NCBI GenBank assembly: GCA_030390025.1
Contig: CM059432.1
Coordinates: 62,374,001 to 62,438,000, forward strand
Direction: 5' to 3'
DNA from: Squalus acanthias
Lineage: Eukaryota
Length of the DNA: 64,000 nt
In this document: piece after piece, positions 1 through 64,000 of the stretch
Layout: every line of letters starts with the position of its first letter
Position numbering within the stretch: position 1 is the stretch's first letter
The notes under the pieces: generated by a model
What the model was told of the DNA's origin: nothing
Databases searched by the model: none
Seen by the model: only the letters and a program-made list of their open reading frames with translations
Program-made: the position numbers and the translations under genes

Positions 1-558
1 TACAGTCACACAAAGAATGCCCCCCCCCCCCACCCCCACCTCCCCCCTCCATTTTCTCATCTATATGCTTGATACCATCCATAAGCAAGGGTCAGCTTCC
101 ATATGTATGTTGGTGACATCCAGCTGTGCATGTCCTGCACTTCTTGATGCCAGGACCTTCAAACCCCAAATTCAAATCATTACCAAGACACTTGCTTTCA
201 CATCTGCATCATCCACTTCTGCCCCATTGCCGCTGAAGCCTTTATCCATGCTCAACCCCTACACCTTTCCAATTCTCTCTCTACCTTTAAGAACCTTGTC
301 AAAGAACTTCTATCTTTTTTATCCATATTAATAATTTTTATTTCTCGGCCCTCTGTAATGTACCTTGGGACATTTTCTATGTTACAGGTGTTATATAAAT
401 GCAAGTTGATGTTAGACAATGTTGAAAAATCACAAAATTCTGATTCATTAGAAACCTACAAAAACATTTTTGCATATATGAAATGATTTTGTATTTTGCA
501 AGCTGTACAAGTCTTTCAGTAAAAAAGCAGCTGACTTGATAACAGTATTTCTTTTTAC

Positions 559-770
559 CTCTCAACAAACTCTTTGTTCCTATTGCCACTTGCAGATGGT
601 TCAAAGGTATAGTTCTCACTGCTGATCATAAACGGGTACACAATAGCCTGTGGGTAGGAATCTGCAATCTCCTCTATGATGGACTGTACTACATTAGCTT
701 CTTTTTTGTCAAGCACAGCCATCATTTGACTAATCCAACCAATGAACTGCCAGCATGGAATGGAAGACAC
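559..770 (-). CDS. PRKDC: PRKDC exon: [70 protein letters not shown]
   Basis: CATCAG acceptor, GTAAAA donor; 212 nt. Confidence 0.95.
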
Positions 771-1751
771 CTGATGAATGTTCAAGAAGAATTACTGGAA
801 TGTCATCTTTTATTTACAAAATAAGTAAATGCTTCATTTTAATAATTTACTTTCAAATCAGGTTTATAGCAGCACGTTCCATTTGCCAATTCAGGTGACT
901 GGCTCATCAGTTATTTGCTAAAAAGCAAAGCAACTTTATTATAAATAACCTCTGATCAAAACTGCTTCCACTGATATTTGTCTAACATTAAAAATCGGAC
1001 ATTGAAACCCAAGAAATTGCCTCCGATTGTTATAATTCAATGACTCTCTACTCCTGACGACACAATATGAAAGTATCTTTATTCTTTTAAGATTACTTTC
1101 TTTTGCTTTCAGATCAAATTACAAATTTTGGTATTAAAAGTTAAAACCACCTTTATTAATTCCCCCTCAAACACTACCCCATTTATACAATTAAAGTAGT
1201 TAACCTCACAGGGTGAGAAACGGGAAAAAAGGTGTCACGCTGGTGCGGTAGGGGCTGCTTCTTTTTTGGTTGGGCATGAGCAGAGGGGACAGAACTTTAC
1301 TCGGCATTTAACCATACCTGACCTGGGTGTATCTGATACGGATAATGGGTATGCAAAAGAGAAAGTGTTCAATTCTCCGGCATTTAAATCTTCATCTCAA
1401 TAAGCATAAAATAATTGTGGTTAACTGGTAAGGGCTTCAGTCTCTGAATCAGTTTCACTTCAAGTGATGTACTGTTTAATAAAATCCCATGTTTACACTG
1501 TGTAGCTCCCAGCAACTTTCACAGAAACAGAAAGTGAATTGTAAAGAGTTAAATTACAGTTAGAGAGCAACAATTACAGCATTTCTGTTCATGGAAACCC
1601 CATCTCCCTTCTCCCTTCCCCCCCCCCCCCCCCTAAAAATCAGCTTCTATTCTTTGCTACAAACCGTGTGGTGCTATGTTAAAGTAAATCTGTTTCGAGG
1701 GATGCAGCAATTTGAATTCCGAAAGGCTGTGTCACATGCTGCTTTTATATT

Positions 1752-2494
1752 GGGCCGTATTTTCCGATCGGAGGCTTCCCGCGTGCGGAAGCCTCCGATC
1801 TGGAAAAAATCTACGCACTTGCCTGAGGGCTCCCGAGGTGTGTATAGTTCCGATGCTGGGCCTCTCGAACTCCAAGTGTGCAGGGCCCACGTATCCCAGA
1901 GGCGCATGCGGTGCGCAAGCGTCCCTGGGATCACGTGGGCCATGGGGAGCCAATCAAAGAAGGGAATCTCCCTTCATACACTTGACAGATAGACCTGTCA
2001 AATATATGAATGGAGATCACCCCAAAAACACTTCAAAACATTAAATAAATTTTAAAAATCACATTTTTAAAATTAGTTGAAATTACAATAAATTAAATAA
2101 CTTAAACAAAAATTTAATTTTTTGAAAAAAATAATTAAAGTTTTTTACGGGGCTAAAAATAAACTTATCATTTAAAAATACTTAAAAAAAGGTAAGTGAC
2201 TGAAATTTTTTTTAAAAACTTTTTTTCAACTCTTATCCTGGTAAAAGCAGGCCGTACGCCTGCTTTTACCAGGCGTAAGAATTCTAAGGGTTTTCTGCGG
2301 GCGGAGGGTCTCCAGAAAGCGGAACTATCCGCCCGCAGAGGCCCTTCTCTAGGGCAGGCGTCTGATCTGTCAAGAGCATTCTTGACAGATCGGAAATGCC
2401 GGTTTTCAGCGCATGCCTGAAACCGGCATTTCCGATGTCCCTACGGGTGGGTGCACAGCGCGTACACACCCGGAGGGATCGGAATATCTGGGCC
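1752..2494 (+). mobile_element. Non-autonomous TIR element (MITE family A1, PIF/Harbinger-like)
   Basis: Ends GGGCCGTATTTTCCGATC / GATCGGAATATCTGGGCC; ATT duplicated on both sides; homologous to 20937-21670 and 56753-57506; no coding capacity. Confidence 0.85.
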
Positions 2495-4059
2495 ATTGTT
2501 TTTTGGACAGTTGTTCCATAAGGTGGATCTCAAACAGCTGCTGCCAGATCAAAATAAAACTACAGGATCTTTTAGGAAGATACTTTCTTAATGCGGTGTT
2601 TCTGATCGTCCTGCTCTTCCTGAAGTCAGCAACTGTGCTGCTCTGCTGGCAGCAGCGCATTTTGGTGGTGATGTCATGACCCAACATCATGACGACATCA
2701 CGCATGCTGCCATTCAGTCTGCAGACTGGGTCTGACCCTATCTTCACCTGGTGTTCATTGCACATGCACTGCCCAAAATATTATGGCCAATCTTCACATG
2801 CGTGGAATGGTGGGTCCCACAGTGCATTCAGTTTACAGCCAGAACGGCTAAACACTACAAAGATAAATGGGAGAGCGGCACAGTTAGCCAGCTCTCCCAA
2901 GACTCAGTTTGAAATATAAAAGCAACTATAGACTGGCAGGTTTCTGGATGTAACTCTGCAACAAGCTGAGTTTTTCCAATCTCGGCCATAAAGATGCTGG
3001 GAGGTCTTGATCGGAGGTCATGTGCTTTCCCACAAGGAGGGAAGAAGATTGGGGGATGGGGGGGGGGCAGGAGGGTGTGGGAGAAGTGCTAGAGTCACCC
3101 GTAGGTCAGAATTAAAAATTACAGTCTGCTGTGCATTTATTCTGCTGCCATACATTAATGGCATGGCAAGGAAGTAATGAAAAATTGTACCAAGTAAATG
3201 AATTAAAAATTTCCCCCTCCAGTACCGTACCCGAGTGATATTCTTCACATCAGTCTACATTACAACAGTGACTACATTTCAAAAGTAGTGCATTGGCTGT
3301 AAAGCGCTTTGGGGCATACTGAGGTTGTGAAAGGCGCTAAATAAATGCAAGTTCTTTCTTTAGACAATGAATAATGGCAATCTATTCAATCACTGGGTTG
3401 CTTCACACCCGGGTCTGACCCTGTCTTCACCTGGTGTTCACACAATTTATGCTGTTCAGTGGGGCAGGAGTGAGAAAAAGCCAGCACATAGTAAAAAGCA
3501 GTGGGAGCCCCTGGATGTTTTTCCCTTTCCTAATCCAGGGGCACTGGAGCTATCATTTATTTAGTGTTTTTGTTACAGGGTGTCTGGTGAGACAGAATAT
3601 TGGCACTCCAGCACACTCAACTGGTATCCTCCGACTCCAGGTCACAAAATGAACTGCATCTTATCTGTGCCACTGGAGAACATCTGGGAAATAGGAGGGC
3701 AGCTTAGTCCTGCAATGCTTCTGACAAGTCAGCAAAAGGTTGTCCTCCCAAAGCACTCTGGCTGCTCTCGACTGGGAAGGGTGTGTGACATGGAAAAAGG
3801 AAGAGGAGGAGCCATGAACTAGCAAGCTAATTATTCCATATCCTTTGATGATGATTTCATTAAATTAATGGCAAACAATCAGCTCCATGTACACTACCAT
3901 CTATAAAATAAACCACAGTAATATTTGGGGCCCAGGGTCACTCCTTCAGCCCCATGAAAAAAACCAGACTATAATACCAAGTAAAAATGTTCATAAAGCC
4001 TGCAAAATCCAGATGTTAAGCCTTAATGTAAACCAGCAGTCAGCTGACCTAGTACGTAC

Positions 4060-4220
4060 CTCTCTTGTCATGAGATCCTGTGTCTCAGCTGGATATAATT
4101 CCACAATCTGTAACAATCTAGGGAATCTCAGTCTGGCTTCTCTTGAATTATACTTCAGTGCTTTTAACATATTCTCCACTACACACGCTGGGAACGTCTG
4201 CAGCTCAGGGAAATTCATAA
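4060..4220 (-). CDS. PRKDC: PRKDC exon: [53 protein letters not shown]
   Basis: CTTACAG acceptor, GTACGT donor; 161 nt. Confidence 0.95.
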
Positions 4221-4747
4221 CTGTAAGAAACATAAATTAATTTATTTAAAATCAATCATGAAAGAACAGAAAGTGCATGGTGCACTAACAATGTATTTGT
4301 GATCAACATTACTGTGAAGGTGTGAAAGCTGGAATAAACAGTAAAGGATAAATGCATTGTTCCAACGTAAAAGCAGGGTTCCTCACTAATTTTTGGGTGA
4401 GGGCCACTCTCCTAAAGCCGAGAAGTTAGGGTTCCCATCTGGAAAATGCAAATGGCTTTCAGGTCAAAAGATTGGCTGGGCTCAAGGCCACATCCTTATG
4501 ACGAGGACAAGTCATACCACCCTGCTTTTGTTGATACAACGGTCTCGCAGAAAATCCAGGTAAATATCTTCAGGAAAGGTGGGGAGAGGAAAAGAAAACT
4601 GGTGAAATAAAAGAGGGGGGAAAAAAATGAAAAGCAGAGGAGAAAATGGAAATATTTTTATTTCTTTCAAAAACGGCAGGCAAAAGGGCAAAGGAAATTT
4701 GTGGCACAACTAGTCCCAGTCACCATGGTACCATACGGTGGCATAGT

Positions 4748-5050
4748 GGGGGCAACACGGTGGCATAGTGGTTAGCACTGGTGCTTCACAGCGCCAGGGA
4801 CCCGGGTTCAAATCTGACCTCAGGTAACTGTCTGTGTGGAGTTTGCACATTCTCCCCGTGTCTGCGTGGGTTTCCTCCGGGTGCTCCGGTTTCCTCCCAC
4901 AGTCCAAAAATGTGCGGGTTAGGTTGATTTGGCTATGATAAAATTGACCCTTAGTGTTAGGGGTTGATTAAATATGTGGGGTTATGGGGATAGGATGGGA
5001 TATGTTAGGGGGAATTAAATACGTGGGGTTACGGGGATAGGGTGGGATAG
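4748..5050 (+). mobile_element. tRNA-derived SINE, HE1/V-SINE-like, followed by a CR1 3' tail fragment to ~5190
   Basis: GGTGGCATAGTGGTTAGC A-box, GGGTTCAAATC B-box, TGTGTGGAGTTTGCACATTCTCCCCGTG V-domain-like core. Confidence 0.8.
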
Positions 5051-5307
5051 GTGCAGGCTCGATGTGGGGATTCTGTGTGAGAAAGCAGGGACAGGGTACT
5101 GGATTTGGATGATCAGCCATGATCGTATTGAATGGTGGAGCAGGCTCGACGGGCCGAATGGCCTACTCCTGCTCCTAGTTTCTATGTTTCTATATATAGA
5201 GAGAGAAGGGCCATGCTTCACTAGCTACACATTGCATAAATACACAATACATGCCTATATATAGAGCAGAAGGACGCAAGTTATTACAAATTTGCTTGCA
5301 GTCTTAC

Positions 5308-5488
5308 TGTTTTCACTTTCTTCTTCCTCACGCAGACATTTGTCACAGAAATTTGCCAAATTCATGTAGGCCTCAATCACTCCCACTGTCTCAACATGTT
5401 CTTCAGAAAGAGATTGCACCTCTTCTTCAGCCTTTTTAACAGCACTTTGCAGATATTCATGAGCCTTTCTGTATAATCCAATCGCAAC
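5308..5488 (-). CDS. PRKDC: PRKDC exon: VAIGLYRKAHEYLQSAVKKAEEEVQSLSEEHVETVGVIEAYMNLANFCDKCLREEEESEN
   Basis: TTGCTCAG acceptor, GTAAGA donor; 181 nt. Confidence 0.93.
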
Positions 5489-5579
5489 CTGAGCAACAAC
5501 AACAAAAAGAACTCACGAACAGGTTCAGTTACTAACTGCATTTGTGCATCCTTTGGTACAGTTAGGATTTTTTTCCTAC

Positions 5580-5770
5580 CTGCGCTATATCGTCACCGGT
5601 AGCTCCAGAAAGTTTTATAACATCTCTTGCTCGATCCTCCTCAATATGCTGAAGAGCTGATGGGTCTTTATTCAGAGCATTAGCCATAATGTAGTAGGTT
5701 GTACCAAGCAATGTGTTCTGGTCTCTGAGAGCATGTCTATGTGTATTTAGATAATCCACCTCGGTTTCAA
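5580..5770 (-). CDS. PRKDC: PRKDC exon: ETEVDYLNTHRHALRDQNTLLGTTYYIMANALNKDPSALQHIEEDRARDVIKLSGATGDDIAQ
   Basis: CTTACAG acceptor, GTAGGA donor; 191 nt; followed by a 91-bp intron. Confidence 0.93.
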
Positions 5771-6515
5771 CTGTAAGATAAGATGTCTGTTCAAGACAGC
5801 AGCATTTAAATGATGTCTTCATTAACTTAATATTTTTTCTGAAGTGGCTTGGGTGCCTCGTGTGTCAGTTATTCAATATGCCGCAGACTTTTAGTAATAG
5901 GGTGTAAGTTCATACCTATGATTCCACAAACTGATAAAAATATTCATTTTAATCCTTTGAAGACTGCTCTATTTTTCTTACAACCCTGCCTTTTAAAAAA
6001 AAAAGTAATGATTAAAAATAATTTCCCTATTTGTATTTTTCTCTTTCATTTTTCATCATGTGGCCTTTCCTAAGCTGACCAAGCCGGTTGGTTCTCAGGC
6101 CTCTGCTGCTCTTGATTCAGCTGGTGAGCAGAAGCCACATAATATGGGATAATCCATCTTTCTGAACGCCTTCTTTGCTTGTGGAGAAATGGTTTGTTGT
6201 TTCCATCTGATGGCACAGCTGCAGTCAGGATCCCGCCCCCTGTGAAAGGTGTATCGCCCTGCATCTGACTCTCTCTGGTACATGTTGAAGCTATGCCAGA
6301 AGCATGTTCTTTATTTTAAAAATTCTAATTCACAATATTTGCCATTACACAAATTTATGCAAGTCTTCTAAAAGAGAAAACATTTTAAAAAGTCAGCGGC
6401 ATTAAAAAGGTTAAAAACACGCTCAACAGGAAAGCTGTCAGAAAGCTTTCCTTTTGATTTAAAGAATCAACATTTTCGGTTGCTATGGCAATGTTAGAAA
6501 TCTGTCAGCCATTAC

Positions 6516-6690
6516 CCAGCAAGGGGATGGTCTTCATCACAGTTACAATCTGGTCGTCTCTCTCCAGACTCCGACTGCGCTTATGGCTGAATCGGCTGTA
6601 ACTATGTATCCATCTCACTCTCCAGTCATCTCGAGCCTTGGACTCTTTGTGAAGTTCTTTCAGCAGCTTTGTCGACACTGAAAAGTTGTT
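6516..6690 (-). CDS. PRKDC: PRKDC exon: [58 protein letters not shown]
   Basis: TTTCAG acceptor, GTAATG donor; 175 nt. Confidence 0.94.
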
Positions 6691-7407
6691 CTGAAATAAG
6701 GAAAACAACTGACTTTCTGAAAAAGTTACAACACTCTGAAAATTAAGTATTCGTATTATGATAATGAACAAAAAAAGAACATGAAGAATTAATTATTTTG
6801 TAGCTGAAGACGTAGGTTTAACACTTTGGCAATTTACGAGTTTGTCACAGTTGTAATTTATTTTAAATTTAATTGGATAACATATTGTATTTCAGCCATA
6901 AAAATGAAAAAGTACTTACAGCGTTGTAATTTAGCAACATGTAATCTTTCACAATAAATACAAAAATGCTATAACTAGGACTTCTGTTTTTTTTTGCCAA
7001 TTTTCTCCACTCCCGATAAGTTGGTTTCCTTGACGTAATATTCCCATAGGTGCCCTCTGGTACCTTGCCCAAGTGACCATTACTCATGTAAAACCTTCAA
7101 CAGTGAGTGCTGGCTGCTTATTTGACTATGAGGAACATTACCTGACATCCACAAGCATCCACTTGCAGCAGGGAACAATGGTTAGCAATCGGAAGCTGGA
7201 ATCCTGGCTACAGACTCATCCTATGTTCATGACCTGTTTTAGTTAATGTCTGTATCAAGACTAAATACTGTGATTAAACAAGTGGAACTGGCACTTCAAT
7301 GTCCCCCTCAATATCAAAATGTCTCTTCACTAGTAATTAACATAGACCACAGATTTTTATGCTTACTGCATTTGAACAACAAATACCAGTATCATTCTGT
7401 TGCATAC

Positions 7408-7594
7408 CTGTTTCCTTGCACTTTCTAACATTTTTAACTTCATATTAAATTTACAGCTTCTTATGACCATGTTGACATCTTCCTCTTCTCTGTCCACATC
7501 CATTTTAGTATCAGCTCCTTCATCATCCACTTCCATACTATCATTGGCCTGAACATGTGACAATCGCTCCTTAATCTTGTCGAGGAAAAAACAG
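7408..7594 (-). CDS. PRKDC: PRKDC exon: CFFLDKIKERLSHVQANDSMEVDDEGADTKMDVDREEEDVNMVIRSCKFNMKLKMLESARKQ
   Basis: ATCGTAG acceptor, GTATGC donor; 187 nt. Confidence 0.94.
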
Positions 7595-8208
7595 CTACGA
7601 TATGGAAGAAAAAAAATCATGAAGTACTTACACCAAAGAACTTGTAATAAAAGACAATTTTATCAACTGTGGCATTGCTCATGGACTAAAAACAAAAACT
7701 GAAGTCAGGGGTGGCTGGTACCACACATGGCAGGGTCAGGAACGCCAGATTAGGTCAATGTTGGGTGAGAGATGGTACAGGGGTGGGGTTTAGTTGGGAT
7801 CAGGTCGTGCAAGGCAGACAGGCCTGGTCAGACAGCAGGCTACGACCTTGATAAGCAGCTTCGTTTGGAGATGAGGATAAAAAAGAGGCCGAGTAAATCG
7901 GGAACTAGCTGCACATAATTAAACAATATTAAAAACACTTGGAAGAATACTAAATATATATATATTTTTTTTTAAAAGGCGGCTAATAAAAAATGTACAT
8001 CTTACATGATCTTGTGGGAATCTGATTGGTCCATGATGTCATGTGAAGAGCATGGACCAAACAGCAAAGTTACAAGCTTGCTGCAGACACAAAACTTTTA
8101 ATTAGGCAGATAAATAGATTCACTATTGGCAAACTATGTTAAATGAAACTAAGGATTTTTGTTAGCACTTTTCTTATATAAAGTATATATGTGACTTTGT
8201 CACACAAT

Positions 8209-8952
8209 GGCCCGAAAATTAGACCTAATACGTGAGAGTACGCACTGTGTACTCTCGCGTTTTAGGTCTCCAATTGCCGGTTTCCAGCATGCACTGCGCA
8301 TGCACGGGAAACCGGCACTTCGTGAATTCAAAAGGGGGCGGTTCCTAAGTGAACTGCGTGCGCGCTACAGGCTGCGCGCACGCAGTGCACTTAGTGCTTT
8401 GAACGCGCAGGTAAGCATGGAAGATTTTACACATAAAGAAAGGAGGCGTAAGACCCTCTTTTAACAAGGTAAGTAGTTAATTAAGTATTATTTTAAAAAA
8501 TTTTCAACAGGTTTATCTTTTTTAGAGACTTTAAAGAAAGGTAAGCTTATTTTTATAACTTTTAAAAAGATTTTAAATTTTTTCAAAAATTTAATTTTTT
8601 GTTTAAAGTGGTTAATTTATTTAACTATACTTATTTTATTAATGTGATGGCTTTTTTTAAAATTTAATTGAGGTTTAGCTGTTCTTTTGGGGGGGTATAG
8701 AATTCATAGCTTTGACAGCCCTTGCTGTCAAAACTATGAATGAAAGATGGTGTGCTGCCATTGGCTCTAACTGAATCACGTGATCCCAGAGCTTGCACGA
8801 ACTAATTGCGTCTCTGGGTCACGCAAGCACTGCACAGCTGCAGCCTTGAAACTAAAGTTCGTGTGGGCCCGGAGGAAAAATGTAGGCGTGGAGTGAGATA
8901 TCGCAGGGAAGCCTTACCCCCGCGTGAACAGTTAGTGTTTAATTTCTGGGCC
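8209..8952 (-). mobile_element. MITE family A2 (PIF/Harbinger-like)
   Basis: TIRs GGCCCGAAAATT / AATTTCTGGGCC; flanks AAT/ATT; reverse-complement homolog of 10857-11610. Confidence 0.85.
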
Positions 8953-9119
8953 ATTATGTATTAGGTGCACATGCTGTATAAATAGTACATCATAGCAGCA
9001 TCTAAGGAGTGTCTTCTGTATATTAATGCTTTTTGGAATTACATACTTTAAAGAAATTATGATAGACAAGTATAACAACATACACGACCATTTTCTTAAA
9101 ACTACAACTTAATGAGTCA

Positions 9120-9420
9120 ATTTAGCCAGTGAGTAGCTGAGCCGTACCAACCAAGTCCCAGGTTTGATCCCTGCTTTAGATGCCAAGTTAGTAGATTTCA
9201 ACTAGGGTTGAATAGGGACACTACAATTGGCCTCAGTTCCCTTGGGTTAGGGAATGGAAAATTAGCCATGGTTCCTGCTCCTGATATTATCCAGCAACCC
9301 TTGATGGAAGTTTGCACATATCGATATAAATAATGGCCAGTTAAGCGAGATACAGAAGTGTGGTTGCTTTCCATGGAACCATACACTAGCATGTAGTAAA
9401 TGTCTTCAAGGATAAGAAAA
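9120..9420 (+). mobile_element. LF-SINE-like ancient SINE (degraded)
   Basis: GTCCCAGGTTTGATCCCTG...CTACAATTGGCCTCAGTTCCCTTGGGTTAGGG...TTAGCCATGGTTCCTGCTCCTGAT resembles the LF-SINE consensus as I recall it. Confidence 0.6.
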
Positions 9421-9868
9421 CTTAATAAGCAAATATTTCAACGGATTTTTTCATGCAGACACATTTCATTGGTATGACAACTACAGTACATAATTACACG
9501 TTGGTTAATTATGCATTGATTTGAATCTGGAGACTATTAATAGTCTTTGTTATTCTCAACGTTAAAGTTTTGTGGTCCATTCGACTAAGGTCTTTAGGTT
9601 ACCATGGAAAAGTTTTAAAATATATTCCCTTCCAGCAACAGGAGGGATCGACTAAACTACTGAAGAGGAAATTGAAACAATTACTGACAGAGAGATGAGA
9701 GATATGGAATTCAGTTGGAAAATGGTTTTTTAAAAGTCAGACTGGGATCTAAAAGAGGATCCCAACGCTGCAGCGAATTAGATAGGCTGAATAGTCTTGT
9801 CCTGCTTCCGCATTCTTGCGTATATACAAGTTTCAACTATAGTACAGACTAAAGATTTTGGAGTCATT

Positions 9869-10687
9869 GGGCTGGGTTTTGTGAATGGAGGCAAGTTGGA
9901 GGCGGGACTGCTGCTTGTCGTGTCAATGTCCTGCCTCCATCCTCGCCTGACCAATCAGAGGGATTTTCCCCTGATTGAGCTTGTTAAGCCCGCCCTGTGG
10001 GCTCAGCAGGCCAATTAGGGAGGAAGTCACTGACAGACCACATCAACGACAGACTTGCTATCTGTCAAGACTTCTTGAAAGAAGAAATGACAGCATTTGA
10101 CAGCTCTGTGAAGCTATCAAGCACTGACATTCTCTTTAGTTTGATGATTCTTTGTGGTGAGGACTCCTCAAACCTTTCAACTTTGTAAATTTCACATGTC
10201 TGTAGGATCCAACAGCCATTATGTGAAATTGACAAGGAGAATGTCGGCTCTCCCCATCCAGCGCGGCTAAAGGCTGTAGAAAGAAAACAAGGTAAGTGCA
10301 CACTTTTTTAAACTTATCACTCACCTTACATACTTACCACTCCACACTTGCACCCATCACTCACCTCTACACCTTATTTCCAGGTGCCTCCGACCACCGC
10401 AGACCTCCTCCTCCAACCCGACGGGGTCCTCAGAGGTCGGGAAGCCTTCACCGGTGAAGGTAAAATGGCACTAATCCTTTTTTCTGCCTGTTAACTACCT
10501 GTTAACAGGCAGTTAAAAGGATTAAATGCCTTTCCCGCCTCCAGGAGACAGGACCCAAAGCTGCACATCCTCCCGCCTCCTGGCAAAAGGGCACGGAGGT
10601 GGGTTTGCCATCCGCCCCCACTTTCTCCGATTTTACCGGCTGTCCCGGATTCATGCGCGCCTCCTCGGGGCTTGGAAAATCCAGCCC
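9869..10687 (+). mobile_element. MITE family B (PIF/Harbinger-like)
   Basis: TIRs GGGCTGGGTTTT / AAAATCCAGCCC; flanks ATT/ATA; homologous in reverse to 39665-40494. Confidence 0.8.
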
Positions 10688-10856
10688 ATAGTCTTATTGA
10701 GGGTGACTCATACTGGTGCATGGCTCCATAGTCACAGTCATTCCCACAGTACCTCAATCCAAGTGCCTATTCTTCATGTGTAAACTTATGCAGCAACAGT
10801 AGTATTTTTGACCACTGGGTATATTACAGCCAACTCCAATCCGATTTTCACCTAAT

Positions 10857-11610
10857 GGCCCAGAAATTGGAGTTCGATGGTTGCCGCGGGGGTAAGGATC
10901 CCCCGCGATATCGCACTCCGCGCCTACCTTTATGGTTTTGGCCCACACGAACTTCAGTTCCTGGGCCTCTCTCTGGTGCCGGCGCGCAGTGTGTGCGTGT
11001 CCCAGAGGCGCAGTTAGTTCGATGCTACCTCTGGGATCACGTGAGCCAGTTAGAGCCAATGGCAGCACACCATCTTTCATTCATAGTTTTGACAGCAAGA
11101 GCTGTCAAAACTATGAATACAACAAGCCCCCAAAAGAACAGCAAAACCTCAATTAAATTAAAAAAAAAGCCATCACATTAATAAAATAACTATAGTTAAA
11201 TAAATTAACCACTTTAAACAAAAATTTAAATTTTTGAAAAAATTTAAATTCTTTTTAAAAGTTATAAAAATAAACTTACCTTTCTTTAAAGTCTCTAAAA
11301 AAGATAAACCTGTTGAAAATTTTTTAAAATAATACTTAATTAACTACTTACCTTGTTAAAAGGGGGTCCTACGCCTGCTTTCTTTATGTGTAAAATCTTC
11401 AACACTTACCTGCGCGTTCAAACCTGAAAAAAAAACTCAGTGCACTGTGTGCGCACAACCTGTAGCGCGCACGCGGTTCACTTAGGAACCGCCCCCTTCG
11501 CAATACCCGAAGTGCCGGTTTCCCGTGCATGCAGGAAACCGGCACTTCGGGACCTAATACACGAGAGTACACAGTGCGTAATCTCCCGTATTAGGTCAAA
11601 TTTTCGGGCC
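10857..11610 (+). mobile_element. MITE family A2 (PIF/Harbinger-like)
   Basis: TIRs GGCCCAGAAATT / AATTTTCGGGCC; perfect AAT TSD. Confidence 0.87.
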
Positions 11611-12388
11611 AATGTCTACACGCACACACAAGTTTTCAGGAGTCACCGTATAGCAACCAGGATCACAGAATAGATTTGGATGAAGATGATCATTCGGTTC
11701 ATCCCAACTCTTCGGTCTCGGAAAAAAAACGAACTTCCCCTATCACACCATTTGGCTGTGCCTTAAATTATGGACAATGTATCTATATAAATACAAGTTG
11801 TTGTATCATCTGATCAGAGCATTATTTTGGCTATATAATTCAACACTCTACTTGTTGTTGATTACAGCTCTGTGATGACTGGACTTGTCAAGTCTACTAA
11901 ACCCCCTTTTTTAACCATCCTCAGCTATTTCAACACCATTCTTGAAGTACTCATTATACCAATTTTTTCTTCCAATGTGTAATTCTTTGCACTTGGCCAT
12001 ATTAAATTTAATCTGCAATTATTATGTCCAATTGTGTATTTTTTCTAAGTCATTCTGTAGGTCTCTGGTTAGGTTTTCCTTTACCTAGTTCAGGGCTGCT
12101 AAAGCCATTTGGGCCTTTGACACTACACTGTTTAGATCAACTTACCTGATAACATACTGATCAAACTCTTTGGCTCAATGCTGCACTGAGCAGTGTATTT
12201 AAGCGTTGAGCCACTGGACTGCTGTGCATTTTAATTATATTAAAGATGAATGTGTCTAAGTATATTTGTGTTTCTCCTGAATGTATTCTTGGGAATATTT
12301 TAGCACAGTTCAGGATCTATGATGTTAAATGGTTTAGCTACTAGCTTCATACAAACAAAATGTTGCTTTCCTATTCTGTGGATCCTAA

Positions 12389-12759
12389 GGGGTAAAAATT
12401 CAGTTGGTTGCGCCTCCCGTTAGCGCCTTAAGAGGGCGCTAATGGGGCGCAAAGCTGCTAACGCCCGGGCGCAGCGATGTTTGCGCCGCTCGGGAACTTA
12501 ACTAGACATTGTGCGGCGGCGCTAAACTTTACCGCTGCGACCACCTGCGCGCGCAGATTGTGACGTCATTCCATGGTGCAACGCCCTTGTGGCGCCCCGG
12601 AGCGGAAATTGAGTGGCGCCCCCTGCCTTACCGCCTGGCGCATCCAACGACCGGAAGACTGGAACGCTATCAATCGCTGTGGGGCTGGGGGGGGGCGCTA
12701 TTTAAAGGGGGCCTCTTCCTGTCTTTTTCTGTGGTTGACATTTTTGCACCACTCGTTCT

Positions 12760-12791
<32 letters not shown>

Positions 12792-13124
12792 CTTCTGCAT
12801 TGAGTCAACGCTTTGTGAGGTAGTTTTGCCTACTGATCCTAACAGTTGGCCCCCCCCCCGCTTTAAGAACTGGTCGGCGCCAGTGTGTCTGTGTTCCCTC
12901 GCTAACTGGCAGCAGCTGCGCTGCGCTCGCGCTCTGAGTTAGCGCCTCACTGCTCGGCCTTTGCGCCTTAAGACAGGTGTGCAGCGCCTGATTTAGCGCT
13001 CCACTCACCTCCCGGGGCGGTAAAAGTGAAGTTTCCAGTCAGTGGCGATAATTAGCGCCAGGCGCTAATATTTGCGTCCAGACGATATTTGCGCCCCAAA
13101 TGGGGCGCGACCTATTTTTCCCCC
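12389..13124. mobile_element. GC-rich MITE with TAA TSD (PIF/Harbinger-like), containing a (GA)n tract at ~12760-12790
   Basis: TAA|GGGGTAAAAAT...ATTTTTCCCCC|TAA; subterminal hairpins TTAGCGCC..GGCGCTAA and CGCCCCA..TGGGGCG. Confidence 0.8.
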
Positions 13125-13689
13125 TAAGGGTCTCAAAAGTGAAGTTAGATATTTTTAATTTATATTCAAAACTGGCAATTCTTGAATCCTGAGCTCAAAT
13201 TGAGTTTAAAACACCTGTTGTACTTGAACTCGGAGGTTGCGTGCCCTCGAAATAAAAATGGATGAAGAGATATGAAAACATTGCATTTCATACTGGCAAA
13301 CGAGACTGTGCTACTTTGTCTGCTTGCAGCCCCTTTTCTTAATTTGAGTATTTTAACTGTTAAACTCATGTACTGTTCTTGCCTGCACTGTGTGACTTAA
13401 TTCGCACGACATAACTTCCTCTGCTGTTTTGCCTTATTTGGCTGATGAAGTGGATAAAACACCCAATTTTTAAACCACCGAAGTAGGGTTCGAGTGCACC
13501 AAAGCCCTGGGAAAATGGTGGAAATAGGAGGCCTTCAACCACGTGGCTGGTGGCAGCGGAAAGCTGGGATTTGGGGGCTAGTACTTAGGAAGGGGTGAAG
13601 AGGAGTCGTGGCTGGTCTGGCATAGAGGTGCACTCGGGAGTGATCTGAGAGCAGTAGAGTAGTAGGGTCTATGAGTACTCAGGAAACTG

Positions 13690-14365
13690 AGTGATTGCCA
13701 AGGAAGAGGACTTTGCCAAAGCTATGTTAAATGAGGAGGTTGCTGAGATACTGGATGAGATAAAAAATAGATAAAAGAGGTACTGGAAAGGCTGGCAGTA
13801 CTTAAAGTGGATAAGTCACCTGGTCCGGATGGGATGCATCCTAGGTTGCTGAGGGAAGTAAGGGTAGAAATTGTAGAGGCGCTGGCCACAATCTTCCACT
13901 CCTCCTTAGAAACAGGGGTGGCGCCAAAGGACTGGAGGATTGCAAATGTTACACCCTTGTTGAAAAAAGGGGAGAAGGATAAACCTGGCAATTACAGGCC
14001 AGTCAATTTAATGTTTGTGGTGAGTAAGCTTTCAGAAACAATAATCCAGAGAAAATTAACAGCCACTTGGACAAGCATGGACTAATAAAGGAGAGCAGAG
14101 AAGGCCAAGAGGAGATTTGATAGGTGTTTAAAATGGTGAAGGGTTTAGACAGAGTAAATAAAGAGAAACTGTTCCCAGCTGAAGGGCCGATAACCAGAGG
14201 GCACAGATTGAAGGTGATTGGCAGAAGAACCAGAGGCGACACGAGGAAACACCTTTTTACGCAGCGAGTGGTTAGGATTTGGAATGCACTGCCTGATAGG
14301 GTGGTGGATACAGATTCAATAGTATCCTTCAAAAGGGAATTGGATAAATACTTGAAGGAGAAAAA
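13690..14365 (+). mobile_element. CR1 LINE fragment with large internal deletion
   Basis: ORF remnants DKSPGPDGMHPRLLRE...NYRPVNL and FTQRVVRIWNALP...FKRELDKYL. Confidence 0.85.
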
Positions 14366-15564
14366 GCAGAAGGCATGGTTGCTTTGGGGGGGGGCGGGGG
14401 GAATGATTTCCTAACATGTAATAATACAGGGTTCTCCGGTCACTGCTAGGGAAACCTTTCTGAGCACGTCCCCTCCCTGCTGCTGCACTATCACCCCGCC
14501 CGCATAATTGCCCCCTCCCTCTCCAACGGTTAGGCTCGAGCCAGCCTCAGAGATGAGCGTTGAGGACTGTTGCAGTGGGGTGGAACAGGGGTGGGATTTC
14601 TTAAAAGGGTTTCTCCAGCAATGTCTGGGCAAAACTGTATTATTTAAATTAACTATTGTTGGGGAGGAAGAGAGTGCCTGGGGCCTCAAGGTGGGCTTAG
14701 GGGAAGGAGGCATCTACAAGAGACCATAATAGAAGGGGCAGGCAATTTCAGAAGGCCAGATTTTAGTATCTTCAAGGTGGTTGGCACTGATGGCATGCAG
14801 AGAACCATGCCACCTATCCTGAGCCTCAGCTAAGATTCCTTGATAAGTAAGCAACAACACTACCTGGCTTGGCAGCCTCGATCAGAGGCAAGTAAAAAGA
14901 GATAACTTTAATTGGGGCACAAAAACACGCCAGTAAAAACATTAAGAAGTAATTAAGTGTTGAGAAGAAGTGGCCACATATACAAAACTTAATATAGATA
15001 GAGTAACCCTGTCATTTTTTTCAAAGTATATCTAATGAATGCAATATAGCAGTACTCCAGTACTCTTAGTATGATTCAGGTTCAGCAAGAACATAGAGTT
15101 TACAGCACAGAAACAGGACACTCTGCCCAACAGGTCTATGCCGGTGTTTATGCTGCACACGAGCCTCCTCCCACCTTACTTTATCTCACCCTATCCGCAT
15201 ATCCTTCTATTCCTTTCTCCCCCATGTATTTATCTAGCTTCCCTTTATAAATGTATCTATGCTATTCGCTTCAACCACTCTGTGTGGTAGCGAGTTCCAC
15301 AGTCTCACCACTCTGAGTAAAGATCATACGTTTCTATTTAAGGTAATGTGTGGAACGTGTTGTGTCTCTTGTGTATTTTCAGTATGAAAAGGAACATCCC
15401 TTCACGATTCCAAGAACTTCTTGTAATATTATTTCATACGCCATCTTATTCACAATATAAGAAATTAATACAATATTATTTAACGTCCATTTCATGAATA
15501 ATTTTGTGAGAACTATTATCATTCATTTGCTGCAAAGATGGATAGAACCATTCTAGCGTCATAC

Positions 15565-15676
15565 CGGTTTGTAATTATGTCATCCCACACACTCATAGGA
15601 TCCATCTTTGATTCGGGGTATCGGCCTGTCCAAGTTCTTATTAGTTTTCGGAGAGGCACTTCAGAAGTTAAATTAA
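15565..15676 (-). CDS. PRKDC: PRKDC exon: [36 protein letters not shown]
   Basis: TTGCAG acceptor, GTATGA donor; 112 nt. Confidence 0.94.
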
Positions 15677-16239
15677 CTGCAATAAATAAACAATGGAATA
15701 GTTATTCCACAAACCAGGAGTAATTCATAAAGCTAGATTGGGTCATGAAGGTCTTACTCACAAATCAGATTAATACGATATCCCAATGCACCCAGGTTAT
15801 AGCAAGTCAAAATTCAGAAGCTCACTCGTGTAAACATATAAAACAATGCTGATATATGTGGATGGTACGTACATTGTTCACAAATGTTGCTTCCTGTAAC
15901 ACTTAAGTGAACAACTGTAACAAACTTGTGAACATTTATAACTGGCTTCTGTATGCAAACATTTTGCAATCGGAAAACCATATGTAAACATTTACCACCA
16001 GGTTTGTTGTTGAACCAATTAATTCAAAATGCTTTTGGAAAAAAATATTCTTAGTAATGTGAAAAACCAAACAAAGAGCACACTCACTTTGAAAAATAGG
16101 ACATCAGATCACAAAGTAGTTTTTTTTACTGAGTGCATATATATTTACTACAGGTGCTTCCTTTTACCATCATACCTAACCCAGTGCTGCTCTGTGAGGC
16201 CTAAGCGCGTGAAGGCACGGCCACCAAAGATGGAGCAAA

Positions 16240-16640
16240 GGGAGTGGAGTATTTACAAGAGGCAGGAGTCATAGGGACAGTGAGATCGGGGGCGGGGGGG
16301 TGGGGGGGGAAAGAGTGCAGTTCTGGGCAAGCGGGACTTTGTGCAGTATAGAATATGGGCAGCAGAGTTTTGGATGAGCTGAAGTTTACAGAAGGTGAGG
16401 ATGGCCAGAGGAGCATTGCAATAGTCAAGTCTGGAGGTTAGAGGCATGGATGAGCTCGGCAATGTTAATTAGTAGGCAGTCTATATGATGGCAAGGACAT
16501 GGGGTTGGAATCTCAGATCAGCTGGAGGAAACTGCAGTTCATCCAAGACTGTATGTCGAACTAGACAGTGGAGAGATCGGGAGAAGTGGCGGAGAGGGAG
16601 AGCTGGCTGTCAGCAGCATACATGTGAAAGCTGACCCCAT
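16240..16640 (-). mobile_element. L2-like LINE fragment
   Basis: TSRLDYCNA...LQLIQNSAA remnant on minus strand. Confidence 0.65.
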
Positions 16641-17453
16641 GTTATATTATGTTATGTTCTTAATATTATTTCCGTCAGTTCCCCTTCTTCTTGCCAGGTG
16701 CTTATCGGTAATGTTTGCCGATTCTTGATTGGAAGTTTCTGTCCTGGTTTGCCACTTGTTTCCTACTCGTTCAATAATATTTCAGGCAATTGGCATTATT
16801 TAGTTAACAGTGTTTGTTGTGATAAATGTGAAGTACACTTTGCATGCGTGACACTTAAGTCACACTTTGAAGTGTGATGGACATCTTTTAATTACACAGA
16901 AAATATCGATATACTTTCCTTTTCTCACAGCAAATATAGGCTGAACAAAAGGAATTCATTTTCTTTTGCAAAAGGCCCTGAGACTGACTGTCCGCACAGA
17001 CATCCCAAGAACAAACAGAAATAAATCTCAAGGTTATCTGATCCAGATTAAAAGACAGTATCTGACATTTCTTATCCCGCAATGAGAAGTGTCATAAATA
17101 TTTGTGGTATCTTGGTCACAAGTCCTTGGTTTTAGTCTTAAAGGGCCAAGGTCTCCATGAAACAATTTATTTTTGGTTTGGGCATGAAGAAGAACCACAG
17201 TGTCATTGCTAATTAACGTGATGAATTTTAATGTGATTCAAGTCATCTTGTGTGTGTTTAAACAAACACATCTGTTTAAAAAAAAATGCCATATCCTTTT
17301 TCACAGTGTTTTTTGAGTCATCATATGTTGTATTATTAAAATGCTTAAACCGATTGCATCTAGTGAGTGACAGGCTTTCATCTGGAACATCAACAGGTTG
17401 CTGTGGGACACACCAGCCTACAGTAGTTATTTCAGCAGCGGATAGGATCTTAC

Positions 17454-17562
17454 ATCCTTTGGTGATGAAATGGAGAAAATCCTGGATCTCTGTCAGAGTT
17501 TGAAGAGACTGCAACTTGGTAAGTCGACTCCTATGGAGCAGCGTGTCAATACTGGAATAATT
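17454..17562 (-). CDS. PRKDC: PRKDC exon: [36 protein letters not shown]
   Basis: TTTGTTAG acceptor, GTAAGA donor; 109 nt. Confidence 0.94.
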
Positions 17563-18916
17563 CTAACAAAAAAATAAAAGCATTAAACACATTTTAACAA
17601 ATGTGTCATTTATTCTGAACTACAACTTCAAAACATGCATTATTTTCTCAGAATCTTACTGCTGATTCCTTTATTAATAAACATTTATTAATGCCAAATG
17701 GTTAAGCAAAATCTAACTATTCATTCAGCGGTATCTTTATATCTAGATGGAAAATAAAAACAGCCTTTAATCTGCTACACATAATCCTAGTCACTGTAAA
17801 GTGTGCAACACCAATTTATCTGGTTAACTACCTTTACAGAGACTGGAACTTATGACTTGGTATGATGTTTTTAATGAAGGAAGGTGCAACAAGCTATTTA
17901 GCAAACTGACTCACAGGAAGGTTAACTTGAGATAATGATTTTGCCATCTATGGCGCCAGGATAGATAAGCATGTCTGTTCTGAGTGTTTTTTCATCATAA
18001 CTACTGCATCACCTACTGCCAAGTATATCACAGCACATATCTATATGGGAAACATGTCAAAATATTTTCTGAAAAATAACTATGTCTAAAACTACCCTAA
18101 TGTTACTGAACTATACCAACTGCTTTTTTTTTTCTCGCCACAGAAATATGTCACACTGGTGCAGTAGGGGTGCTGTCGGAGTTTGGGCACATTGTTGGAG
18201 CCAACTAGGGGAAACAATGCTCAGCATCTGAACTGGATGTACTTAATACAGACGCTGGATACGTGAAATGGGAAGTGTTCCATTTGTCAGCACTAATACA
18301 CCTCATCTTATTGAGCACAAAAATGAATGTTTTTTCTCGGGGTCACTAAAATAAATATTCCAGATTTCACAATTTCATGCTGTCTGTAGTTCTCTTACAG
18401 TTCTTACGGGATATGCTGAACTATCTGTTCAAGATAAACCTGAATTTTTTTCCCCTAGATGCCAGCCAGTTAACCTGCTTGCATGCCTCATTGTTAGTGG
18501 CATTCTGTAACTGACCATGAAGACATAGTCACGAGCAACCTCATGTTACTCAGCCTTCAACTTTCCCTCTGTCCCTGTGCTCAAATGTCTCCCTCGGATG
18601 AGCCCAGTCACACAAATGGGTGCACGTCTAAATGATGACACTAACAGATGAAATCCATTGTGATCAGAAAGTTATGTTGAATATGTTTTTACATTATCTT
18701 TCCCTTTTCATTTTACCTGAAAATGTTTTTTTGTGTTCTAGAAATCCGATGAACACATGGCTAACCAGGTCATTAGATGGCTACTTATGATTAATTATTT
18801 AAACTCTAACTAGACGTAGCAGATACAGTCTATAACAACTCAAAAAGCCAAATTCGCATACAAAAATCATTTTACTGGATAGACCATCAACTCTTGACTG
18901 TATGTCAGGTACTAAC

Positions 18917-19141
18917 CTGCATAAAAATTTGGATACTATTATTGACATAGTATTTGGCACGGTCAAAGTCATCCTGCAGGATGTACAGGAGGCTCAGTTC
19001 CTGGCTGTAGCGGGTTTCAATAACAGTCTTCCATTGGTCCACCTTCATTGCATTGTCAATAAACGTCAGCAAAGACTGGTCCACTTCACCCAACTGTAAT
19101 AATTTCACTTTACTACGCATCATGTATGGCAAATAAGTCTC
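18917..19141 (-). CDS. PRKDC: PRKDC exon: [75 protein letters not shown]
   Basis: TTTTTTTAG acceptor, GTTAGT donor; 225 nt. Confidence 0.95.
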
Positions 19142-19324
19142 CTAAAAAAATGCCAAATGGAAGAATAAAACTTGTTCTCAGAATCCTTTAAACATCTACA
19201 CTAACACATTATTTACAGCTTCCTGGATAATCATTTTTTAAAAATGCAATTAAAAATGTTTCTATTTATCTCCACGTCTTTTCCCTCGGGTACACCAGAA
19301 CCCATCTGAGGTGGAGAGAAAGAA

Positions 19325-19630
19325 GAAAGAAAGACTTGCATTTATATAGCACCTTTCACGACCACCGGACGTCTCAAAGTGCTTTACAGCCAATGAAGTA
19401 CTTTTGAAGTGGAGTCACTGTTGTAATGTAGGAAACGCGGCAGCCAATTTGCGCACAGCAAGCTCCCACAAACAGCAATGTAATTGTTATATTGGTTGAG
19501 GGATAAATATTGGCCAGGACACCGGGGATAACTCCCCTGCTCTTCTTCAAAATAGTGCCACGGGATCTTTTACGTCCACCTGAGAGAGCAGACGGGGCCT
19601 CGGTTTAACATCGCATCCGAAAGACGGAGG
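19325..19630 (-). mobile_element. Deu-domain SINE (SacSINE1-like) with L2-type tail
   Basis: Reverse complement matches 55030-55360 (TTAAACCGAGGCC...AAAAGATCCC...GTCCTGGCCAATATTTAT...CTATATAAATGCAAG). Confidence 0.75.
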
Positions 19631-20936
19631 TAAGTAAGTGGTTCATGATTACAAAGGAGAAGATGGTCCGTCCTCTCTGAGCTACAATGCTGTACAATCT
19701 AGCAGCCTAGCCAACAACTATACAGGCTTTTAAAAAAAAAAAAATCTATTGCTTTGGATGTATTTGGGTAAATATTCTCCTTTAGATTTTGTATTTTTGT
19801 TCTCTTACTTCTGTGCCTAGCCTAACTGGAAGCTGAATGAGTGGGACTCAACTCTAAAGTGATCCACACCCAGAGGATGAAGAAACCTTGAGTGGTGCCT
19901 AAAAACATTCACACCTTTGATATAAATTGAACTTTCATTAGTCATTGCATATTGCAGTCTGATGGAGGCACACTGTAAGCAGTGGAAAAAGCAGTGACTA
20001 CAAATGTCGAGGCACACACTCGCATTCACTGTAGCAATCAACAGAAAGATGGAGAAAATGTGGCAAAGGCAAATGTTTTCACCATCCACCCCCATAATAC
20101 ACAGTATTGATTTGGTGTCATTAAATAGTATTAATATTGTTGGTATAGAACTCTCAAAATGTGTCAGCACCATCTAGTGGTACAAAATATAAACTACAAC
20201 TTGGTGCATTATGTCAGCAGATGTCACTGGGTAATTTAGACAGAACTCTGGAGCAAATATCAGCCCCCTCTCCCTGGCCCCCCAAAGTGCACTGTGACAG
20301 TAAAAAGACAAACAGCCTGGCGCCAAGCTCTAAAATTAAACATGCAACTACCCTGGAGCTAATTACATTGTCTGCTTCCCTCTGAGTATTCTCTTGAATG
20401 CTGGCGGTGTCAATTAGAGCATAAAGTTTTACTAATTTCTCCATTTTACATTCAACTTGTTATTCACGGTAGTTAATTGGGGGCTAATTGAATAGCTGTT
20501 TGATTTGCAGAAAGGAACAGGTACACGGGAGATCAGCGTGAGTCTATTGAACAGGTTCAGCTTCAGTACGAGGGCAAGCTTGAGTGGGGGTGATGTTCTG
20601 ATATATAAAAAATTCGGGAAGTTGGGCAAATGGAGATTGCAAATGCTCGATTTATCCAGTTTGCTCATCTTGGATAAGCCACTCATCAATCAGCTATACA
20701 GTTGTTAACAATGGTTCATTGTGACAATACAGTAAACAGTTTAAAAAAACAATACAAAGAATAACATACACGTTCTAAATGCAAATGACTAGACAATAAA
20801 ATATGCATGAATTAACATGCATCGACTGCTCCAATATCTTGACACGAGTAAAACACTTTGCACATGAAGGTAGATTTTTGGAAGTAGTCGAACCGACATA
20901 CTGTGGCAAAGGGTTGGTTCACTCTATTGCTATATT

Positions 20937-21670
20937 GGTGCAGAAATTCCGATCCCTACGGGTGGGTATGCGCTGTGTACCCACCCGTAGGGACATTGGA
21001 AATGCCGGTTTCAGGCATGCACTGCGCATGCGCTGGAAACCGGCATTTCCGATCTGTCAAGAAAGCTCTCGACAGATCCTCCGCCTGCCCGGGAGCAGGG
21101 CCTCTGCGGGGGGAGAGTTCCGTTTTTGGGAGACCCTCCGCCCGCAGAAAACACTTACAATTCTTGCGCCTGGTAAAAGCAGGCCTGCTTTTACAGGATA
21201 AGAGTTGAAAAAAAGTTTTTAAAATTTTTTTTCCATTGATTTATCATTTAAAAATACTTTAAAGAAAGGTAAGTTTATTTTTAGCCCCGTTAAAAACTTC
21301 AATTATTTTTTTCAAAAAATAAAATTTTTGTTTAAAATACTTAATTTATTGTAATTTAAAGTCATTTTGAAAATGTGATTTTTAAAAAAGTTTATTTAAA
21401 GTTTTACTATGTTTTGGGGGTGATCTCTATTCATATATTTGACAGGTCTTCCTGTCAAATGTATGAAGGGAGATTCCCTTCTCTGATTGGCTCCCCATGG
21501 CCCACGTGATTCCAGGGACGCTGTGAACCGCCTGCGCCTCTGGGATACGTGGGCCCTGCACACCGGCAGTTTGGAGAGGCCCAGCAACGGAACTCTGCGC
21601 CTCCCGGGAGCCCTCCGGTCTAGGCGCAGATATTTCCAGATTGCAGCCCTGCGATCGGAATGTCTGGGCT
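20937..21670 (-). mobile_element. MITE family A1
   Basis: Ends GGTGCAGAAATTCCGATC / GATCGGAATGTCTGGGCT; ATT TSD; reverse homolog of 1752-2494 and 56753-57506. Confidence 0.85.
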
Positions 21671-21911
21671 ATTATTAACTACATTGCTCGCCAAGTGTGT
21701 GTGTGTGCGTGACAAAACAGAAGGGTGCTAATGTTGACCATTGTTTTTGTAAATTACTTTTAAAGAAAGCTTCTGGAGGCAAGGCTTCGTCTACAAAGAG
21801 ACTTCCATTGGATTTCACCAGGCACGTAATCTCTTACATACAATAAACACATCTGAAGTCAATGATGCTAAAACAATTCAAGTGCCCAACACTTGAAGCA
21901 CCTTTGCTCAC

Positions 21912-22100
21912 CTGACAGAAAGGATCGGTCCATATCTCCTCTAAATTTACAGGCATTTTGTCACTGATGTTAACGGTGGAACAGTATTCCAGTGACTTCC
22001 ATTCAGTCAGGTGACTGTAACACTCTAGAGCTGCAATATCCCAAAAGTCTTTCTCTGCATCTGTAGGGTTTCCATCTACCCATTCTTCGGAATTCAGGGC
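21912..22100 (-). CDS. PRKDC: PRKDC exon: ALNSEEWVDGNPTDAEKDFWDIAALECYSHLTEWKSLEYCSTVNISDKMPVNLEEIWTDPFCQ
   Basis: TTTGGCAG acceptor, GTGAGC donor; 189 nt. Confidence 0.95.
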
Positions 22101-22913
22101 CTGCCAAATCAAATCCATACCAACTCTATAATCGCATGTTAAAGATATTACAGTACGATTCATGGAATGCTCCCATTACTATTTACTGCTGCCCTGCATA
22201 ACCAAACCAAGAAATGGAACTACCGTCCTACAACAGAAAAGGCAAAATGACAAGATCCTTTCACAATAAAGACTCTGCCAGGGGAAATAAGAATATTCAT
22301 ACAGATATGATATAAGCAATGCCTGCATCAGTTTTACTTTAATTTTTACTGGATTCATTGGATGAATATTGATGACAAAAGCAATCCATGAATTTGTCCC
22401 CAAATTTGCCGTTTATATGAACCAAAATATTGTTGAACAGGCAAAAAAACTTCAACCAGTGAGATGGATAAGCAGTAATGTTCTGGGAACACCATCACCT
22501 CCAAGTTCCCATCCAAGTCAAACACCATATCCTTCATCATCGCTCGGTCAATATGTCGGAGCTTCCTATCTAATGCTATTGTGGGAGCACCATCACCACA
22601 AGGTTAACAAAAGCTCACCACCACCTTCTCAGTGCAACTGGGGATGGGCAATAAATGCGGCCTTGCCGGTGATGCCCACATCTAGCAAACAAAAAAGAGC
22701 TAAGTTTACAATCCACTGCTGTGGTGTAAATAAAAGACGCAACTGGCCCCCATGGTACACAAAACATATTCAATTCATTATGCTAATATCACCACTTTTT
22801 GAGTAGAGTGATATCTGAGAACAGCAGACTCTTCTATCTTTATCTTTGGAACAGGGAGAGCAGCACTGTTATCACACTGGTCAGATTGTCAGCATTCTCA
22901 CAACCACTTTTAC

Positions 22914-23052
22914 CTGATCATATAACTGTACAGCTTCTGCGTAATCACTTTTTGCTTCCGCCAATAGTGCTTTTTGAGTGATTGACTTTGTACCAATTTT
23001 TTCACTGAAGATTCCACGCAGGACATCATAATCCCCTAGCGATCGGTACAAC
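22914..23052 (-). CDS. PRKDC: PRKDC exon: [46 protein letters not shown]
   Basis: TTTTGCAG acceptor, GTAAAA donor; 139 nt. Confidence 0.95.
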
Positions 23053-23341
23053 CTGCAAAAAGATCAAAGTTCAAGCTTTCAGAACCAATGTTCACCAAAG
23101 TCAAAATACATTGTTACATTATCCTAGCTGCTCAGTGGGTAGCGGCATCACAATGAGCTGAAGAGCCCACTGACACTTCAAATCTAGACTCAAAATCGAG
23201 GCTCACACAAGAGTACTTTGACCAGATATTCAGAAGCAACGGTGGCAAAAATCTGTGTCGTTGGATGAAGAAGGAAGAAAAGGAAAAGTACATTTTTAGA
23301 ACGGGTAGTTTTACTATTTTAATAACCATGCAGTGACTTAC

Positions 23342-23550
23342 TTAGCCAGCTCTACCCATCGGGCGGTGTCGGGAGACAGCTGGTTTCCGCCTCGTGCTCT
23401 CTTCGCTGGAGGTTCTTCCGAAGGGGTGTGGTGGTTCAAACTCAGCTCCAGAAGCAGAATTCCCATTGGCTGTTGTAAACTGGTTAAGGAGGTTGAGCTT
23501 ACAATAGCGGGATCAAGATGCAGCAGATCTGTGTGCTGACGACTCATATC
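23342..23550 (-). CDS. PRKDC: PRKDC exon: [69 protein letters not shown]
   Basis: TTTACAAG acceptor, GTAAGT donor; 209 nt. Confidence 0.94.
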
Positions 23551-23922
23551 CTTGTAAAAAAAAACCAGAACAGAACAGTACTGGTACAGTGCAATACATC
23601 AAAACCTATGTTATTTAATCCTTATTCCCAAATCCAACAAGCAATTATAATAAAACTGATCATTTAATTTCTATAATACATAAATCAGGCAAAAGCACAA
23701 CTTACCCAAGGATAAATAACTATTTAGGTAGATCCAGAATGCAAACTGAGATTAAGTTTAATCAACCAATTAAAACAGAAACAAAATCTATACTTTCATT
23801 TTATCTACTTTTACATAACCTTTAAAAAAAGAACTTAATTCTATATACTTTTACAGTAGGTTTCATATTGTAACATTGCTAAACATTACAGCAACCCCCA
23901 TGACCTTTCCTTTCGCCAATTA

Positions 23923-24279
23923 CAGGAAACTCTTGATTAACCGGCACCCAAATATCCGGAAATCTCTCTTAACTGGCAAAATTCTTGAGTAGGTAACCGG
24001 GGTTTTCCTTCATCTCTCGTTTAAAATTAACTTTAAAAAAACCCCCGAGGCGTTTGCCTTGTATCGGAGCGTGTAGATTGGGAGGGGAATGTGCAGCCCG
24101 GGTAGGCAGCGGACACGACAGATGGTCAGCTGGCGGGGAGACGGAGCTCCGAATGCAGGCGCATGTCAGTGTGTACGGGGCTCTCGTACGTTGGGAGATA
24201 TAACTCTCCATTATCCGGACTTTTTGATTAACCGGCACCACGCCGGTCCCGTCGGTGCCGGTTAATAAAGAGTTTCCTG
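23923..24279. mobile_element. Tc1/mariner-superfamily (pogo/Tigger-like) MITE
   Basis: TA|CAGGAAACTCTTGATTAACCGGCACC ... GGTGCCGGTTAATAAAGAGTTTCCTG|TA; TA TSD; internal repeat of GATTAACCGGCACC. Confidence 0.85.
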
Positions 24280-25639
24280 TATTGATCAACATCCATGTCT
24301 AACAACAACAACAACTTGCATTTATATATCACCTTCAATGCAAGAAAATGTCCCAAAGTGCTTCATAAAGGAAGGAGCAAGAAAAAAGGACTCTAGTTGG
24401 AAGGAAGAGATATGGGGTGATCGAAAGCTTGGTTTTGAAAGTTTTAAAGGGTATAGATTTATGGAGGAAGTTCCAAAGAGGTCTTAGACAGCTGAACATG
24501 TTCAATCACCTCACCCATCTCTCCTTTAAGGTTCTCCTTATCTACAGCCTGCCTAAACCTCCAGAAATTATCCTCACCAAAATCCCTGCTCCTGTGCCAT
24601 CGTCGCCTCGACATGAAACGACTCCTTGTTCAATTACATTAATTTTCACCTGAACTCATCCTCCCCATTTCCACCAACTTCCTTATCCCGTTTACCTCCC
24701 ACAATCTCATTGCTCCCCTTGGTACAAAAACCACCTCCACAACATCAAATCCGCATGGTATAAACTTACAATGACTGGCTGACTGACCAGAGCAGCAGTC
24801 CACTGTCAGATCAGACTGGACCACTGAATCTTCACCATCACAGCAATTCGAAGAACTCTGCGGTTGTGCTTTAGTTATTTACAAAATATAAGTGGTAAAA
24901 TGAAACTTCATGACCACCATTCTTCAGAAATTACACAGGTGCACTATGGAGAACACTCTGGATCTTGCAATTTATGTATTCAAGTTGCATGTTCATTTAA
25001 ATAAATTAATGGTGCATTGGAGAGAAACTTTAAAAAGTGTTTAAATCTCAAGGGCAGACATTGCAGTTTCTATTTAACAATTAAAATTATTGATATAACA
25101 ATGAAATAACAATGGTACTTTGAACAAGGAAGCGTCAATAGTTATAAAACTATCTTCTTCCTAATAAAAAAATAAAGTTTTAGACCTGAAAAATGCAGTT
25201 ACTCCTCCAGTTATCCGTTATCTGGTGACTTCGGCTCCTGCTGGACCTAACATTTTGTGGGTAAATCTATGCCGGCGCATTACTGGCATAAATGTAGGAA
25301 ACTCGGGTGAGCTGGTCTTTAGCACGTGGGCGGAGCTATGTAAATAAGCGGCAGACGGTTTTGGTGGATGTATTTTGGAAGCAGCTCAAACGATCAAGAT
25401 TTGCAAGTAAAACTGGCGTAAATCAGTTAAGTGATAATTTCCTCGGAAAAACGGCGTAACTCCACTCTTACGCCATAGTTATGCCAAAATGTTCCAGCAA
25501 ATTATGGGCCGATAAGCCAAATGGCCCACCTTCTGGGATTCATGGGGCTTCTAATGCCCAAAATCAAAGCCACCCACATAGGTGCCTCTGCCACCTTTGA
25601 CAGTCCTTCAACTCCGAGCCCTTCCTCCTGCTCTCCATT

Positions 25640-27100
25640 CAACTGACGCGCACCAATTTTATTCTCTGCAGTTTCTCCCCATTTCCCGATCAAGACACTC
25701 ATCTCATTCATAAAACATGCCCACTCATTTAAGTACTTCCCAACCCATCTCTTAAACAACCTTCTTCACCTCAACAACCCATGTCTGCCAACATCATGAA
25801 CCCCTAATTACCTCAAACGTGACCTCATCACCCCCTTCTGCAGAAACCTACCCTAAACCCCACAATTCTAATGATCGCCTGATAACCAACCTTTTCTTTA
25901 TGTCCCATGTCCTGGAAGGCGTTGCCTCACAAGCCTATTCCCTACCTGTCCCTTTTCAACACACTCCAATCTGGCTTCTGCCCTGCACAGAACACTGAGA
26001 CTCCACTAGTCAAAGTTACAAACAATATCCTGTGAGACTGTGACCATGATTCTCTTTCTGTCCTTATCCTCTCCTCTTCATGGCAGTGATCTTTCTTGGT
26101 TCTGCTCTTACATGTCCACACAACAGTATGTAAATAATGAACAGGAGGGAATCAAGGTTCCAACCTCGGTCCCTTCTTTTTTATTATTTACATGATGCCC
26201 CTCCTCAGTACCATCCAGAAGCATGGGACAGTTTACATATATAGACTGTGCTCTTCCATTAATGCAAGGGTTGTTGCAACACTCTTGAACTACCCGTCCA
26301 ACATTAAGACCCGGATGAACAAAGGTTTATTTTTTTGACAGAAACAAAGCCTTCCTGTTTGGCTTACATGTGCTTCTGGCCTTGCCTACAATAACCTCGT
26401 CGGCTGCCATGTCAGGTTAAGTCAGGAAGTGTGAAACATCAGCGTACTGCTGAGGTACCCCAAGCTGAGCTTCCTTCCCCACATGCATTCCATTACCAGG
26501 TCCGCTTTCTTCCACAATAATGCCTGCCTCTGCCTCGCTCGCATCTGCGAGAGACTCACCTTCGCCAATGCACTCCTATCAGTTTCCCCACCTCAACCCT
26601 CCAATGTTACAACTCATTCAAAATGCTGCAGCCTATATCCTCACCCACATAAAGCCCCACACACCCATCATGCTCACCCTCTCCAAACTTCACTGGCTCA
26701 CCGTGCCCCAGTGAATTGACTTCAGGATTTTCATCCTCACTTTCAAACCCCTCCCTGGCCTTGCTCCACCCTACCTTAAGTGATCTCTTACATCCTCACT
26801 CGCACCCTCCACTCCGCTAACTCTGCTCCGGATACTCCGTCCTTCACTTCACCACTGGTGGCTGCTCATTCAACCACTACACTCCTGACCTCTGGAACTC
26901 CTTACCCAGTTCTCTCCGCCTTGCTACCTCTCACCCTGCTTTTAAAAATCTCTCAGAACCCTTCTCTTCGACTGTGCCTTTGACATTCCATCCTAAGCCC
27001 CGTCCATTTTCCCTCCTGCTCGATCCACTGCTTTTTCTTCCTTAATGTAAAGCACTTTGAAGCAACTGACTTCACATGAGGAGCACTATAGAAAAGCAAG
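25640..27100 (+). mobile_element. Old degraded L2 LINE
   Basis: Remnants such as CAATCTGGCTTC..CACAGAACACTGAGAC (QSGF..HSTET-like) and LQLIQNAAAYILT...LHWL; L2-type 3' end. Confidence 0.65.
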
Positions 27101-27406
27101 GAATTGTATATTCAGCATAGAAACTGATACACAACATAATGAAATAATTGTACAAACAAGGCATGCCGTGAAGTTCAACCAGCTAACTAACCAATTTTGA
27201 CAAACAGCTTCTAACTCTATATTAACTGCAATAATCATTTTTAAGAAGGTTTATCAATTTTCTAACAGCTGTGATTCAAACTTTTGACAATGGAGTATCA
27301 ACAAAGGTTCATAGTAATTAGTTTGATTGACAGTAAGTTAGCCCCCTCCCAAAACAGATCTCAAAATCAGTAAATTGTAATGATATTAAGCAGCAGCTCT
27401 CCTTAC

Positions 27407-27586
27407 CTGAATGCAGGTCACAAATGGTGGGAAGCACAATGTTGTACTACTAAGCAAACAACTAAAATTTTTCATGAGCTCTTCTCCAATGCCACTCATT
27501 TCAGCAGCTGTTTTAGATATTTTCACTTCTTCCAGAATTCCAGAAAATAGGGCACTGAAAAGTTGTTTAGCAAGTGAATGGTCTTT
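27407..27586 (-). CDS. PRKDC: PRKDC exon: KDHSLAKQLFSALFSGILEEVKISKTAAEMSGIGEELMKNFSCLLSSTTLCFPPFVTCIQ
   Basis: TTTTGCAG acceptor, GTAAGG donor; 180 nt. Confidence 0.94.
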
Positions 27587-28381
27587 CTGCAAAACAATTA
27601 CAAATTCTGGTATAATTTCTGTAGCTACCCCGAGAATTCACTCTCCAACCAGACGTACCAAAGAGCTGCCACTGGAACGAAGAGCCAAATGGACTCCTTC
27701 AGCTGTATGATTTTACCCCCTGAGAATTCACTCTCCGACAAGACTTGCCAAAGAGCTGCTACAAATAGCACTCCTCAGAGACTTTGAAACACTCAAAGAC
27801 TCATTTACATTGGGCCCCTCCACTCAAGATGGAAACTCAACAGCAGGGCACAGCACTACCGGAAGGCTGAGTCTGACTGATCTTGTTCTATGAGTGCAAA
27901 CAAACTTGAATGTCTAAGATGAATTAGAACTGAAAGTCCTCTGGTTCAACCTTTTTTTTTTTACCTTCCAGAGTTGCTGCAACAATACCTGGCAGTCTTC
28001 ACCATTTTCCTGGTTATTTACCACTATTTTTACCATAACTGCAACTCATATAACATCTAGACTGCAGTTATTGAAGCAGCTTAACCGACTCGAACGTTTT
28101 CACACAAGTTATCCTGAAGACAAAAAGCTTTCACAACAAGTAATTTATCTGTCATTTCTGTGCAGAACTTTATTTGAGGTGTATGCAGTGGGAGTAAATA
28201 CTAAAATCAAAAAGTACTTTAAATCAAAATAGAAACATGTAAAGTTATTGTACATGTTGCGGGTAAATGGTAAAGATGTAGAGAAAATAATTTGCTTGAA
28301 GAAAATAAGCAAGTATTTGTCAGCTAATATAGATTTATTTAGATCAGAAGGCTAAAATTGTTTAAGATTTTATTTACAGAC

Positions 28382-28513
28382 CTGAGCTAGAGCCTGCAAT
28401 GGGGCAATTAAACTGCTGAATTTGATCTGAATGTCAGGCAGATCTCCAACACGATAACATCTGTAAAGAGTGACCTGTGCATCTCGTTTCATCTTCTGTT
28501 CAGTTTTCATTTC
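28382..28513 (-). CDS. PRKDC: PRKDC exon (YRPD motif): [44 protein letters not shown]
   Basis: TTTTCAG acceptor, GTCTGT donor; 132 nt. Confidence 0.95.
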
Positions 28514-28577
28514 CTGAAAAAAGATTAAGTGATATTTAATATAAATAGCCTGCTGGTTTGTCATACCAGATTAACAC

Positions 28578-28764
28578 ACAATCATCCAACTCTATAGTTA
28601 CCCATTACAAAGACAAAAAGTACTCATCAGGAGGTTACTGTAAGCCAAGTAGCGACTTTCCAGTGAAGCAAGACTGAAATGGTGAACTTCCATGACTACA
28701 ATTAGAACCACTTTTTACCAGGCAGGGTGTTTTAAAAATCAAATGGACTCAGCTCCCTCCAGCC
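28578..28764 (+). repeat. ~187-bp direct repeat, copy 1 (copy 2 at 33623-33811)
   Basis: ACAATCATCCAACTCTAT...GGACTCAGCTCCCTCCAGCC recurs with only scattered substitutions. Confidence 0.9.
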
Positions 28765-28828
28765 CTGTTCTTCACCTTCAAAAACTTATGCGGTGAAATT
28801 GTTCTCATCAATATTTTTTGATGAATAA

Positions 28829-30784
28829 GAGCATGCCAGGAGCAGCACCAGGTGTACCTAAAAATGAGGTGCCAACCTGGGGAAGCTGCAACACAGGACT
28901 ACATGCATGCTAAAAAGCGGAAGCAGCATGCTATAGACAGGGCTACGCGATCCCACAATCAACGGATCAGATCAAAGCTCTGCAGTCCTGCCACATCCAG
29001 TCGTGAATGGTGGTGGACCATTAAACAACTAATGGGAGGAGGAGGCTCCATGAATATCCCCATCTTCAATGATGGTGGAGCCCAGCACGCGAGTGCAAAA
29101 GACAAGGCTGAAGCGTTTGCAACCACCTTCAGCCAGAAGTGCTGAGTGGATGATCCATATCAGCTTCCTCCCGAGGTCCCCACCATCACAGAAGCCATTC
29201 TTCAGCCAATTCGATTCACTCCACATGATATCAAGAAACAGCTGAGCGCATTGGATACAGTATAGGCTGTGGGCCCCGACAACATCCCGGCTATCGTGCT
29301 GAAGACTTGTGCTCCAGAACTAGCCGCGCCTCTAGGCAAGCTGTTCCTGTACAGCTATAACATTGGCATCTATACGACAATGTGGAAAACTGCCCAGGTA
29401 TGTCCCGTCCACAAAAAGCAGGACAAATCCTCCGGCCAATTACCACCCCATTAGTCTACTCGCAATCATTAGCAAAGTGATGGAAGGTGTCGTTGACAGT
29501 GCCATCAAGCAGCACTTACTCACCAATAACCTGCTCACTGATGCCCAGTTTGAATTCCGCCAGGACCACTTGGCTCCGGACCTCATTACAGCCTTGGTCC
29601 AAACATGCACAAAAGAGCTGAATTCCAGAGGTGAGGTGAGAGTGACTGCCCTTGACATAAAGGTAGTATTTGACCGAGTGTGGCATCAAGGAGCCCTCGT
29701 AAAACTGAAGTCAATGGGAATCGGGGGGTAAACTCTCCACTGGCTGGAGTCATACCTAGCACAAAGGAAGATGGTTGTGGTGATTGAAGGTCAATCATCA
29801 CAGCCCCAGGACATCGCTGCAGGAGTTCCTCAGGGCAGTGTCCTAGGCCCAACCATCTTCAGCTGCTTCATCAATGACCTTCGCTCCATCATAAGGTCAG
29901 ACGTGGGGATGATCGCTGATGATTGCAGTGTTCAGTGCCATTCGCAACTCCTCAGATAATGAAGCAGTCCATGCCCGCATGTAGCAAGACCAGGACGACA
30001 TTCAAGCTTGGGCTGATGTGTGGTACGAATGTTACCTGCCACTTAAGTGCCAGGCAATGACTATTTCCAACAAGCGAGCATCTAACCATCGCCCCTTGAC
30101 ATTCAATGACATTACCATCACCGAAGCCCCCACCATCAATCTCATGGGGGTCACCATTGACCAGAACTTAACTGGACCAGCCACATAAATACTGTGGCTA
30201 CAAGAGCAGGTCAGAGGCTGGGTATTCTGTGGCGAGTGTCTCACCTCCTGACTCCCCAAAGCCTTTCCATCATCTACAAGGCACAAGTCAGGAGTGTGAT
30301 GGAATACTCTCCACTCAAGAAGCTCGACACCATCCAAGACAAAGCAGCCTGCTTGATTGGCACCCCATCCACCACCTTAAACATTCACTCCCTCCACCAC
30401 CGGCGTGTCGTGGCTACAGTGTGTACCATCTACAAGATGCACTGCAGCAACTTGCCAAGGCTTCTTCGGCAGCACCTCCCAAACCCGCGACCTCTACCAC
30501 CTAGAAGGACAAGGGCAGCAGACGCATGGGAACACCACCACCTGCAAGTTCCCCTCCAAGTCAAACACCATCCTGACTTGGAAGTATATCGCCGTTCCTT
30601 CATCGTCGCTGGGTCAAAATCCTGGAGCTCCCTCCCTAACAGCACTGTGGGAGTACCTTCACCACACGGACAGCAGGTTTAAGGCGGCGGCTCACCAGCA
30701 CCTTCTCAAGGGCAATTAGGGATGGGCAATAAATGCTGGCCTTGCCAGTGACACCCACATCCCATGAACGAATAATAAAAAAAA
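28829..30784 (+). mobile_element. 5'-truncated non-LTR retrotransposon (CR1/L2/jockey group), RT region with frameshifts and A-rich tail
   Basis: GPDNIPAIVLKTCAPEL, ALDIKVVFDRVWH, GVPQGSVLGPTIFSCFINDL, IADD; ends GGGCAATAAATGCTGGCC...AATAATAAAAAAA. Confidence 0.9.
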
Positions 30785-31261
30785 GATACCTTACTGCATT
30801 CGTTTGAAGTTTCTCTGTGCAATATTTGAATACATTTGTCAACCCATTTACTTTAAATGGTTACCAAAAATCATTAAATAGCACAGAGAAATATTATATG
30901 AAAGCAGTAACGCGTTCATTACAAATATCGCTGTGACTAATTTCACCTCCTCAGGGTCACATTTTCAGTAAGATGTAATAATACCTGGAACAACCAAAGG
31001 CCTAACCCAGCAACTTTTAAACTTCTGTTTCCTTGGTAGCAGTAAAAGAAAGATGGCACTGGTCATGCAATAAGAGACATGACCAGTCAACACTGGGACC
31101 CTGATCTTGCACACCACAAATGGTAATGTTGCTGTTGGAGCAACACCAGCTGAGACTTGGCACTTGACATCTGGTATTTCTCTGAAATAGTCTTGAAAAG
31201 TTACAGGAAATTTGTAGCTGGACTTGAGGGAACCAACCCGCATGGGAGAAACGAAGAGCAA

Positions 31262-33480
31262 TAAGAACATAAGAACATAAGAAATAGGAGCAGGAGTAGA
31301 CCAATCGGCCCCTCGAGCCTGCTCCGCCATTCAATGAGATCATGGCTGATCTGATCCAACCTCAACTCTAAAGAACACAAGAAGTAGGAGCAGGACCAGG
31401 CCACTCGGCCCCTGGGCCCGCTCCGCCACCCACAGGGTCTTGACCGATCCGAACTCAAACTCATGTCCAATTTCCAGCCCGCTCCCCGTAACCCCTAATT
31501 CCCTTTACTTCTAGGAAACGGTCTATTTCTGTTTTAAATTTATTTAATGAAGTAGCTTCCACAGCTTCCTGGGGTAGCAAATTCCACAGACCCACTACCC
31601 TCTGAGTGAAAAAGTTTCTCCTCATCTCAGTTTTGAAAGAGCAGCCCCTTATTCTAAGATTATGTCCCCTAGTTCTAGTTTCACCCATCATTGGGAACAT
31701 CCTCACCGCGTCCACCCGATCAAGCCCCTTCACAATCTTATGTGTTTCAATAAGATCGCCTCTCATTCTTCTGAACTCCAATGAGTAGAGTCCCAATCTA
31801 CTCAACCTCTCCTCGTATGTCCACCCCCTCATCCCCGGAATTAACCGAGTGAACCTTCTTTATACTGCCTCGAGAGCAAGTATGTCTTTTCTTAAGTATG
31901 GACACCAAAACTGTATGCAGTACTCCAGGTGCGGTCTCACCAATACCCTATACAACTGCAGCAATACCTCCCTGTTTTTATATTCTATCCCCCTAGCAAT
32001 AAAAGCCAACATTCCATTGGCTTTCTTGATCACCTGCTGCACCTGCATACTAACTTTTTGATTTTCTTGCACCAAGACCCCCAGATCCCTTTGTACTGCA
32101 GTACTTTCCAGTTTCTCGCCATTAAGATAATAACTTGCTCTCTGATTTTTCCTACCAAAGTGCATAACCTCACATTTTCCAATATTGTATTGCATCTGCC
32201 AAATCTCTGCCCACTCACCCAGCCTGTCTATATCCCCTTGTAGGTTTTTTATGTCCTCCTCACTCTCTACTTTCCCTCCCATCTTTGTATCATCTGCAAA
32301 CTTTGATATGTTACAGTCGGTCCCCTCCTCCAAATCGTTAATATAGATTGTAAAGAGTTGGGGACCCAGCACCGACCCCTGCGGAACACCACTGGCTACT
32401 GGTTGCCAGTCCGAGAATGAACCATTTATCCCAACTCTCTGCTTCCTGTTAGATAACCAATCCTCCACCCATGCCAGAATATTACCCCCAATCCAGTGAT
32501 TTTTTTATCTTGAGTAATAATCTTTTATGTGGCACCTTGTCGAATGCCTTCTGGAAGTCTAAATACACTACATCCACTGGTTCCCCTTTATCCACCCTGT
32601 ATGTTATGTCCTCAAAGAACTCGAGCAAATTTGTCAGACATGACTTCCCCTTCATAAAGCCATGCTGACTTTGTCCTATTAAATTATGTTTATCTAAATG
32701 TTCCGTTACTGTCTCCTTAATAATAGACTCCAAAATTTTACCCACCACAGATGTTAGGCTAACTGGTCTATAATTTCCAGCCTTCTGCCTACAACCCGTT
32801 TTAAATAAGGGTGTTACATTAGCAGTTTTCCAATCTGCCGGGACCTTTGCTGAGTTCAGGGAGTTTTGGAAAATTACCAAAGCATCCACAATTCCTACTG
32901 CCACTTCCCTCAAGACCCTAGGATGTAAGCCATCAGGTCCAGGGGATTTATCCGCCTTGAGTCCCATTATTTTACTGAGTACCAATTCCTTAGTGATTTT
33001 AATCGTATTTAGCTCCTCCCCCACTAGAGCCCCCTGTTTGTCCAGTGTTGGGATATTCTTAGTGTCCTCTACCGTAAAGACTGAAACAAAATATTTGTTC
33101 AGCATTTTTGCCATCTCCATGTTTCCCACCATTAATTTCCCGGTCTCATCCTCTAAGGGACCTACGTTTGCCTTAACCACCCTTTTTCTTTTTATATAAC
33201 TATAGAAACTCTTGCTATCTGTTTTTATATTTTTTGCTAATTTATTTTCATAGTCTATTTTCCCTTTCTTAATCAATCCTTTAGTTACTTTTTGTTGTCT
33301 TTTGAAGACTTCCCAATCTTCTATCCTCCCACTAACTTTGGCTACCTTATATGTCCTTCTTTTTAGTTGGATACTTTCTTTAATTTCTTTACTTAGCCAT
33401 GGATGGCTGTCATTTCTTTTACACCCTTTTTTCCTCAGTGGAATATATTTTTTTTGAAAGTTGTAAAATAACTCCTTGAA
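31262..33480 (-). mobile_element. CR1 LINE, 5'-truncated, relatively young
   Basis: Long ORF2 pieces of 264, 202 and 123 aa (YLDFQKAFDKVPH, GVPQGSVLGP, FADD, RGDLIE, FFTQRVV); (TTCTTATG)n-type 3' microsatellite. Confidence 0.95.
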
Positions 33481-33622
33481 TGCAAGCTGATATTTTAGAG
33501 CCCATAGATGTGAACTACGATGTTCAAAAAAAGTATTTCTGTAGACAGACCCTTACCTGTAATGAAGCTCATTTCAATGTTGTTGACAATAAAATATAAA
33601 AGGTCCATAGTTTCAATAACAG

Positions 33623-33811
33623 ACAATCATCCAACTCTATTCTTACCCATTACAAAGGCAAAAAGTACTCATCAGGGGGTTACTGCAATGCAAGTAGCGA
33701 CTTTCCAGTGAAGCAAAGACTGAAATGGTGAACTTCCATGATTATAATTAGAGCCACTTTTTACCAGGCAGGGTTTTTTTAAAAATCAAATGGACTCAGC
33801 TCCCTCCAGCC
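33623..33811 (+). repeat. ~187-bp direct repeat, copy 2
   Basis: See 28578-28764. Confidence 0.9.
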
Positions 33812-34297
33812 TACACTTCAAAAAGTACTTCATTGGCTGTAAAGTGCTTTGGGACATCCGGTGGTCGTGAAAGGCGCCATATAAATGCAAATCTTTCAAT
33901 AGTCATCCTGGCTCAACCAGCTAGTGCAGAATTTCTGTAGGTGTAATTCAAATCAACCTGCCCTAATTTTTTTTATTTGATTATCGATAGTGCACAATAT
34001 TTGTAACAAATATCTTTGTGATAAACAGATCTTGATCTAACATATAGTGTATCAAATATTTGCTGCACTGTAATATTTAAGATTGTCCCAGTAGATAATA
34101 TGTTTATTTAAAAAGAACAACCCCTATTTCTGAGTCCATCCTATGATGGAAACAGTGGTGCCTGCAGACACTGAGGGGACAGCTGTGAAGTAAACACATG
34201 TTTTGGTAACAAAATGTCTAGTAGTTAACATCATTTTAAATGCTATTTCTGATGAGGCACTTTAAAAAAAAAAAAAAATGATGTTAAGCAGAATTAC

Positions 34298-34410
34298 CTT
34301 TGCAAGATGCTTTTCATGGATGCTCCTTCTGGCAAAGAATAGGCTCTCTTTCTGTCGATCTTTGAGGAATCGCCGCCTCAAGCGTAGGATGTCCGCCCTC
34401 TGGTCAGCTA
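34298..34410 (-). CDS. PRKDC: PRKDC exon: ADQRADILRLRRRFLKDRQKESLFFARRSIHEKHLAK
   Basis: CAATAG(TAG) tandem acceptor, GTAATT donor; 113 nt. Confidence 0.92.
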
Positions 34411-34541
34411 CTATTGTAATGCATAAAAACACTAGTTGATCACCCGTGCATTGCTTCCTGATGCTGTCGGTTTCTCCCACTCTCTAGTTCTTTGAGTCTT
34501 TGTATCATTCTATTTGTTTTCCACTCTTTTTATGTCCTTAT

Positions 34542-35320
34542 ATAGGAACATAGGAACAAGAGTGCAGCCCCTCGAGCCTGTTCTGCCATTCAATGAGATC
34601 ATGGCCGATCTGTAGCTTAACTCCATCCACCTGCCTTGGCTCCACATCCTTTTAGACCCTTGTCCAGCAAAAATCTATCAATCTCAGATTTAAAATGAAT
34701 TGAACTAGCATCTACTGCTTTTTCTGGGAGAGAATTCCACACTTCAACCACCCTTTGCGTGAAGAAGTGTTTCCCAACTTCTCCAAAATCAAAATACAGC
34801 GGATGCTAGAAATCTGGAATAAAAACCAGAAAATGCTGGAAATACTCAGCAGGTCAGGCAGCATCTGTGGAGAGAGAAACACAGTTAACGTTTCAGGTCA
34901 CCTGAAACGTTAACTCTGTTTCTCTCTCCACAGATGCTGCCTGAACTGCTGAGTATTTCCAGCATTTTCTGTTTTTATTTCCTAACTTCTCTCCTGAATG
35001 GCCTGGCTCAGATCTTAAGGTTATGACCCCTTGTCCTAGACTCCCCTACCAGCAGAAAAACGTTTCTCTCTATCTACCCTATTAATTCCTTTCAAAATCC
35101 TAAAAACCTCAATCAAATCACCCCTTAATGTTTTCTATTCAAGGAAATACAAGCCTAGTTTATGTAATCTCTCCTCATAATCTGACCCTTGGAGCCCTGG
35201 TAACATTCTGGTGAATCTGTGCTACACTCCTTCCAAAGCCAATATATCTTTTCTAAGTTGCAGTGCCCAGAACTGTACTCCAGATGTAGTTTAACCAGGG
35301 CTTTGCATTGCTGTAGCAAA
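34542..35320 (-). mobile_element. CR1 3' fragment interrupted by a palindromic insertion
   Basis: TAGGAACATAGGAACA tail, CCCCTCGAGCCTG stem, LVKLHLEY remnant. Confidence 0.75.
34785..34980. mobile_element. Palindromic (inverted-dimer) insertion of a short Penelope-like repeat
   Basis: Arms CAGAAAATGCTGG...AACGTTTCAGGT / ACCTGAAACGTT...CCAGCATTTTCTG; imperfect flanking duplication TTCCCAACTTCTC / TTCCTAACTTCTC. Confidence 0.7.
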
Positions 35321-35602
35321 ATTGGGCCTGACCTGAGGGCAGTCACAACCTTATAACCCAGGCTGCATGGTCTTCTAGTTGACGTCATGGTGGATCAACA
35401 ATCACGGTTCTGATTGGTAAGGGGGCCACTGTACCCGACATCAACAATGCTGTTCAGTTGACAGCACTACAATTGTTGTGTCCTCTTATCCACAACTGGA
35501 TACAGCGATGGATGGTCCCTTGAAATACTCGTCTCAGTAACTGTTATTAGCAGTGGATATTTCTAATACAATAATAATACTAAATGTAACCAATAATAAT
35601 AC

Positions 35603-35812
35603 CTTTTGTTTTACTGCTGACCTCATCTCCTGGCAGAGCAAGTCTCTTTTTGCCAAAGTCTGGACCAACAGGTTTCATAGCTGCTCTCTGTGGCCTCTCA
35701 CTCCGCTTAGAATACACAAGTAACGAAGAGGACAGTGATTCTGAGGATGGAAGGGAGTATTCTGCAAACGTGTCCAAACTGCTCCCCGTTAACCAATTAA
35801 AATTCCGTGCAC
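35603..35812 (-). CDS. PRKDC: PRKDC exon: [69 protein letters not shown]
   Basis: CTCTCTAG acceptor, GTATTA donor; 210 nt. Confidence 0.93.
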
Positions 35813-36381
35813 CTAGAGAGCGCCATCAAATATAAATAAAATATTTTAGAATATTTGTCAAGAAGCATTCCACTATTGGCAATTTAGGAACTCGGATCCC
35901 AATAATTTTCTTTAAGGTCTACTGGGTAAAATTAAAATACAAGCAGTCAAGTTAAAAAGGCACTGGGATTTGAGCCTTACTAACACAAACAGCCAACTGG
36001 ACTATTTTAGTCACAGGTTTTAGGTACACTGATATCCTGGCAAGGCAGGAATTTACTGCCTATCCCGAGAAGGTTACTTCAGAACACAGTTAAGAGTCAA
36101 CCACATTGGTGTGGAACTGGAATTGCATATAGGCCAGACCAGATAAGGACAGTAGCTTTCCTTCCTTGCCATTAAGAACATTAATGAACAAATTGGGTTT
36201 TTACAACAATCTAAAAGCTTCATTCACTTTTACTGATACCGTCTTTTTATTTCCAGATTTATAAAAACTGAATTCAAATTCTCAAACTGGTGAGATTTGA
36301 AGCCACATTTTCTGGATTATTAGTCCAGTAACATAACCACTACACTACACAAAGATTAAAAATACAAACAGTTGCAATTAC

Positions 36382-36571
36382 CAGGGTTCTGAGTTGGTGT
36401 AAACTCATAATGGGTTAGGGTGGCCCTAATTTGGCCACCTATTGACCTTTGACCTGTAGCAGATGCTTCTTGTGATGGGCTTCTAATACTGCTCTGCGTA
36501 GCTTGAGTTTCCACAAACAATGGTGTAAGAATTCTACTACGTTGATGCCAACTTGAATCAATACTATAATC
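36382..36571 (-). CDS. PRKDC: PRKDC exon (ABCDE cluster): DYSIDSSWHQRSRILTPLFVETQATQSSIRSPSQEASATGQRSIGGQIRATLTHYEFTPTQNP
   Basis: TTTTTAG acceptor, GTAATT donor; 190 nt; FVETQ corresponds to human T2609. Confidence 0.94.
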
Positions 36572-37174
36572 CTAAAAAAGAGTGCAGATTGTAGAACAAT
36601 GAGTGAAGTGCAATAAATATCACTTTGCAAAACGAGATAAACATTAAACTTGAACTCGGCTCGTCTATGGCCCTGTAGCAATAACTACTTTAAAAAGAAC
36701 AGCTTTAAAAAAATAAAGGGCAGATGCTGTCGGAGCAAATATACATCATCCTTCTATGCATCCAGCGGGATCAGCAGCAAAACATCCTGTAAGCATGCAA
36801 AAATGAAAGGCATTAACTCATTTCTAACAGCAGGTTTTCGAATAAGCTTTAGGAAGGTGTGCAACTGGCCCATTGTGCTCCTCAGGCTGACTAGGATCTG
36901 CTGTAATATTTATTGTAAGGTAACAGTAAGAAGAAATGCAAAAAAGCTAAACCCAATAAAATGCCAGCCTTATTTTATGAAAAATCTAATCAAATCTCAT
37001 CAGAAAAAAGTGATCTAATTTATTAGCAGTATGCAAATGAACAAGGGATGGGTAATAAATCCTGGCTTTGCCCGCATCACTCATATCTCAATAACAAATT
37101 TTTAAAAATTGAAATTTTTATTCTATATGAAATAGGTCTCTGTGAACTCTGAAGTCTATGCAGCTTTTGTAGTA

Positions 37175-37484
37175 CAGGTTGAGCATCCCAAATCCGGCAA
37201 CCTCGGGACCGAGGCCGAGCCGGTTTTTGGGTTTTTCCGGACTTCGGAACGTGTTTCTGATGTCCCTAGTCCGGAAACGCCTGAGCCCAGGTTGCGATAT
37301 TTCCGGACTTCGGACATCAGAAACACGTGCCGAGTCCGGAAATGCCTGGGCCCAGGTTGCGCTATTTCCGGTTTTTGGTAAGCCTCCCTCGGGGTGTCCG
37401 GATTCCGGGACATTTTACGGATTCCGGACCCCTGCCACCAATCGTCCCGGAGTCCGGAACTCCGGATTTGGGACGCTCAACCTG
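37175..37484. mobile_element. Tc1/mariner-superfamily (Tigger-like) MITE
   Basis: TA|CAGGTTGAGCATCCCAAATCCGG ... CCGGATTTGGGACGCTCAACCTG|TA; many internal TCCGGA repeats. Confidence 0.88.
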
Positions 37485-37590
37485 TAGTAATAATGCATTT
37501 GCGGTCTTCAAAAGGTTAAATTATATCTGAATCTAGAAAAACATAGATGTAAAACTAAACTAACATAACAAACAAGCTTCTTGTATTTAC

Positions 37591-37801
37591 CTGAAACTTG
37601 CATTCAGATAGGGGATACTCAAACATCTCTCGGCTGTAGTCGGGGCTGCGACTCGTCATTTCAAGTAGCACATTGGTGGCTATACTGAGGTACTGGGTCT
37701 CTATCTTGTTGCAATACAATGATCCAAGAATGGCCATCATTCTGTCTAGGGTGCCAGTTGGAAGCCTATTTTCATGACTCCAAAAGTTTCTAACATACAA
37801 T
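37591..37801 (-). CDS. PRKDC: PRKDC exon: [70 protein letters not shown]
   Basis: TTTTCAG acceptor, GTAAAT donor; 211 nt. Confidence 0.95.
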
Positions 37802-37953
37802 CTGAAAAGAAAGCACATCAAAAATCTCCTTTTTTTAAATCCCTATTTCAAAAGTAATCAATGCCAAGTGACAACATTCTAAAGGAACTGTGAATACTTA
37901 TGAATGATCCAATTCTTGTCAATCTTTTTACAAATAACTGATTAGTTACATAC

Positions 37954-38052
37954 TGTAATGCAGGATTTTCATCGATCAATCCCTGAAGTAATGCATCTGT
38001 TGCTGCCATGTATATTTCTTTGGAGTCAGGATCAGATTGACTCTCTGGGTCT
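37954..38052 (-). CDS. PRKDC: PRKDC exon: DPESQSDPDSKEIYMAATDALLQGLIDENPAL
   Basis: CTCTGCAG acceptor, GTATGT donor; 99 nt. Confidence 0.93.
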
Positions 38053-38616
38053 CTGCAGAGAGGGAAGGAGATTTAACAGATTCACTTCAAAAAACATTAA
38101 TAAATAGAACACTTTTTCCTGCACCATAAACTTGGGGGCAAGTTTTCTTAGCTAATAATTATGTTTTCATTCATACTTTTGAACATACCTAGTTTGAACT
38201 GATCTACTTATTTTTTGTCTGAAGCCTTATCTACGAGCTTTCAGTGTGGTTTAGTCTAGTTTTAGTTTCCTGATTAATACAGAAGAAAAAGTCTCAGATA
38301 AGAAAAGGTCATATTATTCTGGGTCCATGAGTTCAATGTATTTATTTACCATTTAGTACTTCATATATTGATGAGGTCTTCATTTAACCACCTTCTCTCC
38401 AGACCAAAGAGCTTGAGCTTCTCTAATCTTTCCTGATAGTTCATTCCCTTTAAACTTGGGTTCATTCATGTTATTGCTCGCTGCATCCTCTTCATGCGTG
38501 TCCCTTTCAAACCCTGGTGACTCAGAGCATGGGTTGCATTATAAAGTATCATAACTTCCGTTAACTTATACCCCACTGTTCTGGCTCTGCATCCCAACAT
38601 CCCTTTTGCTTATTTA

Positions 38617-40730
38617 AGAACATAAGAACGTAAGAATTAGGAGCAGGAGTAGGCCATAGGGCCCTTCAAGCCCGCTCCGCCATTCAATAAGATCATGGTT
38701 GATCTTCGACCTCAACTCCACTTTCCCGCCCGATCCCCATATCCCTTGATTCCCCTAGAGTCCAAAAATCTATTTATCTCAGCCTTGAATACACTTAACA
38801 ATTCATCATCCACAGCCCTTTGGGGTAGAGAATTCCAAAGATCCACAACCCTCTGAGTGAAGAAATTCCTCCACATCTCAGTCTTAAATGGCCGACCCCT
38901 TATCCTAAGACGCTCTAGTTCTAGACTCTCCAGCCAGGAGAAACACCCTCTCAGCATCTACCCTGTCAATCTGCCTCAGAATCTGATATGTTTCAATGAG
39001 ATCACCTCTCATTCTTCTAAACTCCAGAGAGTAGAGGCCCAATCTACTCAATCTATCCTCATAGGACAGCCCTCTCATCCTAAGAATCAATCTAGTGAAC
39101 CTTCATTGCACCGCCTCTAACACAAGTATATCCTTCCTCAGATAAGGAGACCAGAACTGTGCACAGTACTCCAGGTGTGGTCTCACCAAAGCCCTGTACA
39201 ATTGTAGCAAGACTTTCTTACTCTTGTACTCTAACCCCTTTGCAATAAAGGCCAGCATGCCATTTGCCTTCCCAATTTCTTGCTGCACCTGCATGCTAAC
39301 TCGCTGTGTTTCCTGTACGAGGACACCTATATCTCTCTGAACATCAACATTTAATAGTTTCTCACCATTTAAAAAATATTCTGTTTTTCTATTCTTCCTA
39401 CCAAAGTGAATCACCTCACATTTCCCCACATTATACTCCACCTGCCACTTTATTGCCCACCCACTTAACCTGTCTATATCACATTGCAGGCTCTTTGCGT
39501 CCTCACAGCTTACTTTCCCACCTAGCTTTATATCATCAGCAAACTTGGATACATTGCACTCGGTCCTTTCATCTAAATCATTAATATAGATTGTAAATAG
39601 CTGGGGCCCAAGCACTGATCCTTGCGACACCCCACTAGTTACAGTCTGCCAATCTGAAAATAACAGGGGCGATTTTGCCAGCCCTGGGGAGGCGGGACTG
39701 CCGGGAAAATGGCAGAATTTGGGGGCGGGTGCCAAATCTGCCCCTAACCCGCCTCCATGCCATCTTCCCAGGAGGTGGGTAGCCGTCCCGCGCTGGGTCC
39801 CGTCTCCTTGGAGGCAGGAAGGGATTAAAGCCTATTAACTGCCTGTTAACAGGTAGTTAACAGGCAGAAAATAGGATTATCCCCTTATTGCCCCCACATG
39901 TGCGGGCTTCCCGAAGGCTCCAAAACCCGCCAGCTCAGTGAGGCGGGTAGTAGGTCTGCGGGGGTCGGGTGCAAAAGTGTGGTGTGAAGGTAAGTGATGG
40001 GTGCAGGAGTGTAGAGGTGAGTATCTGAGGTAAGTGCAAAGTGTTTTTAAAAGTGTACTTACCTTTGTTTCTTCCTGCAGGCTTCAGTTGGTTTGTATGC
40101 GGAGAGTCTCGCACCTCCGTGTTGCAGATGAGAGATGGCCGTTACATTCTCAGATGCAACAAACATCTCATTTCTGTAAAGGAAAGAAGGTTGATGAGGT
40201 CTTGTATGCAAGACCTCATCAAACTGCAGAGATTGTCACTGTTTGACAGCTTCACAGAGCTGTCAAACGATGACAAATCATCTGTCAAAAATTTTTGACA
40301 GATGAAACGTCATACATTGACGTGTTCTGCAGCCGGCTTTCCCTTAATTGGCCTGCTAAGCCCTCTGGGCGGGCTTAACAAGGTCAATCAAGGGAAAATA
40401 GCATGAGTTGGCCACAAATCGATGGGAGGCGGGACATCGACCCGACAAGCAGCAGTCCCGCCTCCAACGTACCCCCATTCACAAAATCGCCCCCAACCTG
40501 TTTATCCCTGCTCTCTGTTTTCTGTCCATTAACCAATCCTCTAGCCTTGCTAATATATTACCCCCAACCCCATGAGCCCTTATCTTGCGTAGCAATCTTT
40601 TATGTGGCACCTTATCGAATGTCTTCTGGAATCCAAATATACTAAATCCACGAGTTCCCTTTCATCTACCTTGTCAGTTACATTCTCGAAAAACTCTAAT
40701 AAATTTGTCAAACATGATTTCCCTTTCAAT
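38617..40730 (-). mobile_element. CR1 LINE, 5'-truncated, split by MITE B insertion
   Basis: ORF2 remnants GVSQGSVLGPQLF, FADD, RPHLEYC, RGDLIET; AAGAACAT tail; coding sequence resumes after 40497. Confidence 0.92.
39665..40494 (-). mobile_element. MITE family B nested in CR1
   Basis: AAC|AGGGGCGATTTTG ... CAAAATCGCCCCC|AAC (3-bp TSD); removing it restores CR1 sequence. Confidence 0.88.
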
Positions 40731-40960
40731 TACTACTCCACATCGCCTCGACATTGAAACACGCCATGCTACAGTCATTCCCAGGTCCCTCTCCAAGACT
40801 CCCTGAGATAATTCTGCTACTTTCAGTGGATACTTATGTTGCTTATTTTTTTACATCCAGTATGTACATTTGTGGATGTAATGCAATCTCATCCCTTCTA
40901 CAGACTGCTGCTTTTTCTGTCCCTACTATCATCTATAAATTTAAGAAAAATGCATCCATT

Positions 40961-43447
40961 CTATTTTTTTTTTAATTTATTCATTTGAGATATGAGCGTC
41001 GCAGGCAAGGCCAGCATTTATTGCCCATTCCCAATTGCCGTCGAGAAGGTGGTGGTGAGCCGCCTTCTTGAACCGCTGCAGTCCGTGTGGTGAAGGTACT
41101 CCCACAGTGCTGTTAGGTAGGGAGTTCCAGGATTTTGACCCAGCAATGATGAAGGAACAGTGATATACTTCCAAGTCAGGATGGTGTGCGACTTGGAGGG
41201 GAACTTGGAGGTGATGGTGTTCCCATGCGCCTGCTGACCTTGTCCTTCTAAGTGGAAGAGGTCGCGGGTTTGGGAGGTGCTGCCGAAGAAGCCTTGGTGA
41301 TGTGCTGCAGTGCATCTTGTAGATGGTACACACTGCAGCCACGGTACGCCAGTGGTGGAGGGCGTGAATGTTTAAGGTGGTGAATGGGGTGCCGATCAAG
41401 CGGACTGCTTTGTCCTGAATGGTGTCGAGCTTCTTGAGTGTTGTTGGAGCTGCACTCATACAGGCAAGTGGAGAGTATTCCATCATACTCCTTACTTGTG
41501 CCTTGTAGATGGTGGAAAGGATCCCCCCCCCCCGCCCAGGATATTGATGGTGGGGGATTCGACGATGGTAATGCCATTGACTGTCAAGGGGAGGTGGTTA
41601 GACTCTCTTATTGGAGATGGTCATTGTCTGGCACTTGTGCAGCACAAATGTTACTCGCCAGTTATCAGCCCAACCCTGAATGTTGTCCAGGTCTTGCTGC
41701 ATGTGGGCATGGACTGCTTCATTAACTGCGGAATTGCAAATGGAACTGAACACTGTGCAATCAGCAGTGAACATCCCCACTTCTGACCTTATGATGGAGG
41801 GAAGGTCATTGATGAAGCAGCTGAAGATGTTTGGGCCAAGGACACTGCTCTGAGGAACTCCTGCAGCGATGTTGGGGCTGTGATGATCGACCTCCAACAA
41901 CCACAACCTTTGTGCTAGGTATGACTCCAGCCAGTGGAGAGTTTTCCCCCAATCCCCTTTGACTTCAGTTTACAAGGGCTCCTTGGTGATATCAAGGGCA
42001 GTCAATCTCACCTCACCTCTGGAATTCAGCTCTTTTGTCCATGTTTGGACCAAGGCTGTAATGAGGTCTGGAGCTGAGTGATCCTGGTGGAAACCAGAGC
42101 ATTGGTGAGCAGGTTATTGGTGAGTAAGTGCTGCTTGATAGCACTGTCAACGACACCTTCCATCACTTTGGTGATGATTGAGAATAGGCTGATGGGGCGG
42201 TAACTGGCTGGATTGGATTTGTGCTGTTTTTTGTGGACAGGACATATTTGGGCAATTTTCCACATTGACGGGTAGATGCCAGTGTTGTCGCTTTACTGGA
42301 CACAGCTAGTTCTGGAGCACAGGTCCTCAGCACTACAGCCGGAATGTTGTCGGGGCCCATAGTCTTTGCTGTATCCAGTGCACTCAGCTGTTTCTTGATA
42401 TCACGTGGAGTGAATCAAATTGACTGAAGACAGGCATCTGTGATGGCGGGGACCTCAGGAAGAGGCCAAGATAGATCATCCACTTGACACTTCTGGCTGA
42501 AGATAGTTGCAAACGCTTCAGCCTTGTCTTTTGCACTCACGTGCTGGGCTCCACCATCATTGAGGATGGGGATATTCATGGAGTCTCCTCCTCCCGTTAG
42601 CTTTCTAATTGGTGAGGACAAGGTTTTTCCCTCGTGTTGGTTCTCTCACCACCTGCCGAAAGCACAGTCTGGCAGCTATCTCCTTCAGGACTTGGTCAGC
42701 TCGGTCAGTAGTGGTGCTACCGAGCCACTCTTGGTGATGGACATTGAAGTCCCCCTCCCAGTGTACATTCTGTGCCCTTGCTCAGTGCTTCTTTTAAGTG
42801 GTGTTCAACATGGAGGAGTACTGATTCATCAGCTGAGGCAGGGTGGTAGGTGGTAATCAGCAGGATGTTTCCTTGCCCATGCTTGACCTGATGCCATGAG
42901 ACTTCATGGATTCTGGAGTCAATGTTGAGGATTCCCAGTGTCACTCGCTCCTGTAAACCACTAGTCTGAGGGGCAGCCCTCCCAATTTTGGCACAAGTAC
43001 CCAGATGTTAGTGAGGAGGACTTTAGAGTCGACAGGGCTGGGTGTGCCTTTGTCGTGTCTGAATCCAATTCCTAGATTGAAGCCAAGTGCTCCGTCTAGT
43101 TTTATTCTTATTGTATTTTTTTTGTAGTGGTTTGATACAACTGAGTGGCTTGCTAGGATATTTCAGAGGGCAATTAAGAGTCAACCACATTGCTGTGGGT
43201 CTGGAGCTACATATAGGTAAGGATGGCAGGTTTCCTTCCCGAAAAGGACATCAGTGAACCAGTTGGGCTTTTATGACAATCCGATAGCTGCACGCTCACC
43301 ATTACTGATACTAGCTTTTTATTCCAGATTTATTTAATCAACTGAATTCACAAACTGGCATGGTGGGATTATGAATTCACGTCTCCAGGTTTAGTCCAGG
43401 CCGCTGGATTACTAGTCCATTAACATAACAACTATGTTACCGTACCC
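40961..43447 (-). mobile_element. Non-LTR retrotransposon of the same family as 28829-30784, internally deleted, with endonuclease remnant and tRNA-like 5' head
   Basis: RT motifs GVPQSSVLGP, FTADC; APE-like remnant EVSWHQVKHGQGNILLITTYHP; T-rich tail at ~40965. Confidence 0.85.
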
Positions 43448-43805
43448 TGCTTGTAGATAAGAAACATGGGTCCAATCACTGATCCCAAGAATACTTCACT
43501 CAATACCTCCCCCCTCTCATAGGTACTCTCTTTTTAATTTTTTATCCAACCTCTTGTTCAGTCCAATGTTTTAACCTGGCTTTCTATTGTTTTTAGTTTT
43601 ATTAAAGGTTTTTCCATGTGGGACCTTTCTGAAAGTCCAATATTATATGGAGCTTCACTTCCCTTTATCCCAAGTCCTAAAGTTGTCGAGGAGGTTTGTC
43701 AAGCAGAATATTCCCCTTCTAATTCTACGCTGGCTATTGCTTATTTAAAAAAAAATGCTACATATTTTCATACTCCAACCTACTCCTTATAATGGTTTCT
43801 TTTAT

Positions 43806-46201
43806 TTTAGATTTGCTATTGATGGTAGCTCAGAACTGAGTTCAGAAATGTTAACATGTTTGAATCCCCAACCATCAGTGTAAGGTTTCCAAAATTTGCA
43901 GATCCCCAAAACCTAAGGAAAAAGGACTTTGGAACTACCTCAGTGATAAAAATTGCATTTGGGCCTAACCTAAGAGACTGTAAGACCAAAAACCAAGTTT
44001 TGGCATTTTAAAACTATGTCTGGGCCTGTAAAGGAACAAAAGGTGGGCTCAACCTCTGTAAAAGCAGTTTTTGGGTATTGCCGTTAATTGCAATGTCTGG
44101 GGAACCGGGATGACCTCACTCAAGCCCCAGCAAGCATTAACATTTTGACAATAGACCCTAGGAGAAGACAGTCCCACCCAAAACAATAGGTCCCATCAAA
44201 ACCGTTTACAGAACCCATTAAAGACATGCATAAAGCAAATATTCTATAGAAGTCCTAGACCCAGTCAAGAAACCCAAAACATGAGGACAATTCAAACTCC
44301 GATTAAACAACAGATCGACAGGATGGAGCTATCCTGAAACCACTTCACACATTTACAAAACCAGTTAACACGCTAGTAAAGTCGTTACTGTTAACGAGGC
44401 CTCAAATTGAAAGGCTGTTTTCTCAAGAAGCCAGTTCAGCAGGTAACAACAGTTCAAGTTCAACAGAAGGCAGTTCTGCAGTTTCGAGTTCAATTGAAAG
44501 CCTGTTTTCAGCAGAAGTCAGTGCTGGAGTTACAGAGTTCAGGAGAAGCAAGTTGGGCAGTTAAAGAAGACAGTTCAGTAAGAAGGGAGTTCTCCAGTTC
44601 TCCAGCACAACAGTTACAGTTCTGCAAGAAGGCAGTTCCACAGCTCGGAAGAAGACAGTTTAAACAGAGGCAGAGTTCAACAGAAAGCAGTTCAACAAAG
44701 AAGGCCAACAGCTCCAGAAGCAGGCCGACACGCAAGAAGAAACCAGAGCAACAGTTCCAGTGACCATCAGACACCTCGCGGCAACAAGGGTCTTACGAAA
44801 CCTTTTACTCAAAAGACTCTTAAACCCTAACTCTCAACTGTCAAGGATTCATTTGGTGAGCATTATCCCTGGTTCTCCAGAGTCCAACCTAGCTAGTGAA
44901 GTGGGATTGGGAGGGGTGAAGTATTCTTCTAATGTTATTTCCCTCGCTTGTACCGAAGTGTTCCCCACTTTTAGAGTGTTAAGAGTGTTTGTGTTGTGTT
45001 TTACTTTCTTGAATAAAGATCGAAGTTCTTTCATCAAACTCAGTTGTCTGCTGCACCTTTTTATCACAACCCCCAAATAAGTCCACGGTCTAGAACCAAG
45101 GGAGTGGGAGCGATTCGAACCGCTCAGAAGTCAGAGGTGAAGCTGACACAAAAACACCACCCCTACATCAGGTGTGGTTGCAAGTACTATATTTTAAGTG
45201 TATGCTTATGTACTATTTTGCATGTATGATACACTTAATAAATCGATTAACGGGTTGACCTCAACATTTCAAGAACCTTATTGATTTTTAGGAATAGATA
45301 GAACATCTAATCATGAATTTAAAACATCTTCTAACAGGTGCACTTTTCCTCACTAAACACAGCAATTGCGGCGATCTATTTTAATGTTATGGCCTCTGCG
45401 AGACTCTGTGAAGGAATTCAAATGTAATGATGGATGGACTATTCAATGGTTTATTGAAGTGCTTTGCATGATCTCAACCTTGAGGGTAATGAGGGTCGAA
45501 CCATCAGCACTTTGGATTTACAGTTCTTGCTAAAACTGTCATTGATATAGCACCGCACCAGGAAGGTTTTTCCACTGTCAAGTCTCCAATGACCAGGGCC
45601 TTGAACAGGTGCCATGGTCTGGGCCTGGCTAACTCTGGTTGCAAAGTCTGAGCTCAGCATCAAAGTACCTGAAGAATATCCCATTCTGGCAAACTTCAAT
45701 CCTTCTCAATGACTCAAATAAACCATCAACTTAAGCAACACCAGTTTCGTCTAATTTAGTAGCTTACATTGTATAAAACTGAAAAATTGTAATCTTTTTA
45801 TTTGTGATTATTTTTCTATCCTTCGTGTCTAACAGTTCTTTATAAATTTTCTTGACTAGTTGTTTCAGTGCACTATTAATATTGTATGATATGAGGCTAT
45901 GGTGAAACTACAACTCTCACGACGTGTCATTCACACACAGAATTTGTCAGCAAGAGCTGGAGCTCATCGGACCAGATAAAGGATATTTTGTTTTTAAATC
46001 AGCGCGTCTTGCAAAGTAATGGTCACGGTACTGTTAAGTACTGTAGATCCACAGGAGCTGGATGAAAACTACAAATACAATGGCTCATCCTTTTCTTTCT
46101 CACACATACAAACAGGTAAGAACCACACCTGATGGTTGGGGATTCAAACATGGTAACATTTCTGAATTCAGTTCTGAGCTACCATCAATAGCAAATCTAA
46201 A
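43806..46201. repeat. ~80-bp inverted repeat pair (43806-43878 plus 45172-45179 versus 46121-46201)
   Basis: TTTAGATTTGCTATTGATGGTAGCTCAGAACTGA...CCAACCATCAG[LTR]GTGTGGTT is the reverse complement of 46121-46201 with 2 mismatches. Confidence 0.9.
43879..45167 (+). mobile_element. Solo LTR (1289 bp)
   Basis: TCAG|TGTAAGG...CCCTACA|TCAG: TG..CA termini, short inverted ends, 4-bp TSD, AATAAA at ~45012; internal CAGTT-rich tandem array 44430-44760. Confidence 0.8.
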
Positions 46202-46202
46202 C

Positions 46203-46997
46203 TGGCACTAGCATCTATCCGACAATGTGGAAAACTGTCCAGGTATGTCCTGTCCACAAAAGGCAGGACAAATCCAATCCGGCCAATTACCACCCCATCA
46301 GTCTACTCTCAATCACCAGCAAAGTGACGGAAGGTGTCATCAACAGTGCTATCAAGCGGCACTTACTCACCAATAACCTGCGCACTGATGCCTAGTTTGG
46401 GTTCCGCCAAGACCACTCGGCTCCAGACCTCATTACAGCCTTGGTCCAAACATGGACAAAGGAGCTGAATTCCGGAGGAGGAGTGAGAGTGACTGCCCTT
46501 GACATCAAGGCAGCATTTGACCGAGTGTGGCATGAAGGAGCCCTAGTAAAACTGAAGTCAATGGGAATCAGGGGGGAAAACTCTCCACTGGCTGGAGTCA
46601 TACCTAGCACCAAGGAAGATGGTTGTGGTGATTGAAGGTCAATAATCACAGCCCCAGGACATCGCTGCAGGAGTTCCTCAGGGCAGTGTCCTAAGCCCAA
46701 CCATCTTCAGCTGCTTCATCAATGATCTTCCCTCCAACATAAGGTCAGAAATGGGGATGTTCGCTGATGACTGCACAGTGTTCAGTGCCATTCACAACTC
46801 CTCAGATAATGAAGCAGTCCATGCCTGCATGCAACAAGACCTGGATGACGTTCAGGCTTGGGCTGATAAGCGGCAGGCAACATTCGCGCCACAGAAGTGC
46901 CAGGCAATGACTATCTCCAACAAGCGAGAGTCTAACCACCGCCCCTTGACATTCAATGGCATTACCATCACCGAATCCCCCACCATCAACATCCTGG
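46203..46997 (+). mobile_element. Non-LTR retrotransposon RT fragment (family of 28829-30784)
   Basis: ALDIKAAFDRVWH, MFADDC; truncated at both ends. Confidence 0.88.
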
Positions 46998-47107
46998 TTA
47001 GGTTCACAACAATTAAAGGGGCTGAAGTACTGCTGTAAAGGTAGACCGTCCTTATTGAATCATCTAGCTTTTTCAGTTTGGATTCAATTTTGTTATTAAT
47101 TCCATAC

Positions 47108-47281
47108 CTGTAATTGTCATGTATCCACATGAGGGTATCGTACATTCTCTCTCGGCAAATGGGAGATGGATGAGAAATGAACGCCGTCACTGAACTAAGC
47201 AGCTCTTTCAGTTCTGTTGGCTTTAGTTTGGCTATAATCTTGTACACTATGTCCAAAGAAACTCTCTGCCGTTCTTCATCC
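47108..47281 (-). CDS. PRKDC: PRKDC exon: [57 protein letters not shown]
   Basis: TTTGTAAG acceptor, GTATGG donor; 174 nt. Confidence 0.94.
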
Positions 47282-47399
47282 CTTACAAAGAGAGAATAAT
47301 TAAAGTTTGTCACATTTTTATCCAAATGCCGATCCTTCATTGTGAACCCAGGCTATGTCAGCAGACTATTCAATAATTGGGGGACACCACAGTCAAACT

Positions 47400-47595
47400 C
47401 AACATGTTATCACCAGATGTTTGCACATACTTATTGGGTAATGATGAGGGCCAGAACACCTGGCTAATTTCCTATCTCCCCTCTACAGCCTAGGGTCATG
47501 CAGTGCTCCTACACCTGCCCACGATGAGATCAGCTAACTCAGCACAGACTGGAGATCAAACCTAGGACCTATGTGGTTTGGATGACTCCGTTTCA
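47400..47595 (-). mobile_element. LF-SINE-like fragment
   Basis: GAGATCAGCTAACTCAGCACAGACTGGAGATCAAACCTAGGACC is the reverse complement of the LF-SINE-like head seen at ~9150. Confidence 0.55.
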
Positions 47596-48610
47596 CCCTG
47601 GGTGGTGCATCAGGACACTCCAGTAACATTTTTCAGGCAATGACCCTTTGACCATCAGAAATCGAAACAGGGGCCTCAGTACCCCAAGATGATACTGCAC
47701 TACATCTAGGCATGTACTGCTGTATGCCTTTCTTGGTAGAGAACATTTTCAGTTCCATTGCATTATATAAAGATGACAGTTCACTTCAACAATTTTTTTT
47801 AATGAATTACTAATATGATTTTAATACTAAATATATATTTTAAGATAAACTGTGTCTACTTATAAGAAAAATGAAACTTTGTCAATTTTGTATTTGGTCA
47901 GGGTTTACTTATAGAAAGGAGAGTGCTATTGTATTTAGTGTGAGCAGTAATCAACTTTTAAGATTTAGTGACATCAAAGGTAAGCATGTAGCCATAGCAT
48001 ACTTTAAAAAAAATATGAAAAGTTTTAGTTTTCAAAAGATTTGTATCATCAGAGTTTGCTAAAGAGCCTTTATCCCCTTCCATTTCATGCTGACAACAGC
48101 AAGTGGCTGCAGGATAAAGGTGGCATTACCCTTGCAGCATGCGATACTAAGTCGAGTGGATAATTGAGGCACGTGTGAACAATCTCGAACCATTTTCTAC
48201 AATGTACTAACATCTATAGAAGTTTTTATGGGGAAACATTATGTAACGCAGTGAATGTGGTACTGCAACACAATGTGCTGTGCTAGTATGATGTGGGTTA
48301 ACACTAGAGATTCCCCACTGGTGAGTCTACCACCTCAGTAAAACTCAAGAGAAAGATGTCAAGTGGCACCAGGCACTTCCCTCTTAACAGGGAATTGGAG
48401 TTACTCTGATGTAATTCCTGGTGCTGATTTAAGAGCAGCAGGGCAGGTTAACCATCCAGGAGAAGACCAGCACCATCCTAACGAACCAGAAAGAGGAGTA
48501 AAAATGCATTTGTGTTAAGGGTTAGAAAAAATAAAAATAAAATTTGAAATAAATTTTAAAAACAGCTTAAGAAACAGCAAATAGATTTGCACGACCAGTA
48601 ATCTGCTCAC

Positions 48611-48760
48611 CGATGACCCATGATCTGTGCAAAATCCTTGCTCTTCAGTTGTAGGTAGATGTCGGGGATCTCCTCTGCCCGATGCATCACCACCTCGAGG
48701 CAGTGCGTCTTCAGCACGCCATACAGCTTTGGTAACAGGAAAAATACTGCATTCATAAAC
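48611..48760 (-). CDS. PRKDC: PRKDC exon: [49 protein letters not shown]
   Basis: TTCAAG acceptor, GTGAGC donor; 150 nt. Confidence 0.94.
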
Positions 48761-49374
48761 CTTGAACACAAAGTCACACAAAGTATGTGAGAACTTCAAA
48801 TATTAGAACAAAATATTTTAAATTCAATGTCCATTCAAAATCAAACACCCTGTTACAGTGGTTTACAAAGTAAAATTAGTGTGCATCATGTCATAAGCGC
48901 GTCAGCAAGTTCTGTGAAAGCACATGATTGATGAGAGATTAATTCAGATTTCAGGATGCAATACCACAACAAGGCTGCATAATCCCCTTCTAATTGAACT
49001 ACCAGTGATCAGACAAACAATACACACAAGTCCTTACAGTTAATCCTCCTCCTCCATTTAAAATGTTAATATTCAGTCATGTCATTAACCTTTGACACTG
49101 CTTAGTTGGGAGGCCCCTACTAATCCTGAGATAAACAACCCCAGAATAATTAAAATTAGACAAACTTGACAAAAACAAAATAATTTGTCCTCCAGTTATG
49201 CACTGAACTCCAAAGAGCACAGAGAAATCCAACTCCAAATGCAGAAAAAACTGCAGATCATCATGCTGGGTGGTGGTGTTGCTAAGAATTTAAGAATGAG
49301 ATAAGGCTATTCACCCCATCCAACTCACTATCATCCAACCCATGTCTAGTACTTAATCTGACCATTCTTCATCA

Positions 49375-49645
49375 GTAAAAGATCCGATGGCACTATTTCA
49401 AAAAAAGCAGGGGAGTTATCCCCAGTGTCCTGGCCAATATTTATCCCTCAATCAACATCGCTAAAACAGATTATCTGGTCATTATCATATTGCTATTTGT
49501 GGGAGCTTGCTGAGCGCAAATTGGCTGCCACTTTTCCTACATTACAACAGTGACTTCACTTTAAAAGTACTTCATTGGCTGTAAAACGCTTTGGGACGTC
49601 CTGAGGTCGTGAAAGGCAGTATATAAATGCAAGTCTTTCTTTCTT
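49375..49645 (+). mobile_element. Deu-domain SINE 3' part
   Basis: AAAAGATCC..GGCACTATTTC..GTCCTGGCCAATATTTATCCCTCAA..TATAAATGCAAGTCTTTC. Confidence 0.75.
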
Positions 49646-50635
49646 TTAGTATTCTCTCCGATTCCTGATGTATCGGACAAAGCTACTGAGCCTCACATAT
49701 CATCAGCACTGACCAAGTGTAACCCTCATTAAGTGAGCACCCAAATAGCAAGCATCAATCAACACCACACTGGGGTTTGATTTTAATGTAAGCACTGCTA
49801 ATGGACCTGTGATTTAATAACAATTTTAAATTTTGCAGGCTTATGCGCTCAAGTCAGTTTATTGGAAAAAGTTCCTGGAGGTTATAGTTCGTAAGTCATT
49901 GAAGGTCCATGACCAATGTGGCTCAGTTGGTAACATTCTCGCCTCTGAGTCAGAAGGTTGTGGGTTCATGTCCCACTCCAGAGACTTAAGCACAACAGGA
50001 CTAAGGTTCCTATGTGAACAGAATTTTAGAAGACTCAACCAATTTCCAAGAAGGCACAGGGCCACAACTGTAAACCAGCAATCCACTCAGAGACTTTAGG
50101 AAATGTTGGTGTAATTAAGGATGCTGTTCTGAAGTTGGGGCTGAGGCACATTGTGGTGAAGGAGGGGACCGATTAAAGGGAATCTTACTGTAGAGTCTCT
50201 TGTGCTTTGAGAGACCTGGGAGTGCTTTATACGGACACTGGGTGACAGAAGTAGAAAAAGTCTTTTAATTTTAATGAACACAAAATTCATCTAAAATGTG
50301 AAAAGGCAATAGATTTAAGCTCTCCACGTGCCTCTAGTGTTCATTAACCCACCCCCACGCAACCAGGAACAGATTCAAATCTTTAAAAGAAAAAGGAAAC
50401 GTGAAACCAAAATGTCTCAACTGGGCTAAATTAGCCTGAGCCAGCCCAATTCACATCACTTTGGGTTCAGATCCTGATTCAGTATTCATCCCGACTGACT
50501 CAATTTATAGTTCAAATCAAACTGTCTGTAACAATGAAGCTGCTAGACTGGATCTTTTGAATCGGAAAAGTAGGATTCGTACTGTCAGGTTAAGTTGTTA
50601 CGTGATGCATGCGTTTACAAATTCTTAACCATTAC

Positions 50636-50760
50636 CTGTCAGCAAAAGGAGGGAAATGCTTCACAATCTTACTCAAACACACAATAAACTTGTCCTCCTT
50701 TGTGTCATGAAGTTGCTTTAATTCCTTAACAACTGAATCATGAATTGAAACATCCATCTG
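50636..50760 (-). CDS. PRKDC: PRKDC exon: QMDVSIHDSVVKELKQLHDTKEDKFIVCLSKIVKHFPPFAD
   Basis: TTTTGCAG(CAG) tandem acceptor, GTAATG donor; 125 or 122 nt. Confidence 0.92.
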
Positions 50761-51039
50761 CTGCAAAATAAAAATATGGCAATAAGCTGAAGAATATTAA
50801 ACTCCAACAATATTATAAACCAACAGTTGGGCAAAGAAAACAACAAGAGTTACACTGCTTTTCTGGAATAATGAGTAATGTGCAATTGTTCTTCAGAAAA
50901 GGAACCACTTCAAAACTATACTTTTCAGCTAATTTTATGGTCATGTTCAGTGAGGATTATTACAGGGCTCCAAGGCTATTGTTGAGTGGTTTAATCTGCT
51001 TGGGTGCGAGTGCCCCACCATGGAGATGCAGGACACTTC

Positions 51040-51593
51040 AATAACATATTTAAATCAGGCTTCCACAGTGCAACTGGGAGCCTCATTTAAAATGTAATAG
51101 TTGCCGTGCAGGTTTCCCACGGCTCGGGGAACCCAGCAATAAAAGGGAGGTGGGAGCTCCCAGCTCAAGAATCGAAGTGCCTTTTCCAGAACTCCTTGTG
51201 GGCCAGGAGGAGCAGGAGTGCTTCCGAACCCCCACCCCCAAGGAAGCCTTCGGCCTCTCTCCTGCCGATCGCAGCCTCTCTCTCCCCCACTGCCCCCCCC
51301 ACCGCAATCGCCGACCTCCCCCCACGCCCAAGCCCCAGTCTCTCACTCCCTCCCTCCATTGGTCTCTCTTGACCCCCCCCACCCACTCAAACCCTGATCT
51401 CATGCTCCCTCCCCACTCCCAATTGCAAGGGATTGTCCCCAAGGGTCCCTGGCTACGGCCTCCTGCCTGCTGGTTTTGCAACCCAGCAGCCGGCCAGCCT
51501 GTCAATTTGGCCAATTGCCAGGCAGAAAACGGAAAGACTTCCACGTTCCCAGGTTTTTGCCGCCCTACGCACCTTCCCTGTAAATATCGGGGC
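51040..51593. mobile_element. GC-rich MITE fragment related to 60633-61252
   Basis: Shared CATTTAAAAT..CAGGTT..GGGAACCC..GGAGGAGCAGGAGTGCTTCC motifs; right end TAAATATCGGGGC; left end unclear. Confidence 0.55.
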
Positions 51594-53207
51594 TGTTGTG
51601 TCTGACCAGGTGTCTAAGGGAGAGACCAAGCCATTCAATTCAAATACAAGCATCTTGTGGGTTTTATTTGATTGGTAGCTCTTTTTGAAGTTAAGAGACA
51701 CATTTAAATTTTATTGGCCCTGGTCATTTTTTGAAAGTATTTCTCAGCCTATCTTCTTCAAATTGGATCATCCATCTGAAGCCATCAAAGACAGCTAGAT
51801 GGTTCAGGACTATGTCAACAACAAAATGTCATGGAAATGTCAAAATTCAGGGACCTTGTCTCCAGTCCCATTTGGATTTCAGTTTTACGCAGCAGAAGCA
51901 ACTCCATATTATTTTCTATCTTCCTATGAGGGCTAACTGAGCTTATTACTGCTATAAACCTATAGTGTGCCGATGTTCCTGTTCACTTATCTATTTGCTG
52001 TTAAATAAATCTATTTATAGCCTTGTCCATAGTCTACTGAAGTGTTTATTCTGCCACCTTTTGAAGTTAAAGGTCATATAAAGGCACTTGATATAAGCAG
52101 CAGCCAAAATGCAGTAACAAGGGTTTTCTGTTCAATCCTGGGGCTCACTAAAAAGTTATCCAGATATTGGGCAATTAAAGGCACACTCTGATCGTAGAAA
52201 GTGAGTGATCGTCCGTAGGATTGGACTGAGAAGTTGAACCGAAGAAAAATAGTAAAAACTTAAAAATGTAATACAGTAGCTTATGCCCATGAAGGGCTTG
52301 AAAGAGCTGCATCAGCTGATGAACAGCTCAAGCTGATATTTAATTAAAAAAATATGCAACATATAATGACCCATAAAGTATGAACACTAAAAATCCCAGC
52401 TTGTTGATGCTGCTCTAATTGCCAACTGTACACTTTTAAGAGACCCCTCCTCAAAGTACATACAATTTGACTGACTTCACTGCAGATGAGTTGAGGTCGG
52501 GATTCAGATTTCTAGCACTTTAACCTCCCACTCAAACCAAACCTGCCCATTCTTTGGGGTTAAAATTCCCCCCAATGTATTTGAAACTGCAAAAATGTAT
52601 GATTCGATGCTTTCTCAACACTAGATGCAAGTAACTCAATTCTAGTATGTAAATAAAGGTCAAACTGCCTCTCCAATCTCCATATTTACTAGTGAGAAAT
52701 TAATGTGTATCCCTAAACAATATGCGGTTTTACACCAAGCATATTTTACATTTCTAGTAACATGGTGGAATAGGTGCACCCTCATGCTGAAGTACACTAG
52801 ATATTGGATGGTGACAACAATTCCTCAAACAGTGACAGGGTAGAGGCCAGATGAAAACTTAAGAAAAGTCAAGTTGCTCCAATTTTGTACACAGTGGTTA
52901 ATAGAAAAACAACACTGGCAGAGACATGTGAGCAAGTCCCCTCCCTGCCTGCCCTCTCACCCAGGAATGGTGTCTGATATAGGAAACTAAAGAGAAAAGA
53001 TCATGAATTTCTTAAATGAGGAAGAGAAATATATATGTTCAATAATAATTACATTGCAATGAACTGATCCACATCAGCTGCGCACCCGCCCACCTCCCAT
53101 GTAACTAATATAAGGCACAAAGACACTTCATCCTCAAAAAATTACTACTAAATGATTCACAAAAAAACAAAGAAGTTGTACTAGTTATTTAAACATAAGG
53201 TGCTCAC

Positions 53208-53313
53208 TTTTTCTGCTAAGTATTGCAGGACAAGCCCAAGGACCTCTGCAGCAGCTGCATACACTTCTTTATATCGTGTTAAGGAAATGTTATGCACCAG
53301 TCTCTGGAAATAC
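53208..53313 (-). CDS. PRKDC: PRKDC exon: [35 protein letters not shown]
   Basis: CTGTCAG acceptor, GTGAGC donor; 106 nt. Confidence 0.92.
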
Positions 53314-54578
53314 CTGACAGAAGAAAAACATACAATAAAACAATCCGCTAATAAAAGTTTTGGAATGATTAAATAAATTTGCTGCCACTCAATAGAATGC
53401 AGTATTTAGAATAAGAGAATACTGTGTACTATTACATATTGCAGAGCAACAAAAACATTTTTCCTTGCATTTTCTCAACTACATTTTCTAAATATAACAA
53501 CTTTCACTTGTTTTTTTGTGGTAACAAAAAAAACACTGTTACTTGAGGTGTCTTAATGGAGCCCCTTTATGGTAGATGTTGTTTGTCGGGCAGGGCATAA
53601 AATGGGCAGCAGACCCGAACCTGCCCTTTTTCCTGGCGGGTTAGGTTACAACTACCCTCGTTGATTTTGGGCGGTACTTGGGGAAACACCACGGAGAGTG
53701 TGCAGTGAGTCAGGGGGCTGGGAGCAAAGGTTCAGATATGATTGTAAGGTAGAATACTTGAAACAGTGATGGTATAATTGGGCTATGTTGAGTTGGGGAG
53801 ATACCTGAAAAACACAAGGAAGAAAGTATGGTGTTGAAAAGGGCTAGCATTATTTTTTTCTGCTGCCCTCTCATGCCCAAGTCCTGCAAAGCATGAAAAA
53901 AGGATTTAACAAGTCCCTGCTCATTACATGCAGACCGCTTAAAACTCACAACGTATCTCCCAAGTTACAACAAAACGTGAAGATATTCTGAATGGTTACC
54001 TGCATTGAAAGCAATTTTGCTCCTGTAGAAGAAAGGGTGGACTGATATGTCCCATTCCAACTGATACCAGGTAAACTAGAAAATAAATTCTTAACAAAAC
54101 GCAGGAGAGTGTCTATTTTTCAAGAAATTAAGGGCCCACCAATAAAATGTTATTGTTAGAAGTCAAATCTGAACATTTCTGTTGTTTTCTTAGTCAATCA
54201 TTAAATCTCAGAGAAAAACAACCATGTTCCCATTTTTCATCAGAAGTAGCTGTACGTCAACAAGTCCAATGGGTGGTTGACGTTAGACAGGGCAAAAAGG
54301 ACTATAGATGTTCAGACCGGACAGTTTCTTAATGTAATACGAATAAATGTTGCTGTAGGATTGGTATTTTATTCAATGTGTCACACTTAATGCTGTCTCT
54401 TTATAAGCATGTATTGACAATGCATACCAAGTACATCATTTCATTACTGTGCAATGTTTTAGTCTATTTTGATTACTATTTTAGATTCATGAAAATCAGT
54501 CATAGAAGTTTGAATAGATTTGTAGTTCCAGAATCCTGTAATCTTTCTTCTAATGTTAGTAACTACTTTTCATCTTAC

Positions 54579-54710
54579 CTTTCACTGTCAATTTCACATT
54601 TAGGATCATACGGAGGCAAGTTATTGGCAAGAACGATCCCAAGCAACTGGATGCCCACAGAGTTGTCTTTGGTATTCGGGTCCCTTCCAGCAAACCGATC
54701 AAAGATCAAG
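54579..54710 (-). CDS. PRKDC: PRKDC exon: [43 protein letters not shown]
   Basis: CTGCAG acceptor, GTAAGA donor; 132 nt. Confidence 0.94.
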
Positions 54711-54904
54711 CTGCAGAATTTACAGCAACATTTTCAGATGTGAAGATAAAACATACACCACCTTTCACACCTATAACTGAACACCAGGTGCTACAATACT
54801 GTACTTTATATAAAACATCTTGTTTTTCTTTTTTTTTTGCTATCTTATCCTGCTAAAAGTGTTTCAAATTTTCTACCTCATATTCTTCCCTATATATGAA
54901 GTGT

Positions 54905-55365
54905 GAGCCCGGGCTCAGCGGCAGCACTATCGCCTCAGAGTCAGAAGGTCGTGGTTCAAATCTTAGTCCAGAGACTTCAGCATAAAATCTAGGCTGACAC
55001 TCCAGTGCAGTACTGAGGGAGTGCTGCATTGTTTGAGATGCCGTCTTCCAGATGAGACGTTAAACCGAGGCCTCGTCTGCCCTCTCAGGTGGACAAAAAA
55101 GATCCCACGGCACTATTTTCAAAGACAAGCAAGGGAATTCTCCCTGGTGTCCTGGCCAATATTTATTCCTCAACCAGCATCACTAAAACAGATTATCTGG
55201 TCATTATCAAATTACTGTTTATGGGACCTTGCTGTGCGCAAATTGGCTACCACATTTCCTACATTACAAGAGTGACTACACTTCAAAAGTAATTAATTGA
55301 CTGTAAAGCGATTTGGAACGTTCGGAGGTTGTGAAAGGCGCTGTATAAATGAGAGTTCTTTCTAT
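54905..55365 (+). mobile_element. Full-length tRNA-head Deu-domain SINE (SacSINE1-like)
   Basis: GGCTCAGCGG A-box, GGTTCAAATC B-box, CAGTACTGAGGGAGTGCTGC core, L2-like tail. Confidence 0.8.
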
Positions 55366-55550
55366 TTTTTTTAAATTGTTGGTTCAAACATAAATCACGA
55401 CTTCTGGCTGAAACCCTTCTTTCTGCTAAACCTTCTGCACCCACTTCATTATTCCCCTTAGCCTGACAGCTGGGAGGCATTGAACCACTAGGATTTGTAC
55501 ATGTAAAAGTAATGCCAATGAGACAGTCTGATGCAGAACCCACTGCTCAC

Positions 55551-55702
55551 CTGTAAGGGATAGACAGACAGTCCTTCCAGCACTCAACTACTGTCTTAAT
55601 GATTTCCAGGTTGTGCCTGAACACTGCCCTCTTCTCGTGAAAGGAATTCTTCATCAGAAACTCCAGCAGGCGATTTGCTAGGATCTCATTCTTCAGATTT
55701 CC
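55551..55702 (-). CDS. PRKDC: PRKDC exon: [50 protein letters not shown]
   Basis: GTTAG acceptor, GTGAGC donor; 152 nt. Confidence 0.94.
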
Positions 55703-56752
55703 CTAACAACAATAATCAAGAAATAAATGTAACTCACTCATGGTTTTCCTTCGCTCAGCCTGTACTTCTGTTATCATAGGATCATACAGCACAGAAGGAG
55801 GCCATTCGGCCCATTGTGCCTGCTCTTTGAAAGAGCTATGCAATTAGTCCCACTCCCTTGCTCATTCCCCACAGCCATGCAAATTTTTCTGTTTCAAGTA
55901 TATATCCAATTCTTTTGTGAAAGTTACTACTGAATCTGCTTCCACTACCCTTTCCGGCAGTGCATTCCAGATCATAATAACTCACTGCGTAAAATAATTT
56001 CTCCTCATCTCCACTCTGGTTCTTTTGCGGATTACCATAAATCTGTGTCCTCTGGTTATCGACCCTCCTGCCAGGGGATGGACTCTAGGGTCTGTACAAT
56101 CCCAAAAGGTGGTTGGGGAGGGGGGACTGGGGTCTGGTCACACTTTGGATGAGGTGGTACTTCTCCTCCTGTCAAGATGGATGACCATGCTACCAAGAAA
56201 ATCTCCATCTAGCAGCCTAGGGGTGACCTGCCTATTGAGGGGAATGAAGCTTGAGGATGCTTTACTCCAGACACCAATCTCAGCTGGATGCCACTTTGTC
56301 CAATGACTAAGCAAGACTGCGCAATGGCCAAATAAAAGTCAATTTTCAGAGAACTGACAGGGTATTCAATCTCTGCTAACTTCAGGGACATTCTAAATTA
56401 ACTTGAAAAAGTTCCCAGATAGTCCAATGATACGAAGCCAAAGCAGTAAGGCACTACCTCCTTACGGTGACCTCAGACTAATTAGCTTTAGTGCACTCAG
56501 AAGTCAGATTTACGACCTGGCTTCTGAGTTGCATTAAGAGGTTTTGTATTGATCTACATTGGAAATCGCTCTGCATTGACACGAAAGCAGCTATATGCTG
56601 AAACAGTAAAAGACAACCAAAACAGACAGGAACCTAAGATGTCCAACACTCTCTTACCAGACCTCCTTGGCATTTCCCACTTTTACCAATTCCTTCATTT
56701 ATATAAAAATGTTAAATGATACCGATACTTACAATGTTTTAGTAAATACATT

Positions 56753-57728
56753 GGCCCAGAAATTCCGTTCGCAGCCCTCCCGCGGGCGGAGGGCTGCGAT
56801 CCGGAAAGATCTGCGCCTGGACCGGAGGGCTCCCGGGAGGCGCAGAATTCCGTTGCTGTGCCTCTTCAAACTGCCGGTGCGCAGGGCCCACGTATCCCAG
56901 GGGCGCAGGTAGTTCGCAGCGTCCCTGGGATCACGTGGGCCATGGGGAGCCAATCAGAGCAGGGAATCTCCATTCATAGATTTGACAGGAAGACCTGTCA
57001 AATCTATGAATAGAGATCAGCCCCAAAACATAAGTAAAACTTCAAATAATTTTTTTTTTTAATCACATTTTTAAAATAACTATAAATTACATAAATTAAC
57101 TATTTTAAACAAAAATTTAAATTTTTGAAAAAAATAATTAAAGTTTTTAACGGGGCTAAAAATAAACTTACCTTTCTTTAAAGTATTTTAAAATGATGAA
57201 TCAGTGGAAAAATTTTTTTTTTTACTTTCTTAAACTATTAGCCTGGTAAAAGCAGGTCTTGCGCCTGCTTTTCTAGGCGCAGCTGTTCCCGACTTACCTG
57301 GACTGATAAAACTGTGAAATACAGAAGTTTCTGACGTACGCGCTGCCTATCCGGCGCAGGCGTTTGTCCAGTCAAACCTTTCTGCAGAGAACGGAAGTTC
57401 CGGTTTCCAGCGCATGCGCAGTGCATGCATAAAACCGGCACTTCCGCTGGCCCTACGGGCGAGTACACAGCACGTACACACCCGTAGGGAACGGAATTTC
57501 TAGGCCGATAGCAAAATACTGCGGATGCTGGAAATCCGAAATAACAACAGAAAACGCTGGAAAAACTCAGCAGGCCAGGCAGCATCCGTGGAGAGAGAAA
57601 GAGAGTTAACGTTTCAGGTCGAAAGGTCATCGACCTGAAACGTTAACTCTCTTTCTCTCTCCACGGATGCTGCCTGGCCTGCTGAGCTTTTCCAGCGTTT
57701 TCTGTTGTTATTTTGGAATTTCTAGGCC
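56753..57728 (+). mobile_element. MITE family A1 (core 56753-57506) whose right TIR was duplicated by a nested insertion
   Basis: ATT|GGCCCAGAAATTCCGTTC ... GAACGGAATTTCTAGGCC [insert] GGAATTTCTAGGCC|ATT. Confidence 0.88.
57507..57714. mobile_element. Palindromic Penelope-like insertion with 14-bp TSD
   Basis: GGAATTTCTAGGCC at 57493-57506 and 57715-57728; ~80-bp near-perfect inverted arms around AAGGTCA. Confidence 0.78.
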
Positions 57729-57849
57729 ATTACTTAATTATAAACAAAATGGTGGAAGCAGCCTGCATGTTGGTGCATTATCACACTGTAGCATGAAGTG
57801 ATGGGACACTGGTTCAATTCCCTCACTCCACTGAGCTCCTAATGTTCCA

Positions 57850-58792
57850 CATATACCATGACGATGCCCATCTCTACCTTACCACCACCGCTCTCGACCC
57901 CTTCATTACCTCTGATTTGTCACGCTGCTTGTCCGACATCCAGTATGGATGAGCAGAAATTTCCTCCAACTAAATATTGGGAAGACTGAAGCCATTGTCT
58001 TCGGTCCCTGCCACAATTCCGTTCCCAAGACACCAACCCCATCCATCTCCCTGGCCACTGTCTGAGGTTGAACCAGACTATTTGGAATCTCGGTGTCCTA
58101 TTTGGTCCTGATCGGAGCTTCCGATCCCGTATGCTCACCCTCACCAAGACCGCCTATTTCCACCTCCGTAACATCACCCACCTCCACCCCTGCCTCAGCT
58201 CATCTGCTTCTGAAACCCTCATCCATGCCTTTGTTACCTCGAGACTCGACTATTCAATGCTCTTCTGGCTGGCCTCCCACCTTGCATCCTGCGTAAACTT
58301 GAGCTCATCCAAAACTCTGCTGCCCTTATCCTAACTCGCACCAAGTCCTGTTCACCCATCACCCCTGTGCTTGCTGGCCTACATTAGCTCCAGTCCAGCA
58401 ACGCCTCGATTTTAAAATTCTCATCCTTGTTTTCAAATCCCTCCATGGCCTCGCCCTCTCCTATCTCTGTAACCTCCTCCAGCCCTACAACCCTCCAAGA
58501 TCTCTTCGTTGCTCGAACTCTGGCCTCTTGTACATGCCCGATTTTCATCATTCCACCATTGACGGCCGTGCCTTCAGCTGCCTGGGCCCTGGAATTCCCT
58601 CCCTAAACCTCGCCGCCTCTCTCTCCTCCTTTAAGATGCTCCTTAAAACCTACCTCTTTGACCAAGCTTTTGGCCACCTGTCCTAATATTTTCTTTTGTG
58701 GCTCAGTGTCAAATTTGTTGGAAAATACTCCTGTGAAGCACCTTGGGATGTTTTACTACATTAAAGGCGCTATATAAATGCAAGTTGTTGTT
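57850..58792 (+). mobile_element. L2 LINE 3' fragment
   Basis: NLGVLF..KTAYFHLRNI..ETLIHAFVTSRLDY; 3' end AAGGCGCTATATAAATGCAAGTTGTTGTT. Confidence 0.88.
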
Positions 58793-59490
58793 AACTAAGT
58801 CATGTTGCTGCAGAGATCAGGCATGGGGGTGTAGATAAATACAGGTATAAACATACCCTGCTTTGAAAGTTTAACAAGTTATGCTGATTTGATCAGAGTT
58901 CTTACACATTGCAAATTGCAATGAGTTTTCACGTAGATACTTGAATAATAGCAATTATAGCACAGATGAGGTAATTCAGCCCATCAAGCCTGTGCGAGTG
59001 CTAGCCCTTTAACTGAATGAGCAATTCTACTCCTATTTCTTTGCCTTTTCCTTGTATCCTTTCATATTCTTCCTTTTCAAATACTTATCCAATTCCTTTC
59101 TAAATGCTATTAAGAGTCTCACACTCCTGTGGTAAAGCATTCCATGTGAAAACATTTTTTCCAACTTTCCTTTTTGCGTTTTTATTGATAATCCTGAGTT
59201 AGGCCACCTAGTTATCAATTTGCTCGCCAGTGCATGTATCCCCCATTAATGAAGCACAACATTAGAGATCATACAAAATTTTATGGGCATAAATTATCTC
59301 TGGCAAAAACCTTGTTTAACAGAACAACAAATGCGATTCCTTCACAGAAGGGATCTAAACAAAATGCAGCTTAGAACGTACAGAAAGAAATTGCAATTTG
59401 ATGTTTTTGACGTCAATGCCATGGACACCAAAATGTCTCTCTTTCTTAGCACTAACATTATGAAACATATCTATGAAAGATATTCTGTAC

Positions 59491-59634
59491 CTTTGGGGTA
59501 GCCACACTCGTCCAAGATAGGATTGTAACCACAATTTCCACCACCATGTAGTGAATACCATCACCTCCATTATTGCCAGAAACCACTAACTGCAGCAGAG
59601 GCCCCAACCATTCTTGGGCATACGGTTGGAAAAT
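59491..59634 (-). CDS. PRKDC: PRKDC exon: [48 protein letters not shown]
   Basis: TTTTAG acceptor, GTACAG donor; 144 nt. Confidence 0.94.
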
Positions 59635-60315
59635 CTAAAAAGCAATGAGATTTAATTGACATTAGCTCGAAAGGATTCAGATGAACTCTTTCAGGCCAAA
59701 ACTATAATTATTGAAAATAATCTTGTGTATCAGAATTATGTTTAATGAAATTCTTAGCTCTCATTAAAATATCAAGTAGCAGCACATTTCACGAAATATC
59801 TCAGGCTTCAAGGTCCATGCTCCACAATTACAGATTTACGTTGCATGCTTGTAAAAAGAAAAAAAGTTCTGGTTACATCTGCTTTGTGAAGCAATTCATT
59901 AGAATTATGCTTGCCACAGTTCCCTCAGTTGATGGCACTGTAATAAAGGATGTAATTACAGCAGGACATATTTAAATAGGCAGTTTGTATTATAAACATG
60001 GACATAGGATCATCACATGATTCCTTGATATTATCCTGGTAATCAGGAGATATTCCGAGTGAAAGCCAGGCAGTGTCCAGCAGGAGAGAAGGGAAACGCA
60101 ATGCCCTGAGATAAGGGAAGTCAACCCGGCATGCATTTATAGTGGCTGGTTGCACACTGGTATAGGCAAAGACTTGGAGTTAGCTTGCCGACCCAACTGG
60201 ACAGGCAGAACATAAAGCAGAAAAAAAACATCAAAATGATCAGGGAATCATAGAATTTTACAGAGAACAAATATATTAAAAAAGCACAAGTTAAAAGAGC
60301 TAATAAATTTAGGAC

Positions 60316-60435
60316 CTCCTCAGTGTTAACAATGAGCTTTGCAATGAAGAGTCGGATATTTAACGGCGTTGAGGAATTTCCCAATTTTCCATGCAGAAAT
60401 TTCATCCATGGTGGAAGCTCATGTGGGGTTTTTTC
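60316..60435 (-). CDS. PRKDC: PRKDC exon: [40 protein letters not shown]
   Basis: CTACACAG acceptor, weak GTCCTA donor; 120 nt. Confidence 0.93.
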
Positions 60436-60632
60436 CTGTGTAGGAAAGATTACAAGGAAATCACCTTAATGTTAAATCCAAGAATCCAAAATAGCAAAAT
60501 TTTATCATATTAACAAAATTATAAGAAGTACATTTGTCCATGTGTCAGTTTGGCACAGTCGGTATACCAATCGCACTTGAGTCGAGGGTTCTAGATTCAA
60601 GAGCCTGTGCACAAAATCTAGGCTGACACTCT

Positions 60633-61252
60633 GGGGGGAATTTTAACATGGGTGAGCAGGTAGGATTGGGTGCGGGTGGGGGGGGTTAAATGGGCAAAAA
60701 ATGGAACAGTGTCGGGAAGCCGACTCCAACCCGCTGACTTCCAGGTTTTACTCAAGGCGGGACAAGGGGCGGACAGTCAACCCGCTCCCAGGAGGCGGGT
60801 TTGCATTTTAAATATGTTAATGAGGCTGGAAGCCTCAGATTTAACCTGCTTTGCAGGTTTAACTGTGGCCGACCGGGTGTCCCGGGGCGCGGGAAACCCG
60901 GCAGCTGTAGTGAGGAGAAGACAGCCTTGGGGAGCACTCCTTGAGGGCTACGAGGAGCAGGAGTGCTTCCTCCTGGCCCCCCAAACTCCCCCACCATCAG
61001 ACCCCCCCCCCCCCCCACCGGATCAGGGATCAGACCTACCTGGTCCTACAGCCTCCTACGGAGCATTCCCCGCCCGACTGCAAGCCAGGCCGGTCAATCA
61101 GGCTGACGTCCGGGCGGGGAACCGGTCAATGACAAAAGACGCACACCATGGAGTTAAAACTCCACAGCATGCGGGGAAACCCAGACTTCTAGGTTTCCCG
61201 CACGCTACCGGGCCCCCCGCTCCCAGCGCGTCAGAATGTTAAAAATCACCCT
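60633..61252. mobile_element. MITE (Harbinger-like, 3-bp TSD) inserted into a Deu-domain SINE (~60545-61590)
   Basis: Ends GGGGGGAATTTTAACA / TGTTAAAAATCACCCT; TCT or CTG duplicated; SINE sequence GGCTGACACT..CAGTACTGAGGGAG is split by it. Confidence 0.8.
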
Positions 61253-61738
61253 CTGATTCAGTACTGAGGGAGTGCCACATTATCAGAGGTGCCGTCTTTC
61301 AGACAAGACATTAAACCAAGGTCCCGTGTGCCTGTTGAGGTGGACATGAAAGATCCCGCAACACTATTCAAAGAAGTGCAGGGAGCTCTCCCAGCCAAGA
61401 CACATTGCTCAATCACCACCACCAAAACAGGTCAACTGATCATTATCTCATTTGCTGTATGTACGACCTTACTGTGCACAAACTCACTGCCACATTTGTC
61501 TATAGTGACCACACTTAAAAAGTAATTAATTGGCTGTGAAGTGCTTTGGGAAATCTTGTAGATGTGGATATAAATGAGTTTCTTTTTCTTTATTTAGATA
61601 AATAGTCCCTTTTGAAACTTACTTGGATAAACATGCAACATTTTAGAAACCTATATTAGTTTGAACCTTTTTCAGTGGCATGTGGGTGTCATAGAAATCA
61701 GTAAATTAAATAGGTTGTACTACAATTGGTTTCCTAAC

Positions 61739-61879
61739 CTCTTCAACTTTTGGTGTGATGTTAGTCTTCTGCATGTGATTGATCAACGCTGTCATGGTCG
61801 CCATACATTCATGCTGGTTCATCTCATCCATCTCAAGTTCCACAATATCATTCTGCACAATACTTGACTCTATCCACTC
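61739..61879 (-). CDS. PRKDC: PRKDC exon: EWIESSIVQNDIVELEMDEMNQHECMATMTALINHMQKTNITPKVEE
   Basis: CCCTGCAG acceptor, GTTAGG donor; 141 nt; similar to human LELEMDELNRHECM. Confidence 0.93.
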
Positions 61880-62412
61880 CTGCAGGGATACACAAGAAAG
61901 CTGTGAGGCCTTAAACTTTCCAGTTTGTTCTTATTTTGAATGTTACTATAACCTTTAGGTTGCAGTTTATAATTGAAAACATTTTCCCAAAAATATATAT
62001 AAAATGAGTCAGAAAGTCAGTGGGAAAAACAATTCACATTCTGAACTTTTCTGAAACCTCCTAAAGCAATAGATGGTGTTCAAACTGTCGTGTTGTATGA
62101 TGATTCAAATCTAAACTCAAATTTAATCCCTACACAGATCAACCAGTTTTGTCAGCACGCACTCTGAATTTGGTCACGTCCTTCTTCCTTCCTTCAATAT
62201 ACACTTAATAGGTCTGCAATCCCAATGAGGGGAAAATATGGGATACACTCCTGTTATGAATTTACATATTCATAGTAGCCAATGCAATTTTTCACAAAGA
62301 CCATAATAAAGATAGATCACCAAATGTCCATAATTTGTTCAACCTTCACATACAGAAGCAACCCCATGAATTTATTTTGAGGATTTCTTGGACCACAAAA
62401 TTGCCAAATGCT

Positions 62413-62490
62413 TTTTGTCTCTCCACAGATGCTGCCTGACCTGCTGAGTATTTCCAGCATTTTCTGTTTTTATTTCAGATTTCCAGCATC
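62413..62490 (+). repeat. Single-arm copy of the Penelope-like short repeat
   Basis: CTCCACAGATGCTGCCTGACCTGCTGAGTATTTCCAGC...CAGATTTCCAGCATCCGCGGTATTTTGC. Confidence 0.7.
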
Positions 62491-62976
62491 CGCGGTATTT
62501 TGCTTTTGTAAAACAAATAACTGGCTAGATATGTTTGATCCTGCCTTATATAGAAGGCATAGGTTCCACAAACATCAACAAAATGATACTTTCTCTTCAT
62601 GGAGGAAGCACAGAATTACAGGTTAAATTTCAGCACAGATTTCCTAAGGCAAATGAAATTCAGAAACAATTTCAAGCAAACCTTTAGGACATGGTCATCA
62701 CACTTCCCTATCTAAATAGCAAATGAATGCTGGTATAGAAACCATTACACAATGAAGCTCACTTACTGTCATAGCAGCAATAACTGTGAAAGGCTTAAAA
62801 AGAGTGAAGAAAGAAATGGGGATGAACCCACAGGTCAAATTATATCATGAAGAATGACAGGCTCATTAACCCATTCCATTTATGATGCTGTCATTTGACT
62901 AAACTGAACTTAAACAAGTTCAGCCCAAAACAAATACATTCCTGATAATCACCCCAAGTATGAAATAAATGATTAC

Positions 62977-63125
62977 CGTCTTTCTGGTACGAACAACAGG
63001 TAGCGTGGGATCTTGTGAGCTGTACGAGAAGCTCTGGACACCAGTAGAGAAGTCAAACTGACTCATTTCCTCACTGAGACTGCTGTCTACCATGTACGAC
63101 TGGGAGGACAAATAATGGGGTTCAT
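62977..63125 (-). CDS. PRKDC: PRKDC exon (PQR cluster): [50 protein letters not shown]
   Basis: TTTATCCAG acceptor, GTAATC donor; matches human S2056 region. Confidence 0.95.
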
Positions 63126-63859
63126 CTGGATAAAGAGAAGTCACCAACACAGGCAAAGTTTAGTCAAGTCACAGAACTGTGAAGGTTACATTTTTGACAA
63201 TCCCAGTCTCTCTATTATCAACTGTAGTTTCTGTTTATCATTTTGCTAAACGAATACAATCTAAAAGAACACCAAATTGTGCCCTGAATGAAGTTATTTT
63301 GTTAGAAAAAAAATTAAAATGCACTGAGCCCCAACCCCTAATTTATGAATAAAGAATCTGCCGTGTGGAGAGTCTTTTCCCACCCTGAATTTAGAAGAGA
63401 CACAGTGTGCACAACACAATTCTCTGTAGATACTTCATCAGTGTTGACTGGGCATGGCAAGTGCCTCACCGAACTGCGCCATTTTTGGTGTCAGGTGACA
63501 CGCTGAGGAGTTCTGTGATTTTGTTTACATTTTACAGAGAATTAAACTGAATTTACAGCACAGAAACAGGCCATTTGGCCCAAATGGTCTATGCCAGTGC
63601 TTATGCTCCACATTAGCCTCCTCCCACTCTACATACTTCATCTCACCCTATCAACATATCCTTCTATTCTTTTCTTGGTCATGTGCTTAACTAGCTTCTC
63701 CTTAAAGGCATCTATGCTATTCACCTCAACCACTCTATGTGGTAGCAAATTCCACATTCTAACCACTATCCGAGTAAAGAAGTTTCTCCTGAATTCTTTA
63801 TTGGATTTATTAGTGACTATCTTATGTTTTTAAAACTAGCGGTCATAAATATAAGAACA

Positions 63860-64000
63860 AGGAAAGATAGGCAAAAAGGAAAGGGAGGTGGGGTAGCATT
63901 GCTGGTTAAAGAGGGGATTAACACAATTGAAAGGAAGGATATTAGCTCTGATGATGTGGAATCTGTATGGGTTGAACTGAGAAATAACAATGGGCAGAAA
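63860..64000 (+). mobile_element. CR1 ORF2 endonuclease fragment running off the window
   Basis: Translates RKDRQKGKGGGVALLVKEGINTIERKDISSDDVESVWVELRNNNGQK. Confidence 0.8.

Follow-up and report, generated by a model that had tools for sequence, protein, structure and literature searches.

Serial hairpins with co-changing arms in a Harbinger-type MITE family

How can the two arms of a hairpin in a non-coding transposon change their sequence and still pair with each other? This question was raised by a 64-kb stretch of vertebrate DNA, referred to below as the window, in which an element of about 740 bp had been predicted in five copies, each of them a string of local palindromes with stems that differ between copies but keep pairing. 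We examined the copies, their relatives and their hairpins, and weighed selection on structure or sequence against copying between the arms as the source of the paired changes.

Copies, ends and hairpins

All five copies were located at the predicted places (Table 1), with one correction at the right end of c5. This end had been put at 57506, which is adjoined by GAT and not by ATT. The true end is 57728, after which the ATT duplication follows; between the two positions lie a nested 208-bp foldback, which may be Penelope-like, and a 14-bp duplication of the c5 terminus (57493-57506 = 57715-57728) that flanks the insertion. Relatives of the foldback were seen elsewhere in the window, near 34785-34981 and 62411-62508. 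Identity was 74-83% among the three copies of subfamily A, 88% between the two of subfamily B and 60-64% between A and B. AWT target duplications were present in all copies as predicted, exact in four of the five and with one mismatch in c2. The predicted terminal repeats starting with GGCC were found as short repeats of 12-18 bp, but these were imperfect: the left end of c1 has five differences in its first 12 bases, and c4 does not start with GGCC at both ends. The host gene is DNA-PKcs (PRKDC), on the minus strand at 5565-60465. Copies c2-c5 are located between its identified exons, and c1 is probably intronic too, because about 750 residues of the human protein are still to be encoded below 5565.

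Table 1. Features located in the window
Feature	Positions	Strand	Remarks
c1	1752-2494	+	subfamily A; duplication ATT/ATT
c2	8209-8952	-	subfamily B; duplication imperfect, AAT/ATT
c3	10857-11610	+	subfamily B; duplication AAT/AAT
c4	20937-21670	-	subfamily A; exact 3-bp duplication
c5	56753-57728	+	subfamily A; full span with nested insertion; duplication ATT/ATT
Foldback repeat, 208 bp	57507-57714		inserted in right end of c5
F1, second G-terminal family	9870-10690	+	hairpin chain; ends approximate
F2, second G-terminal family	39666-40495	-	ends approximate
Microinversion, 33 bp	2163-2197		in c1 relative to c4 and c5
PRKDC exon-bearing frames	60124-60465, 46855-47352, 21837-22175, 5565-5864	-	
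c1 hairpins	H1 1766-1800, H2 1810-1846, H3 1884-1941, H4 1966-2017, H5 2237-2273, H6A 2294-2339, H7 2364-2391, H8 2389-2436, H9 2438-2478		
c2 hairpins	H4 8702-8741, H6B 8345-8394, H8 8267-8325, H9 8221-8269		
c3 hairpins	B-type left hairpin ~10885-10907, H3 10999-11037, H4 11079-11118, H6B 11436-11485, H8 11505-11552, H9 11551-11597		H4 perfect, 18 bp
c4 hairpins	H2 21594-21630, H4 21423-21474, H6A 21103-21148, H7 21051-21078, H8 20995-21053, H9 20953-20993		
c5 hairpins	H1 56767-56801, H2 56810-56846, H3 56885-56941, H4 56966-57017, H5 57248-57272, own paired segment 57331-57371, H8 57390-57448, H9 57450-57490		

The copies are indeed strings of local palindromes, with about nine hairpins per element. 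Each copy held 5-11 local hairpins at a score of at least 9, some of them AT-rich, and 3-7 at a score of at least 11, where 100 segment-wise dinucleotide shuffles per copy averaged 0.07-0.41 and never exceeded 2. Of the 37 window hairpins at a score of at least 11, 30 fall in the 5,593 bases that make up the five copies, with the nested foldback, and two copies of a second family; the remaining 58,407 bases hold 7. In c4 the tips of H1 and H5 are shortened by 17 and 8 nt, and in c2 the arms of H8 are mismatched at 4 of 17 pairs.

Affiliation with known transposons

The duplication and the flanks support an assignment of the element to the PHIS superfamily (Harbinger in the wide sense) as a MITE with a putative transposase partner, that is, an ordinary transposon class with an unusual architecture. 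PHIS elements are described as having short terminal inverted repeats that start with G or A and measure less than 60 bp (PMC4482050). Our copies have A/T-rich 3-bp duplications, terminal repeats of this kind and no coding capacity: none of the 13 frames of at least 90 aa that overlap c1, c3, c4 and c5 gave a Pfam match, c2 is without such a frame, and no transposase was seen among the 29 scanned of the window's 92 long frames. At positions preset by the Harbinger3_DR consensus, the ten flank half-sites showed a similar palindromic target preference, with a purine at +1 in 10/10, T at +2 in 8/10 and T at +4 in 7/10 (p = 0.001, 0.001 and 0.009). Harbinger3_DR of zebrafish likewise has a 3-bp duplication in a palindromic target, this flank consensus and short G-start terminal repeats, but its central triplet is CWG and not AWT, our element is without coding sequence, and the accessible part of the source describes no hairpin chain or compensation for Harbinger3_DR and its non-autonomous partners (PMC3016246).

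The hallmarks of PIF/Harbinger on which the original prediction relied thus stand in the wide sense only, since AWT is a duplication of the ANT type known from the Pangu group, whereas PIF/Harbinger in the narrow sense has TWA (Han 2015; PMC4482050). The same text gives Pangu terminal repeats of 11-40 bp starting with GG or AG, and our element has both the ANT duplication and such ends. However, membership of Pangu is decided by transposase phylogeny and the element is known from non-coding copies alone; the 15 host genomes listed for Pangu include no vertebrate, unlike the host here, and the accessible part of the paper describes no internal palindromes (PMC4482050). Neither the CWG duplication of NuwaI nor the ISL2EU target A|AT|T (AAT left, ATT right) describes the five copies, the latter fitting c2 alone. 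The target duplication of mPing, a Tourist-like MITE, is of the TWA type. mPing resembles our element in being non-coding and PIF/Harbinger-mobilised, with internal sequence that could affect mobility, but the terms "hairpin", "palindrom" and "secondary structure" do not occur in PMC9921582. Hairpins in series with compensated stems were not found described for any MITE in a literature search that had most subscription papers and Repbase Reports outside its reach. The H4 pattern gave 0 stretches in metagenomes; an E-box/CCAAT pattern met one metagenome and one viral-contig locus, which were rejected as chance because the match spans the pattern's 27-34 bp only.

Paired changes and rearrangements in the arms

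The left and the central hairpin quoted in the original prediction were exact, with three and two compensated pairs, respectively. Two different Watson-Crick pairs occur at 19 of 156 stem positions. Between the subfamilies 7-10 of 62 pairs were compensated (7 in c5/c3, 10 in c4/c2), compared with 1.3-2.4 expected, which was matched in at most 1 in 100,000 permutations; the test is inflated by stem limits drawn from the same five copies, and the two comparisons have one branch in common. H5, whose register is ambiguous in c2 and c3, was left out of these counts; its inclusion gives one spurious compensation. For c1/c5 the count was 7 of 109 pairs, again with at most 1 in 100,000 permutations. 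Changes on both sides affected 13 of 61 pairs, a value as high being found in none of 500 shuffles, and slid controls gave 0-4. Aligning H9 with a 3-bp indel on both arms gave 6 of 71 for c5/c3 (36 in 200,000 permutations); its pairing is kept in this alignment and in the ungapped one. The compensations were clustered, with three in H1, three in H2 on the c1 line and a block of four pairs at the base of H9. Further pair types were not in excess of shuffles (17 vs 15.6, 172/500), and transversion-type compensations (10/19, against 39% in rRNA) were not significantly more frequent (p = 0.16).

Many other changes are one-sided, and here the predicted upkeep of pairing failed: c1 and c4 differ in this way at 14 of 123 positions, and c2 and c3 at 12 of 81, with two more that are double-unpaired; H5 has decayed in both B copies. 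Between c2 and c3, the closest sisters, none of the 14 changed pairs was compensated, so source lineages keep their pairing and inserted copies lose it. The c4/c5 comparison gave one compensation in 95 positions (P about 0.36). At three positions where c5 stems are broken (57430, 57431 and 57460), the letters commoner in the family do pair, with shares of 0.25-0.98 over three sequencing runs. The arms therefore change together between lineages and decay in resident copies, so that palindromy is maintained along the former and not in the latter. Some mismatches are common to copies, namely two in H4 of c1 and c4, a C-T in H6B, and a G-T in H3 of all A copies and of the loose-end consensus of two organisms; their persistence indicates that correction of the arms is not continual. 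In one organism two left-arm changes of H4 stood at a share of about 0.7, their partners not being among the 40 of 188 rows listed. Positions 57332 and 57370, paired in the predicted fold of c5, switch from T-A to A-T, and in each of three runs the two positions do so at matching shares (0.25/0.27, 0.99/0.83 and 0.25/0.20), in a register chosen after the fact.

The pattern of kept pairing is repeated in the second family. Between F1 and F2, matched arm changes were read by eye in K2, K3, K5 and K6, and a TT/TT mismatch in K6 is common to both. F1 also carries TTGACAG hairpin modules common to the first family, and its segment 10056-10084 resembles H7 of c1.

Template switching within a strand, one of the causes proposed at the outset, has left direct footprints, a microinversion and a hairpin with a block swapped on both arms. 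The microinversion in c1 matches the reverse complement of c4 in 31 of 34 columns, with alignment scores of 19 inverted and 8 forward against c4, 16 and 8 against c5, and an uninformative 9 and 8 against c2 and c3. On either side lie the halves of a 5-bp inverted repeat, which match fully in c1 (ACTTA/TAAGT) and not in c4 (ACTTA/TAAAT). A perfect 9-bp extension of H3 and a near-perfect 6-bp extension of H4 occur in subfamily A only, and the H1 and H6 slots hold unrelated hairpins in different lineages. H8 of c2 looks mosaic, its right arm matching the loose-end consensus in one sequencing run. The loops of the GC-rich hairpins showed no inversion. It was also observed that the c1 microinversion flips a splice-donor-like motif.

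Possible causes of the co-change

The explanation that we prefer, at about an even chance of being right, is that in this Harbinger/PHIS-type MITE, with GC-rich arms that are rows of local inverted repeats, the arms co-change by copying together with selection at the level of the element, and not as a host RNA. Double-sided changes would each be a single event, in which a DNA polymerase uses one arm for a short time as the template for the other, either by template switching or by microhomology-primed fold-back synthesis. Such copying would take place mainly in source copies, plausibly in post-excision gap repair. Amplification would then filter the products, keeping short cores and TTCCG[A/T]T, probably bound by a mobilising Myb-like/transposase complex, while elsewhere in each stem the two arms drift in step. 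On this view the covariation is a mutational signature combined with element-level selection rather than the sign of a host RNA. Clustered multiple changes are enriched for template switching in Monttinen and Loytynoja (2022; PMC8794818), and our element has several compensations on one branch, placed from five copies, together with an inversion between inverted repeats. Clustered compensations, extended stems and an inversion, here of 33 nt, that lies between short inverted repeats link our element to the cases in that paper and in PMC8755829; those cases, however, are described in RNA genes and unique DNA, whereas ours is a mobile, multi-copy, non-coding element without sign of RNA function ("transpos" has 0 occurrences in PMC8794818). 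Against the explanation stand the small set of five copies, the single compensation in c4/c5, the persisting common mismatches, the loops free of inversions and the lack of a significant excess of transversion-type compensations. The c1 inversion resembles human-chimpanzee microinversions in size and flanks, for which the accessible part of PMC8755829 prefers break-induced repair over template switching.

Sequence-specific selection alone is an unlikely but serious competitor. The hairpins would be two-fold sites for proteins (Myb-like, transposase or host factors), with halves that point-mutate as the partners diverge and best-bound copies that amplify. Each A copy has 4-5 TTCCG[A/T]T motifs, compared with 0.14 per kb elsewhere; the variable letter is A at 5/5 homologous sites in c1 and T at 4/5 in c5, both termini included, even at the cost of one H1 pair. 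The cores TTGACAG and CCGGTTT are invariant, TTGACAG is common to H4, H7 and the second family, and 13 of 17 pairs in H4 and 10 of 17 in H8 do not vary. Invariant cores and the concerted switch suggest that protein binding may be selected as well, which lends indirect support to the dimeric sites first proposed. Myb-like partners bind terminal or subterminal DNA, and internal sequence tunes mPing mobility, although the authors of that study argue that the internal effects are not sequence-specific (PMC9921582). One motif does not account for the palindromes, however: the two recurring ones cover parts of H4, H7, H8 and the ends, TGACAG half-sites lie in both orientations at several spacings, and the stem sequences are otherwise unrelated, so that simple subterminal transposase-site repeats do not describe them. 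Unrelated sequence that pairs has taken the place of blocks and of entire hairpins, TTCCG sites are absent from the B copies, and the inversion is left unexplained. Slightly more doubtful is selection for DNA structure, in which serial cruciforms or repair-intermediate hairpins raise excision, end synapsis or copy gain and any paired sequence serves. The exchange of sequence with pairing kept in two families, the different hairpins in the same slots, the strand symmetry, which fits double-stranded extrusion, and the 57332/57370 switch agree with it; yet lineages with a decayed H5 (B) or H4 mismatches (c1 and c4) amplified, and neutral copying, as in the explanation we prefer, yields the same pattern.

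A fold of RNA or single-stranded DNA under selection is improbable. Covariation and very low folding energies (z = -15.5 for c1 as DNA, -2.7 to -11.5 for arm segments as RNA) would agree with it, as would CCAAT, E-box and splice-donor-like motifs and a slight lean to the opposite strand in 7 of 10 arm segments. DNA transposons have no RNA stage, resident copies decay, the window gave no Rfam match at the gathering score, G-T mismatches were not in excess of A-C (9 vs 12, p = 0.66; a small sample with no strand bias), and the strands differed within 1.3 SD of shuffles in nine of ten segments, one standing at -2.7 SD, so this part of the original prediction found no support. We consider it just as improbable that small numbers (n = 5), stems defined post hoc and mosaic copies such as c2 in H8 produced the pattern: the slid controls fall far short of the 13 double changes, perfect stems of 12-18 bp contain internal ones, the second family replicates the result, and mosaicism moves variants but cannot create complementary ones.

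More speculatively, and with low confidence, Harbinger-type MITEs of this lineage might be structured DNA, amplification needing a sequence-independent row of hairpins or cruciforms that is renewed by template switching and selected at each burst; judging by the second family, the design rule may be a shared one. A cut-and-paste transposon would then evolve with RNA-like covariation and no RNA involved, and, if pairing itself drives mobility, Harbinger transposition would have a new cis-rule. A caution for covariation screens is that they can mistake a DNA transposon for a structured RNA. The concerted change of the two sides of a stem has long been a puzzle; template switching is a proposed answer, but in functional RNAs its effects are hard to tell from those of selection. 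The present family is a very abundant, non-coding, cut-and-paste transposon in its vertebrate host, with tens of thousands of fragments in several related organisms (13,539 and 36,690 contigs in two sequencing runs, while another run gave 2 uninformative reads). This abundance, the many hairpins in each copy and the neutral decay of inserted copies make template switching testable at scale.

Copies, extent and class of the element

All five copies of the MITE family were confirmed at the positions given in the original prediction, except for the right end of c5: position 57506, taken as its end, is where a 208-bp foldback has been inserted, and the copy runs on to 57728, with the ATT target duplication just beyond. 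The foldback insertion duplicated 14 bp of the terminus, and c5 thus has two right ends. When set in one orientation, the copies formed subfamily A (74-83% identity) and subfamily B (88%), with 60-64% identity between the two. Each copy has an AT-rich core between two GC-rich arms of ~260-270 bp, and terminal repeats of 12-18 bp that are imperfect. The CpG observed/expected ratio of the arms was 0.70-0.95, against 0.38 outside. At a score of at least 11, there were 3-7 local hairpins per copy vs 0.07-0.41 in shuffles; along one element they are named H1 to H9 from left to right. The host of the five copies is the DNA-PKcs gene on the minus strand, as exon frames were matched to solved structures and Pfam, and c1 is probably intronic. 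None of the 13 long frames overlapping the copies had a Pfam match.

The AWT class of target duplication held, although that of c2 is imperfect (AAT/ATT). Among the groups of Han et al. (PMC4482050), AWT fits the ANT duplication of Pangu but neither TWA of PIF/Harbinger nor CWG of NuwaI, and the ISL2EU target fits one copy in five; the flanks of the five copies match the Harbinger3_DR target at +1, +2 and +4. The predicted PIF/Harbinger assignment therefore stood as Harbinger-type by duplication and flanks and failed for TWA; the element appears to work like a Harbinger-type MITE, with its group hinging on a transposase partner. The class of element is ordinary; a literature search found no MITE combining about nine hairpins, lineage-level compensation and inverted-copying scars.

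Positions of the features in the window
Feature	Position	Strand	Remark
c1	1752-2494	+	subfamily A
c2	8209-8952	-	subfamily B
c3	10857-11610	+	subfamily B
c4	20937-21670	-	subfamily A
c5	56753-57728	+	subfamily A
c1 inversion	2163-2197		33 bp
Foldback in c5 right terminal repeat	57493-57728		
Foldback relatives	near 34785-34981, 62411-62508		first likewise foldback
H8 of c2	8267-8325		
E-box, then CCAAT box, between H3 and H4	1928-1955, 11034-11067, 56928-56955		
Splice-donor-like motifs	11274-11410 (c3), 8410-8550 (c2), 57166 and 57292 (c5), 39989-40063		1-4 per copy
Second family	9870-10690	+	ends approximate
Second family	39666-40495	-	ends approximate
GC-rich G-terminal MITE-like elements	12390-13150, 50965-51595, 60634-61252		2-3 weaker hairpins each
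TA-flanked element	23921-24281		long terminal repeats
TCCGGA-rich inverted-repeat element	37180-37486		34-bp arm pair at 37244-37333

Compensated pairs between lineages and decay in resident copies

In a stem set of twelve segments and 156 positions drawn from the five copies themselves, two different Watson-Crick pairs were found at 19 positions (H1 3, H2 3, H3 1, H4 2, H8 4, H9 6), against the five noted in the original prediction. The null scattered right-arm changes inside each stem with transitions favoured; in these tests, which are inflated as the stems were picked from the same data and which left out the ambiguous H5 of c2/c3, compensated positions came to 7/62 for c5/c3 (null mean 1.29; 1 in 100,000 permutations), 10/62 for c4/c2 (2.41; 0 in 100,000; branch shared with c5/c3), 7/109 for c1/c5 (1.36; 1 in 100,000), 3/123 for c1/c4 (4,669 in 200,000) and 1/95 for c4/c5 (71,570 in 200,000). 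In the five-way alignment of four helices, 91.1% of cells were paired and 13 of 61 pairs had changed on both sides, exceeding all 500 shuffles and the slid controls (0-4); the number of pair types did not exceed that in the shuffles. A chain of hairpins likewise makes up the second family; four of them show arm changes that match (by eye), and the family has TTGACAG modules in common with the five copies.

Between the closest sisters, c2 and c3, the 81 positions held no compensated change at all; 12 changes were one-sided and 2 double-unpaired. At the c5 stem breaks 57430, 57431 and 57460, the commoner letters in public-run contigs restore the pairs, with the pairing letter of 57430 at a share of only 0.25 in one run (among the 40 of 188 variant rows listed, unphased). 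Pairing is thus a property of the source lineages that is lost in resident copies, and the claim that palindromy is maintained held for the former and not for the latter. The family is abundant and shared between organisms: part of c5 was present in 20 of the 24 runs listed (at a small share in one), which span 9 studies and eight coded organisms, and 13,539 contigs in run X3 and 36,690 in run X8 aligned to it.

Proposed inverted copying and other readings of the hairpin chain

The 33-bp inversion in c1 matches the reverse complement of c4 in 31 of 34 columns, and the 5-bp inverted repeat flanking it is perfect in c1 only. Between subfamilies A and B, the outer block of H9 was swapped whole on both arms; H3 and H4 extensions occur in A only, unrelated hairpins occupy the H1 and H6 slots, and deletions at hairpin tips took 17 and 8 nt from c4 and 11 nt from c1 and c3. 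Monttinen and Loytynoja (PMC8794818) count compensation at several pairs, longer stems and loop inversions among the products of template switching, and Potapova et al. (PMC8755829) report 17-33 nt inversions between inverted repeats and favour break-induced repair; both processes are inverted copying. Gap repair is mentioned as a MITE origin in bioRxiv 10.64898/2026.05.26.728016, and inverted copying may have taken place during such repair. It would change both arms in source lineages, with element-level selection then filtering the products, and we give this best reading about an even chance. Counting against inverted copying, no inversions were found in loops of GC-rich hairpins, several stem mismatches are common to copies and organisms, and transversion-type compensations (10/19) were not significantly above rRNA.

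Some selection on sequence is suggested by cores that stayed unchanged across 40% divergence (13/17 H4 pairs, 10/17 H8 pairs) and by TTCCG[A/T]T, which recurs at either end of the A copies and at three places further in, with A at 5/5 in c1, T at four in c5 and a mixture in c4. Selection on protein sites alone is an unlikely account of the pattern. The T of c5 pairs across both termini yet breaks H1; this concerted switch rules out short-range copying as its explanation, and binding preference or end-to-end copying can account for it. According to PMC9179366 and bioRxiv 10.64898/2026.05.26.728016, the Myb-like proteins of Harbinger elements bind at the termini or in subterminal DNA. The B copies are without TTCCG, and the chain cannot be put down to a single motif, which speaks against the account named as a refutation in the original prediction, that the palindromes are one repeated transposase site. 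Selection of hairpin structure as such is slightly less probable than protein sites alone. A functional structured RNA, proposed as a selected feature, fared poorly: folding was strong on both strands and 7/10 arm segments leaned to the opposite strand, but the strand difference lay within 1.3 SD of shuffles in 9/10, distinct mismatch types were 9 G-T vs 12 A-C, and the 64-kb window had no Rfam match. Strand symmetry, mismatch types and decay after insertion thus make it very improbable; an artefact is equally hard to credit.

Motifs and other elements

The E-box (CACGTG), the CCAAT box and the GCGCATGCGC palindrome in the H8 loop are promoter-like motifs. The core splice-donor-like motifs of c3 and c5 run in the host-gene sense direction, and the c1 inversion flips one such motif. 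In the second family, TTGACAG hairpins occur in either orientation, together with GC-box-like repeats and GGTAAG motifs that resemble splice donors. Other G-terminal MITE-like elements have only a few weaker hairpins, so not every such element in the window carries a dense chain. The TA-flanked element, which we take to be Tc1/mariner-like, has its own hairpin with AACCGGCAC, the core of H8. In run X8, compared at 56979-56980 and 57389, organism C had a different H4 left arm (56979-56980) at ~0.7 share; at loose ends in X8 and X16, the H7 and H9 slots were filled by further, different sequences. The arms of H8 in c2 differ at several positions, and the right arm matches a loose-end consensus in X16, which suggests a mosaic or half-converted hairpin.
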